From positions 26,908,001 through 26,972,000 of the forward strand of contig NC_073404.1 in NCBI RefSeq assembly GCF_028641065.1: a DNA stretch of 64,000 nt, written 5' to 3'. Positions 1 through 64,000 of the stretch are shown here, piece after piece. Every line of letters begins with the position of its first letter. Within the stretch, counting starts at the first letter, position 1. A program made the position numbers and the translations under genes. The stretch is from Leucoraja erinacea. Its lineage: Eukaryota. The notes under the pieces were generated by a model. That model searched no databases. It saw only the letters and a program-made list of their open reading frames with translations, and had not been told where the DNA came from.

Positions 1-454
1 ACTATTTATGTTAAGCGGGCCGAATTGGTTATAAACCGAATTTGATCGGATATTAACAAACCACTTAAAAGTTACTTTGGATATTGACGACCAGAAAAAG
101 CCATGTTGGATGTAAAAACTATTGTGGGGAAAAAATAAATCCTGTTTTCCTCACAGGAATCAGACAACATTGTCTTTTAAGAACACAGCTGTCACTTCAA
201 CCATGATTTGCCATTGAAAATGACATGTAATCGCTGCCATTGACACTTGTGCAATCACACTGCATTAAATAATGTACCAGAGCGTTCAGTATTTTTATTT
301 TGCAGTCACAAATAAACATATTGGTATAAAAAAAACTTCGATTTTTTAAATTCATGCGGGAAAAATAACCTTGTCTGAAATTCTCAAACCCTTAAACCCC
401 CTTTCCCCAATTGTCTTTACAATACAATTTTCTATAAGACGGAGTTCTTAGTAA

Positions 455-751
455 AGGGCCTGTCCCACTGTACGAGGTAATTCAAGTGTTCTCCAGAGGT
501 TCTCCTGATTCGAACTCGGAGAATTACAGTAATAGCCGCTCGTAGGTACTCGGGGCTCTCGTGGACATTTTTCAACATGTTGAAAAAACTTCACGAGCTT
601 ACCGCGTTTCCCCGAGTAACTGCCGTTAGCGTTACGAGTCGCTAAGAGACGTCCCGAGCTCCGACGTACCCGCTACGTACTTACCACGAGTTTGATTTTT
701 TTTTTAACTCGGGAGAGCTCTCGGGTAAACTCGTATAGTGGGACAGGCCCT
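455..751. mobile_element. PIF/Harbinger-type MITE, copy 1
   Basis: TIR AGGGCCTGTCCCACT...AGTGGGACAGGCCCT; TAA direct repeat at 452-454 and 752-754; imperfect subterminal inverted repeats; no coding capacity. Confidence 0.85.
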
Positions 752-1002
752 TAACGCAGCTAATGCGTTACAGCGAAACTATCTGTACTGATGGCACTCA
801 GGGCTTGATCCTTCAATTATAAATGTTGAACCTTTATTAATGAGCCGGCCAATGGAGCAGCCAAATGCAAAATGAGTGAGATGCACTCGGTGAATCTGAC
901 AAGTTATCATTAACATTTGATGTGGGTAAAACGCATCTAGTGATATAATACAGGTACTGAAACTCTGAAATTAAGCAGAAATGCGGGGAACACTCAATTT
1001 GT

Positions 1003-1182
1003 CGGAAGGAACTGCAGATGCTGGTATAAACTGAAAACAGAATAAAGAGCTGGAGTAACTCAGCGAGTCAGACAGCAACTCTGGAGAAAAGGAATAGGTG
1101 ACATTTCGGGTTGAAGAAGTGACCCAGCCCGAAACGTTATCTTTTCCTTTCCTCCAGAGATGCTGCCTGACCAGCTGAGTTA
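1003..1182. mobile_element. Penelope-like terminal-repeat fold-back (degenerate hairpin)
   Basis: Arms taactcagc...tttcggg and cccgaaacg...gctgagtta (1056-1182) flank a degenerate hammerhead core ttgaagaa...cccgaaacgtt. Confidence 0.7.
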
Positions 1183-1559
1183 GTACTTAAGTTTTCAGTT
1201 TTATTGTATTTTTAAGCACCGGTGAGAGGGTGAACAGTAAATACCCTCATCCATCAATTGTTTGCTGAAAATGGTATGGTGAAGAGAAAAAAAAGTGTTG
1301 TGCCCAGTGGAGGTATGTTTGTCCATAAAATTAAAGCCCAAAAATGTCTTGGAGAACCCGAACTGAGCCTAAGTATTGATAATGCTTTCCATACCCAACC
1401 ATCAATTAAATATATTCAGCAGTTTGGAAATGAACCACTCAACTTTCTGAAATGATACTTTCTTATTCTAAATAAAAATCCCGACTTGGAAAGAATACTG
1501 AGCTAGGCTGGCTCCCTATTGAGATTTCATTGGAAGATGCACCCAATTTGAACATACAA

Positions 1560-1840
1560 GGTAAAGGAAGCACCTTTAGAAAGGAGATGAGAGGGATTAG
1601 TTTGGTGAGAGGAGGGTGAATCTGTCGAATTCATTTTCATAGAAGGCTGTGGGAGACCAAGTCAATGGATATTTTTAAAGCGGAGAGTGATAGATTCTTG
1701 ATTAGTACAGGTGTCAGCGGTTATGGGGAGAAGGTGAGAACGGGGTTGAGAGGGAAAGATAGATCAGCCATGTTTGAATGGCAAAGTAGATTTGATTGGC
1801 TGAATTAGCTATTTCTGCTCCTTTAATCTATGAACTTCTG
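1560..1840 (+). mobile_element. CR1-type LINE 3' fragment
   Basis: Typical CR1 3' end sequence (gatagattcttgattagt...ggggagaagg...agatcagccatg), repeated elsewhere in the window (e.g. 35600-35790). Confidence 0.75.
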
Positions 1841-2624
1841 AACGTGACACGTTATTCATTCCCGATTGGCTGCCTCACTCGAGCCAGTCTCTAATGTATT
1901 GCTTACTACGGTGAACGACCAATTGAGAGAAATATGGAGTTTTGGTTTGCTCACATGGTGCACGATATGGTGACTTTTGAAATCATTCCCGCAAAAAATG
2001 ACTGGGAATATTTGCTAAAAGAATAAAACTACAAAAAAAAAAAACTTTAGGACTTGTATCTATTTACTCTGGAGCAATGAACTGCTAGAGGTCTATAAAA
2101 TAATGAAGGGATAGTTGATAGATTATTGCAATTTAACAACTTTGAGATACAAAGTAGATACGAATTCTAATTTTAAATTTGAGTTCACAAGTGTGGGGAC
2201 AAACAAAATGTGGTGGTTCTTCTCATACAAAAGAATTATTCACTGGAATGCATTACATTGTTTTGGTGGACGCTAACAATCTGGATACATCAACAGGAAG
2301 TTAGTGCAGGTCTTAACTGGAGCAGAGATCACATTATATAGAAGCCATGTGACTGTACAGGTAATACATGCTCCATACAATGAGCTATTATCACAAGAAT
2401 GTCAGGGCGAAATATCTCGAAATATTTTTTCCACCTTGTTGAAGTGCATTTTTCTGCCCTACCCTGGAGCATAGATGGTTGTAAGGGCAAAATGTTCCAT
2501 ACACTCTTTCACATGCTCTACATAGATTAACTTATTTCCAGTGAATAACTTCCTAAAATACTGAGATAATTTGCAATGTTATTTTGTTCAAAAACAAGCA
2601 ATTGTTGCTGAGAAAGTAATGCAC

Positions 2625-2686
2625 CTGATAATCTGCCCTTCCTCTTCTGGTGTAGCTGGTCTTAGACCAAGAACTATATGACATAT
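2625..2686 (-). CDS. USP32: USP32 coding exon (exon 11 equivalent), 62 bp
   Basis: ICHIVLGLRPATPEEEGQII(R); ctgcag / gtgcat. Confidence 0.96.
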
Positions 2687-3854
2687 CTGCAGATGGAAGG
2701 AGAAAATATCACAATTAACAGAAGTAGCAGCAGTTTTGTTGAGACAATTAAGCTCTCTTCAGCTCAGACTACTCTTCACAATAAACAACATTAGGATACC
2801 GACAAGTATCGAGGAACTGTACGGTTTAAGTACTTTTTCAATGACAATAGAACAGGTAAACATCGTGCGGGTGGCTCGTGAGATACTTGCTTATACTTGT
2901 CTAAAACATGGAAAATTTGTACAAAGAGGCAACGTTCAAATTAATTATTGCATTGATTATGCCAAAACTGGGGAACTGTGTACAGTTTTAGTCCCCAAAT
3001 TATACGAAGAATGTGATTGGATACAAGAGTCCCAAAGAGATTTAGAAGAATGTGGTAGAAGGTGCAGAATTCTACATTAATTAACATCAGTTTATATTGC
3101 AATTTTGTTTCTCTGCAATTTATTACTTAATTGATTTTGAATGCATTTGTAGTTTTGGTTCTGCTTTTGTAAAAATCCATATGGGAAAAAAAAATCAAAA
3201 AAAAATCATACAATTTCTTAGAGCCATACTCATGGGGAAATTAACATTTCAACTAACTTACACCATCTATACATATGCCACAGTAGATACACCAAATTAA
3301 TAATTTTGTCGGAATAATACTTTAAGTAATGATTCTGAATGTGCAACATGAGCAAAAGTTATGTTAGCAGTCCTTTCTAAGTGTTAGATTTTTGGTTACA
3401 TTTGATGCTTCTGCTCAAGAAATTGAACATGCAAGTACAAAACATTCACTAAACATGGAATATCAGGCATGCAGACTTTGTAGTTTCTGGAGTTTAACCT
3501 GTCAGAACAAGGATATTAGTTTAAAAAATCCACATTTTTTAAAATTCCAAACATCGAAAGTCATTTTTAAAAGGAATTTCAATCATCGCCAAATTTAGTA
3601 AGAGTAACCAGGGATCAAACCTGGTAGTTTCAATGATCTGAAACAAAATCCAGAATCCTAAACCAAAATACTGGTTTAATTACTTTGCAGAGAAAGTTCA
3701 TACAGATGTAGCATTGATCTTAACTATTTGATTCAGTACTACTGTGATCAATGCAATGACCATCAAACAGAAAGAATAGGAAGATATTATTCAAACACAC
3801 CTGAAAGATAAACAAGGAAGTGATTATTACAAAGTAGAGAACAGTAACACTAAC

Positions 3855-3938
3855 CTGAAATAGGAGATTAAGAAACTCACTGGCCAAAGCACTTTTAACA
3901 CCCCAAATCTGATAATCTTCTAGTGTCAAGTGTCCCTT
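3855..3938 (-). CDS. USP32: USP32 coding exon (exon 10 equivalent), 84 bp
   Basis: KGHLTLEDYQIWGVKSALASEFLNLLFQ; poly-T tract plus aacag acceptor, gttagt donor. Confidence 0.96.
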
Positions 3939-4254
3939 CTGTTAAAAAAAAAAAGTAATTCACAGAATATATTAAGAGCTAGAAATGTATGGGTAGACAA
4001 AATGCAAATTCCCAGTTTGATTCTTAGCTTTATCAAATATTAATAACTCAAGAAAGCAAAACGATGGACTATATTAAGACTTCACTTTTGCAATGAGCAC
4101 ATTTTAGTTTTTAAAAGATATGCATTTTGACAACTTTGGACTTTTATACATGCTAATTATAATAAAACGTCAATTCTTGTGTCACCGAAGGGGAAAAAAA
4201 ATAAGAAACCAAAATTAGGAAGAATTTTGTTACAATGCTATGGGAATGTCACGT

Positions 4255-4850
4255 TATAATTTGTTATGTTTTTATGTGCATCCTCCTCACCTGATTTTTT
4301 GCCCTTCTTTCAGCTCATCTGCTGTTGAGACCCTCATCTCTGCCTTTATTACTCTCGATTTAACTATTGCAGTGCACTCCTAGTTGGGCCCCTATACTCT
4401 TCAAACTTGTGGTCATTCTAAATTCTCTGTACGAAGTCCTGGCCACATATCACTTCATGCTTGGTGACCTAAATTGATTTCTTGCTCGCTTAAGGCTCGA
4501 TTTTAAAATCGGCATGTGTTTTCAAATTCCCCCATGATTTAGCCTTCTGCTTCTCTGCAATATCCTCCATCATTATTATAATCCTAAAAATGCCCGGGTT
4601 CCTTCATTTCTGATCTTAGAAATTCCTGAATTTAATGCTCCATCAATGGAGGAATTTCAACCAGCTGCAAATTATCTATGCTTTGGAGTTCTCTCCCTAA
4701 AACTAAAAAGGAAGCTTTTCTTTCCTCTAAAATACCACTTAAATCCTATCTTAATAATCAAACTGTTCATCAGCTGTCATGGTCTCCTAATATGGCATTC
4801 ATTAATATTTTATGTGACATGCTCTTGTGAAGTGCCTTGGAGTTAACGAT
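4255..4850 (+). mobile_element. L2-type LINE 3' fragment, decayed
   Basis: gagaccctcatctctgcctttattactctcgatttaactattgc resembles the L2 ETLIHAFITSRLDYCN motif; ends near gtgaagtgccttgg. Confidence 0.6.
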
Positions 4851-7030
4851 AGCAGTTCCTGTTAATGATTTTGAAAGTATGTCATTGACATATTTATTTC
4901 TTCTCACACTGATGTTGCCTGACAGTGAATTTTTCCATAACTTGTTTGTTGATCTAAATGGAATTTTCCTACTGAGAACAAAGCTCTGTGCATCTGCACT
5001 TAGAGTGCAGCATCGACTATCCCTGGATTATCACTTCCATTTTAGAAGACCAGAAAAATTAGTGTCTTTGATCCGTTCCGCTTTTAAATCAAATGTAAAG
5101 CAGATTGAAATTATATGGACGGTTTAGAGGGCAAGATTTAAAACCTCATCAAAATTTTATTCCTTGCATTGCATCCCGTTCCATTTAAGGATTACATCCT
5201 TCATTAGTTGTACCAACAGTGCCAAATGCTTTAAAACAAGCCTAATTGTGCACGCTTTTCCTGAAAGAGTTAGCACTTAACAAAAGGTTTTCACTGTACA
5301 TGTGACAATAAACTAAACTGAAACAATACGTTCATGGAATGTGGAAGTGAACATCACTTTGGGGACAAATAAACATAGGTAGGCCATCAATATTTATCCT
5401 TCATTTTGCATTATCTACACAATCTAGAAAAAAAGCATATTTTGGACTGGGGGAAGCTTTCATATAGTTGCTATTACATCTAACCAACAACTGAACAGTT
5501 TGCTGTAGTTATTTGGAGACAGCAATGCAATATTTGGTCCATTTGGCAACCTTGCATATTATTAATGGGAATGTTACTTAAATTTACCTAGGTAATAATC
5601 ACATTATGGTTACCACCCATCTTTTAGTGTCATAGCATTGTTCTTTTGCCTATCTGCTTTTAATCTTGCTTCTTGCATTTTGAAATGAGTGTTCATTGAA
5701 TGGAATGAGTGTTCATATTTTGTAATAATGTCCCATTTTCAACTGTGCCACAGCCAACTACATAACGCGAGAATACCTTAACAGTACAAGAATAAAGGAA
5801 AAATAGAAGCCAGCAAAAAAAAATTGAGCTTAAACTGTTGAAAACTGGAAATATCTACTTAATATGATCAAATATTACAGCCCAAAACCCAAACAAGTGG
5901 GCAGTGGTGCTTTTCTCCACAATATACCCCCTTTCAAGTAATACTGAAGTAATTCAAGAACTGCAGTAAGCTACATACTAATGTTTTTTTTTTATTATTT
6001 CAGGACCTGGCTGTCGCCGGCAATGCCAGTTCCAAATTGACCTTTTTATTACAAATCTTTTATTCTGCTAATATTTTAAAATTTTCTTCCATATTGCTCT
6101 GCCCCATGATCATTGAAATTGATACATCACATTTATTCTGTTAATCCACATCAAGACCTCCAATGGATTAAATTATTTCAGTTTTTTTTTTTAAGTGCCC
6201 TCTTGTTACATTTTCCTTCCCACGTCACGGAAAATGTTTTTAAAGTAAAATCTATTCCACAATTTCTTTTTAAAACTATCTTAGTTCCATTCAGAGATAT
6301 ATAATAAATAATTTGCCTTGCTCAGCATTGAAATATTTCACAAAGTGAACCTTTCATAATACAATTTCTGCATGCAAACAATTAGAGAAATGTACTGTGC
6401 AAATGAAACTAAACACATATCTGAACACACAACCTAATGCCATTTCAATTGAATAATTCACACCTACAAGTGTGGCTTTTAATAATGTATTATATGGCTT
6501 ATTCACCCAAGAACACAGAGATCAGTTTTAAGCATTATGAAAAAAATTGTTATCGAGCAGGTTTCATATACCTGGATTGACATCCACACCTTATTAAATC
6601 TCTCACTGGCTGTGAATCTAAATCACAACATGACGGCAGCCATCGAGAGCAGCAACTGATCCTTCACATTTGTCATGAGACCATATTATGATCTGCTGGT
6701 CTTTTTTTGGAGAAATATAGATCAAAGCTTTTTTTTGATCCAAGAGTCATTATAGCACCAATCATAAAAATAACTCACGTTCCAAATTGCTCTACCTCCT
6801 ATTGATTTATTCAAAATACTCCTTAATATGAGGTGCTAAAATGTTACATATTGTGGCTGTATTGGCAAGCTGAGATGTATCAGTTGTACACCCGATGGCT
6901 GTCATTGCCAAATGGAAGAACAACTGCTCAGAAGAGGTCTCCCCCTTCCCCCCACCCCATTTTAAATAACTTGATTAATTCATGTGTTGTTTGTTTTCAT
7001 GGACCTGTACTAGAAAGGATGTAGCCATAT

Positions 7031-7200
7031 GTTAGATAGAGTTAGATCGAGCTCTAGGGGCTAGTGGAGTCAAGGGATATGGGGAGAAGGCAGGCACGGG
7101 TTATTGATAGGGGATGATCAGCCATGATCACAATGAATGGCAGTGCTGGCTCAAAGGGCCGAATATTCTCCTCCTGCACCTATTTTCTATGTTTCTATGT
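7031..7200 (+). mobile_element. CR1-type LINE 3' tail
   Basis: gatcagccatgatc...gggccgaat...ctcctgcacctattttctatgtttctatg with terminal (TTTCTATG)n. Confidence 0.8.
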
Positions 7201-7685
7201 GTGCCTTATCCTCAGGGTAGCAAATAAATCCTTCATTAAGTAACAGGTAAAAATTAAAACAAATCTTTGCTACAAATAAGAGTAAGATGAATGTTCACTA
7301 ATTGGGGAAAGTTGTACTAAATTGTTCCATAGGAACATCAGCCTTGAATTTGGGCAATATTTATCTCAACAAATTTCAGTTGTGCATGACATCCATGTCT
7401 AAATAACAAATAATGTTTCATTTAACTGTGTATTTCATTAATAGCTTATTGATGCTAATATATACACTTTTTTAATTGGAATATCATTACAAATAATAAT
7501 GTATCGAGGCACTTCAACTGACATCTCCAACACACATTGGACACTGTTGTTCATTGACAGCCACTGGTAAAAACACACTGGGACCAAATCTAAAAGATCA
7601 CGTTTATTTTTATCCAAACTCAATTTCCAAAATCATTTGCAATATTATCAATGCAATACAAAATCAGTTTTCTAGAAAGACTTAC

Positions 7686-7748
7686 TTTGGTGGTATCATG
7701 TTTCTTTAAGATATGATTTACAATGTCAGCTGTTCCCATGTGAAGTTC
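7686..7748 (-). CDS. USP32: USP32 coding exon (exon 9 equivalent), 63 bp
   Basis: ELHMGTADIVNHILKKHDTTK versus recalled human ELHMDLSDIVEGILNAHDTTK; cttcag / gtaagt; phase 0-0. Confidence 0.93.
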
Positions 7749-7935
7749 CTGAAGAAAATGAAAAAAGTTAGAAATAAAAAGTTTTAACATGTGTCAGGTG
7801 AAAACACAAAAGTAGGGATGTTGTGCTACAGATAAAGTGTATGGGTGAAAGCACACCTGGTTTGCTGTGCACCAATTGATCTCCTTATTTAAGGAAAGAT
7901 GTTGATGAGTTGATCAGTTTGGAGATGGTTTACTG

Positions 7936-8616
7936 CAGGCACAGAAATCGCTCTCAAAACATGGGGGGGGGGGAGCACAATTTCTTGGCGGCCGTGCATG
8001 CGCACACATGCGAGGCTTCGGCCATGGGCCCTGTGGACGGTAACATCGGAAGCTGACCTGGTTGGTGACCGACTCCGAACTCCAGCAACAGCAGCTTCGT
8101 CCTCCCCGAATCGTGGAGCAAAGATCATAGAGCGGAGCTTCAATCGGCGCTTTCATGGGGGCTTCAACATCGGGAGCCTCGATCTCCTCGCCATAGCAAT
8201 TTGACCGCGGGGCGGTGGAAGATCCCGTGGTTGGCAGCGCCGGGCGATGAAAAGCCCCGCGAACGGGCCGATTCAAGCTTCGCTCCATGATCTTTGCTCC
8301 ACGGACGTCTCCCTCCTCCAATCACCACCCTCTATCCTCAGTTCCACCCCCCTACTTCCGTCTCCGACCGACACCTCCCTTCTTCAATGATTGCGCTGAA
8401 TCATCATGGTCTCCCCCACCCCCCCCCCCCCCCCCCACCACTGCCTGCTGACCGACGTCTCTCTCGTCCAATCGGCGCCCACGCTCATCAGCCCCACCCC
8501 CACTGTCTCGCGGAAAGTGGAGATTTGTAATAGCTTTTTAAAAATGTTTTAAAGTAGATTACAAAATGGGGGGGGGGGGGGGGGGAGGGGAGCGGATTTC
8601 CCCGCCTCTCAAAACA

Positions 8617-8648
<32 letters not shown>

Positions 8649-8688
8649 GGGGGGCAATGTCGTCCCCCCCCCGGGATTTCCGCCCCTG
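7936..8688. mobile_element. Non-autonomous hAT element with 8-bp TSD, inserted in a CR1 remnant (~7800-9240)
   Basis: Imperfect TIR CAGGCACAGAAATC / GATTTCCGCCCCTG; exact duplication GTTTACTG at 7928-7935 and 8689-8696; GC-rich interior with poly-G/poly-C tracts. Confidence 0.85.
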
Positions 8689-10079
8689 GTTTACTGGACT
8701 GATGCTTAGAATAGGAAGGTTGCCTCATGTAGAAAGATTGGACAAGCCTTGTAGCTCTGACATTTAGAAAAATAAGTGGCAGCCACCAAATCATACAAAA
8801 TTGTGAAGATAGACACAAAATAACTCATCGGGTCAGGCAGCGTCTCTGGAGAAAATTGGTAAGTGAAATCTTGGTTCAGGACCATTCTTCATACAAATCT
8901 CTGGATGTTCTTAATAGGATGTATATAAAGAAACTTTCCACTAGTGGGCGTAAAGAGAACAAGGGGTAAATGTAAAAAAAAAAACGAGTTATTCACTGAA
9001 GACACTGGCTTGGTAAATAATGCATCTCAAAGAGTTGCAAATGTTTAGAACACTCTGCCTCAAAGGACAGAGGATGCAGAGTTTAATATTGAATATTTTG
9101 AATACAGCTAATATGTTGAAAGTGAGGCAGACAGGGGATGAAAGGTTACCACGGATGGACAGAAATGCAGGGTTGAGGCAGCAGTGATATCAGCCATGTT
9201 TCTTATTCTACAGTGGTCTATTATTCTTGTAATCCATATGTTCATGCCCATGACATAATACTTCAAAGAGGTAGTTTGTTAATATAAAATAAAGTAACAG
9301 CTAAAGACCCAGTTATTTTCCACAAGACAAGATAAAGAATTTTGAATAACTACATTATTTTTGGTTTTAATTGTGAGAGTACAATGTTTGATTTGTATTC
9401 AATAAAAAAAAAAGTGTTGCTGGAGACTTAAATCGTTAGCAATATTTGTCTTTCTGCTAATAGAAGCTAAGATGGGATGTAGACAACAGAAATACTTTGT
9501 CACAGTAACAATCGGTTGACTTGCTTCCCTTGCTATTGTTAGAACGCCAAAAATGGGACCTGCACACCATTTAAATATATGGGTAAAAATGACCCTCAAT
9601 TCACTGTGGAAATCAAACAGAATTTATATAATTGTAGGAATTTTCCTTTTTTTGAAAGGTCCCAAACATTGTTGCTTTCCAATGAGAAGTGAAATAGTTG
9701 ACTAAGATCATTCTATTATTATTGCCTACCTTAAAATTTGAGTTCCATTTCAAATTAAGACAACTGAAAAGTAGCCTCTATTGTATAAGGACAAATGAAA
9801 AGTAGTCTCTATTGTATTGTGGAAGAGATTATACTTTTGCATTTTAGCCCAACCTGACTGCTGTTAGGGGAGCCAGCAACTTATAACCATATAACCATAT
9901 AACAAATACAGCTAACCGTCTAGAGACTCCAGGATCTGAGGTAGCTGTCACCACAGGTGGTGAGATTTTCCAGCAATGGACTCTGCGCCAGTCATCACAC
10001 AGCTTTGAGCTACACTGCTCACTCCAGCGACCCTGGAGGCAATCTCTCCACACTGGGCCATAGCCGATTGTTATCTTAT

Positions 10080-10360
10080 AACACAGGAAGCAGCCATGTG
10101 GTCTAAGCTAGCTCTGAAGTGATCCCATCAGATCAATTTTCTCTCTCCTTACTTCCCTCCTATTTATTTCAGGCGATATTCTCTCCTATGTTGATAAGCC
10201 AATTAATCTACTGGTACATCTTTAGCATGTGGACGAAAATCAAAGAATGCAGCAGCAACCCACATGGTCACAGGGGGAATGTACAGACAGCACAGAGAGA
10301 GCATCTAAGGTTAGGATTGAACCCATGTCCCTGGAGCTTTGGGGAAACTGCACTGCAGTG
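10080..10360 (-). mobile_element. tRNA-derived HE1/V-SINE-like element, decayed
   Basis: Collinear with the better copy at 24747-25055 (cacagggg/agaa..., aggattgaacc B-box-like region). Confidence 0.6.
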
Positions 10361-10724
10361 ATGGATTCATATCAGGTTTCCAGATCAGCAGTGAGTGTGT
10401 GTTCGGTGTTTTTTTTTATAGCACAGAGGTTTATATACTTGTTAGTGTTCAGGCCGGAGACCCACAGAGATAATGCAATGCAACATGAAGAAGGGTATCA
10501 GGGCTTGGCTTACAAGTAGCAGAGAAAGAATATAGCCGATCATTTAAAGGCAAACCAAAAGACTAGAAGATGTGTTTTATTTTGGAATGATTGAATATAA
10601 ATGAATTTCTTTTTGTTTAAATAAATCCATGAATTTAGTAAGAGTGTAACAGTATGAAATTAATTCATGGTTTACACTTTTAATTAAAGAATATGAAACA
10701 GTGCAAATCAATGCCATTACTTAC

Positions 10725-10840
10725 AGGAATACTGTCAGTGCGGTTATCTTTCCAGACTTCCAAAAGTGCAACGATCATTGCTTCTAATTCAGTGCGAGAC
10801 AGAACTCCATCTCGGTCAGTGTCAAATACTTTGAAACAAA
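10725..10840 (-). CDS. USP32: USP32 coding exon (exon 8 equivalent), 116 bp, EF-hand
   Basis: (F)CFKVFDTDRDGVLSRTELEAMIVALLEVWKDNRTDSIP with EF-hand loop DTDRDGVLSRTE; tattag / gtaagt. Confidence 0.97.
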
Positions 10841-11720
10841 CTAATAAAACAAAGCACAATTCACCTTAATTTAATAAAAATCTAACAGGAGAAAAACTGA
10901 ATGTTATATATTAAGATTTATGTTAACAAAAAATCTGTTTTAAATAAAACATTGAATAATGAAAATAATTAGACTAACAGGCGCACGGGGGAAATACTGT
11001 TTCCAGCATCAACAATGCCTTTTGTCTTTGCAGACATTGGTCTATGAATGCTATTGTTTTCTGTTTTTATTTTACAGAAAAATGCCACATTATCTTCATA
11101 GAGTTCAAATCAAAACATTTAGCTTGCAAACGTAATCTTTGTTTGGATTTTATACTTGTATGGCAATCTACAATCGACTAAAATATTGCTATACAATATA
11201 TTATGTCTTACAAAATATTGCTATACAATATATTCAGTATTATGCAATAAATCACATTTAACATTAATTCTCATCCAAAAAGCTTAACATCTCTCCCCAT
11301 CACTCTACTATGTGAATGCCACAATTTTCAAAACCATTCCAAGTAAGATGATGGAGCAAATTGGAAATCCATTATAGAACCTGGTCAAAATCTAGTTTTT
11401 GGACATTGTTAACAAACCTCCTGTTGGGAATTGCATTGTGCTTTCAATTTCTGCAAAACATAGCAAATAGCCTTCTTAATTCTGCAGCGATTGACACTGC
11501 ATCCTTTTCTTATTGGATTCAATCGAGTAACTGTGCTTATTTAAATCTTATTCTAAAATCAGGTACTTATGAACGTGAAAATATAGTACGTTTTGATAAA
11601 AATGACATTCTGCCTAATTTTGAACAAAACTGCATTGTATTTCCAAAATTATCAGGCATTTAACACACATATTAACTTTCTTCAAGCTGTTATAGAACAG
11701 CTCAACCTAGAAAAACTTAC

Positions 11721-11828
11721 ATTTCTGCCGTTCAGCAAGAGGTCCTCTACAACAAGCAGAAAGCCCACAAGAAATTTCTTTGAAGTCTATGTGATTGTCA
11801 CGATTTTCATCAAAAGCACTGAATAAAC
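11721..11828 (-). CDS. USP32: USP32 coding exon (exon 7 equivalent), 108 bp, EF-hand
   Basis: (G)LFSAFDENRDNHIDFKEISCGLSACCRGPLAERQK with EF-hand loop DENRDNHIDFKE; ttgcag / gtaagt. Confidence 0.97.
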
Positions 11829-13347
11829 CTGCAATATAAATTGGTATTATACATCACAAATGGATTTTTGCTGCAATAATCTTTCATAGTTCATAGTCTC
11901 ATTTTTCCTATACAGGCAAGCTATAATTAACATGCATTACCTCATTTGACCATCCATAGTCCTTCATGCCTACAACTTGCGTTGTTTACACCACCAAATC
12001 AAGTACAGACAATTGCTGAGTTACGCAAGGGCTCAGTTCATGAGAATCGTCTCCAATCCGATTTTTCCATAAAACAATAACATTTATTTTCTATTATCAC
12101 TCTATATACACCTGGTATAATTCTTTAATCATGGAAACAGGCCCTTCGGCCCGATTGGCCAACGCTGACCTACATGCCCCAACTACATAAGTCCTACCTG
12201 CCTGCATTTGGCCCATATCCTATATCTAAACCTATCCTATCCATGTACTTGCCCAAATATTTTTTTTAATTCAGTTCAGAATATTCAACCTAACACTATC
12301 CATAATTAAACTAATGAAATACCTACTGCATTCAGTTATTAATAAACGCAAAAACATTGTTATTATTGCAACTTTCTTACAAAAAAAAGCTTTAAAATGC
12401 TTGGGAGAATTTACATAAAAGTTGGATTTCTGTAGGTCATGTCATTCATAACCAGGAAGCCGCTGTATCGAATGAAATAATAGTTTATTTTCCTGGTCTT
12501 GCATTATCACCACAGTTTAATCTAATCCACTTTAGACTTTGTACAATGGTTTTTGGTATGAAGTCGGCAAAATCAGAGTGAGTAAATTATTCAGCCTAAA
12601 GAGTGGGGTTTTGTGACTAATCTATTTGATCACAAAGGAGGGACAACACAATTTAGGTGATTAATAACAATTCTGACATTCTCACCATCACTTTCAAAAC
12701 AAAAATGCACGTCTTTTTCTGGGAATCAATGCAAGTATAAAGTGATGTTTGTGGTCAAACATCATATATTTTCAATAATATGAATCTCCTGTAGATACTG
12801 CTTTCATAACACGACATATCATGTTATTTTATAACAAAACACATCCCACTACAATTCTGAAGAACCGCAAAATCAGAAACATAGCCTGGAGGAAATTTCA
12901 GACTGATGTTGAGGAATGTCAGAGGACATTTGGGCAGGGATTATGAGATTCTCCAAACAAACTCTTCAAATACTGAAAACGTGTGCTATTAGATTATTTA
13001 TGAGCAGAAATCTTGGCACAACGTTCATCTGAGCAGGAATCAATTGACCCTATGCCCCATTCCCACTGACCGACCATTGCACTTTCACTGGTATCTATGT
13101 TCGAGGCTCCAAACCAAATGTTTGCTTTCAAAAGACTCCATGGCACTCACCAGAGATGACAAAAACATTTTGACCTGTGCTCATTTTAACATTTAACTCT
13201 CAACTAACATCACTACAGTATAGCAACACATTTTATTTTATTCTGCTGTGTTTTGAGACCTTGCTGTACATGGTCAGTTTGTTTCCTCCTAGTTAGACTA
13301 AAATAAACTCCATTTGATGCAAAACCTTTGAGGCTGAAATCATGCAA

Positions 13348-14330
13348 GTCATAGAGTCATAGAGTGAAAAAGTGTGGAAACAAGCCCTTCGGCCAACTTG
13401 CCCACACTGGCCAACATGTCCCAGCTACACCAGTCCCAGCAGCCCGTGTTTGGTCCATATCCTTCCAAACCTGTCCTTTCCTTGTACCTGTCTAACTGTT
13501 TCTTAAATGTTGGTATAGTTTAGTCCCTGCCTCAACTTCCTCACAGATTCCTATTAAATCTTTTCCCTTTCAACTTAAACCTATGTCCTCTGGTCCTCGA
13601 TTCACCTACTCTGGGCAATAGACTCTGTGCATCTACCCCACTTATTTGTCCCATGATTTTATACACCGCAGTAAGATCACACTCATCCTCCTGTGCTCCA
13701 AGGAATAGAATCCCAGCCTACTCAACTCTCTCTACAACTCAGACCCTCCAGCCCAGGCAACATCCTTGTAAATCTTCTCTGCATCCTTTCCAGCTTGAAA
13801 ATATCTTTCCTGTAACATGGTGCCCAGAATTGAACACAATACTCTAAATGCAGCTTCACCAAAGTCTTCTACAATTGCAACATGACCTCCCAACCTCTAT
13901 GCTCAATACTCTGACTGATGAAGGCCAATGTGTTAAATGTGTTTTTGACCGCCCAATCTACCTGCACTCCTAGATCCCTCTGCTCTACAACACTCCACAG
14001 AGCCCTGCCATTCACTGTGTAGGTCCTACCCATGTTAGACTTCCAAAAATGCAACACCTCACATTTCCCTGTATTAAACTCCGTCAACTATTCCTCACCC
14101 CACCTGGCCAATCGATCAACATCCTGCTGCAATTTTTCACAACCATCTTTACTATCTGCAAAACCACCAACTTTTATATCATCTGCAAACTTGCTAATTT
14201 TGCCATGCATGTTCTCATCCAAATCATTAATATAGATGACAATCAGCATCGAACCCTGAGGCACACCACTAGTCACAGGCCTCCAGTCCAAGAAACGGCC
14301 TTCCACCATCACCCTCTGCTTCCTTCCATG
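13348..14330 (-). mobile_element. CR1/HER1-type LINE, RT C-terminus and 3' tail
   Basis: Minus ORFs give RKQRVMVEG..WRPVTSGVPQGS..YINDLD..ISKFADD and FNTGKCEVLHF..QRDLGVQV; (ACTCTATG)n tail at the left end; frameshifted. Confidence 0.92.
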
Positions 14331-14993
14331 AAGTACTAAGTACCAAGCAAATGCAAGCACTTTCTTCTTCCCTGGCACTATCCAAGGGGCAAACATATAA
14401 TTTAAACCATAGCATTGCCCTTCTTACAACTCACTGAAACAAAGTGAGCTACCAGCCATCCACTACAGCAAACACAAAGTCATCTGACTTCCCTCTCGGA
14501 GTGCAAATGTATGTTTCGCAATGGGCTTAAACTTGCTCTATGCTTGCATATTTTGTTAGAATTCAGCATTTCTGCAGTCAGGGGAGTAACTCCATCCTTT
14601 ACAGTGAGGGTCAAATTGCATCTTCCCAGATCCTGTGAGCTGACATGGCTCGAGATAATCTACCTCGAATCTTCTTCCATCACACCAAAAATTTAGGCTT
14701 TTGTGCAGCATCTTCAATGCTCTCTGCTGCTCAATTTCTTCCACTCCACCTCCAGCCATTCCTTTCTATCCCTATTTCACTCCCTCGCTCCTTCTCTCCC
14801 AAGACACTTCATTAAGCATCTGAGTAGTGGTAATGAACTCATAATTTGCTCAAATGCATGTCAACTCCATCAGCTTAAATGCATGTTACATTATAGAATC
14901 TGAATTGACAATAAATCCGATTGCACCAATTCACATTGGAAACATTAATTGTCATCCATGCCTAATTTATATTTTTCTCTCGGCTTCTATTAC

Positions 14994-15125
14994 CTTCACT
15001 TAAAGATGGATGGATGGGCGGTGAAACTAAAGGAACAAATGTTTCCAAATCAAAACGTCCTGTCCTTGACTGAGCCTTCAGCAACCAATACCGTTTCTCA
15101 AGATCAATTATATCAGATTCTTCCA
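14994..15125 (-). CDS. USP32: USP32 coding exon (exon 6 equivalent), 132 bp
   Basis: (L)EESDIIDLEKRYWLLKAQSRTGRFDLETFVPLVSPPIHPSLSE; ttacag / gtaata sites; visible in ORF 14962..15147. Confidence 0.97.
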
Positions 15126-18100
15126 CTGTAAATAGAAGCAAATACATTAGCAGATAATAGATACAGCAATATTCAAATCAAAGGTCATTGACCTGAAATG
15201 TTAATTTGGATTTCTCTCTAATGCAGCATTTTTTTTAAAACAAGAGATACAACTCAGAAAATCTTAACACTGATACAAAATCATTACTTACAAAACAGAC
15301 ACCAAATTGTCAGAGGAAAATTTATTAAAAATGAACTGTATTGTAGTTTATTCAAAACATTTTCAATCACTGTCAAATGATGGAACGACTGCCAGGAAAT
15401 TAGCTAATAACTTTAAGGGTGTTATACTTTACATTTGTACTTTGCATGTTGGAGTAATAATTCCCATGCAAGATAAAATGGTATAATAAAGCCTTACAGT
15501 AATCAATTACAATATGAATCATATTATGGCATTTTTGATTTATGTACTTTTATAAAAATAAAGATTGTTTCTTATCACTCCAAAATATTAACCCGTGGGG
15601 TTAAATATAATTTAAAAATGCCTTGATCTTGTGCTCTCCAGCCTGCCTCTTCGCTGCCCAATTTTTCCTATGTGATTGAAATGTTAACTTCATTTCTCTT
15701 TTCAAAGATGCGACCTGATATGCAGACTATTTCCAGCACTTTGTTTCTTACGAAGAATATGAATACCAGCAGAAATACAGCGGCTTTACGATTATGGATC
15801 TAGGAATGAATGTGTCAGCCAGTTGACTTCTGGAACCTGTTTTTTTCCCCACTCTGTCATATATGGCCTATAGAAGAGGGGACATGATAAACAGTAAGGG
15901 AAAATAAAGAATGACAACCTATTGTTAGATTTTTCATATTTCTTGAAAGTAGTCTGAAGATCACCTCTGATTTTCATTTCGTGCCGGATACCGTTTTTAT
16001 TGACTTGACTAGGAAAAAAACCTTTGCCTTTACCACTTGTTCCTTACTAAAACTCCCTTCCTTTAACCAACAATCTTCCCTTACATATCATTGGATAATG
16101 TCCAATTTTGTTTGACAATGTTCCTGTTAAGCCCCTTGGTAAATAAATACAATTTTGGGGGTGGAAGATGGAAATCACCATGACATTGTGTTTTCCAATG
16201 CACTGAACTTTTACATTATGCAAAAAGTTGTCTCAAAGCAGTAGAGTCATCCAGTTGATGGTATGAATGGAGTTTTCATTGAAACATGCAAAAGGTTCTA
16301 TTCTTGTCTTATGAGTAATGAGTCTTTGTACAAAACAAATGTTACCTATCAAATGTTCACTAAGCTTTGGCAGAGTATGTTGTGGAACTTGTCATTTCAC
16401 ACAATTTGCTGCCATCTTGGAAATTCCCCAGGAAGAGATCGCAAGTGGAAGTGTGGGTGGGGGAAAAGGGCAAACTGAGCACAAATAACCAGTCATTTTC
16501 ATAGCTCGTTATGGAGCACATCAAGCAGCTTCATTATACTCTTCAACTCCAATAAAAAAACTATTAAAATGCATCTCCTTTCAAATCCCTTTTTTTAATC
16601 ATTTTTTTCCTAGAATTTTAACATGAACTCAATCAGCTACATCGAATAAAAACATTGTAACTTTTGCCCATTCACGTCAATCGTCACACCAGCCATTTCC
16701 CCCCCAATACAAACTACAGAACAGCTGGTGGTTACTGAAGGAAAAAAACATGGAGAGGGAAGAGAATTTTCTAAACTTCAAAAATCCACTGCATGCCATT
16801 CCTGTATTAGAATGTAGTGGATTCATTCACCCACCCCTGCTTTCTTCATAGTTTTGAATTTGCCTTATTTCTGAACATTTTTCAGATTAGAACCGGACTG
16901 CAGAGAAACAGAATCCAGTTGCCATGTTGACTGCAGCTGTGTATTATCTCATTGCCCAGCTGGCTTTAAGGCAGATTTAATCCATTTCAATCTAATAATA
17001 GGATACCACTGGGAGCATTACTGCATCTCAGACACAAAAACGAATATATCAGTTTATCAAATTCATGGGTTCAGAAACATATTTACCACAAAAGTCAACC
17101 CTTTCAAAATTGTGTAACAATACTGTAATTTTGCTGCATCTTAGACATGGCTTTAAATAATTTGCAGCTTTTTTTTCCCCAGGAGATCCAGAGAAATATT
17201 TGTTCCAAATTATTTATTCTATTAAATTAAAAAAAATCAATGATTCACAATCCCAGGCAGTATTTAAATTCTAACTGCCTATCACAGCCAGCTCAATATT
17301 TATTTTCACAATAAATTTACTAGAATTTAACTTGAACAAAGTTTAAGAAATGCATTTATAAACCAAATTAAAGCTCCAAAGTGTTATTTGTCACACCAAA
17401 CCACTGCACATTGTAAAAACAAATTGACAATTTTGAACTATAATTTTATGCTGGTGTTTCTAGTTATTTTATCTCGTTGATTTTCCAAGCAAGCAACTTA
17501 TACAGGTTGCAATTGTTACTCAGTAATCTAAAGAGTAACTATAGTTAACCCCTTATTTTCTGCTCTGGCAGCCTCTGCGTTCAATGGATCATCCTCTGCC
17601 ACCACTTAAACATTGTCATCTTGTCCCTAACCCTTTCACTATTCCAAGTATGCCCTTTAACTTCCTGATCTATTCATCATTCACCCCGAACACCAATAAT
17701 CCCTTCCATTTGCTAAATGCAGCAGAATAATTACAATCTTTCATCGTTTCCCTTTCCACCACCCCTGGTATTTATTGACCCTGTACGGCAAATTTAAAAG
17801 GGAGCTCCCTGTTGATACAAAACGGCAACAATGGAATTGGTTGTTCCTTTCCGGTGATGACCACCACAGTCCCTTGACATTTTATAAAATTTTTGTCAAA
17901 CATCTCAATCTATTTTGAGTTGGAAATTGCTAGAAAAACCCAGAATGTGGGAAACATTTGTGGTGCAACCTTCCTTCTTCTCTGTACTAGTAAATTATAC
18001 AATCTACAACTACAGAGGTGGAGAAAGGTAGCAGAAAAGGGAGGGTTTTCAATTTAAAGAGGCTATACTTTATATACTAAAAATGTCTTTCAATAAGCAG

Positions 18101-20192
18101 TCACACAATTGCAGATCTGGTTTATTCATAAACCATTTGAGAAATTGTTTGAACTTAACCCTCCAAATAAGTCCATCACCAGCATCTTAAAGCAACAAAA
18201 CATCAATGTGAAGTGAATTTCTAAAATTCCCAAATTGAAACCACAGTGATTTTGTGCAAAAGTACCTTGGTTTTCCACCCTTATTTTCAATATGAAAAAA
18301 TGCAATAGTGACATTAAAATTAAAGACCATTAAGCCAAATTAAGTGGTACACAATTTTGCAATGACTTGTTCTGAACAGGCAATGTAAAAAAAGAGTTGA
18401 GCATAGTTCACCCTTAAAGTGCTGTAGGGTATTAAAGCAGGGTTTGCAAACAGGAGCAGCAATCTAAAAAATACATTTAGATTATGCAGTCTTATTAAAT
18501 TAAATATTAACCAAAATGGCTAACATTAAAAAAAAAACTTGAAGCAAAAGCATGTTTTTGACCCAAAAGTAAAACCGAACCACTTTATGTGGTTACTGGA
18601 GTAGCTGGCCAAAGAGACAGCTCCTAAAGAAGACATTGAAAGATGCAAGTAACATAGAAACAGGTTTTAAAAGAGAATTTCTGACCTTAGGGACTCAGAA
18701 GCAGAAGGTATAATTGTAAATTTTGGAGATTAAATTTAGGGATTGTAAAGTAATCAAGATTTGGTGCAGGCAGACATAACATGATAAGAAATTGAAGTTG
18801 CAACAGACCATTTGACCATTTAAGCTGCTCTGCCATTGAATACGATCATGGTAGTTCTTCCCCAACACCACCTCTAATCCTTCGTATCCATCTATCGGTC
18901 CAAATATCTTTTAAAAAGTCATAAATTTATCCACTTCCATAGCTAACACTATCAACACTACCACCTCATAAGAATCTGTTTATAGGAATTACTACATCTT
19001 CTCCAAATCAGGACTATCATCCAGGATTTTGATGAACTGAGACAAAACATACAGCACAGAAACAGGCCCTTATAGCCCACCTCTTCCATATTGACCAATG
19101 ATGCCTATCTATACTAATCCCATTTGTCCACGCTTTGACCAGGCTTCTACCGTAGTCACATCCTTGTTTCAATTCTAAAAGAAAATCAGATCTACATAAT
19201 TCATTGAGAAGTTATTCTGTATGTGCAATGCAGAAATTAATGCATATTGCTGTAAACACAGAATCAAGTAACATTATCCTTGCATATATTTGTATATGCT
19301 TCAACTCCATAGAGTCAGAGTTATGCAGCATGGAAACAGCCCAACATTTAATATAGAACTTAGATACATTGACAAAGTGCAAAGAAAGTAAAGATACATT
19401 TCCAAAGTTGTACAAATAATATTATCAATTACTCAGCATTACAATTCATATTGTTTGTTCAAATACTAGCCTTGTCATAAACATTAAAGTTTCAGTCATT
19501 ATATGGTATTTTACTCAGAGAACCAAGTATCAGTTTACATTGCAATGCAAAGTGAATTTCATGGGAAGATTTCAGAAATACTGTAACTTGGCTGGCCCCA
19601 ATAATCATTCACCCATCTGCAGGTACTATCCTTTCCGGCGGGCAGCAGTACAGGCAGACCATAGTCCAACCTGCACTGACAACACTCGAACAAGATTTAT
19701 GCCCATACTGTACTCAAATGAAGGTAGATCTCAAAAGAAAGCTCAACAGGTCAGCCAACTGCAGAGGACAACAAATGGAAAGTGTATTCAAATTGTGTAA
19801 CTTAATCATGGTCATTTCTGCAGCAAAATGAAGCATTCAATCATGGGACACAGAAGGTCATCTGGAGTAAATCCACCTGCTCAGAGTATGACTAAGAATT
19901 AAGAGGATAATGAGACAGGCTGACGATTACATTGCACCAGCAATTTCTCTAATTGGCACATGATGTTAAAATTCCCTCCATCAACTTCAAAAAAGGTTGG
20001 TGTCCAATCTCACACAACATAATATAGACAGAACATTTTGTAAGTACTTTGCAGCCCAGTCAATAACAGAAAAGAATATTTCAAGTAAAAGACTACCTCA
20101 TCAAAAGTAAAAAATGTCAGAAGGGCTAATTCACAAGTGTAGAGATTGGGGAAGTGAGGTGGGGAGGAAGAATCATGAAGGATGCCCTACTA

Positions 20193-20630
20193 CAGTGCCC
20201 TCCATTATGTGTGGGGCAATTTCACTTTCCATCGTTTATTTATTTGCCTCTGTACTCCACAATTTGAGATTTGTAATAGAAAAAAATCACATGTGGTTAA
20301 GGTGCACATTGTCAGATTTTATTAAAGGCCATTTTTTATATATTTTGGTTTCACCGTGTAGAAACATAGAAAATAGGTGCAGGAGTAGGCCATTCGGCCC
20401 TTCGAGCCTGCACGGCCATTCAATATGATCATGGCTGATCATCCAACTCAGTATCCTGTACCTGCCCTCTCTCCATACTCCCTGATCCCTTTAGCCACAA
20501 GGGCTAGAAATTACAGCAATGTTTATACATAGTTTCCCCCCCACTTCAAGGCACCATAATGTTTGGGACTCATGTAAATGAAAGTAGTCATGTTTAGTAT
20601 TTTGTTGCATATCCTTTGCATGCAAGGATA
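20193..20630 (+). mobile_element. Tc1/mariner-like left-end fragment interrupted by a CR1 tail
   Basis: TA|CAGTGCCCTCC terminus; second copy at ~33133-33312; insert at 20365-20504. Confidence 0.65.
20365..20504 (-). mobile_element. CR1 3' tail insertion bounded by TAGAAA repeats
   Basis: Reverse complement of the tail at 7031-7200; TAGAAA at 20359-20364 and 20505-20510. Confidence 0.8.
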
Positions 20631-21708
20631 TGCTTCATCAGAAAGTAATTATAGAAACTATTAATCCTTTGTTCATGTTTAAATTAAAATCCTATTTTTG
20701 TGATTTGTTTCGCTGTTGGCTTATTTAGCCAAAATAAAACCCTCAAAGATTTAGAAAGCAAAAAAACAATATTGCATATTAGAATTATTCAAACATTTCT
20801 GCATCACATTTCAAACAGCTGGCATTTACCACCACTCAAAACTGGTACAAAAGGGACAGAACAAGTGATAGATTTAATCTGATGAAAAGGAGAGCATTCA
20901 TACATTGGTCAATAATGTTTCAGATCCATGTTCATAATTATAACCGGTTTTATACTCTGAAAGGCTAAACAATTTCAATAGCAGGCACTTATTCCAACCA
21001 TCCTGAAACTGGAGTTTTTCTTTTCCTTTTATAATAATGGAAGAAATGTTTATTGGACTGTATCAACTATTCTAAACAGCAGACAATACCACAGACAAAT
21101 GGCACCTAAACATTGTAAATACGGCACTACATTAAATTCAAATTATGTGTTATTATTTAGGTAATTCTAATCAAGGACCAGGTACAATAAGTGCATTTGA
21201 GAGACATTTAGGCTTAAAAAAAAGGCATGGAATAATATGGACCTAGTGAAGGCAAATGGGACAAAGTCAGCACGGACATGTGGTGAAGGGTTTATTGAAG
21301 TGCTGTACAACTGACTTTCAGCCTAATTTGGGGTTATCTGTTGAAGCACTTACACAAAGTTCTTTATCCTTGATCCTTCACACAGCTACTCAGAGATAAA
21401 AGCAATGTCATTTTATTTACAGCCACCAGGGAAATCAAACAGTATTAAGACGGAAGAATCATAATAGATTGGTTTGGAAGAGACGTACAACAGCTTAGCA
21501 GCTATCACAAACATCATAATTAACATTATGGGGAAACCTTCACAATGACTGTCAGAAGAAATACTTTGACTTATCCGTTACTTAGTGGTATAAAAGTTTA
21601 TTCTATAGTAAAGTCAGAGTTTAAGCCTGTTTAAGGGAATGGAATCAATAGTAATGTTAAAACAGAAGTAGTTATGGCCAACTCAAAACTGGATATTTGA
21701 TAATTAAT

Positions 21709-21803
21709 CTGAAGAAGGGTTTCGGTCTGAAACGTTGCCTATTTCCTTCGCTCCATAGACACTGCCACATTCGCTAAGTTTCTCCAGCACTTTTGTCTAC
21801 CTT
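21709..21803 (+). ncRNA. Minimal hammerhead ribozyme motif in a Penelope-like terminal repeat
   Basis: CTGAAGA-AGGGTTTCGGTCT-GAAA-CGTT matches the CUGANGA / stem II / GAAA core with palindromic ACGU stem III described for PLE hammerheads; followed by the PLE repeat body. Confidence 0.7.
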
Positions 21804-23444
21804 TTATTTGATAACTAATCCGAGTCAACTGATACTAGTAATGGAGTCATCAAGAAAAGCGTGGGTAGACACTTCAATGTTGATGTCAGTAAATAACACC
21901 ATATCTGAAGGTGATGTTGCCAAGAGATAGGAAGTAAATGAGGAATTGGAAAGGGTAAACATTTCAGGAAATTTGGCAGGTCGGGGAGTAGGGGCTAGGA
22001 AGTTACTGGAAATGATCTGGCTATGATCAGGTAGACAAGTCTGAAATCAGGCAAACACGAGTCAAGACTGGAAGATTGTTGGTTTGTCACATTAAAGTTG
22101 CAGAACCCATCCGGAAATAAGATAGGCATAGATTGGTGAATGCATACAGTCTTTTCTCCAGAGTTAAGGAATCAAGAACTAGAGGGTCTAGGTTTAAAGT
22201 GAGAGCAGAAAGATTTAATAGAAACCCGAGGAGAAATGTTTTCCATACTGAGGGTATATGGAGTGAGCTGCCAGAGGAAGTACATGGATAGGAGAGGTTC
22301 CGATAGGTACATCAAATGCAGGCAAATAGGGCTAACTTAGATGTGCATTTTGGCGAGTTGGGTGGAGAGGCCCGTTTCCATGTCCCAAGAGGTGTAGTAA
22401 TATGGATATTAGCTTAAATATTAGATCAATTTTTAAAAAAAATCAAATTTGAATAATGAAAGGTTTTGGCTGAGATCAAGATTCAAGAGTTTGTGCATTG
22501 TCCAGATAGATCTCGTGATGGATGACAAAAGCCAGCTGCATGCCAGTTATGCTCCGACTTGCATTCCTGCTACTCAATTTCAATCAAGTGAGAAGAATCA
22601 AGACTAATAACATTCATCATGGCGTCAGCTAGAAAGACATACAGTATTGATAGCGTGGTGTGTCAGTAACCCTTTGCAAATCTGTTTTGCTACCTTTAAA
22701 AAATTAAAAAGAATACACCTCAGGGTGCTAGCACTAGTGCAAGCCTTTGTTCCTTCACCCCTTTTAAATTTGCATCACGTTGCCTGTACGGTCTATCTTT
22801 ATCCTTCCTACAGAGGTAAATTTCCTGACGTTTCTGTGCTGAATTTCATTTGCCATGTTGTGCGAGTTTTCCTGTGGCCTTCGAGGTCAATTTCTATCTT
22901 CCTCCTTGTTTAATGCACTTCCAATTGCTAAGTCTATTACTGTTTCCATTAGTGTTCTATCCACCTTTAATCTCAAATTTGTGATTAATTCACATTCCCC
23001 TGAAGCTCAAATTTGGAAGTCACTTACTGTATAATGTACAGACATACCACGTGTCAGAATAAGCAACATCACAAACAAGCCTCAAAGACCTTTCTGTATA
23101 AGCCTTTTATGATATCAGGTGAGTTAATTTTCCTGTCGTCACAACATTTTATCTATTTCAACACTGTTGGAAATTTTAAAAATAGCATTTGTAGATATGC
23201 CATATTTGAAATCTCTTGCATGGCATAGATGTCAACATTTTACAAAGTAAAAAGTATTAAAATACCAGCACTAGTGCAAGCTCAAAACATTAATTCAATT
23301 GAGAGCTTTGAAAATCTGCTCGACTAACTTGTTTGGCTTAAGACTAAACTAGAATCCTATTGGAAATCAGATTCATTGACATGGTCCACAAAGTTTCCAT
23401 TACTCCGAACTAATACTTATTTTGTAGCAACAAAAATTTAGTAA

Positions 23445-23668
23445 AGGGCCTGTCCCACTTGGCGATTTTTTCGGCGACTGCCGGCGTCATATCAGTGTCG
23501 CCAAAAGATTTTGAACATTTCAAAATCCAGCGGCGACAAAAAATGTTGCGACACTAGAAAAATCACCGCGCGCCAAACGTTATCACGCCGCAAATCTTAC
23601 GGTGACCTGATACGTCAGTCAATGATGCCGGCAGTTGCCGAAAAAAATCGCCAAGTGGGACAGGCCCT
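23445..23668. mobile_element. PIF/Harbinger-type MITE, copy 2
   Basis: Same 15-bp TIR extended to a ~46-bp near-perfect inverted repeat; TAA TSD at 23442-23444 and 23669-23671; central hairpin gattttgaacatttcaaaatc. Confidence 0.88.
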
Positions 23669-24203
23669 TAAGACACTTTTCCACCATCTTTGTCCAAAAC
23701 AGAATGATACTTATTAATTACCCAATTAGACAAAATACACATTGAAAACCCAAACTTCCATTACAAAAAAACGGTCAGCTTTTTGTATATTCAAATAGTG
23801 GAACAAGAATGGTCCGTTTCAGATTGCTGCTTCAATGACATCAGAAATGAGAAGTGAAAGTATTAAGAAGAAGTAGTGGACAATGCATCCAATTCTGATG
23901 TCACATCAGGGGGAATTGTACAGCTTTTTTCCTTAGGTTAAGCTCAGGCACACTCTTGCATCAAGAGCAGGTCCTGACGTCCTTTGCAGTCACCTGCTTG
24001 TTGAAACGTAAAGCGGAAAAAAAAGCAAGCAGCTTAAAATACAGCAATGACAAGCATAGATAAATGGACTCTTCACAAAAAGGAAAGGTCTGCATGTTGA
24101 ATTTAATAATGTTCAGCGCAGCAAAAAATATCTTAAATGCTAGTTGTAAATATCTAGGATGTCAGCAAATCTCACCCCCTTTTCAGAAAATAAATATACT
24201 TAC

Positions 24204-24363
24204 AGTGAGTGACTCCAGCCAGAGTTTGATAAAATGTAGGTGTATCACTATCGTCAGTAAGAGTGATACACACTCCTCCCGACAGCAGCCATCGAGCAAA
24301 TGTGAATGCATCCTTATTCTGAAGGAGCCAATTCTTGAACTTCTCATAATTTACCTTCTCTCC
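24204..24363 (-). CDS. USP32: USP32 coding exon (exon 5 equivalent), 160 bp
   Basis: GEKVNYEKFKNWLLQNKDAFTFARWLLSGGVCITLTDDSDTPTFYQTLAGVTH; ttttag / gtaagt splice sites. Confidence 0.97.
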
Positions 24364-24746
24364 CTAAAATAAAACCAAAATGACAAACTAGAATTTTTGC
24401 GCAAAATCTATACATCATGACCAAAAGATTTACAAGACTGAAATGCGGGCTTTGAGCACAATTAAAATCACAAGTAACTAGAACTATCACTGATGTCTCT
24501 TTAATGGGTCAGAATTCAGCTTACATAGAACAGTACAGCACAAGACCCTGCAGCTCACAATGACTGTGAGAAACATGATGCCAAACACCTCTTATTTACT
24601 TGCATGTCATCCGCTACAGATCTAATATGCCTACTCAAAAGTCACAATCCTTGGCAGCGTGTCCCACTTACTCACCATCCTCTGAAAAAAAAAAGTTACC
24701 TTGCGTATCACCTTTAAACTTTGCTTATTTCACCTTCAACCTAGCA

Positions 24747-25055
24747 TTTAGTTTTAGTTTTAGAGATACAGCATGGAAACAAGTCCCTTCGGCCCACCTA
24801 GTTCATGCTGACCAATGATCACCTGTACACTAGTTCTATTTTATCCCAGTTTCGCATCTTACACGCTCAGGGCAATTTACAGAAGGCAATTAACCTACAA
24901 ACCTCCACGTCTTTGGAATGTGGGAGGAAACCGGAGCATCCGGAAGAAACTCATCCAATCACAGGGAGAACGTAAAAACTCCGTGCATACGCCACCCGTA
25001 GTCAGGATTGAACCAGAGTCTCTGACGCTGCAAGGCAGCAACTTTGTGCTACCCA
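24747..25055 (-). mobile_element. HE1/V-SINE-like tRNA-derived SINE, near full length
   Basis: tRNA-like head at the right end, V-domain-like core (gtctttggaatgtgggaggaaaccggagca...cacagggagaacg), CR1-like tail with (CTAAAA)n; nested in a CR1 remnant. Confidence 0.8.
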
Positions 25056-26596
25056 TTCTTGGAAATAGGTTCTGACTGTCTATCCTAGGTCTCAATTTTA
25101 AATACTTCTATCAGACCAGCATTCCAGAGAAAACAATATAAATCTGTTCAACCTCTCTCTGTAGCTAATTCCCCCTAATCCATGCATCATTATGGTGAAC
25201 ACAAATAGCAGCATGGTTACTTAGGTTGAGGAATGTGCTCAGCTGTATTTCAGCTTCAAATGAGATATTCTATGAAATATTCATGTTTCAGTATTACGTC
25301 AATAACAACTAAGTTTAAAGAAGCGCATTTTAAAAATGATTTAAAATATTATGCAAACTATTAGACATAGCTTATAATCTTCATTCTACAGAAAGCTGCT
25401 TTGGCAACACCTATAAAAATATGTAATAACTAAACATTTAAAGAAAGTATGTATTGAATTCTACTGAGAAAAATTAGATGAGAGATAACTAATAGTGTAG
25501 TCATAATAAAACATTCATTTTTAAGAAATCATTCGGTATTCTGAAAAAAAAGTGCTCATCACCACAAAGGTCCTTTCAGTACAGCGACCTCAACAATACC
25601 AATTGGTATTTGAAATAAAAAATTAAGAAACACATTAAAGCACAGAAATAGGATGTGGAAGCAAAAGGTCTTAGAAATTAATCACCCATTTCCTTATTCA
25701 ATAGCAAGCAATTCATAAACTCAATCCAAGAGGATGAATGCCGGGATTATTTTCACCCCACTGAGTGGATTTGTGGTTGAAACTCAAATATGGGCCGGAG
25801 CCCACAGTGAGTATAATAGCAAAGTGTAGCCAGAAAATGGTTGACAAAGCTTAAATCTGAAAGCTTGGGAATCCTTTTACCCCTGAGAGTTAATACCAGC
25901 AGTTTGATGAAGAACCCATTGAGTTTTGATATTTTTGAGGAAATAATCCATATACATAAATTATTGTTATGGCTCAGAGAATGTTGTAGATCTCTAATCA
26001 CAGCTTAGACCTATTTATAATTTCACTTGGCACTTGTGCAAATCTTATGGCATTTTCAGAGTAATTTGAATCAAGTCCAATTCACAAAAAAAGCTTAGGC
26101 TCATTAAAATTCAATATATTTCAGTGATTGCAGTGGAAATATCCACATTGTAGGCAAACCTGAAGACTGACAGCAGCTTCGTAATGTGGTGTTAAATCAC
26201 CTCCAAGTGTAACTGAAAGATTAATGCTCGTTTCAGGTTGAAATCATAACAAAGCTTTGCCATTATTACAATTTAAAAAATGACTGAAAATTATGTTATT
26301 TGTGTTGCGATTGCCTTATAGGGCTTATTTTAATATTAGTAAACTCCCTTTAAAATTCAAGAGTCTCCTGGTGTAGACAAATAAGAATATAATTCCTTAG
26401 AGTAATCTCCAAATATTGACAGGCACCCTACAGCATGCAAGGTGAAATAAGTACATTATTTTTTTTTATATACATAACATGACCTCATACATACCAATGG
26501 GTGCAATTAATATGCTAAATAATTGGAATGTTAATTTCCTTTTATGTGAATTTAAAGCTTTTCTTCAAAAATCTCAGCCTCAATTGGAAATAGGGT

Positions 26597-26928
26597 CATG
26601 GAGTCAGACAATGTGAAAACAGGCTTTTCGGCCCAACTTGGCCACCATGTCCCTTCTGCACGTCCCACCTGCCTGCATTTGGTCAATATCCCTCTGAACC
26701 TGTCCTATCTTTGTACCGGTCTAAATGTTTCTTAAACGTTCTCAACTACCTCCTCCAGCAGCTCGTTCCAAACACCCATCACCTTATGTGTGAAAAAGTT
26801 ACCTCTCAGGTTCCTATTAAATCTTTCCCTCGCACCTTAAACCTATGTCCTCTGGTTCTTGACTCCCCTACTGTGGGCAAGAGACACTGTGAGTCTACCC
26901 AATCTATTCCTCTCATGATTTTGTATAT
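26597..26928 (-). mobile_element. CR1/HER1-type LINE 3' fragment
   Basis: Minus ORF YKIMRGIDWVDSQCLLPTVGESRTRGHRFKVRG; same family as 13348-14330. Confidence 0.85.
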
Positions 26929-28243
26929 CTCAAAGATCAAAATGATTGCAAGGATGAACAAAGGAATCAAAATGAATATTAAATATTTGATTTGGTCAAT
27001 ATTTAATGTCACAGGCTTCTAAACAAAATAATGTTGTTGAAAATTTCAGAGTGACAAGAAAAGGCCCATGCTTAGCCAGGAAATTGTTTCCAAAACTCCA
27101 GCAAAATGTGTGGGAATCCTGAAAAAATTTAGACTTATGGAGGTACAGGCAAAAGAAAACTGTTTTCCAGCAAGATTGTGTTATAATTTGAAATATTCCT
27201 AATTGAAAGTAAATTTAGAAATAAAAATAGACCAGTCAGCAATATATATGCGTCAATTAACCAGTACTTAATACCTCAACCTTTTGGAATTCTAGCAGAT
27301 ATGCTTACCATATACATAAATGAAATGGAAAAATGCCTGCCGAGACTTGCTTGGTAAATTCTAGAACTATAACATTACCATGTTAGGGAACTTAGTCTCA
27401 AAGAAGCTGACTTTCCGCTTTTGTTCTTCTGACAAATGCACTGGGATATCCATTTCAACATTGTACATAATCAGGTATTCCAACTTTCACACCAATTTTA
27501 AGAAATTTTAAGAACTCTCTCATTAGCATTGTGGTGACAAAGCAAACTACTTTGAAATATAAATATTTCGCAAGTTTTTCCACAATATATTTAATGATCA
27601 CTTTAAGGGATTATTTTGTTTTTTATTCATCCTAAATATCACATTACTACATTTCACAAAAAAAGACAAAATCTTCAGTAATTCAAATTTTAAAATTGGC
27701 AATTTTAAGTGTCCAAACATTTGCAGCTAATGTGGTCAGAAAGTAGAACAAAAATGTGGCGGACAAGTGTTGCACATGAAGTAGTTGCAGAAGATGGGAT
27801 TCTGGAAAAGGTTCAGATCTTTAGAGAAGTTGAGGATGTGTTTCACTGAAATGAGATGATGTTGTGGAAGTGGATGTAAACTTCCTTGTGAATGCTAGGT
27901 TGAAGATTCATTTTGATTTGGGTCAAAAGCAGATCACAAATTTTCCTTAACTGACTACCTTTACGCCACATATCTGCAAACGCCGGAATGTTACTTGATT
28001 CATCTATAATAAATATAACAATCTTAAAAAAAATGTGATTCTTTAAGGGAGTGATTAAAGTATTCTAATCATTTCTCAGGAAGAATTAATAAACTGACCC
28101 ATTACAGTCTATATAAAGCATGGAGAACATTTCACCACATCATAATTTAATAACCTATTGCGTATTGTTCTAAGTGAAACTGGACAAGAGAAAAATGTGG
28201 AAAACTATTTTTGCACTTATAACACACACATATTCACACACAC

Positions 28244-28413
28244 NNNNNNNNNNNNNNNNNNNNNNNNNNNNNNNNNNNNNNNNNNNNNNNNNNNNNNNNN
28301 NNNNNNNNNNNNNNNNNNNNNNNNNNNNNNNNNNNNNNNNNNNNNNNNNNNNNNNNNNNNNNNNNNNNNNNNNNNNNNNNNNNNNNNNNNNNNNNNNNNN
28401 NNNNNNNNNNNNN
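28244..28413. other. Assembly gap (170 N) within a (CA)n microsatellite
   Basis: Run of N flanked by CA-rich repeats on both sides. Confidence 0.97.
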
Positions 28414-31400
28414 CAAACACTAACACACACACATACATAACAAATGTAATAAAGCTGGAGTAGGATAAGGGAGGTATAGTCTTTGCCGGATTGCTTTTCA
28501 TGAGGGGAATAGACCTAGTACTTACTCAGATTAAGCATATTTGGAAGTGGTAGGGGAAAATTCAAGGAAGCAGAATTTGATATTGTTCAGTATTGTCTAT
28601 GGATCTGATGCACTAAAATGCACTCTGTATCTTCCCCTTTGCTCTACCTACTCGCTTTCTGCTTCATCTCTGACAACACATGAAACTTTCAATTTTCCCA
28701 GCTTCCTCAGGGAAATCACAACACACTGGTAGAAAACAAAGCTACTCAAAGTGCAAAAATAGTTCTTCCACTTATTTTTCTCTTGTCCATTTTGACTTGG
28801 AACAATATGCAATATGTTATTAAATTATGATTTGCTGAATTTTTCTCTATGCTTTATAGACTGTGGTCGATCAGTTTATTGTTCCTGGCTGAGGAATGAT
28901 TGGAGTATTTCAAACACAACCTTTAAGAATCACATTATTTTTTTATTTAATTTATTTATATTTATGTGTTCAGTTAATCTATCTCAGATGGAAGATTCCA
29001 GTCATAATCAGCTACGAATGATCTGCATATTGTGCTATGTATAAAGTGCAGACCAGGCACCAGCTCACTATTCTATTTCTGCCATTGTTTTACCACCAAA
29101 AGATTGGTATTCAATTAATTTGGTAATAATGGTGGAATTTTCAGCAATCTCGATGGCTACCAAACTTACGAACCCAATGTTATTAAAATTCCTGAAGGAG
29201 AAATGGCATATTTTATATGTTGTTCAGCTAATTCTTCCTTCCATATTCAAAGTATTGATCAATGCTAAAACCTTCCTTTGGGTGCTTTGGTTCCCAGTGA
29301 CATTCAAAAGATATGCTGATAAGTTAACTGGACTGCAAGTCGCCCATTTTTGTAGGTGAGAGGTAAAAGAATCAAAAGGGATAGTTGGTGGCCATGTGAA
29401 AGAAGTTGCACGTCTACAGGGGGATAAAGCGAGGATGAATGGTACTGGGACATATTAAACTGGTGGAAGCTGGCATAGACTCCATGAACCAAGTGGCCTT
29501 TGCCATAGTAAGTTTATCAAGGATGTCAATAGTATCCAACTATTTTGCCTTATGCTTCTGTATAATCTTACCTTTTAACAGTTGCACTATTACATTAACT
29601 AAACCACACTACTCATCATTGTGATGTCTCTCGGCTAGTTCCATTCAGTGATGTGATGGGATGAAATGTACATGAGATAGCAGGAAAAAAAAAATTCAAT
29701 CTGCAATCCATAAACCCAGATATTTCATTCACGATGCTCTCTGTGGCTTGATAAAAAAGTACAGTTATAACCACAGAAATTGGCTATTGCACGCAGCAAA
29801 AGTACCAAAATAAAGCTATAATTGTAAAAACTCAAACTGGGCCATGTTGATAACAATTCCTCATTATAGAAGCTTTTTAAATGATACTGCAACCACTTAC
29901 ATACACGCATCATTAAACAATCCAATTAAAAATATCACTGTATAATGTCAGAATATGCATTTGCACTGTGCTTTCAAGGTAGCCAACGTGCCTTAGGATG
30001 CCTCACACAACTTATGAGTTCTGATTATTAAAATATTTTGAAGGTACAAATTAGTTTCAGTGAACATATTCACATGAATTAATGAAGTAAAACTATTACT
30101 TACCACACGTACCACCATTCTTCATATAATCCTTATGCTTTTTCTTATTCTAAGTGGAGTTTTTTTTTTATATCAAGCACACATATTGTTATCAGCCCTC
30201 AGGGCAGACATTACAAATGTATTTTACACCAACCTGCGTAAAGTCAATTATGAATTTCTCTTTAAATATGTGTACCGTCAAGGAATAGCTCCCTCCAAAT
30301 CTGTCTACAGTGTTTAAGTACACATGGGTTCATGATTTGTTGGGGAAGCCCCAAAAGGAACCACACAAATAACTATGAAAGAGGAACCTAAAGTATCCAA
30401 TGAACGTGATTACAACTAGCAGTCGTCAAAATTCCTATTACGTAATCAATTATTTTATCTATCTTTGCTCGTCACCAAATGTGATCGTAGAGACAAAAAA
30501 AAAGGGAACCCAAGTTCTTGAGTGGAGTGTTTTTTTAAATTCGAGTGACAATGTCATCACATGCCCCAGATAATATGTTTACAGAAGGGAAGTACGCATA
30601 TCTTTGATAGTTCTTTCCAAGGCAAGCTGACAGAAGAATTATCGAACAAAATTCTCTATCAGGGCACATTATATATTGGGACAGACCAAAAGTTGATTAA
30701 AGTGAAAGGATATTCTTGAAGAAATAAAGAGTTGGGAAAGTGGGATGATTTCAGGAGGGTCGGGCAGTTGAGGACACAGTTGCCAAAAATATTAAACTTG
30801 AATAAGATCAGACTTTTAGAAGTATAGGGAAGCATGTACAAAATGTCAATTATTTCTTCACCTGCTCTCTTTCCAAAATGGTCATTTCTGATTGATTCCA
30901 GAATCAGGCTCCATTTATTCTTACACAAAAATAAATAGTTCTGTTTGTTTAAAGAAGAATATGGAATTTGTTTCAAATGAAAACACAACACTCACTAACC
31001 AGTTCTACCTGGAATAACCAACCAACCAACTCAGAGACAGAGTATTAATGGTCACACGTCCTCATTTTGCCTCCACACACCTATCCTACCCAATTCTCAG
31101 TAAAAAGCAGACTTTTCACTTGTACAGAAGGACAAGCCTTGAATTCTGCATTGTAAACAAAGCAACTACACTTGAAGACTTACAATACTGATTAATTTAG
31201 AGATGAGCCTGAAAACTGCTGCTTTAAATTCTGTTGTGTAAATGACATTCAAAGCTGGTCAGAATAACACAAAAGAACCTTTGCCTTTGTCACCATTGGT
31301 TTAATGGAAAAAAAAGGGCAAAGTTTGGAAAGTTGAAGAGTAATTTAGGGAAATGTGAGGTTATCCATTTAGAACAGAAAATACAAAGTATTGTTAGAAC

Positions 31401-31435
31401 GGAGAGTGACAGCAGAATACCACCATACAGAGAGA

Positions 31436-31624
31436 GGGTTACACAAAAAAGCTGGAGAAACTCAGCGGGTGCAGCAGCATCTATGGAGCGAAGGAGATAG
31501 GCAACGTTTCGGGCCCGAAACGTTGCCTATCTCCTTCGCTCCATAGATGCTGCTGCACCCGCTGAGTTTCTCCAGCTTTTTTGTGTAACCTTCAATTCTC
31601 CAGCATCTGCAGTTCCCTCTTAAA
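31436..31624. mobile_element. Penelope-like terminal-repeat insertion forming a perfect 154-bp palindrome, 15-bp TSD
   Basis: Arms 31437-31513 and 31514-31590 are exact reverse complements; CACCATACAGAGAGA duplicated at 31421-31435 and 31625-31639; interrupts an old CR1 remnant (~31340-32030). Confidence 0.9.
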
Positions 31625-32637
31625 CACCATACAGAGAGATCTGGGCATCCTCCTAGATCAAACAGAGGAATTTAGCATGCAGACACATTTGAAATCCAAA
31701 TGATTTGTCTTTATTGCAAAAATGATCGACTATAGGAGGAGGAGGTCTTGCCACAAGTGTATTGGTGAGATCATGCTTGGAATATTTTGTTTCTTTATTT
31801 GAGAAGCAATGTACATACATGCACCAGAGAGAGTTCAGAGGAAGTTACCAAGTTGACTACTCATGGTCTCATAATATTTTCAAGGCACAGGCAGATAAAT
31901 ATTTGACAAGGAAGGTTTGGAGGTTGTTGCCAGTAGATGGAGATGAAAAATCAGTAATACAGACCAGCCATTATCTTAATAATTGGGGGAGCAAAACCGA
32001 GGGGCTGAATGGTCTCATACTCATTCCGATTCATATTATAATACAAAATATAGATAACATGTTGCTATTGGGAAATGAGTATGATCGAGGACTAGGTGGA
32101 AGGTGATCAAGAATTGAATGAAGGTGATATGCAAAGAAGTGATGAGGAAAAAAATATTTTTATTTGTTAAAATCAAGAGGTGCTTAAGGTCTTTAATACC
32201 CTTACTGGGCAATTGTGGAGGTTTCACGTAGAATTCAAGAGGGCTGAATAACTATATGAAAATAAAAAATGTAGTTCTATGGAGAGATAGCATGGGGATG
32301 GGTCAAATTAGATTTATCTTGCATAAAACAGGAATGGACTTGGCAGGCTTAATGACAGCATTTTATGCCATATCCATTCTGTAATTATATGACAATTTAT
32401 CAGGCAAGTCACAAAGAGACTCAACTTCAGTGCAATAAGATGTTCGATATCTCTATTTGGGTTTAAGTACTATTTTGCACTTGCATTGTTTCATCCAAAA
32501 GATGTGCAATTGAACTTCCTGTGATAAAACTTGAAATAGCTTCTGCATACCAAAATTAAATTGAAGCTGCCAACCTAGACGCTCTGTGACAGAAGCTTCC
32601 ACTTTGTTTGGAAGTTGTTTAAAGTAATGGTTCATGC

Positions 32638-32950
32638 TTTAGAATCAGACAGTACGGAAACAAGATTCTGGCCTATCAAGACTGTGCTGACCATCAAGCA
32701 TCCATTTACACTTGCCGCATATTCCCCTCCAGCATCCTCATCCATTTCCCTCGATTCCCCTGACACCCACCTACACTAGGACCAATTTACATTTGACCAT
32801 AACAATAAGCTACTGATCAGCACATCTTTGGGATCTGGGAAGAAGTAAGAGCACTTGACATCAACCCTCATGGTCAAGGGAAAACAGGCAATCTCCACAC
32901 ATACAGCACTGAGGTCAGGATTGAACCTGGAGCAATTAACCATTGTGCCA
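32638..32950 (-). mobile_element. HE1/V-SINE-like element, decayed
   Basis: Collinear with 24747-25055 (acatctttgggatctgggagaa..., gaggtcaggattgaacctgg). Confidence 0.65.
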
Positions 32951-33132
32951 ATGTTGTGACTACTGGGGAACTAAAACAAATAGTAAACCTTTTCAGAATA
33001 TTTAAGATTCCCATTTGAATCATACTCTCTGATAAAATATTTTAGTTATTCCTACTGACAATCCCACCTTCAGCCAGGATATGCTGTGAAGATCATTGAA
33101 GCTAAGGAATTGAGGCATAGGACTATATATAT

Positions 33133-33312
33133 ACATTGTCCTCCATAATGTTTGGGACAAAGGCCAATCATTTATTTATTTGCCTCTGTACCCCACAATT
33201 TGAAATTTGTAATAGAAAGAAAATCACATGTGGTTAAAGTGCACATTGTCAGGTTTCATTGAAGGCCATTTTTATACATTTTGGTTTCACCATGTAGAAA
33301 TTACAGCTGTGT
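33133..33312 (+). mobile_element. Tc1-like left-end fragment, second copy
   Basis: High similarity to 20193-20364 and its continuation after 20510. Confidence 0.65.
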
Positions 33313-33784
33313 AGCAAAACAGAGGTATTAGAAATTTTAAAACACATTAAAAACTATAAAATTCCTCGGGCCTGACCAAGTGCATCCTCAGACCTTGTGG
33401 AAAGATAGGGAGTAAATCGTGGATCTTTAGCCACAGGTGAAGTTGTGGAAGACTGAAGAGTGGTTAATGCTGTAATATTTATAAGTACAACTTGGACATA
33501 CCTGGGAACAGCAGGTCAGTGAGCGTGACCGCATTTATGAAAACGATATTGGCGGGGATTTATAGGGGCAGGATCTATCTGAATATGGATAGGCATGGTT
33601 TGATAAAGGATGAGAGCTTAAACATTAATCTGCAACTCCTTTCACATAACACGCAGAATGTTGTTAAAAGTTCCTGTCGGTCCTTCAGATTTTTCGATCT
33701 GGAATAGTTCCCAATTTGAATTTTTGGATCAATTCATATGCAAACAAAATATAACTCGCTACCTCTACAAAATATAATGCCTAC

Positions 33785-33903
33785 CTCTATAAAGCAATTT
33801 TTGACTCCCAGTTGAACTTCTCCATCACAAGCTCGTAACATCGTTTCCATTTCCTCTCGTACAACATAGCTCCCAGATTCATTTGCAAAGAGGTTAAAAA
33901 TAT
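33785..33903 (-). CDS. USP32: USP32 coding exon (exon 4 equivalent), 119 bp
   Basis: (Y)IFNLFANESGSYVVREEMETMLRACDGEVQLGVKNCFIE; ttacag acceptor, gtaggc donor; phase 1 start completes TAT with the previous exon. Confidence 0.95.
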
Positions 33904-34558
33904 CTGTAACGGAAATACGCACATCAAAATGCAGTCCACAAAATATTTTCATGTTTTTATGGAGATGGGGACATCTCTAAATTATTTCACTGTTCCTCCC
34001 CAACCCCCAGCCTAAACTCTAGATAGTTAAAACAATTGGTGACTGAATGCAACAATCTTTACAGACATTTATTTTGCCAGCTATTAAATTCAATTGGTGC
34101 ATTTGAGGAAGACAAATTACCTATTCCAACTTCTCTAAGTATTTATTCAGGTTACCGTCATAATATGGCATTCTAATTTTGATAAATAGATATAATTTTG
34201 ATAAAATTATCAACTTCAAACAAACATAGCAAATAATACTTTTTTAGTAAAGAAGCCTTTGTCATTTTGCTAATTTTATTGTTACAACCTGTTTAAGCTA
34301 AGAAAATGGCAGGCACGTTATAATTTTTGTCACATCACAATGTTAAAATTAATAGTCTAAAGAAAATGTTGAACTCTGTCATAGAAATATACACATTTCC
34401 AATAACATCTTTGATTCTTCATTTGGAGGAGACCCGCTACGACCCCAAATGAAAAATTACAACTGTTTTAATAATAAATCAATGCTAAAGAATGCAGTCT
34501 CCATCAGTAATCAGTAATGTATATAAAGATTTGCAGATCATTGTTTTGCAATACTTAC

Positions 34559-34664
34559 ACTTCGCCTTTTCTTCATCCCTTCCCCTGGTCAGGAGGACTA
34601 GCCCCACTATTAAATTATTAAAATGAAGGCCCTTTGATGTTCCGCCAAATGAATGGTAAATAAC
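34559..34664 (-). CDS. USP32: USP32 coding exon (human exon 3 equivalent), 106 bp
   Basis: Translates to VIYHSFGGTSKGLHFNNLIVGLVLLTRGRDEEKAK, near-identical to recalled human USP32 VIYCSFGGTSKGLHFNNLIVGLVLLTRGKDEEKAK; ctttag acceptor, gtaagt donor; ends in phase 1. Confidence 0.97.
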
Positions 34665-36262
34665 CTAAAGAAGGAAAAAAAAATCAAGAATTGAGAAATT
34701 ATATTGCAATAAGAGTTTTGGAAGAATTCAATTATGTAAACATTTTACAAAATGGAAGCAGCTGAATTCCTTTACAGAATTGAATGAAATACTAATTCTC
34801 CATTTTCCTTTTAAGTATTTTACAGTCACTTTATCCACAGCTTCAGTATCCATCGGAGGAAACTCGTTCATTCATTGCGCGTTACGTACTCATTGACGAC
34901 ATTAGTTTATTTTTGCAACTATATATTGTTCCTTTTAAGCGTGGCAGTTGTGTGCTTGGGCAGCAATACAACATTACAAAACTTTATAAGAAAACTGTTA
35001 AAGCGCAATAGCAAGCAAATGCAAACAATGCCATCCCCCCCCAAACAAGATGATTTGGCTAATGGATACTAGCGTAATGAGAAACTGCGCAAACGAAACA
35101 GCTATATGGCACATGCATCAATGCAGTAGCAAAGTTCAACAGTCTGTTACAAAAAACTGCACGATGCATAACTCAAATGGGGCGACATCTCCATATATCC
35201 TATTACAGTTTTTTCAAGAGTTCAACAAAATTTCAAAGAATTATGGACCATGATATTAGCAGGGACTGGTTTCAATTATTATGCCTGATGGGTGGGATAG
35301 AAAAGCAAACAGAAACAGACATAAGTATTCTGTGTTATGGAGAAAGCCATCAGAATATTAAATTTGTACAAAGAAATTTAATTAGACACTTAACAAACTT
35401 AAATTTGCTATTAGCTGTAGATTACACAGAGCTGGTAACAGACTGCCTTCAACCGAGCAAATAAGCTCCAGCTGAGCTCCCTACAATTACAACTTCCCTC
35501 TATCCTGAGGTGAGAAATATAGATGTTTGCTAATAACTTCACAATTTTCAGCTGTGCAAAACTCTCCAGATAAGGAATTACTCCACAGAATTCATTGCCG
35601 TGGAGGCCAAGTCTTTGGGCATTTTTAAAGCAGAGATTGATAGGTTCTTGATTAGTAAGGGCGCCAAAGGTTACGGGGAGAAGGCAGGAGAATGGGGTCG
35701 AGAGGGAAAAATAGATCAGCCTTGATTGAATGACGGAACAGACTCGATGTGCCAAATAGCCTAATTCTACTGATATATCTTATGAACGTATGAGCATGCC
35801 TGATGCAGATGGACCTTGTCAACATCCAGGCATGGGCTATTAAGTGACAAGCAACATTCTAGCTACATTAGCACTTGCCAAGGACTAGCATCAACAAGAC
35901 AAGACTGTAATTAATAGCAGTGTTTTGAAGATCAATGTTAGTCAGAAATGCAACTGAACCAAATTCCACAGCAATAAAAGAAATGCAGAAATCATTTAAT
36001 CATGGCAGATATCCAATATTTTTTTACTACAATTTCTGGAGATATCAGAGGGAAATATAGATTCTGATATGAACAACAGAGAGAGGGGTGGAAATTAGTA
36101 GCAAGTAGATAAATGACATGATTCATTTACAACTCTTCCCTCAATTCGCTTGACATCTTCACCTCAATCAGAGGATAGTTTAGCTATAATTTAGTCCATT
36201 ATAGTCCCAACAATTACTGCAACTACCTCGACTACACCTTCTCCCACCTTGCACGTTGTTTA

Positions 36263-36619
36263 AGGGCCTGTCCCACTTTCCCGAGTTATTCACAAATTCT
36301 CCCGAGTTATTCACGAATTCTCCCGAGTTTTCAAACTCACAGAATGTTCGTAACGAGTCCGTAGGAGTCCTTGGATATAGCCTAGCAGCTCGTTATGCCA
36401 GCCGTAGGTACTCGGGGAATCAGGTAAGTTGGGACATTTTTTCCAGCCTGATGAAAAATGTCCATGAATAAAAGAATAGCCCCGAGTATCTACGGCTGTC
36501 ATAACGAGCCGCTACGATATATCCACGGACTCCTACGGCATCCTACGGCCTCATTACGAACATTCTGCGAGTTTGAAAACTCGGGAGAATTCGTGAGTAA
36601 CTCGGGAAAGTGGGACAGG
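36263..36619. mobile_element. PIF/Harbinger-type MITE, copy 3 (right TIR clipped)
   Basis: TTA|AGGGCCTGTCCCACT at left, AGTGGGACAGG at right; long internal inverted repeat; 21-bp tandem duplication near the left end. Confidence 0.82.
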
Positions 36620-36639
36620 ATATTTATTCTTTCAGTTTT

Positions 36640-37315
36640 TGTCATGCCCTGGAGACAAGACTTCCCACACCGTTGCCTTTTAGATGTCTTCCTTTTCTCC
36701 TAACCATGGCTTTCCTTTTATTGTAGTTAACAAAAGGCACTCAAATGTTTCTTCTCCATATTCTACATTACTGCTTTCAATTACTTCTTCCAGTCAAAAT
36801 AAGGTTTGGGTTACCTTAATATTTTCCATTCATTCATTCCTTTCTACCTCATACTATCAACAGACCATCTTCCATAATTCCTGTCAGCTCTAACAGACTT
36901 GCACTACCAAAGACTGGGCGCATACAGATTTACAGAATACCTCTGTTCAATCTGCAAGAGCAACTCCAAGCTGCCAACTTCCTGTCACTTTAATTCCCTG
37001 TTCTGATCTTACTCTGCTGTCTTGCATTGTTTCAACGATGCCTAATGCAATCAAGGAATAGCACCTCATCTTTACAACCTTCAAGACTTAATACACAAAT
37101 TGCGAATTCTGAATAAAACACTTCTTACCTCGATATTTCTTGCTTCATAATTTTATTTCTCTCCAGTCCACAACTAATTTTCATAGTAATTGTTCTTGCA
37201 CCTCTAATTCTGATAAAGAGTCTTTGATTAAAAACCAAATTCTGTTTTTCTGCCCATAAGACTCAACCAACTAGGTGTTTTCAACATCTTGGTCTTATTT
37301 CAAATTTACAGTATC
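36640..37315 (+). mobile_element. Old, highly decayed Penelope-like 3' fragment
   Basis: Residual motifs cactttaattccc, aaggaatagcacctcatc and ttctgataaagagtc resemble the PLE GIY-YIG C-terminus and terminal repeat. Confidence 0.5.
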
Positions 37316-38559
37316 AAGTGTTTTTTGAAGTGAGAAGGTTAGTTCCTATTTATTTCACAAGGAAAACTCTATTCCATTTGTTATTTAAGGCTGCAATTAA
37401 TAGGAATGCATTTCCAGGTATTATAAAGATATACATTGTAAGGTGCAAAGGAGATCAGCACTTTGTTGCTCGTCACTGCAAAGATAAATACTGTAAGCTT
37501 AAAAATAAAATAACCAGCATGTACATGGGATTTACATGGTTAGTTACATGGAACCTAATTATCCTTGCCGAGTCAATATTAATTCTTCATGAAATGCACA
37601 TATAATTTCCTTTTTTCCTTTTTTAGATCGCATTAAAACACGCATCTATTTTCGCACTGTTAATCATTCAACATTGATATGGCCCATATGCATAGGCATT
37701 GGAAGATTACTCCATATTCTATTATCCATTTCATGGACCACCTCTTGCATGCTCGCACTACAAATTGTGTGACGATTAAGAACAAGACCAAAAATGTACG
37801 ATATAACTTTATTTATCCCAGGAGGGAAATTGATCTGCCAACAGTCATTAAAACTAAAAATACATGAAAAATGAAATTAAAGTCACGAATGGAAAGGATT
37901 GGGGATGTGCAAAGATTGGGGAGTGGGGGGGTGTCAGTCTCAGACTATCCCACGACAGAGGGGAGAGGAGTTGTACACTGCTACCGTAGAATTGGTGCTA
38001 GCGAAGCATCATTCTGCCAAATCACAATCAGTCAAGGAATCAGATGTCTGACAGAGGTTTTTAAAAGGATATTCAAAACACATGTAACTGATTAAAAAAA
38101 ATATCAGTAAAGTATAAAAAAAACCACAACAGTAAACTAAATCAGTAGAAACTAGGAACTGTAAATGCTGGTTTACAAAGAAAATGCTGGAGTAACTCAG
38201 CGGGTCAGGCAGCAAGCATCATGGAGAACATAGATAGGCGACTTCAGGTCAGGACCCTCCTTCAGACACGAGTTCAACACAGAGGATAAAGGTGGGGTCA
38301 GGGGGTGGGTTGGCCGATTGACATAAGTACAGAAAAAATAGAAAGTAAGAAACATTGAAGAGGTTTCTAAAACCACAACGTTTAAAAGGAAGGGGCAGGA
38401 GGGTTTGTGGTATTTGTCGGCTTGTTGTCACGCTGATAGTGAATGGAAACTGGGTTGTTGTACTTGAGAGGATGGAGGTGGCAGAATGTTGCACAGCAAT
38501 TACTATCTAAATTAACTTCAGAATTGCCGAGGCATATGGCAAGAGTGCTCGAGAATGTT

Positions 38560-39515
38560 TAATTAATCATATGTCATGAAAATGGAACAATTAATTTTTT
38601 ATTTGCACTATACTCAGATAACATAACAGACAAAAAAATGCAAAAAACAAATAATTAGCGTAAAACAAAAGTCTTTAGTGCAGGTTTAGTTGGTGTCTAA
38701 TGTTCAGGAACCAGATGGATGTTGGGGAGAAGCTGTACTCCTGAACATGGAGCTCATAGCTCTCAAACCCGTATCTTCTTCCGGTTGGCAGGTGTTAAAT
38801 AAGAGTGTAGCCAGGGTGGTACAGGTCCTTGATGATGCTGGCTGTCTTTTTGCTGCAGCCTCTCCTATGAATCCCTACGATAGTGGGGTCAATATCTGTG
38901 ATGGACCCAGCAGAATATGCCACTTTTTGTACTCGCCTTTATTCCTGGGTGTTCGATTTGCTGAACCAGGCTGCGATGCAACCAGTCAATATGTTCTCCT
39001 GTACAGTTTCAAGTGAGTATTCATACTGAATCATCTCAATGTTCTAAGGAAGTAGAGGCATTGATGGGCTTTCTTTATGATGCTTTCATCAATGTGCTGG
39101 GCCCAGGACAGATCTTTGGAGGCATGCACACCCGGGAACTTGAAGTTGTTGACTGTCCACCACAGACCCATTGATGAATGCAGATTTGTAGATCCTTGGC
39201 CTACCCCTTAAAATCAATTAGCTCCTTAGTCTTACTGACATTGTGAGCAAGGTTGGTGCTGCACAAATCAGACCATCTATCTCTCTCCTATACTCAGACT
39301 CATCATTACCCATAACTCATCCAACATCATGGGTTTTGTCGGCGAATTTAAAGTTTAAGTTGGAACAGTGTCCAGCCACATAATCATTAGTATAGAGCGA
39401 CTGGGCACACAACCTTGAGGTGCCCTTGTGCTGATACTTATCAAGGAAGATGTGCAGTTGTCAATTTACACCAATTGTGGTCTGTTGAGGAAGTCAAGGA
39501 TCCAGTTGCAAAGTA
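38560..39515 (-). mobile_element. Rex1/Babar-like LINE fragment
   Basis: Similar in reverse to 55030-56260 (gtcaaggatccagttgca, aggaacttgaag-like, gtccttgatgatgctggc); many indels. Confidence 0.6.
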
Positions 39516-39519
39516 ATGT

Positions 39520-40068
39520 GCAGACAGCACCTCCTCTACCCTCATCCACTGCATCAGGTGTTCCCGATGGAGCCACCTCAACTATGGAGACCAGGCGTAG
39601 ACGCAGCAACCATTTTGCCAACACTTACAAACCACTTTACCCCCGAGTTGTTAACCATTTCAACTCCTCTTCCCATTATGATCTTTGCCCTGGACCTCCT
39701 CCATTACCAGAGTGAGGCGACACACAAACCTGAGGAACAGCATCACATATTCCATTTGGGTAGCTGTATGAACACATAATTCTCCAATTTTAGGTAACTG
39801 CTGCAAAACATCCCCCAACCCTCCTTCTTCCCCATTGCTTCCTTTCTTCCCCCCCAGCTCTCTTCCCTATGCACACCCAATTATCCCCTCTCCCTCAATC
39901 CTTCTTCTAGATTCACAATCCTTTTGTCTCATACCTCCTGTCTTTTCATTGCTGGCCTTTGTCCAACCATCTGCCTATCAAAATCCACCTGTTACCTGCC
40001 AGGCTTTGTCCTGCCCCTCTTCACTTCCAGCTTTCTTCTCCCACCCCTTAACAATCAGTCTGAAGAAC
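39520..40068 (+). mobile_element. Penelope-like element 3' end (GIY-YIG remnant and UTR)
   Basis: Fragments GETRRR..NHF, VNHFNSSSH and QSEATHKPEEQHHIFHLGS; pyrimidine-rich UTR ending at cagtctgaagaa (first half of the hammerhead core). Confidence 0.75.
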
Positions 40069-40159
40069 AGTGACAACCCAGCCAATCAGAAGGATTCAAG
40101 CCTTTTACTGCAATACTTCAAAAATACCAGCATGCATAAAATGAAAAATTTCTTGCAAT

Positions 40160-40605
40160 CTTCGAAGTTCAAGTTCACAAGGGATCGCCCTGTTAAAGTC
40201 AGCGCCGCGTCCTCGGCTAGAAGCTCCGCAGACCACAGCTCCACGGTGTTAAAGTCGGCAGGCCAAACACTCTGGAGCTCCAACACTGGCAATCCCCGGC
40301 AAGGGATCACTCCGTGATAATTCCACGCTGCGCCTGCTGCTGAAGCTCTGGGCCAGTCTTGGGGGGGAAATGCCACGCCAATCCAGTTGGTAGGCCGCGA
40401 GAGAGGAGGGGGTAAAGATGTGACACGGTGAAAAGACGCATCTCCGTCCAGGTAAGTGACTGAAAAACGGTTTCCCTTTATTCTCACCCCGCATAAGACA
40501 TACGAAGAAACATTAAAAAATACATTTAAACGCACTAAAAATAACAAAAAGGGTGAATGGACTAACGAGCTGCTGGAGAGGCAGCCACTGGCGAGGAAGC
40601 ATCCT
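40160..40605. repeat. Unclassified CpG-rich interspersed repeat, copy A
   Basis: Shares ggctagaagctccgcagaccacagctccacg.tgttaaagtc and ggagctccaacactggc with 51730-52075. Confidence 0.7.
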
Positions 40606-41119
40606 GGTACATGCAGCCCAATATATATCATCCAGAAAAAAAACAAATCACATCTAAAAAAAAATTTGGGATGCTAATTCAAAATCATCCAACATAAACA
40701 GCGATTTCCTTTTGCAAAATCGAGATTGAAAAATATTTCTGCGATTAATGTGCTTCGGTGTGCTTTCCATTCACATTTCCCCACCCACACTGGAGAACCA
40801 CATCTTCCTCTTTTTTACACCCACGGGCTTCCCCCTGCTTTGTGGGTATGTCTCATCTTCCACAACCACTCCCTCCGCCTGTCTACCCTTCATGCAATCA
40901 ACTCTCACTTCCCCAATCTGCCGGTCTCTCTCAAATCTTCACAATATCTCTTTCTGAATCATCCACTCACTGCTCAGTTCACAGAAATTTGCACCTCTAT
41001 TTTTTATTTTTACTACCTCTTGCCAACTAATTTCCCAATTTTCTCAGGACCACGGTTAATGCCCCCATTCCAATCACTTGGCTATTTCCCCCCCATGTAA
41101 TTAATAGTACTGCCATCTT

Positions 41120-41830
41120 ATTATTCCAAGAGATCTGGGAGTCCTTGTTTATCAGTCACTGAAGGCAAGCATGCAGGTACAGCAGGCAGTGAAAAAAAGC
41201 TATTGGCATGTTGGCCTTCATAACAAGAGGAGTTGAGTAGAGGAGCAAAGAGGTCATTCTGCAGTTGTACAGGGTCCCAGTGACACCACACCTGGAGTAT
41301 TGTGTGCAGTTTTGGTCTCCAAATTTGAGGAAGGACATTCTTGCTGTTGAGGGAGTGCAGCATAGGTTAATTCCCAGGATGGCAGGACTGTCATATGTTG
41401 ATAGAATGGAGCGACTGGCTTGTATACACTGCTTTTTAGAAGGATGAGAGGGATTCTTATTGAGACACAAGATTATTAAGGGATTGGACATACTAGAGGC
41501 AGGAAACATGTTCTCAATGTTGGGGGAGGCCAGAACCAGGGGCCAAAGTTTAAGAATAAGGGGTAAGCCATTTAGAACAGAGATGAGGAAAAACTTTCAC
41601 CCAGAGCGTTGTGAATCTCTGGAATTCTCTGCCTCAGAATGCAGTGGAGAACAATTTTCTGGATACTTTCAAGAGGGAGTTAAATAGAGCGCTTAAAGAT
41701 AGCGGAGTCAGGGGATATGGGGAGAAGGCAGGAACGGGGTACTGATTGAGGATGATTAGCCATGATCACAGTGATTGGCGGTGCTGGCTCGAAGGGCCGA
41801 ATGGCCTACTCCTGCACCTATTGTCTATTG
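41120..41830 (+). mobile_element. CR1-type LINE 3' fragment
   Basis: [31 protein letters not shown] and HKIIKGLD..GEARTRGQSLRIRG; CR1 3' tail. Confidence 0.92.
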
Positions 41831-42464
41831 AAATTGCATTCTATCCCTCTTCTCCCAATTTTGCAGAACATCAAACAATGCATCAGTGTTGTCTTCTTTG
41901 TCTGCCATTCTTTCCTAAACAATGTGCTGATCCATGGCCAGTTCCAGCTTCAAGCCAATTGTCACATTGCTCAACTAGCCTCCACTTTTGCAACACCTTC
42001 ATATCAAGCACTATGATCATTTATCACAAGCTTCCAACTAACCAATGCACCATTCACAATCAAAACTTTGCAAGAGTAAAAGCAGCATTAGACAAAAGAG
42101 TCTTTAAACTTAGAAAGGGAGGCTAGAACTAGGGGACATATTCTCAGGATAAGGGGTCAGCCATTTATAACTAAAAAAATAAATATTGTCTTTATACAGA
42201 TGATCTTAGGGATTTGGATATCAGAGAGCTGATCATGGAGTTTGGAGTTTTTCAAACTGAGATTAACAAGTTTCAAATTCCAAGAAAATCAGAAAGGTAT
42301 ACAAATTTGCAGTGCATGCTCAGTCAAGATTTTTATTGAACAATAGAACAGGCTTTAAGGGCTTATTTGGCTAAATATTCCTTCTACTTCTTATGTCCAT
42401 GCACTTTAATATCCACTTTCAATAGTTTGAATTCTCTCCCTCACCTGAACTGCATCCAAACTTT

Positions 42465-42612
42465 GCCCCTAGTGTATTAGGATAGCGTTCCAAATTGTCC
42501 CTAGTGTAGAGGATAGTGTTAGTGTACGGGGTGATCGCTGGTTGGCACGGACTCGGTGGGCCAAAGCCCCTGTTTCCGCGCTGTATCTCTAAAGTTTAAA
42601 GTCTAAAGTAAA
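42465..42612 (+). mobile_element. HE1-like SINE 3' half
   Basis: aaattgtccctagtg...gatcgctggttggcacggactcggtgggcc...ccctgtttccgcgctgtatctctaaag with (TCTAAAG)-like tail. Confidence 0.75.
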
Positions 42613-43840
42613 GTCTTAAAAAGTGTAAAGTTCCTTCAGCCCTCTGAGTTTGTCATAATAACAGTTACGATCTCAGAAATTATGAAAATATGCTCCTGAT
42701 AATTATTCGATATAATTAAATTCCTGCACTTAAATCACAAGAGATACATGTTAGAGCAACTGAGCACATTCAAAATCGTGAAATTTTATAAAGTTATCGA
42801 CATAAAGTTAATCATTTCATTTTTGAGAAAAGATTAAGAATAACAAAGGCAACACCTAGTTAAACAGATTTTTTTTTTTTTAAAGAAACAACTCCTAAGA
42901 CAGAGCATTAAACTTTGTTAAATGGAAGTTGGCTTTAAGTACATTATCAGAGTGCCTGATGAAATAACAATCCATGCAAGAATGTGTTTGACCAACATGG
43001 CTTGGGATAAACATTAAATGTGATGATACAAATTTCACCAATATGCACCATCACAAAAATATAAACCTATTATTGACATAAGATAGCACACTCCCTCCCA
43101 ATAATAAAGGCAGTTACCTCTTTCAAGTACAATGACAAGGTCAGCAAGCCTCGCATGGAAATACACCAAAACTATCCCATTTATAGTCTCTAGAACCTGG
43201 AAATTTAGATTGGTTTATAATTGTTAAATGTTCTAAGAGCTCCACTATTAATGAAAAACTAGCATTTATTTGCACATCCACTAGCTTGAATGCCTGAAAG
43301 AATTCTTAACTGGCTTGTCTGTAGCCGAAAACAAGAGATCATTGTATCAAACATTTCAGCTTAAATCGCTATCCTATTCAGTAACAATTATGAATAGGTT
43401 ATACATTTACTAACCTACAAAGAAAATGTTTAAGTACATTTGAGAGGCTGCATGGGAATCTCTTGGGAAGGGTGAGATAAGTGGAAAGAAAATTGCTTTT
43501 CAAAAGAAAAAAGATTAAAAAGGAGTAAACACCATATTCTTCAAATAAACTGAATTTGAGAGTCTGGAACGATCTTGTGGAGTATCTCACTAATACTTAA
43601 TCAAGAATATTGTGAGGAGAACATCCGCTGTTATAATGGAAGGAGCCAAACATGAAATGCTTGAGCTCTTACATTAACAAATACAGAGACTGAAGTCAGC
43701 AACACCCTGCTCCTCCTCTACAATCTGCACTAAAACAACCATTTCAGCTGCTGAACATTTCTACCGTTTTACAACCATTCTGACTGTAAAACCGCCAGAA
43801 AATCCAATCTTGCTGCACAGAAGTGCATTTGAATGTTTAA

Positions 43841-44141
43841 GAAGGAACTGCCGATGCTGGAAAATCGAAGGTACACAAAAATGCTTGAGAAACTCAGCGG
43901 GTGCAGCAGCATCCATGGAGCGAAGGAAATAGGCAACATTTTGGGCCGAAACCTTTCTTCAGACTGATCGGGGGGTGGGGAGAGGCCGGGAGAAGAAAGG
44001 AAAAAGGAGGAGGAGGAGCCCAAGGGCTGAGGGAGAGGTAGGAAGGGGAGGAGACAGCAAGGGCTAACAAAATTGTGAGAATTCAATGTTCATGCCACCA
44101 GGATGCATCTGAGGTGCTGTTCCTCCAATTTCCGGTGTTGC
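43841..44141 (-). mobile_element. 5'-truncated Penelope-like insertion with 11-bp flanking duplication
   Basis: Minus strand encodes RKLEEQHL and GMNIEFSQF, then CTGAAGA-AAGGTTTCGGCCC-AAAA (mutated hammerhead) and the terminal repeat; TGAATGTTTAA at 43830-43840 and 44142-44152. Confidence 0.82.
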
Positions 44142-44837
44142 TGAATGTTTAATCTGTCAAAGCTCCAATTACCAATTAAAAACCTCTGGTTATAAAAGAC
44201 GTACATTTTAACAGATTTAAATTATAATTTGTTCAAAGTTGAATGATTTTTACAATAGTTGAGAATTATCGATATATACTATCAAAAGTCTTGTCTTGTT
44301 TGACTGTCTGTCTGTGAGATCACGGAACTACACCAAAACGGTACACACTAGCGCAAAATTTGTTGCAGAATCTTACTCAGCTTTTACCCGTGATTGTTAG
44401 TATCAAGTTTCTTCACATTTGGTGTTATATTTCATGTTATTAATATTTAAAGTTTAAAAAAAGCCAACTTTGAAAATAATAACTGTCTGTGAGTGGGACT
44501 TTTCCAGCAGCTTCTAGTGATTTTGTCACAATGGCATCTCACAGTCTTCCATTACAGAAGCTGTGAGAGTTGACGGAGTGGGGGATGGGAGGAGAAGAAA
44601 TGTTATTTAAACATTGTCTTTAAACATGGGCGGAGCACCAAGGCAAATTCCTTGTATGTGAATACTTGGCCAATAAACTTACTTACTTACTTTAGTGGGG
44701 GGAGTGCGGAAGGGGAGAGGTGAGCGAGGGAGTGACTGAGGGAAGGGAAAAGGAGAGGGAGGGAGAGGTGACAGAGAGACAATGGGATCAGCAGCATCAA
44801 GGGGAGTAAGGAGAGAGTGAGATTTTTTGCCTGCACC

Positions 44838-44935
44838 TCTTGACTCTCCTAGTCTCTCTTCAAAGTTGTATGATGTTCCACTAACCAAATTGATTTCTTG
44901 ACTCTCCTAGTCTCTCTTCAAAGTTGTATGATGTT
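44838..44935 (+). repeat. Perfect 40-bp direct repeat with 18-bp spacer
   Basis: TCTTGACTCTCCTAGTCTCTCTTCAAAGTTGTATGATGTT at 44838-44877 and 44896-44935. Confidence 0.9.
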
Positions 44936-46259
44936 ACAGCCTCTCTTCTCTTCCACTTTATACTGTTTTTCCTTCTTTGCAGCCTTCTTTTCATTCTCCA
45001 AAGCTTTAATCCTCACTGCCCAGTTTCCAATGCTCATTTTCAACTGGCTAGCATTTTCAAATGTTTAGATTTGTTCGTATTTTTGGATTTATTTTTATCG
45101 TCATTGTTACACATATAGCAGACCTATAATGACCTCCAAATGATTCAAATATCCCTCAGATACCCTCCGTAATGATCCTCACCTCAAGTGATCTGTAATA
45201 ACAGACTTCAATTCCCACTATCCTACAGTAGCATGCCAATAGTAGATCAATATCCTTTTACAATCTGGATCTAATCTTGTTTTATGCACCAGAAGTCCTT
45301 CAATGTCTAAGGTTCTTTACCAATTCAACTTCAATCAGAAGTTCCATCATTAGAACAAAATTTCCACATATGGTCGTGCATATCAGAAAGCATGTATTAA
45401 CATAAATATTGTTTACTCTGCAGCCTGTCTGATGTCCTGCATCCTGATTATTTTTATTTATAAAGCTCTGCCTAATCCAGATTTTCCAGAAGGTTACGAG
45501 CACGAGGGGGGGGGGGATGGGGGGGGGGGGGGGGGGAATCTCTTTACTAATAAAACATTGCAATGAATTGACCATTGTTTGAGATCTCTGCAAAACAAGT
45601 GCCCATCCCACATATTGAATAACTCCCATCTAAATCATAATTACATGAAAATAGAACAGTTGAAAATTGCAGCCCATGGAGCTATTAATGAAAAGCAACA
45701 GCATTCAGAATTTTAGCTTTTTGACCCTTACCTCAAAGCCCAGATACCCAAATTATTGATTGTTGACGTTTTCCCTCGCATCTAGCCAAAGTCATGATGA
45801 GCATTTATAGTTCTTTCAAAGTTGTCGTTTGCAATATTTTCCTTTCTAGCAATCTTTTGCTCAAAACACAAATTCCTTTGTGGGACTTCATTAAAAAATT
45901 GCAAGGATTTCAGAAATGTAACTAATTCAGGCTATGCAGAAATCTGTATTCAAATTAAAATGCCTTGCATAATTTTTGTATCAATAAGATTACAATTATA
46001 CATGTCGAAAGCATTCTTTCTTTAGATGGACATCTTTAGATGGCCAAAGCATTGTTAAAATATTTGAAAATGTTCCGCAGTTTAAGGTGGTGGCTCATTA
46101 CCGCCCTGAGGGAGTTAGATGTGGACAACATTCAGATTCCCAAATCAACGTTTTTTTCAAGAGAAAGTGTGTTTTTTCGGTAAACTACGATTAACAGGTA
46201 TTACATAAAAATTTGAATAAAAATCCAAAATCTATTTTTCTAATGAGACTTTTTCAAAT

Positions 46260-47250
46260 CTGAATGTTGCCAGTAAACGTAACATTTATTGTCCAATTCT
46301 AACTGCATTCAGTGTGTTAATAAGCCACCACTTGAACTGCAGTAGTCCTTCAAATATTCTAACAATGCTTTTGAGAGAGATCTTCAAGTTTCAGACCACG
46401 CAATGCCGATAAAATTCCCGATCAACATGGTCTGCATCACAGAAGAGAACAGATAGGGTTCAAATGTGCCTGAAGCCTTTGTCCTCTGATAGCACTGGTC
46501 AAGATTTCAGAGAGCGCTAATGAAATACCCACATAATTGCACCGTATTTTGTTAGACTTGGCCATGTATGTGGCCATTATATGCTAGAGGTGGGATGTGT
46601 GAATATTTAGTTTAGTAAATTAGATCCTAATCAAGCTGTTTATTTTGTGGTAGCTGGAGAAAATCTTCTTGCATCTTATTGGAGCGCCATTTATACAAGC
46701 AGTTGGAATGTATTCCATAATCACTCAACTTCAGACTTGTCAACAATGGAAAGTTTTCAGCCGCTGGGAGTCGAGTCACTTGTCACAGGATACTCAGTCC
46801 CACACATGCTCTTGTAGTCATGGCAGTTACGTGCAGTTATGTACCTGTCCAATTAGGTTCCTGGTCAATGGTGGCCCTAGATGTTGAATGTGATAATGGC
46901 AATACCATTGAATGTTCAAGGGTAGATGGATAGACATTCTTGTTAGAAAGATAGTAATTGCCTGGTACTTAATAAGCACAGACATTACTTTGCACTTAAC
47001 AGCCCATGCCATCTGACTCTTGACACAAATTCCTTAAAGAGCAGTCATGGCAACTTGACACAAATTCCATTTGCAATCTATGAGCAAATGAAGTTAACAC
47101 GGTACAAAACGTCAGCACATTTCCACTTCTGACCACATTCACGAAATACACACCACTTCTTCCCATTAAATGCCATGACTGCTCTTTAAGGAACTGGGGT
47201 TGACCCAATGATTTCCAGAGTCTGCTACAGCCACCCAATGCTACATTAAT
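46260..47250 (-). mobile_element. Old CR1-group LINE RT fragment
   Basis: Minus ORF MAWAVKCKV..YQAITI..HLPLNI..LGPPLTRNL resembles the RT thumb region; related plus-strand piece at ~35800-35970. Confidence 0.5.
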
Positions 47251-47479
47251 GAAAGCATTGCGTTTTATTTTTGCAAACTCGTTTCAGCACAAGTTCAAAC
47301 GTAGATGAAACCGAGCAAGTTACAGATAATTAAACATTCACTGGTTGAGTGGTAGAGTTGGCTAGATTTTATTTCTCCTGCTTATGGTAGACAAATACTT
47401 CAGGGATGATAGAAATGTCTCCACTTGACAGCAATTGCCAGACAATGGCAATAATGAGCCCTGGTAAATCGGAAGCCAA

Positions 47480-47965
47480 TAGTCATGCATCATACAGCAT
47501 GGCTGCAGGCTCTTCAGCCCAACTCGTCCATGCTAATCTAAATGCCCATCTAGGCCAGTCCCATTTTCCCATGACTCATCCATAATCCCTCAATCTTTCC
47601 TATCATGTACCTCTCCAAATGCATTAAGTGTTGTTACTGTACCTGTCTTAACTACTTCCTCTGGCAGTTCATGCCACATTTGTAGCACCTTCTGTGTGAG
47701 AAAAGTCCCACTCAAGATTCCAATTACAACTTTTCGTTCTCACCTTAATCCTATGCTCTCCAATTCGCGATTCCCCTACACGAAGAAAGAAAAACGGTGT
47801 GCATTCATCCCTTTTATGCCCCTTATGATTTTATACACCTCGAAGATCATCACTCAAGGAATAAAGTCCAATCTTGCCCTACTTCACCCTATAGCCCAAT
47901 CACTCGAGTTTTGCCAACATTTTCGTGAATCTTTTCTGCACACTTTCCAGCTTAATGCTATCTTT
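47480..47965 (-). mobile_element. CR1/HER1-type LINE 3' fragment
   Basis: Collinear with 13348-13810. Confidence 0.75.
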
Positions 47966-49064
47966 CTTAGAAGCCAAGAACTCCAATCGAACGGGAAAAC
48001 AATACCCCTTCCACAAAACTACATTGATTTTGCCTGATTACCGTGAACATTTTTGTGCCAGCTGTCGTCTTTAATAATTGCTGCATTTTCTTTATGACAG
48101 ATGTTAAATTAACTGGCCTATAGATTCCTGCTTTGCCTCTCCCTCCTTTTGTACATGAATGGGATGACATTTTCCATTTTCCAATCAGAGGAAATTTTCC
48201 CTGAATCGAGGAAAATTTGGAAAATCTAAACTAATACATCAATTATCTACCAGACTCTTCTTTCAAGTTCCTGGAATGAGGTCCAATAGGACTGAGAAAC
48301 TTGCCATCCTGCAGTACCAACAGTTTCTGCACTGCCACTTCCCAGGGTAATGAGAATCAAACCCATTTCCTCCTCCCTTCCTCCCAATTTACAGCCATGC
48401 CTTGGATGTTACTTTGTTTTCCATAGGGAAGATTGATCCAAAATGAGCACAGGGTTCATCCGAGTGCCTCCCGTCTAGCCTCTCATCTTCCATCTTATCC
48501 ACTTATCCAAAGGCTCGTTGCCAGTAACTTGTTCTTCAAAACTGTTTTTTGATCTAATCTGGCCTTACCCAACAATGCTGTATTTGCCAGTAACCCACAG
48601 TTGAATATGAAATTGTTAATTAACAAATTCTCATTGTTGCTCTCCAACTGGGTCAGTAACTGTGCAAGGGGCAGATGGAGTCAATGTGCTTCAGAGTAGC
48701 CTTGTTAACTAAACGTAACTCCTCCGGTTCCTGCAGTCTCCTACTCTTCACAAAACATAGCAGAAACATGCTCATCGACAAAGTAAATTTCTCCAAGCCA
48801 TTTAATCAGCGAATAAATTAAATCCATCACTAAATGGAATATGTTCAAAAGTATTCTATGAAAATGTTATTGATTTACGTTGAAAGAGCATGAAAACGTA
48901 TGTGCGGATCAGTTTAAAAAATAAATAGGTTTCAGTCATAAACATTAGAACTCTAAGACATTATCAAAATCTTGGACAAAGACTATCGAGGAAATGATCG
49001 CATAAAATTTTAACAATATTTAATAACTTTCAGAGAACCAAATCATTTAAGATTTAGTTTAATT

Positions 49065-50350
49065 TTTTAGTTTAATTTAGTTTATTGTCATGCGTACTGA
49101 GGTATAGTCAAAAGCTTTTTGTAGCGTGCTTTCAGGTCAAAGAAAAGACTATACATGATTACAATCAAGCCATCCAGTGTACTGATAAAGGATAAAGGGT
49201 ACAACATTTAAAAGTGGAAGATAAAGTCCAATTGCAGGTTTCAAAGGTCTCCAGTGAGGTAGGTTTGAGGTCAGGACCACACTCTAGCTGGTGAGAAGAT
49301 GGTTCAGTTGCCCGCTAATAGCCGGGAAGAAACTCTCCCCAAACCTGGAGGTGCATGTTCAAGCTTCTGTACCTCTTGCCCGATGGGAAGTGAGAAGGAG
49401 TGATTGGGGTAAGACTGATCCTTGATTATGTTGGTGGCCTTGCTGAGGCAGTGTGAAGTACAGATGGTGTCATTGGAAGGGAGAACAGGTTGCGTGATTG
49501 CACAGGCCAAGTTCACAACTCTCTGCAATTTCTTACGTTCTTGGATGGAGCTATTCCTACACCTTATGGTGATTTGACAAGCCAAACTTCCTAAGCCTTC
49601 TAAGGAAGTAAAGGCATTGCCGTGCTTCTTGGCCATTGCTTCAATGAGGCTGGTCCAGGACAAATTACATGATATTTACTCCTTAAGAACTCGAAGACTT
49701 TGACCATCTCGACTTTCGTGCCATCAATGTATACTGGGGCCATTGCAATGCTTCACTTCCTTAAGCCAATCACAATCTCCTTTGTCTGGCTGACATTGGG
49801 GGAGAGATTGTCGTCTTGGCACCAGGTTATGAGGTTCTCAATCTATTTGACATCCGGTCCATTACAGTGATCTCATCTGTCAACTTGTAAATAGAGTTGG
49901 AATGGCATTTGGATGCACAGTCGTGAGTGTATAAGGAGTACAATAAGAGGCTGAGAACACATGCTTGCAGGGCACCGGTGTTGAGGATTACAGTAGAGGA
50001 TTATTTGTCACCTTTCCTCACTGATTGACGTCTGTTGGTCAGGAAGTCGAGGATCCAGTTGCAGAGGGGATCTCCCACGTTCCACGGGTTTGGAGACGAG
50101 CTTGGGGTCGGATAATGGTATTGAAAGCAGAGCTGTAATTTATGAATAGGGGTCTGACATAGGTGTCCTTCTTATCCAGGTGTTCCAGGGATGAGTGTAG
50201 GGCCAGGGAGATAGCATCAGCCATTGAAATATTGTGGCGATAGGTGAAATGTAATGGATCAGTCTGCTTGGTAGGCTGGATTTAATGCGTGCTATAACCA
50301 CTCTCGAAGCACTTCTTGGATATCAAGACCATTGAAGGGTTTCATTAAGG
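49065..50350 (-). mobile_element. Rex1/Babar-like LINE, RT region and 3' tail
   Basis: [37 protein letters not shown] and QERKKLQRVVNLA..SHCLSKATNIIKDQSYP; (TAAAC)n-like tail at the left end. Confidence 0.75.
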
Positions 50351-50533
50351 CACGAGATCTTGGGCATATGGAATTAATGGACTCCACGTTATCTTAATGG
50401 AAAGAATATGGTTATAAATAGATTAAAAATACTGGGGTGGAAACACGAGATGGCCCATTGAGCCACTAAATTCTTACAAGAAAATTCTTAGCTATGCTAC
50501 CTGCAATTATCCTAAATATGATCCAAGTTATCT

Positions 50534-50999
50534 AAGTTAGATATAACAATCAAACAGTTAGTTGAATGGGAGAACCTATACAGGGAAAACAATGGTTTTG
50601 AAAATGGGAAGAGAATTTAAAGTTAAAGTTGATAATTTTGATCAACTATCTTTTCTACTTCACTCAGGAAACAGATTTTAAAATTGTGGTGTGTTTACTT
50701 TTCCATATCACCTCGTAATTGTCTCACTACTTACCTGTTTGTTTACCAAGGTAAACAGATAGCTGGCAGTGGGAGAAGGAACTGATTTGCAAATACAAAC
50801 ACGTCAGACAAACAAGTGAAAAAATTATTAGGTGATGCTGAAAAAGAAAACAAACCCTATTTTTAAATCGGTTTCCCAAGTGAAAGTTGAATAAGTGGTT
50901 AAACATGATCAACTCCCACTTAAAATCAGTTTTGCTTTTCCCTGTATAGGTTCTTTCAATTCACTGAACTACTGCACTTTCAAAATTGTGATCTAACTT
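50534..50999. repeat. Old long imperfect palindrome (probable ancient MITE)
   Basis: Ends aagttagat / atctaactt; exact 19-bp inverted pair at 50571-50589 and 50936-50954; further interrupted complementarity toward the centre. Confidence 0.75.
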
Positions 51000-51374
51000 C
51001 TGTCCCTCAACTTACCATAACATTTATAGTCACCAGCACTCTTGCTTCTTATTGAAAAAAGTAACACGCTCACACTCCAAACACTTCCTTAGTACAGTGC
51101 AGAATCAAAGCACTGCAGATGCTGGTTAATACACAAAAGGACACAAAGTGCCGGAGTAACTCCGTAGGTCAGGCAGAATGTCTGGAGAACACAGACAGGC
51201 GACGCTTTGGATTGAGTCCCTTCTTCAATGAATTACAGCGATCAGTGAATACAGTGCTCTCAATACAGATATTAAAGATATGGAGGAAAATCAGTTTAGT
51301 CATGCAATGCCTGATCAATTGCACCAACAAACTTTGCTCTCATGTCAATTTATAGTCATCATTCTGGACCAAAT

Positions 51375-51720
51375 AGATAGAATCATAGAACGTGGAAACA
51401 GGCCCTTCGGCCCAACTTAACAATGCTGACCAAAATGCCCCATCCACACTATTCCCGCCTATTCGCTTGGAACATATCCCTCTAAACCTTTCCTATCCAT
51501 GTACCTGTCCAAATGTATTTTAAATGTTGTTATAAACCCACCCCAGCTACCTTCTCTGGTTGCTGATTCCATGAACCCACCCCAGCTACCTTCTCTGGCT
51601 GCTGATTCCATGAACCCACCCCCCTCTGTATGAAGGTTGCCTCTTGGGTTCCTATTACATAACTCCCCTCTCACCTTAAACTCATCCTTCGATTCATAGT
51701 TCCTCTACTCTGGGCAAAAA
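51375..51720 (-). mobile_element. CR1/HER1 3' fragment containing a 39-bp tandem duplication
   Basis: Minus ORF ..FKIHLDRYMDRKGLEGY; unit AACCCACCCCAGCTACCTTCTCTGG(T/C)TGCTGATTCCATG repeated about 2.2 times at 51535-51622. Confidence 0.85.
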
Positions 51721-51729
51721 AAACCCTAC

Positions 51730-52075
51730 TCTGCGTTGGAACGGAGGAACACAATCAGCGGCTTGGAGTTTCCAAATCAGCCGCTTCTTACCGGAGACCA
51801 CGGCTTCCAAAGTCCACAGGCCCCACTGGACGGAGCTCCAACACTGGCGATCCTCGGCAAAAGGTCCCAGGCCTCCACGGTGTTAAAGTCAGCATCGCGC
51901 CGTGGCTAGAAGCTCCGCAGACCACAGCTCCACGATGTTAAAGTCAGCATGCCCCGCTGGACGGAGCTAAAACACTGGCAATCCTCGACAGGATCCCAGA
52001 TGGTAATTCAGCGCTGCACCTGTTGCTGAAGCTCTGGCTGGTCTCCGGTAGGAAGGGCCGCGCCAATCCAGTCCG
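51730..52075. repeat. Unclassified CpG-rich interspersed repeat, copy B
   Basis: Similar to 40160-40390, with an internal ~110-bp duplication. Confidence 0.7.
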
Positions 52076-52231
52076 GAATCAAGGGATATAGGGAGAAGGC
52101 AGGCACAGGTGACTGATTGTGAATGATCAGCCATGATCACAATGGCAGTGCTGGCTCGAAGGGCCAAATGGCTCCCTCCTGCACCTATTTTCTATGTTTT
52201 CTACCTCTTGCACACATGCAGAACTCATGGA

Positions 52232-52870
52232 CTTCAACTTCACCAATTTTCATCCTGCACTCAAATTTACTTGGACCATCTCCGACACCACCCTCCCCTT
52301 TTTTGATTGCACAGTCTCCATCTCAAGAAATTGACTATTGACCGACATCCATTATAAACCCACTGACTCCCACAACGATCTCGACTACACTTCATCCCAC
52401 CCTGCTTCCTGCAAGGACTCTATCCCCAACTCCCAATTCCTCAGTCTACACTGCATCTGCACCCAAGATGAGATGTTCCATACCAGAACATCCGAGATGT
52501 CTACATTCTTTAGGGAACGGGGTTTCCCTTTTCCATCTCCCATCATAGATGAGGCCCTCACTCACGTCTCCTCGGTACCCCTCAGCACTGCCCTTGTTCC
52601 CCCTCCCCCTAGTCACAACAAAGACAGAGTTTCCCTAGTCCTTGCCTCCGACTCAATCAGCCATCGCATACAACACATAATGCTCCAAAATTATCCCCAC
52701 CTCCAACGGGATCCCACCACTAGGCAGATTTTCCAATCACCACCCCTTTTGCCTTCTGCAGAGACCGTTCCCTCCACAACTCTCTGGTTAACTCATCCCT
52801 CCCCAACCAAACTACCCCCTCCTCGGGTACCCTCCCCAGCAACCGCAGAAGATGCAACACCTGTCCGTTC
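52232..52870 (+). mobile_element. Penelope-like element RT C-terminus/linker, decayed
   Basis: NFHPALKFTW..LPF, TDIHYKPTDSH..LDYTSSHPASCKDSIP.SQF, FRERGF, LQRDPTTRQIF, NRRRCNTCP; contains stops and frameshifts. Confidence 0.88.
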
Positions 52871-53402
52871 GGGGACCTCGTTGGGACAATTCGTGACCAA
52901 CAGATTAGTGCAGAATATTGGGGGTTCGAGTCCAACACCTGGGGCCCGTGTCACATTTAGCTCAGAGATAGTGCCCTTAGGCCCACCGAGTCCGCACCGA
53001 CCCGCACACTAATCCCACACACGCTAGGAATAATTTATAAATACCAAGCTTATCAACCTAGACTTAGGGTTACCTCCCGCACTCCAAAGGTTTGTATAAA
53101 TTGTCCCTAGCGTGTGTGGGATTGTGGGCGGGGGATCGCTGGTCACAGGCTGGGTCCACAAATGGGCTTGTTGGGGAAAGAGGGGGGGGAGGGGGGGGGG
53201 GGGGGGGGGGGTTGTGAAGGGGGAAGAGTGGGTGGGGGAAGGGAGGAGGGGGGGGGGTGGAGAAGGAGGGATGGAGGCAGGAGGGGGGTGGAGGGGAGAG
53301 TGGAGTTCAGTCTACACTCACAGAATCCTGAAGGAAGAAGGGAAGAAGCGGCTCAGGCACTCGACACCGCTGCAAATTGTTCTGTTGCTGTTGTTCCCTT
53401 AA

Positions 53403-53541
53403 AGGGCTTGTCCCACTTTGCGATTTTTTTCGTGACCGCGGAGCGTCAGTGACTGACGCCCTTTAAAACCATCATTGACGCACCACAGTTGCCTAAATTA
53501 TTATTATTATTTTTTTTAAATCGCATAGTGGGACAGGCTCT
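53403..53541. mobile_element. PIF/Harbinger-type MITE, copy 4 (short, copy-2 subfamily)
   Basis: AGGGCTTGTCCCACT / AGTGGGACAGGCTCT; interior resembles 23445-23668. Confidence 0.75.
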
Positions 53542-55029
53542 TTAAGGGAACAACAGCAACAGAACAATTTGCAGCGGTGTCGAGCGCCAATCCGCTGCCT
53601 GAGCTGCTGGTTCACAAACAAGCAGCAACTCCACAGGGCAAGGCAGGGAACAAGGATAAGGCAGGAGCTCTCTGAGAAACGCTGGCACAGTTTGCATCAG
53701 GCTGTCCGCTGTCTACATCAGCCAAGCTTTCCTTCGCTTACCAAGCCGGGCAAAATGACTCGGCTTTTAGGTTGCCCGGCGGGACTTTAGGTGGCCATTG
53801 GCACCCGGGTAACCGTTAATTTCGAGCCTTGCATTGACTTGGCCTGTACAGCCATCTGTGGCAATGAATTCCACAGATTCATCACCACTTTTCTGAGGCT
53901 ATGGCCTCTTGGCCTAGACTCTCCCACTCATGGAAACATCCTCTCCACATTCACTCTATCCAGGCCTTTCACTATTTGGTACGTTTCAATATGGTCCCTT
54001 CTCATCCTTCTAAACTCCAGCAGGTAGAGGCCCAGTGCTTTCAAACACTCATCATTTGTTAACGTAATCCTCTTCTAGACCCTCTTATCACTTGGTGAGG
54101 CTTCTCTCCTCTGGTAACCCATCCCACTGTAATGTGACTGAAATACCAACTCATTGCTTGAGGATCTATATTTAATGGTCTTGGTATGATCCTGCATCCA
54201 AATGAAATGGATATGCCTGGACAAACTGTGTACCTTCAGTTTTCTAATTGGTATAATATGCAAATAATAGCAGAATGAAACACCAAGACATTTATGTCAA
54301 AACACTGTGGGCCTTCAGCATTTTAGCAGCTGCAGAAGACAAATGCTTCCATTTGCCTCCGGTTAATGCTCTTCGGATGCATTTTAGCAGATGGTTTCAT
54401 GAAAACCATGATACATTCCACTACTCGTGACTTTAAGTGGCATAAGGAACACAAAAAAATGAGAAAGGAGCATGCAATCTATTAATGTGTAGTTTGAAGC
54501 TAATCGGTTATTGAAAACATGCTATGCAACTATTAAATCAGTCATTGCACAAGGTATTAAACATGACCATTCTACCATTTAATTTGACGGAAACACTAAA
54601 GATTCATGCTGTGGTTTTTAAAATTAAAATAAGTTCACATTCCGTTCCTTGGGAAATGCTGCTCATGGCAGCAATTAAGAGGTCTTCCAAGACTGCCAAT
54701 GCAGCTTTAAAATCAATCATGAGAGTCGTAATCTGCTGAGGTCTAGATCTGTGTCATTTAGAAATTATGATACAGTCATAGAGCATGGAAACAGGCCCTT
54801 TGGCCCAACTTGTCCCACCATATCCTAAACCCGTTCTATCCATGTACCCGTCTAAATGTTTTTTAAACGTCCTGCTTCAACTATCTCCAACTGGCAGCTC
54901 ATTCCATACACCCACCACCCTCCGAGTGTGAAGGAGTTATCACTCAGGTTCCTATACAACTTGCTCTGGCAACTGTACCTGGGCAAATGCTAAAGACCTG
55001 TGTGGAATAACTGGCTGGAGTATCTTCAT

Positions 55030-56260
55030 TTTTTCCTTGCTTCTGCAGCCCCCACCTACTTCAAAAGAGCATCCATCACTCATGAGTGTTGGTGTCAGCT
55101 CAGTCAAAAAAAGTGTGTCTCAATGAGTACTGTTTTGTAGTACTTGCATCCAATGCTTCAAGAGGTTGGTTGTGGCGCAGATCAACTACAGCCTCAGAAA
55201 TGGTCTGCATCATTTCAATGGGTCTTTTGCCACAACCGATCAACTGCAGATGCTATTTCACTGGCTCTCCACTTTGCTTTGGAATATCTGGATAACAGGA
55301 ACACGTACATCAAACAATTTGGCATTCAACACGAGCATCCCCTTCAAACCCATCGTCACGCTCCAAGACTTGGGTCACAGTACCTCCCTTGGCAACTGGA
55401 TCCTTGACTTCATCAGCTGTAGATTGAAAACATCTCCTCCTCAGTGACCATCAACTCAGATGCGCCTCAAGGCAGATGCTTATTCCCCTGCTCTACTCTC
55501 TTTACACCCATGAGTGTGAGGCTAAGCATAGCTACAACCCCATCTATAAATTTGCCAACATTACCGTGACTGAATGAATCTGCATGCAGGAGACAGAACA
55601 ACTAGTTGAGTGATGTCGCAACAACCACCTCGATATCAACAAAACCAATGATCAAATCACTGACATCAGAAAGGGGATGTTGGGAGACCACGTGCCATTT
55701 TCATTGATGGGTCTATAGCAGCGACGAGCTAGAAGCAGAAGCTTCTAATTTCTCGGAGGATCTGGCCAAGGCCTAGCATACAGATGTGATCACAAAGAAG
55801 GCATGCCAGCACCTCGAAGAGGTTTAAAGATATTCAGCATGTCACCAGATACTCTAACAAACTTCCACTGATGCACTGTTAGATATATAACTGGTTGCAT
55901 AATGGCCCGGTACAGTATTTTGAACAGCCAGAAGCGCGTGAGGCTGCAGAGAATGATGGAGTCGCAAGAAGGTTATTTATTAAGGATATCCAACATCTGG
56001 GCCATGCCCTCTTCTCGCTACCACCATCAGGCAGGACGTACAGAATCTTGAAGCCTAATCCCAGGAACAGCTATTTTCCGACTACCATCAGGATCTTGAA
56101 CCGACCTGCACGAATCAGATTCTACCTCAGCAGTAAAACACCATTTCTTACCATGGGCTTGTTTTCCACTTGTGTTTTTTTCTTTTCACCGTCTGGTATA
56201 ATTTATGTATATGTTTGGTTTTGAGTGTTGTCAGAGTCTATGTGGCTGTGATGCTGATGC
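55030..56260 (+). mobile_element. Rex1/Babar-like LINE fragment
   Basis: [75 protein letters not shown]. Confidence 0.78.
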
Positions 56261-59200
56261 ACACAAACAAACAAAAGTAGACAACCAAAACACAACTTTG
56301 ACACTATAAATCCCATTATAAAGAAAGCAAGTTGCCTCTTACTTGAAAAGCATAACGTAGTGTGCACACGAGAATTTATCTGATCTGAGAGCTGACAAGA
56401 CTATGTTTAGAAAGTTATTTAAGGCAGGTCTTGCAGCGCAAGGAGCTGTCCACAACTGAATGCTGCAGTTTGGCACTAAGATCCAGCACTGTGTGCTTAG
56501 CTGCTTTTCTGAAGCCCGAATGTAACTCTCAAAGTGGATCGATTGGGAAAGACTAATTTAAGCTCTCTACTGGAGAGTCTTGATCCATGTTTAAAAATCC
56601 TTGAAATATTTGCTCAGAAATGTACGCAAAGGAAAACTGAAGGAATGCTGAAGTAACAAATGGAAAGACACGACCTCTGACAAAAATGGAACATCCTTTA
56701 TTAAAAATCAAATTTTCAAACACACTTATATATTTGATATAAACATACAAAGAACAACAAACCTGTGCCCTCAATCGCCACAAACCGTCATAAATTGTTT
56801 GGGTTTATCCATGAAGAAAATGGGCGCGTGAGAACCCAACAGTTCTGTGCCAACCTCGTAAGTAAATTTGTTTTTGCTTTTCTTCCCAGCACATGCTGAC
56901 ATACTTTCCTAAATGCAGCACGGTTCTATGTCAACCTTCCGATGTGCACAAAACAGTTAAAGCGCGCTACATGTTCAGGTCCCCAAGTAAGATTCCCACA
57001 AAACAATATTCCTTACAGAAAGGAAAGAGAAAGCCGTACTTCACATACACTCAAAGTGCACCTGATTCCACAAGAATTAGCACGCACACCAGAGGCTCTG
57101 GGGATTCTTAAAGAGATGCTTAGCACAAATAACCTTCTGCTAACATCTAGCGATAGCAAGTGAGGAATTAATAGGGAAATGAACACAAGTTACATATGCA
57201 TCAGCTACAGGTGCACACATTCTTATCTTGTATGAGCTACATAAGAAATTAAACTCGTTAGTGGGATTACTTTATGATAGATTGCTGAAGCTTCCCACAT
57301 TACATAGCCAAAAAAGTGCAAGCCTGATGTAGAACAGAGTGGGGACTTGTAGTTACTCACTGGCCACCAAGGGTCTCACAATGACTACATTCTACAGAAA
57401 CCTTGCGGGACAAAGCATAGATAAACAAGGAACTGCAGATGCTGGTGTATAAAAATAAAGACACAAAGTACTGGAGTAGTTCAGCAGGTCAGGCAGCATC
57501 TCTGGAAAACATTTATAGTGATGATTGGGACAGGACATTTATTCATAGCTTAGATAAAGTTGTACTTGTTAAAGCCTTACACTCTGAGGTCTACTATTTT
57601 AAAATCATTCACTTTTGACCTCCTGAAGCTACAGGATTATTTTTAGATGTTTGTTTCATAATCTTTTCAACTGTCCAACTAAATGTCCCCAAAGAGATGC
57701 CTGACCTTGTGCAAAATGCACCCACAATCCCTTTACAAGATGAAGATATTGTGAGAGACAGGATCATAATATGAACAGTAAACAAAGTATGTTTACTGGT
57801 CATATGTACTGGAACTGTGAAACACTTGCGCGCTGCAGCTTTTTACAGCCACTAACCCCGACAATTCAAAATATCAGTGATAAAAGCTTTTCAGATATGC
57901 ATGACTAAAAATATCACCATTCGCATGCGACCACAGCAATCCATGAAGCACTCCCTTAGCAGTTGAATAGCTTGGTGCTTCATATGTAACTATCCTGTAA
58001 TTCACTTCATTTAATTGTTTGAAACTCTTAATTTGCAGGAAACGGGCCAAGTGTATACAATAAATATCAGTAAATGGAAGTACAGGATGAAATAACACTT
58101 GAACCATTTCCAGGAGTGTCACCTTCTACTCAAAAACCTTTTACGTAACAGAACTCGATTCAGTACTAGGCACATGCATTGCACATGTTCCTCTTCACAA
58201 TTGTGTTACAGCATTAAACAAAAAGCTTTATTTTCTACTTTTTCCTAACCACAATTTTAAAGAGCTACCCTATTGTCAACAACAATATTAATCTAGAGCT
58301 TCCAGGATTCCCGTTTCCAAACAAGAGTTTATTCCTTACTGAATTAGAAAAATAAAACATTCAGAAAGTATCCAGCCACTACAATAAGTAAAATAAAGCC
58401 AAATTAGTATGTATAGAGCTTTTATACAGATAAATGACCCATTTGTACTTCTGAGACCATTGTCAAACAAGATTTTTCACCATACGAGGATGGTCAGATA
58501 CGAGGATGACAGACTTGCTTAATAGATGTTTGAGGGAACCCCAAAGGAGACAGAGGTAGAAAGATGAGGCTTGGAGAAGAGAATTTCAGAGATTAGTGTC
58601 TAACCAGCTGAAGATTAGGCCATCAATGGTAAGGCAATTAAAATCAAGGATGAAACATAATTTGAAAAGTGGAGCTTGCAGCTGATGCAAGGTCCTGATG
58701 ATCTAGTCCTGATGCAGCACCTGACCCAAATATTCACACATAGTTTTTCCCTCCACTTGACTGCCACGTTCTTTCATCAATTCACTTTTGCACAAGGTAA
58801 ACAAAAACACAGGGGTGACTTTGCTGAAGCTTAGCCATTCTTCATCAACCCGATTGATGCATGAAATTATGATGCCTAACTTCTCACTGGAACATTACCA
58901 AGCTCACTTTTGAAGTTTTTTTGTGTCGTCTCGTGAGGATCCATGTAGTGCCCATGGGCATAAAGTTCAGTCATTTGCACATCAATCTTCTCCCTCCAGA
59001 ATGATATGTTTGCAGATTATGCAAATATCAGGATTCCAATTGCAAACTAACTTTTGTCACTCTGACTAATGAGCTTGGTTCCACCATCGTTGAGCTTTCT
59101 CCTTTTCATATATCCACAAGTCACAACGCATGAAAAAAAAAGAGAAACAATAACACAGCAGCACAAAATCCCTCAATTTTTTACATCTCACTGTTTTGTT

Positions 59201-59419
59201 ATATTTCGTCCTATTATTTCCTGCCAAATCTTGTCCTCCATTTTCTTTCACTTCTCCAGTTTAGTTCTGAAGTGCTTCCAGTGGTCTGCTGACCATAGCA
59301 ATTCAACAACGATGAGCGGCTTTTCTCCAAATTCTCAGAGATAGTAAATTGCAAATATGACCTTAATTTAAGACCTACATTCTGATCCTAATATAATGGT
59401 ATTCCAGACGTTTGAAAAT

Positions 59420-60990
59420 GAGATTTGGGCACAATCAACATGGATTTATAAAAGGAAATATTGTTTGACTAATCTGTTAGTGAGTTTGAGGTTGTACAAA
59501 ACGGTCAGGAATTAGCATGTACAGATGGAAAAAAAAGAATAAAAGATAGAGAGACTGTAACCAGCAGGATACTGCAGGGAATGGTGATGGGACCTCAATT
59601 GTTCACAATCTGTATCAACAATTTGGATGAGAAGACTATGCACATTGTATCCAAGTTGGCTGATAATACAAGGTTAGGTGTTGGTGTGAGCTGTGTGGAG
59701 GTGGTGAATCGGCAAGCTTGTGATAAAGAGAATATAATATGTAAAAATATTAATTTATCAACTGCCAGAAAAATAGAAAGGCAGATTATTTTGTTTAAAA
59801 AGGTAAGTAAATTGAAAGGTGTTGGCATCCAGGTACTCCAATGTCTTTGTATACAATTTATTTCAACTTAACTTGCAGGTTCGCCAAGCCATTAGGAACA
59901 CAAACAGTGAGTTAACTTTTACTGCAAGAGAAATTGAGTACAAGAGTTGATGTTTTCTGCTAACTACAGCCACGATGCATTGGGCATACTGTGTGCACGA
60001 AAAGTCTTTTTACTTGGGAGAGATTGCGCTTGGAAACAAGTGCAGCAAAGGTTCTGCAGATCAATTCCTGGGAAGGTAGGATTGTCATACAAGGAGAGTG
60101 AAAACAGACTATCTCATACTTTTGAGTTTAGAAGAATGTGAGGTGATCTCACTGAAGCACACAAAAGTCTAAAGGGCCTGTCCCACTTACGTGTCCTTGG
60201 CACGCAAATTACGCGACCTCGTGGTCGCGTGGTAATTTCATTCAACCGCACAGCCGTCTGGAGTGCATGACGTTATTTGAAGATGGACGCAAAATGCCGG
60301 AGTAACTCAGCGGGATCAGCAGCATCTCTGGTGAGAAGGAATGGGTGTGTTTCGGGTCGAGACTCTTCTTCAGTCCGAAAGAAGGGTCTTGTCCCGAAAC
60401 GTTAACCATTCCTTCTCTCCAGAGATGTTGCCGGTCCCGCTGAGTTACTCCAGCATTTTGTGTCTATCTTCAATTTTCTTGGCCCCGCTCTGGGAGTAGA
60501 AGTGGGGGCGGATCCGGACCGCAACGGCCGTGAGCCCCAGGCTGAGCTCGACGATCGTTTACCTGCTTCTGCTGCTGTTAGAGGTGAGACATGGGTCTTG
60601 GGCCTGTCCCGCTTCGGCCATCAGTTCCGCGATAGGCCGTTGGCGAGCGAAGATTTTGTTCGCTACAAAAATTTAGGAGCCCCGCGTGATGTTGTGCACA
60701 ACTACATACCCCTCCGCATTTCTCAGTGGGACCTTCCACGGGCGACCATACGATGCCCGCGCGCCTCAATGAGACCACAAGGTCGCGTAATTTGCGTGCC
60801 AAGGAAACTCAAGTGGGGCAGGCCCTAAGACTTTGTCAGGCTCGATACACAATTTGTTTTCCTCTTGCTGGGGTATCCAGAACAAGGGGACAATGTTTCA
60901 AAATCAGAGGCTGGCTTTTTATGACAGATAAGGAATTTCTTCAAAGGGTTGAAGTATCGTTGGAATTCATCTTTCTAAAGAGTTGCAGAG
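59420..60990 (+). mobile_element. Old CR1 LINE fragment split by MITE copy 5
   Basis: GPQLFTICINNLD..SKLADNTRLG, then RGDL.E..K and FPLAGVSRTRGQ on either side of the MITE. Confidence 0.75.
60173..60826. mobile_element. PIF/Harbinger-type MITE, copy 5, carrying a PLE hairpin
   Basis: ~55-bp inverted termini starting AGGGCCTGTCCCACT; TAA at the left junction and an overlapping TAA at the right junction; internal PLE fold-back at 60277-60473. Confidence 0.85.
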
Positions 60991-62954
60991 ATTCAGTTTA
61001 TGTATATTTTCATGACACGCTAACACATTGATCTGTATTTATTTGAATATATTTAAAATATCCTTAACATTTCATATTATTATATTGTGTCTAATTAATA
61101 CCTTGTTTAATAAGATCCATAGTTTTTAGATGTAATCATCAAGAATTTTGACAGGAATTTTCTAGATTCTAGCTTTAATTTTATGTTGAGCTTTTGCATT
61201 TCCAGATGGGGAGGGAAGAGCATGTGATATAATATACAAAGCAACAGAATTATAAATAGGGCAATGCTGATACTTTCCAGTCAGTAATTTTACTTATTCT
61301 CAGTATTCATATTCTCAGAGTGGCAGAGTACAGGAATAATGTATTCAGTTTCTCAAGTCTATAAATGTATGTTCAGAATTTTTTAATAACAAGTTGTCTC
61401 AACTAAAGCAGAGAACTCAACAAAATTTCAGAATTTCAGGAAAAGAATAAAATATTTATAGACATGAATAATGGAAATCGAGAACTCAATTGGTCGGCCA
61501 GTTATAAAATATCCCAAAATTGAAGTGCAGTCACACTCTACATAAAGCACCAACTTATGTATTTGAGTCAAAACTTTATATTAGCTCTCAACTTCATTCA
61601 TGCTTAGTTAAAATAAACAAGGCGGAAAAACTGAACAGGGTATTGCTCCAAGAGAAATATAATCAAGGGCCATGAAATGCAAATAACAGATATAAATACA
61701 TTTACAATTTAAGCAAAAGTAATTAAAGGAACCAATTCAAAATATGTTATTGCCCCAACAAAAGTTTTAAAAATCAATGCATTTTCGTATCAAGAGATAT
61801 CTCTAACTTCAGTGGTTTATTTTCTAGCTAGTGCCTGGTATCAATACAGTATCTCTCTCAAGGAAAAGAGAAAGAAGCTACCAAAATATCCACAATATCC
61901 AACAGCTGCAATTAAAAAAAACTATGCGTCACGTCACAGGATGTGGTTAACCCTATTACAGCTACAAAGTTGTAAACTACAATGATTAGATTCTAAAAAT
62001 ATGCCAGGGTTGTCCATTGAACTCATTTCTTTCTTTATCTATCTTCTAGAAGAATATAAGAGATTAATGCTGGAAAAAAACCTTCATCGCAGATTTGAGG
62101 ATGTATTTATTCGCGTTGCATACCATTACCCATCTTGGCTATAAAGAACGTACAAAATTAATATTAAATCCCTCTCAACAAATGTCTAGTTACAAGAGAG
62201 AAATGGCTTTGGAGGATGACTTTGGTTTAAATGGGGGAGTCCAAAAAAGATGAAGGACCGGTTGGATTTCAAGGTCCCAAAGTACCTTATCATTCCCTGA
62301 ATTATTTTTGAAGTGGACCCAATCTGTGCACAAAAAGTTATTTTAATGAATAGCAACGAGAAATAACCATAATCTTTTATAGTTGAAGGATTTATTTTTT
62401 TTAATTGGCCCCGTCAAGAATAAAATGTCTATTTTAAAATAGTGTCCTGTCCCCCTACTTTTGTAGATTGGAAAATATAATGTGAACTCTCATGCCCCGC
62501 CTTCATCCACCCACAGAATTCCAACTGACTCCAGATGTTAATCCAGATGTCTGGGATGAAATATTACACTGGAATTGTGAATAAAGGTCATATGATAAAT
62601 CCCATCTATCAGTACATATTAATATTGATTCGATGCCTGATCTTCAGCTTGAAATTCAGATCCCACAACTGTAGAATGAGAAATGTTGAATTGAATTTTA
62701 ATTTAGGGTAAAATAATTTACAAACTCCTGCAAGGAAATAAAATTAAAATACACAAGAATCATTATTCCCTTTTTGATTTTTTTCCCTTTCTCCACCCTC
62801 TTACAAAAATCTTAACACACTTCAGGGAGAAGTCTTCACGCAACAGGAACTTCCTAGTTCTTTATATTTTTCCCCCACATATACCTCAAACTGTACCCAT
62901 CTTTTCATTCTCTTCGTTCATACTACAGCTGGATCCAGTCATTCCCTTCTCCAA

Positions 62955-63544
62955 AGATAGACACAAAAAATTGGAGTAACTCAGCGGGACAGGCAGCATC
63001 TCTGGAGAGAAGGAATGGGTGACGTTCTGGGTCAAGACATCTATTTACATTAAAATAAACTGCTGCAGGAACTCAGTGGTTCCAGCACCATTTGTGGAGG
63101 CAAATAAATTATTGATGTTTGAGATGGGACTTCAGGACAGAAAGGCCAAGTTCAAATTAAAAGTATCACCCCCATCAAACTAAATCACATTTGAACACCG
63201 CTCAATCTATCTAAACATACCTGATCTCCCGGTTGCTAAATACTTTAACTCCCCCTCCCATTCCCACACTGACCTTTGTCATGGGTCTCCTCCATTGTCA
63301 GAGTGAGGGCCAGCGCAAATTGGAGGAACTGCACCTCATATTTTGCTTGGGCAGCTTACACCCCAGCGGTATGAACATTGACTTATCTAACTTCAAGTAA
63401 CCCTTGCTTTCCCTCTCTCTCTCCAACCCCACAGTTCTCCGATCAGTCTTACCGTCTCTGACTACATTTTATCTCTTTTGCTTTGTTGTTACCTTTCCCA
63501 ACCAACAATGATCTTAGATAGATACAAAAAACTGGAGTAACTCA
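62955..63544. mobile_element. Cluster of Penelope-like pieces, including a GIY-YIG C-terminus (+)
   Basis: 63220-63400 encodes PDLPVAKYFNSPSHSHTDL..GLLHCQSEGQRKLEELHLIFCLGSLHPSGMNIDLSNFK*; inverted terminal-repeat pieces at 62955-63040 and 63515-63544. Confidence 0.8.
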
Positions 63545-64000
63545 CAGGGCTGTGGAGTCAGAGTCATCGTTGAAGTCGGAGCAATTTTGGTGCTGCTGGA
63601 GTCGGTAAAAAAGTCCCGACTCTGACCTCAACATAAATTTAACCACAACAATGACCACAGAAATGTTTAAGAAACACCTTATCGAACTGGTTGTAAGAAA
63701 CGGTGTAGCCTTAACTTTATATTCACAAACAGCCTTTCTAGGCCTAAATGGAGAAATGGTGCAGAAACTAGGAGTTTCTCTGGCAAGGGAGATCATCAGA
63801 AAACTTATACTTGAAGAAGCCAAGAATGAAAAGGAAAAGCTTTGTAAAACTCTTAAGGGGCAGTTCATGGTCATTAAAATGGATGCCACCACTTGCCAGA
63901 GTTAACTATTTTGCCATCAGTGCTAGATTTGTTGATGAAAACAATAAAATAGTAACTCAGACATTAGGAGTAAAGGACACTAAGGCACATCATGAGAGCA
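63545..64000 (+). mobile_element. hAT-family transposon left end and frameshifted transposase fragment (runs off the window)
   Basis: CAGGGCTGTGGAGTC terminus with GGAGTCGG subterminal repeats; MTTEMFKKHLIELVVRNG...LKGQFMVIKMDATTCQ, frameshift, then VNYFAISARFVDENNKIVTQTLGVKD (first catalytic Asp region). Confidence 0.78.

Follow-up and report, generated by a model that had tools for sequence, protein, structure and literature searches.

The window analyzed here, a 64,000-nucleotide stretch of Leucoraja erinacea DNA, holds pieces of a Penelope-like element (PLE) in the form of three fold-backs (hairpins 1, 2, and 3), solo short copies, and longer copies (Table 1). Positions within the repeat are numbered throughout from the C of CTGAAGA, which is 0, with minus values upstream and plus values downstream.

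Table 1. PLE-derived features of the window and the element that carries hairpin 3
Coordinates	Strand	Feature
1003..1182		Hairpin 1, old head-to-head PLE insertion
8805..8892	-	Decayed solo copy, start ~+1
21694..21820	+	Solo short PLE copy, -1..+95
31421..31639		Hairpin 2, young insertion
38154..38267	-	Old solo copy, start -2
39690..40068	+	Old copy: ORF end and pyrimidine-rich spacer, ends right after CTGAAGAA
43830..44152 (copy 43834-44142)	-	Longer copy through hammerhead into GIY-YIG end
51107..51228	-	Old solo copy, start ~+1
57420..57509	-	Solo copy, start ~+36..+39, downstream of hammerhead
60173..60826		654-bp element with terminal inverted repeats (AGGGCCTGTCCCAC...), cargo hairpin 3
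60277..60473		Hairpin 3, PLE-derived fold-back
62951..63038	-	Arm, start ~+6..+10

All three fold-backs of the original prediction were present when arm coordinates and identities were computed: 58-nt arms at 83% identity in hairpin 1 (1056-1113/1125-1182), 80-nt arms at 99% in hairpin 2 (31434-31513/31514-31593), and 68-nt arms at 90% in hairpin 3 (60277-60344/60406-60473). At least two sequence subfamilies had been proposed, and the hairpins do fall into two types, with stem II reading GGGT-TTCG-GCCC or GGGT-CTCG-ACCC. Each had also been described as inverting within or just upstream of CTGAAGA..GAAA; the turns indeed fall within a minimal hammerhead or at its front edge. In hairpin 1, a long minus-strand arm with the tail (1003-1113, 5′ end ~+15) meets a short plus-strand arm (about 1112-1182, 5′ end ~-2..+1), and a search for a target duplication at this locus found none. 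Hairpin 2 has a 15-bp target duplication (31421-31435 and 31625-31639), a short minus-strand arm (31437-31513) with its 3′ end at ~+95, and a long plus-strand arm (31514-31625) with its 3′ end at +129 and a tail of ~34 nt. Its turn is a perfect palindrome in which both arms end at +17, in helix II and within GTTTCGG-C-CCGAAAC, an inverted repeat native to the element. The turn of hairpin 3 lies in the native TCAG-T-CTGA repeat (-5..+3); this hairpin lacks a target duplication of its own, and carries in the core of its plus-strand arm an extra A common to four other copies. The three hairpins turn at different bases and thus give three distinct turn points within one 22-nt zone. Their supposed independence holds for origin but not for placement, as hairpin 3 arrived inside another mobile element.

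Several solo pieces had been said to stop at the motif as well. Those bounded at 21709, 38267, 51228, and 8892 do so, starting at -2..+1, but the piece at 40068 has the opposite polarity to the others, keeping the upstream part and missing everything past +7. The copy at 21694..21820 lies between 16-bp duplications (21694-21709 and 21805-21820) that differ at one position. Three copies were absent from the earlier list: 43834-44142, 57420-57509, and 62951-63038. The first of these, with its 5′ end at ~-222 and an 11-bp duplication, is an in-window counter-example to end clustering; the last adjoins a longer plus-strand PLE piece with an ORF end (63199-63394).

Derivation from a PLE retroelement, as originally proposed, was borne out by the presence of reverse transcriptase and GIY-YIG domains in one frame. 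An 852-aa frame at locus L171 matched RVT_1 (E 8.8e-6) and GIY-YIG (E 0.0065), neither of which reached the Pfam curated cut-offs, and L004 matched GIY-YIG at E 0.0012, again under the cut-off. DKG and CCHH-type motifs are visible in the PLE translations, and those of L004 and L009 contain a Neptune-type linker, C-X4-C-X2-C; a CX2-5CxxC linker before the endonuclease is a feature of the Neptune clade (PMC8557442). The unit measures ~4.1 kb. Locus L181 is laid out as inverted repeat, repeat, ORFs, and repeat, its upstream repeat extending to -407, and together with hairpin 2 it fits the features of endonuclease-bearing (EN+) PLEs: partial-tandem pseudo-LTRs, an inverted 5′ copy, and a tail of ~34 nt. 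The first ATG past the tail lies at +164, and one copy (L221) starts at -4 and continues past the tail into the start of ORF1.

We searched for minimal type I hammerheads in a sample of 140 ten-kb stretches taken at even steps regardless of content (1.4 Mb) and found 119 motifs, compared with 2 in a shuffle. Helix II pairs in 98-107 of them, the extra A is present in 109, U16.1 in 107, and H17 is not G in 116. Helix I has only 2 bp: pair 1 forms in 54/57 (U-A in 34, U-G in 20), pair 2 in 57/57, where the 5′ base is fixed by selection of the set, and pair 3 in 3/57. The hammerhead core of the original prediction therefore has minimal-hammerhead anatomy, with CUGANGA, the extra base, helix II with G10.1-C11.1, GAAA, the palindromic 15.2-16.2, and NUH. 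An Rfam scan of the window gave no hammerhead match at E≤5 and only generic hairpin matches, all under the gathering score. We rejected by eye a type III topology with its cut after AUC at -4, because helix III is unable to pair and the triplet is missing from one subfamily.

The clustering of insertion ends at the hammerhead edge is a genome-wide pattern, not one of the window only. Among 78 contiguous hairpins in the 1.4 Mb, 124 of 156 arm ends lie at -10..+27. For one subfamily, analyzed against an upstream reference of its own, the ends of 58 of 89 arms fall at -12..+12 with the mode at -2 (10 arms), ends also occur at -4..-7, and 21 arms run past -12. The ending rate in this subfamily was 0.071/nt at -5..+4 vs. 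0.003/nt at -13..-250; across helix II and GAAA (+13..+23) it was at background, 0.002/nt (2 events in 887 nt at risk). For all subfamilies (221 arms), the rate was 0.070 at the peak vs. 0.003-0.009, with 0.020 at +26..+28; a tandem array in L100 that inflates the +41..+48 bins was left out of this rate analysis only. Exact counts over the whole genome gave 16,331 copies reaching 0, 13,484 reaching -2, 10,454 reaching -3, and 6,777 reaching -6, so that ~30% of the copies that reach -2 end there. Breakpoints are thus far from uniform and concentrated at the motif, so that the even spread named earlier as a refuting result did not appear. We rejected a subfamily artefact, in which differing upstream spacers mimic cuts, using 26 subfamily references, the single-subfamily analysis, and the position of target duplications directly against the -2 edge. 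A block by low complexity in the pyrimidine tract was also rejected, because ending rates inside the tract are at background. Counts at -3 were 1146 for G, 962 for T, and 922 for C. With this weak excess, cap-derived G is a minor class at most, and many of the G cases are microhomology by eye; the 30 GG-selected loci, a biased set, were kept out of the rate estimates.

Close arm pairs in the 1.4 Mb were head-to-head in 76 of 111 cases and same-strand in 31. There are two preferred 3′ ends, +129 (long) and ~+95 (short), and solo copies use both (188 short and 127 long of 353). Among the hairpins, 65 of 78 could be classified, as 51 long+short, 13 short+short, and 1 long+long (chi-square p 3e-6); in subfamily A, 29 of 31 were long+short, in sets that are partly selected. 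Target duplications of 9-16 bp flank 26/31 hairpins and 43/84 solos, and the solo 5′ joints comprise 19 with microhomology, 23 with an insertion, and 1 blunt. Minor alleles were common to both arms in 32 of 45 cases vs. 9.1 expected, which fits fold-back copying and later homogenisation equally well. Junctions are diverse, with 24 distinct strings among 31 hairpins; the stem-II turn has 1,735 exact copies genome-wide, and ribozyme stems supply microhomologies for a minority of junctions. Most PLE insertions hold only 95-135 nt of repeat, and extrapolation from the 1.4 Mb gives ~800,000 arms and ~120,000 hairpins genome-wide.

A recurring MITE-like class of short hairpin elements had been envisaged. 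As a rule this does not hold: junctions differ between hairpins, arms are unequal in 29/31, duplications span 9-16 bp and are not short and fixed, and the five copies of hairpin 3 are the only ones among 81 hairpins with both junction and flanks in common. Most of the hairpins are products of a single insertion each and do not form a MITE-like family; nor are the three in the window tandem, as are the head-to-tail units, each with a full hammerhead, of non-LTR retrozymes. The idea does hold for the hairpin 3 family. The host element was found four more times in the 1.4 Mb, and junction, extra A, and host element are identical in all five copies. In the window, the host is flanked by TAA on the left, with the right flank one base off; its copies lie at unrelated sites, most with TAA/TTA-like flanks that are imperfect in several. 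The host stretch contains no reading frame of at least 150 aa. It thus has terminal inverted repeats, no ORF of that size, and dispersed copies with different flanks, as a MITE does, and it may be of PIF/Harbinger type, a superfamily with a 3-bp TAA/TTA duplication and a partner transposase. Such MITEs with captured sequence are alike in their terminal inverted repeats and mostly TAA/TTA-like flanks and differ in cargo, which here is a retroelement fold-back. Hairpin 3 is therefore an exception, multiplied as cargo through its host's termini and not its own.

To account for the clustering, we lean toward a model in which the 5′ ends of short PLE terminal-repeat insertions lie at the hammerhead front edge because the reverse transcriptase reaches the start of the RNA there and runs off, not because of a ribozyme cut. 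The endonuclease would nick both target strands ~15 bp apart, and each nicked 3′ end would prime at one of two internal start sites in the transcript's 5′ repeat. Each cDNA would halt at the RNA 5′ end at ~-2/-3, inside the initiator-like TCAGTCT; host end joining would then trim up to ~20 nt and fuse two cDNAs head to head into a hairpin, or one cDNA to the target as a solo, with the inverted repeats of the ribozyme fold as ready-made microhomologies. Priming in the 3′ repeat would allow read-through of the motif and yield long copies. Hairpin 3 would be an old product of such joining, later multiplied inside the inverted-repeat element. In the green anole, the PLE protein cleaves and extends both strands, two internal RNA start sites match the tail, and ribozyme cleavage is dispensable in vitro (PMC11167929).

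Raw RNA reads from a related species (four runs, two studies) showed no pile-up of starts or ends; this null is uninformative, because short copies embedded in host transcripts dominate and swamp the signal. An initiator would call for A at -3, but the mode falls on G at -2, an observation against a transcription start. In D. virilis, a 75-bp intron that ends at helix I lies downstream of the start (PMC2377424; PMC4209133); that position and the L181 upstream repeat to -407 count against an RNA start near -2, as do the ends at -4..-7 and the 21 of 89 arms past -12. The outermost base of the predicted 2-bp helix I is likewise at -2, so the site may have a structural role.

A rival explanation is a block to reverse transcription at the motif's front edge on a longer RNA, imposed by a bound protein or by the element's protein holding the folded ribozyme, with joining as in the run-off model. 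We regard this as unlikely. The 120-nt pyrimidine tract plus CAG resembles a 3′ splice site, the -2 mode coincides with the AG boundary and helix I, the D. virilis intron terminates at the 5′ edge of helix I (PMC4209133), anole ribozyme cleavage requires a bound protein (PMC11167929), and 21 of the 89 arms get past the site. However, a block by folding should act 3′ of the helices, yet the rates there are no higher than background, and the same is true of the pyrimidine tract; moreover, a spliced genomic form is absent (0/109 ORF ends lying within 45 nt of a core, with overlapping loci counted), and none of the 10 joints listed from four RNA runs matches such splicing. Intron splicing at the CAG was itself rejected for want of a joined genomic form or of a matching joint among those listed. 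Fold-back self-priming, in which cDNA or antisense RNA snaps back at the ribozyme inverted repeat and copies itself before the endonuclease resolves the hairpin and leaves the tail on one side, strikes us as improbable. Palindromes at head-to-head junctions led to this proposal for rotifer PLEs (PMC3846280), and the 1,735 stem-II turns and the minor alleles common to both arms agree with it. Nevertheless, the exact stem-II junction occurs in only 6 of 31 subfamily-A hairpins, many of which have insertions or 0-1-nt overlaps; solo copies, without a hairpin, end in the same zone; and the second arm ends at ~+95, a site that 188 solo copies use alone.

The original prediction held that the ribozyme site sets the end or template-switch point. 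The ends do cluster at the motif, but the main peak lies ~30 nt upstream of the predicted cut site (+27/+28), and self-cleavage (as a dimer) is largely refuted as the main cause and very improbable as the source of the template 5′ end. Minimal-hammerhead anatomy, the 3/89 arms that end at +28, and the all-subfamily rate of 0.020 at +26..+28 vs. 0.007-0.009 alongside speak for it. In contrast, cleavage after GUU/GUC predicts core-less ends at +28, whereas the peak at -2 retains the core, and whole-genome counts for subfamily A with a purine at the boundary were 695 at +28 vs. 1013 at control +32, a pattern 4 nt shorter whose count may combine true ends with point changes. No excess at the predicted cut means that self-cleavage does not set the main end. 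Of 30 loci at +28, 19 lack upstream continuation, and some are internal deletions. Hairpin 3 spread despite its broken core, and in anole RNA-seq not one read starts at the cut (PMC11167929). Equally hard to credit is that the hairpins are copies of a few non-autonomous masters, a retroelement-derived MITE or SINE class with inherited junctions. A few junction types do recur, and the five copies of hairpin 3 fit such a scheme, but these spread through the host's termini. The diversity of junction strings, variable duplications, and unequal arms are not what masters or MITEs would give; the commonest junction has its native centre on the long or the short arm, with differing subfamily alleles, and L139 and L244 share a target sequence yet have different junctions.

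Returning to run-off at the RNA start, we tentatively extend it to a bolder possibility, that this PLE makes an LTR-like “strong-stop” cDNA. The transcript would start at the first helix I base, and a dimeric enzyme would prime both target strands at two tail-flanking sites of the same 5′ repeat. The ~120,000 hairpins would then be frozen intermediates that record where transcription starts and account for the tail and inverted pseudo-LTR of all such elements, a DNA MITE having later picked up one product and amplified it several thousand-fold.

Earlier publications already describe inverted PLE ends, tails, and hammerheads. For clustering of insertion ends at the hammerhead edge, we found no published report in a search of openly available main texts. 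How PLE inverted ends and tails are assembled and what PLE hammerheads do are stated as open questions in earlier reports (PMC8557442; PMC11167929). Hundreds of thousands of dated insertion products in one genome allow base-level predictions: paired use of two priming sites, a stagger of ~15 bp, a template end at -2/-3, and cleaved RNA that goes unused. The hairpins do not constitute a new mobile-element class, and annotation software should not label them as MITEs or microRNA precursors. MITE-borne hairpin 3 represents a second route for the spread of a retroelement fold-back.

Several known systems offer comparisons. In L1 twin priming, two target ends both prime and the products are joined by microhomology; L1's two cDNAs cover different parts of the RNA, whereas the hairpin arms copy the same stretch. 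LTR elements make minus-strand strong-stop DNA, a short cDNA that runs off at the RNA 5′ end, but the skate PLE has no tRNA primer, and no sign of strand transfer was seen. EN+ PLE complex insertions have a pseudo-LTR, an adjacent inverted 5′-truncated copy, a 30-40-bp tail, and a target duplication (PMC8557442; PMC3846280). Ours are alike in the head-to-head copy, one-arm tail (~34 nt), target duplications, partial tandems, and junction palindromes; they differ in that most hold 95-135 nt of repeat, with 5′ ends within a 25-nt zone, a clustering not reported in the accessible text of those papers.

Metazoan PLE minimal type I hammerheads are mostly single dispersed motifs, and opposite-strand pairs 100-700 bp apart are already mentioned (PMC4209133). 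The skate motif, recognized from its sequence, shares CUGANGA, the extra base before helix II, G10.1-C11.1, GAAA, the palindromic 15.2-16.2, and a short helix I; insertion ends are not related to the motif in the available portion of that work (PMC4209133). PAc, a Poseidon PLE of the green anole, is alike in having two internal starts that bracket the tail, in cutting and extending both strands, and in a hammerhead ~100-150 nt upstream of the starts that is dispensable in vitro (PMC11167929). The PAc ORF starts in stem II, whereas the skate PLE has its first ATG at +164 and a Neptune-type Cys linker; 5′ ends and hairpin formation are not treated in the accessible text on PAc (PMC11167929). Non-LTR retrozymes, tandem arrays of head-to-tail units that each contain a complete hammerhead (bioRxiv 10.64898/2026.07.22.740005), are likewise non-coding, PLE-derived, and equipped with a type I hammerhead, whereas the skate insertions are head-to-head pairs or solos, usually without the upstream part of the repeat.

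At their 5′ side, copies of the repeat end preferentially at the edge of the hammerhead core. The genome (2.19 Gb) was sampled as 140 evenly stepped ten-kb stretches (1.4 Mb), yielding 509 arms, each a single repeat copy covering the region downstream of the ribozyme. Because arms are defined by that region, their detection is independent of the motif, and the observable 5′ ends are restricted to those at or below +51 (the C of CTGAAGA being 0). The sample held 94 head-to-head neighbors, 78 of them contiguous, and 124 of the 156 arm ends of these 78 lay at −10 to +27. A one-subfamily set of 89 arms combined sampled arms with those at the first 30 exact core matches on contig 1, all aligned to the subfamily's own upstream sequence; 58 of these ended at −12 to +12, 21 farther upstream, and 10 downstream. 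Here the per-base ending rate was 0.071 at −5 to +4 and 0.033 at +5 to +12; it was 0.002 at +13 to +23 and 0.003 at −13 to −250. Counting exact matches genome-wide, all sharing one 3′ end, gave 16,331 at 0, 13,484 at −2, 10,454 at −3, and 6,777 at −6; by a rough correction of these counts, ∼30% of copies reaching −2 also end there. The clustering is real and its edge sharp, and breakpoints are nonuniform, as originally predicted, rather than spread evenly along the repeat. Within the window, four of the five solo (single, short) pieces said to stop at the motif begin at −2 to +1; the piece at 40068 has the opposite polarity. Three further copies start at about −222, +6 to +10, and +36 to +39.

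The motif has the anatomy of a minimal type I hammerhead (4-bp helix II, 2-bp helix I, predicted cut after +27), following the definition in PMC4209133. There were 119 such motifs in 1.4 Mb and 2 in a shuffle; an Rfam scan of the window returned no family matching it. If self-cleavage made the template end, as had been proposed, ends would fall at +28 and lack the core. Of the 89 one-subfamily arms, three do end there, and the all-subfamily ending rate at +26 to +28 is ∼2-fold that of neighboring positions, but the main end peak retains the entire ribozyme core and genome-wide counts are 695 at +28 vs. 1,013 at a control four bases further, so the ribozyme cut does not set the main end. For an anole Penelope-like element (PLE), PMC11167929 likewise describes ribozyme mutants that insert normally in vitro and zero reads beginning at the cut. 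Stalling of reverse transcription on folded RNA is unlikely because ending rates on the 3′ side of helix II are at background. The run-off at −2, the outer base of helix I, is somewhat better read as a putative start of RNA transcription. A start here fits the sharp edge, the background upstream rate, which copies primed in the 3′ repeat would give, and one copy that begins at −4 and continues into ORF1; counting against it, the end mode lies one base away from the initiator A, and cap-derived G makes a minor contribution. We take the −2 spot to be initiator-like (TCAGTCT) and, equally, a splice-acceptor-like tract plus CAG. A splicing trace appeared in 0 of 109 cases in DNA, and none of the 10 joints listed from RNA reads (four runs of a related species) matched.

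The three fold-backs predicted in the window were all found, and they differ in arm divergence as claimed; hairpin 2 is a young, complete insertion.

Repeat-derived and neighboring features of the window
Feature	Coordinates	Arm identity	Description
Hairpin 1	1003-1182	83%	long arm ending ∼+15 fused to short arm starting ∼−2 to +1
Hairpin 2	31421-31639	99%	short arm to ∼+95, long arm to +129; perfect palindromic turn at +17
Hairpin 2 target duplication	31421-31435 and 31625-31639		15 bp
Hairpin 3	60277-60473	90%	turn in TCAG-T-CTGA
Carrier of hairpin 3	60173-60826
Further short elements	451-755, 23433-23680, 36264-36619, 53356-53588		terminal or internal inverted repeats of GGGCCTGTCCCAC type
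Open stretch	52335-53012 (+)		225 aa, likeness to PLE RT-thumb and linker region; older internal fragment
Decayed inverted repeat	28009-28959		∼190 bp per arm, flanking a CA-rich stretch and an N run

Among 65 classifiable pairs, a long 3′ end was matched with a short one in 51 and with a second long one in 1; both kinds occur in solo copies too. Head-to-head pairs of long copies (loci L188, L189, and L190; each arm >900 nt) repeat this long-plus-short pattern of 3′ ends. Duplications of at least 9 bp accompany 26 of 31 hairpins of subfamily A, one of the subfamilies, and 43 of 84 solos, sets that partly comprise loci picked by similarity or pattern. Hairpin junctions carry overlaps of 1–4 nt or small insertions, a few of which look, on inspection, like copies of adjacent DNA; the pattern would point to polymerase-theta-type end joining. 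Minor alleles were common to both arms in 32 of 45 instances (9.1 expected). We propose that both nicked target strands would prime at two internal start sites, on one RNA or RNA from a single source, and that the two cDNAs would then be joined within ∼20 nt of the common run-off point; two internal start sites were shown in vitro for the anole PLE (PMC11167929). The paired lengths, duplications, junctions, and shared alleles are consistent with such dual-strand priming and joining. Fold-back self-priming, put forward in PMC3846280, could explain the stem-II turns but leaves the solo copies and the fixed short 3′ end unexplained. The ribozyme stems do count in one respect: being inverted repeats, they offer ready microhomology for joining, as in the 1,735 exact stem-II turns genome-wide. 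Separate insertions share target sequence inside other repeats (L139 and L244; L011, L018, and L159), which suggests endonuclease hot spots.

The hairpins are mostly not the MITE-like class envisaged in the original prediction: 31 of them had 24 junction strings, their arms are of unequal length, and their duplications are long and vary in size. Only hairpin 3 departs from this, lying within a 654-bp element bounded by terminal inverted repeats. This composite, with the same junction and the same extra A in the core, turns up in the 1.4-Mb sample at four other, unrelated positions (counted within the 78 contiguous pairs), which extrapolates to ∼6,000 copies genome-wide (95% range 1,700–16,000). 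Among 81 hairpins compared, other shared flanks accompany differing junctions, the pattern that repeats hit by insertions more than once should give. The GGGCCTGTCCCAC motif occurs 48 times in the sample.

The repeat presumably resembles one of skate and ray genomes. Longer copies have an upstream pyrimidine-rich spacer (88–232 nt in 25 references) and then the end of a GIY-YIG frame containing the C-X4-C-X2-C linker; an 852-aa frame gave weak RVT_1 and GIY-YIG matches, under Pfam curated cut-offs. One full-length unit (L181, ∼4.1 kb) is ordered inverted repeat, repeat, ORFs, repeat, with its first ATG at +164; its ORF1 region (L181:4100-4400) holds a GC-rich tandem repeat encoding a GPDPDLPGIAA-type peptide repeat. 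A near-full-length copy at L179:2037 starts at +132, right after the tail, and has its first bases briefly duplicated ahead of it, and L100:4921-5390 is a small satellite of about nine tandem 40- to 45-nt units from +41 to +89, lacking the hammerhead.

A search of openly accessible main texts found no account of 5′-end clustering at the hammerhead edge; published work already covers the inverted ends of PLEs and their tails, hammerheads paired on opposite strands, and paired start sites. The clustering is genuine and can be quantified; it occurs in an already known element, does not amount to a new system, and offers a way to approach PLE mechanism. The repeat belongs to the known endonuclease-bearing PLE type, whose published layout, in PMC8557442 and PMC3846280, is the same as that of L181.

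Follow-up and report, generated by a model that had tools for sequence, protein, structure and literature searches.

The layout of a head-to-head inverted repeat with a one-sided tail and a surrounding duplication is already published for Penelope-like elements (PLEs). The accounts of EN+ PLE insertions (Pen2a_Av and others, PMC3846280; layout in PMC8557442) describe the same head-to-head inverted repeat and junction palindrome as found at the skate locus reported here, the same tail of 30–40 bp at one end (34 bp at our locus), and a duplication that likewise encloses the whole unit. Self-priming on an antisense template is favored in the discussion of PMC3846280, counter to the dual priming proposed below, and a lizard element was found to cut and extend both strands in vitro, with two start sites that delimit the tail (PMC11167929). 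A search of open-access papers yielded no report of such hairpins in cartilaginous fish and no paper linking Penelope with twin priming. In twin priming of L1, as in the route proposed below, reverse transcription starts from both strands of the target; a 5' inversion within the target-site duplication is the outcome in L1.

The locus lies in a 64-kb window, i.e., the whole stretch of DNA that was analyzed, and is a dead 189-bp stub of an abundant, putatively Neptune-type PLE, made up of non-coding leader only and located in an intron of USP32 (Table 1). Sequence analysis of the window bore out the structure given in the original prediction, i.e., a perfect palindrome (31437–31590) with arms of 77 + 77 bp, zero spacer and the center between 31513 and 31514, followed directly by 34 single-copy bases, palindrome and tail together being bracketed by an exact 15-bp direct repeat. 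One extra G has to be added to this description, wedged between the left copy of the duplication and the inverted arm. The second-longest perfect palindrome of the 64-kb window has 10-bp arms (20 bp at 568–587). As the first 3 bases of the duplication (CAC) are also the parent element's own sequence past the tail end, the insertion boundary is ambiguous by 3 bases. The two minus-strand exons on either side follow one another in USP32 and reach their highest identities with proteins of cartilaginous fish, and the insertion site is therefore intronic, as had been predicted; comparison of one USP32 exon with the Protein Atlas gave no usable match. Older head-to-head pairs of related subfamilies, 77–84% alike to the young arm, are found at 1005–1181 and 60291–60478 of the window, and single arms at 21729–21803, 38173–38226, 43836–43945, 51112–51187, 57429–57506, and 62961–63099.

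Table 1. Features of the insertion and of its host intron (positions in the 64-kb window).
Feature	Position	Strand	Basis or remark
Left copy of the 15-bp target-site duplication	31421..31435	+	Exact repeat; present once in the empty site of organisms B and D
Extra G, fits neither target nor element, likely untemplated	31436	.	Sequence; element continuation
Inverted arm without tail, leader +23..+99 (numbering from TCAGT), with its outer end at the fixed inner site	31437..31513	-
Forward arm, leader +23..+99, identical to the inverted arm	31514..31590	+
3' remnant of hammerhead-like core (CCC GAAA CGTT), mirrored at 31503-31513, without the CTGAAGA half	31514..31524	+	Comparison with the full-length unit; no Rfam hammerhead match
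One-sided 34-bp tail, leader +100..+133; in the full unit the long ORF has its ATG 36 bases past the tail end	31591..31624	+
Right copy of the duplication; leading CAC also fits the element continuation	31625..31639	+
USP32 exon upstream of the host intron, P0005 residues 99-137	33785..33901	-	tblastn, 95% identity
USP32 exon downstream of the host intron, P0005 residues 138-190	24205..24363	-	

Run X1, from organism A and possibly the source sample, has read-derived contigs that extend over both junctions, with 0 differences in 30900–31460 and 2 in 31602–32200; the center of the palindrome is bridged by no listed read-derived contig, run X1 included. The original prediction had suggested a search for the empty site in related species, and this site is bridged in the runs of two of the three: X3 (organism B) and X11 (organism D) each have one contig that joins 31420 directly to 31625, with a single copy of the repeat, and in X7 (organism C) the site is not bridged by a contig. 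It follows that the 15-bp repeat is a true target-site duplication and that the insertion is young, in agreement with the earlier reading of a young Penelope-like insertion that arose in one integration event. Identical arms are not rare in the family, 0 differences over 55 sites being seen in 14 of 101 arm pairs. The locus can serve as a presence/absence marker among related species and is otherwise of little importance.

The arm and tail of the window copy match the ends of a long parent element at 98%. With leader coordinates counted from TCAGT, the arm covers +23 to +99 and the tail continues up to +133, the ATG following at +170. The parent (L067) has a frame of 806 aa with RVT_1 at 290–459 (E 3.3e-6) and GIY-YIG at 710–745 (E 0.0054), both scores being below the Pfam gathering cut-offs, and with the motifs YIDD at 453 and DKG near 208, and with CNRKRCNTC at residue 673 between the reverse transcriptase (RT) and the endonuclease. 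Of 20 loci selected by the 5' region of the element, 5 have a tandem pseudo-LTR layout, where the ORF start comes after 3' UTR, arm, and tail of like orientation. Having RT plus GIY-YIG at the C-terminus, pseudo-LTR tandems, inverted copies, a tail and a target-site duplication, the parent is an EN+ PLE. According to PMC8557442, the Neptune clade has a CX2-5CxxC linker that separates RT from endonuclease, a feature shared with Nematis; the putative Neptune-type assignment is based on this Cys linker. Many endonuclease copies (92,147 first-look candidates) show 99% identity and have long open frames, which reach 806 aa, and the family has therefore been active very recently.

The window hairpin is ordinary in kind and one of thousands. 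Pattern searches of the genome found 8,569 head-to-head junctions with spacers of 0–30 bases, 1,463 loci with the exact odd center (33-base pattern; the native 7+1+7 hairpin of the element), and 82 loci with the exact even center of the window locus (34-base pattern), the reversed-pattern controls giving 0 in each case. A single G distinguishes the even class from the odd class, and the even class makes up about 5% of both together. For closer inspection 125 hairpins were fetched, i.e., the first 90 of the 1,463 odd loci by position (contigs C1 and C2, thus not a random sample) and 35 of the 82 even loci. The tail was found on one arm only in 119 of the 125 and on none in 5, and the single hairpin scored as having it on both was one-tailed on inspection. 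A duplication was scored in 74 of 86 intact-ended loci and measured 13–16 bp in 59 of the 74. With these numbers, the expectation that other hairpin copies flanked by duplications exist in the genome has been confirmed. An adjacent head-to-head inverted copy was present at 18 of the 30 nearest copies and at 6 of 9 long loci. Junctions vary widely, and among the 50 junctions listed 20 have spacers beyond the odd class. A 52-base junction class recurs (6 of the 50 listed), in which one arm reaches to about +5 and the other starts from +23. The even-centered hairpins (n = 33) fell into the subfamily tags as 10, 9, and 4, with 10 having no assigned tag; as they are present in all three tags scored, even centers arise repeatedly. 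The idea that a non-autonomous hairpin is copied as a unit, in the manner of a MITE or SINE, is disfavored because even centers carry three subfamily tags and the junctions vary widely, and the corresponding part of the original prediction is not supported as the best reading. Two of the even-centered loci, L042 and L043 (G000:C5, 81 kb apart), represent a local duplication; they are 94–96% alike over kilobases and have the same even-centered hairpin and the same duplication.

It is likely that the stub was built at its landing site from two cDNAs, one per cut target strand, that were joined head to head. The endonuclease would cut both target strands about 15 bases apart, and one target 3' end would prime at the outer start site (+133, the tail end) and the other at the inner site (+99), so that the tail would be present on one side only. 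Both cDNAs would copy RNA of one source locus toward the RNA 5' end, probably at TCAGT (+1), and the products would be short because copying runs off at this nearby end. The cDNA 3' ends would subsequently anneal via self-complementary bases of the ribozyme hairpin, usually the 7+1+7 hairpin and at the window locus the tetramer GGCC, and fill-in would yield both the palindrome and the target duplication. A joint at the self-complementary GGCC would result in zero spacer, an outcome that is unavailable to a fold-back without a loop. For the origin of two overlapping copies from one source RNA, the candidates are two RNAs, a tandem RNA, or strand displacement.

Several properties of the family bear on dual priming. 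The 30 nearest copies include 18 adjacent pairs, in 17 of which the tail-less arm had its outer end at a single site, and the turn point varied. Solo tail-less copies with an abutting duplication were found at 4 of 30 loci, solo tailed copies at 3 of 30, and one hairpin (L031) is tail-less on both sides and has a duplication, which together indicate that each start site is able to prime alone. Source variants are common to the arms of a pair (agreement in 279 of 303 diagnostic cells; shuffle mean 183, maximum 210), and long pairs also share private variants between their arms; both arms therefore come from one source locus. Rare variants in 101 pairs were confined to a single arm in 254 cases and shared in 21, which rules out strong ongoing conversion between arms. 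A stop at TCAGT was seen in 11 of 30 copies, these being picked for reaching TCAGT, and loose contig ends in all four runs lose the consensus at TCAGT. With 6 upstream bases added, the number of matches fell from 11,354 to 3,729, but this overstates truncation because many copies continue with variant bases, and the count of 11 of 30 was used instead. TCAGT is likely to be the RNA 5' end of the element, and it resembles an initiator. An internal promoter with an initiator is described for Drosophila Penelope (PMC2377424). In 35 of 63 loci the duplication shares one or more bases with the element continuation, an uncontrolled count that is weak as a signal of microhomology at the tailed end.

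The junction statistics of the family favor dual priming over fold-back, without proving it. The original prediction had proposed a self-primed fold-back cDNA, an idea related to the self-priming (PMC3846280) and the 'endonuclease-mediated resolution' (PMC8557442) discussed for other PLEs. In such a model, a tail-primed cDNA would fold on the native hairpin, copy itself, and stop or be cut 34 bases short. It is in keeping with a fold-back that the commonest junction is the native 7+1+7 hairpin of the element, which folds in the cDNA strand too, and that variants are common to both arms, although the latter are equally predicted by fold-back and by dual priming and do not separate the two. On the other hand, a fold-back predicts that the center base always comes from the tailed arm, whereas among 86 odd hairpins it came from the tailed arm in 46 and from the opposite one in 40 (binomial test against even odds, p 0.59); these counts are from the 90 sampled loci, as exact patterns of 102 bases combining center base and tail side matched only 2 and 2 loci, which is too few. 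Since a fold-back copy cannot exceed its template, it also counts against a fold-back that in 5 of 18 short pairs and in 4 of 6 long pairs the tail-less arm extends beyond the tailed arm on the 5' side, in the long pairs up to 3.2 kb vs. 0.65 kb. Nor can a fold-back give the solo tail-less insertions with their duplication, and the zero-spacer GGG/CCC center would leave it no loop to fold on. It is therefore not supported as the best reading, and we regard it as quite improbable. Counter to dual priming, the 46:40 ratio is also expected if longer hairpins had later shortened by slippage between near-direct repeats of 15 bp, which are created by the native hairpin, and a later asymmetric deletion in a long palindrome could make the arms unequal.

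Slippage is also central to the possibility that the hairpin originally had a longer spacer and that its center was later shortened, by slippage or hairpin cleavage, to a perfect palindrome. The longer junctions are common enough for this, and the near-direct repeats inside them suit slippage. We nevertheless consider it unlikely, as the window copy is very young, with identical arms and absent in two relatives, as long pairs have filler or templated patches at their junctions, which is typical of ends joined during insertion, and as two arms with different outer ends would still be required. Finally, the even center could be a one-base homopolymer error of the consensus, the true allele being of the common odd class. 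That one G separates the classes, that the even class is small (82 vs. 1,463) and that the window center is spanned by no listed read-derived contig would fit such an error, but the even center is retained in L042 as well as in its paralog L043 (94.5% alike over 1.8 kb) and GGCC is a natural annealing register, so that this explanation has very little probability.

At L070:1352–1390 (G000:C1, near 120046160), in a long head-to-head pair, about 36 junction bases match the early ORF in antisense by eye, which suggests that the patch is templated and reflects a template jump during joining of the long pair; an exact search for a templated source of the L070 filler gave no match. In another long pair (L071:2170–2270) the junction has a filler of about 55 bases that is short and tandemly repeated. 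At L001:1501–2200, which is also head-to-head, the forward arm fuses tail and ORF start to the 3' UTR, by internal deletion or template jump.

A candidate hammerhead-like core of the parent is recognized by eye from CTGAAGA, an unpaired A before stem II, GAAA, and the palindromic ACGT of helix III, with a stem II of 3 bp and a stem I of about 2 bp. The parent's repeat had no Rfam hammerhead match up to E 10, only weak unrelated matches being obtained, and in the 64-kb window no Rfam family reached its gathering score. The lowest-energy folds of the parent do not form a hammerhead. The forward arm of the window copy begins at the first C of the stem II 3' strand. The original prediction was correct in that the CTGAAGA half is missing, but its placement of the turn inside stem II is only nearly right, as the GGG left of the center is the inverted copy of CCC and not the native stem II 5' strand. 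Because both arms begin at +23 and the CTGANGA box is upstream of that, the window insertion is no ribozyme, its core being destroyed. The arms span the predicted ribozyme cut site, as expected if the template RNA was uncleaved (cf. PMC11167929). None of 18 adjacent tail-less arms ended at the cut site, a partial test, as the genome-wide patterns select arms that span it. The USP32-sense strand is predicted to fold into a hairpin (-157 kcal/mol, z -24.6), as is the DNA strand of the insertion (-102); formation of dsRNA and of a cruciform at the window hairpin is thus to be seen as a folding potential only.

It is tempting to speculate that the stubs as a group are a fossil record of PLE integration, in which dual-strand priming on RNA of one source locus, two fixed sites, run-off at TCAGT, and annealing of the cDNA ends through the ribozyme hairpin would be traceable and the 46:40 distribution would be the trace of a G:G mismatch. 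This wider reading is held tentatively, with nearly as much to be said for it as against it. If true, it would replace the published idea of antisense self-priming, and the introns of this lineage would be a very large natural source of long, near-perfect dsRNA. If transcribed in introns, the hairpins would be abundant substrates of ADAR and Dicer. With its thousands of young junctions, the genome provides material by which the models can be told apart.

Compared with Pen2a_Av and the other insertions described in PMC3846280, the window copy is only 189 bp of leader without an ORF, and its family is present in thousands of copies. The duplications are mostly 13–16 bp in the skate family vs. 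8–10 bp in the rotifer examples given there (PMC3846280). The parent has the same core boxes as the minimal hammerheads described for metazoan PLEs, including the extra A and the palindromic helix III (PMC4209133), but differs from them in its short stems (II 3 bp, I about 2 bp) and in having no Rfam match, and the window copy is without the 5' half. A similar priming system is that of PAc (Poseidon, Anolis carolinensis; PMC11167929): both elements have two fixed ends that delimit the tail, about 100–135 bases in and downstream of the ribozyme, but the start sites of PAc are inside the ORF whereas those of the skate family are upstream of the ATG. The in vitro work concerns another clade than the window family, and head-to-head junctions are not treated in the part of PMC11167929 drawn on here. 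Unlike PAc, the skate family has a Cys linker of the Neptune/Nematis type. L1 twin priming differs in that each of its two segments copies another part of the RNA, from internal sites that vary, whereas the skate arms copy the same part of the RNA from two fixed sites 34 bases apart.
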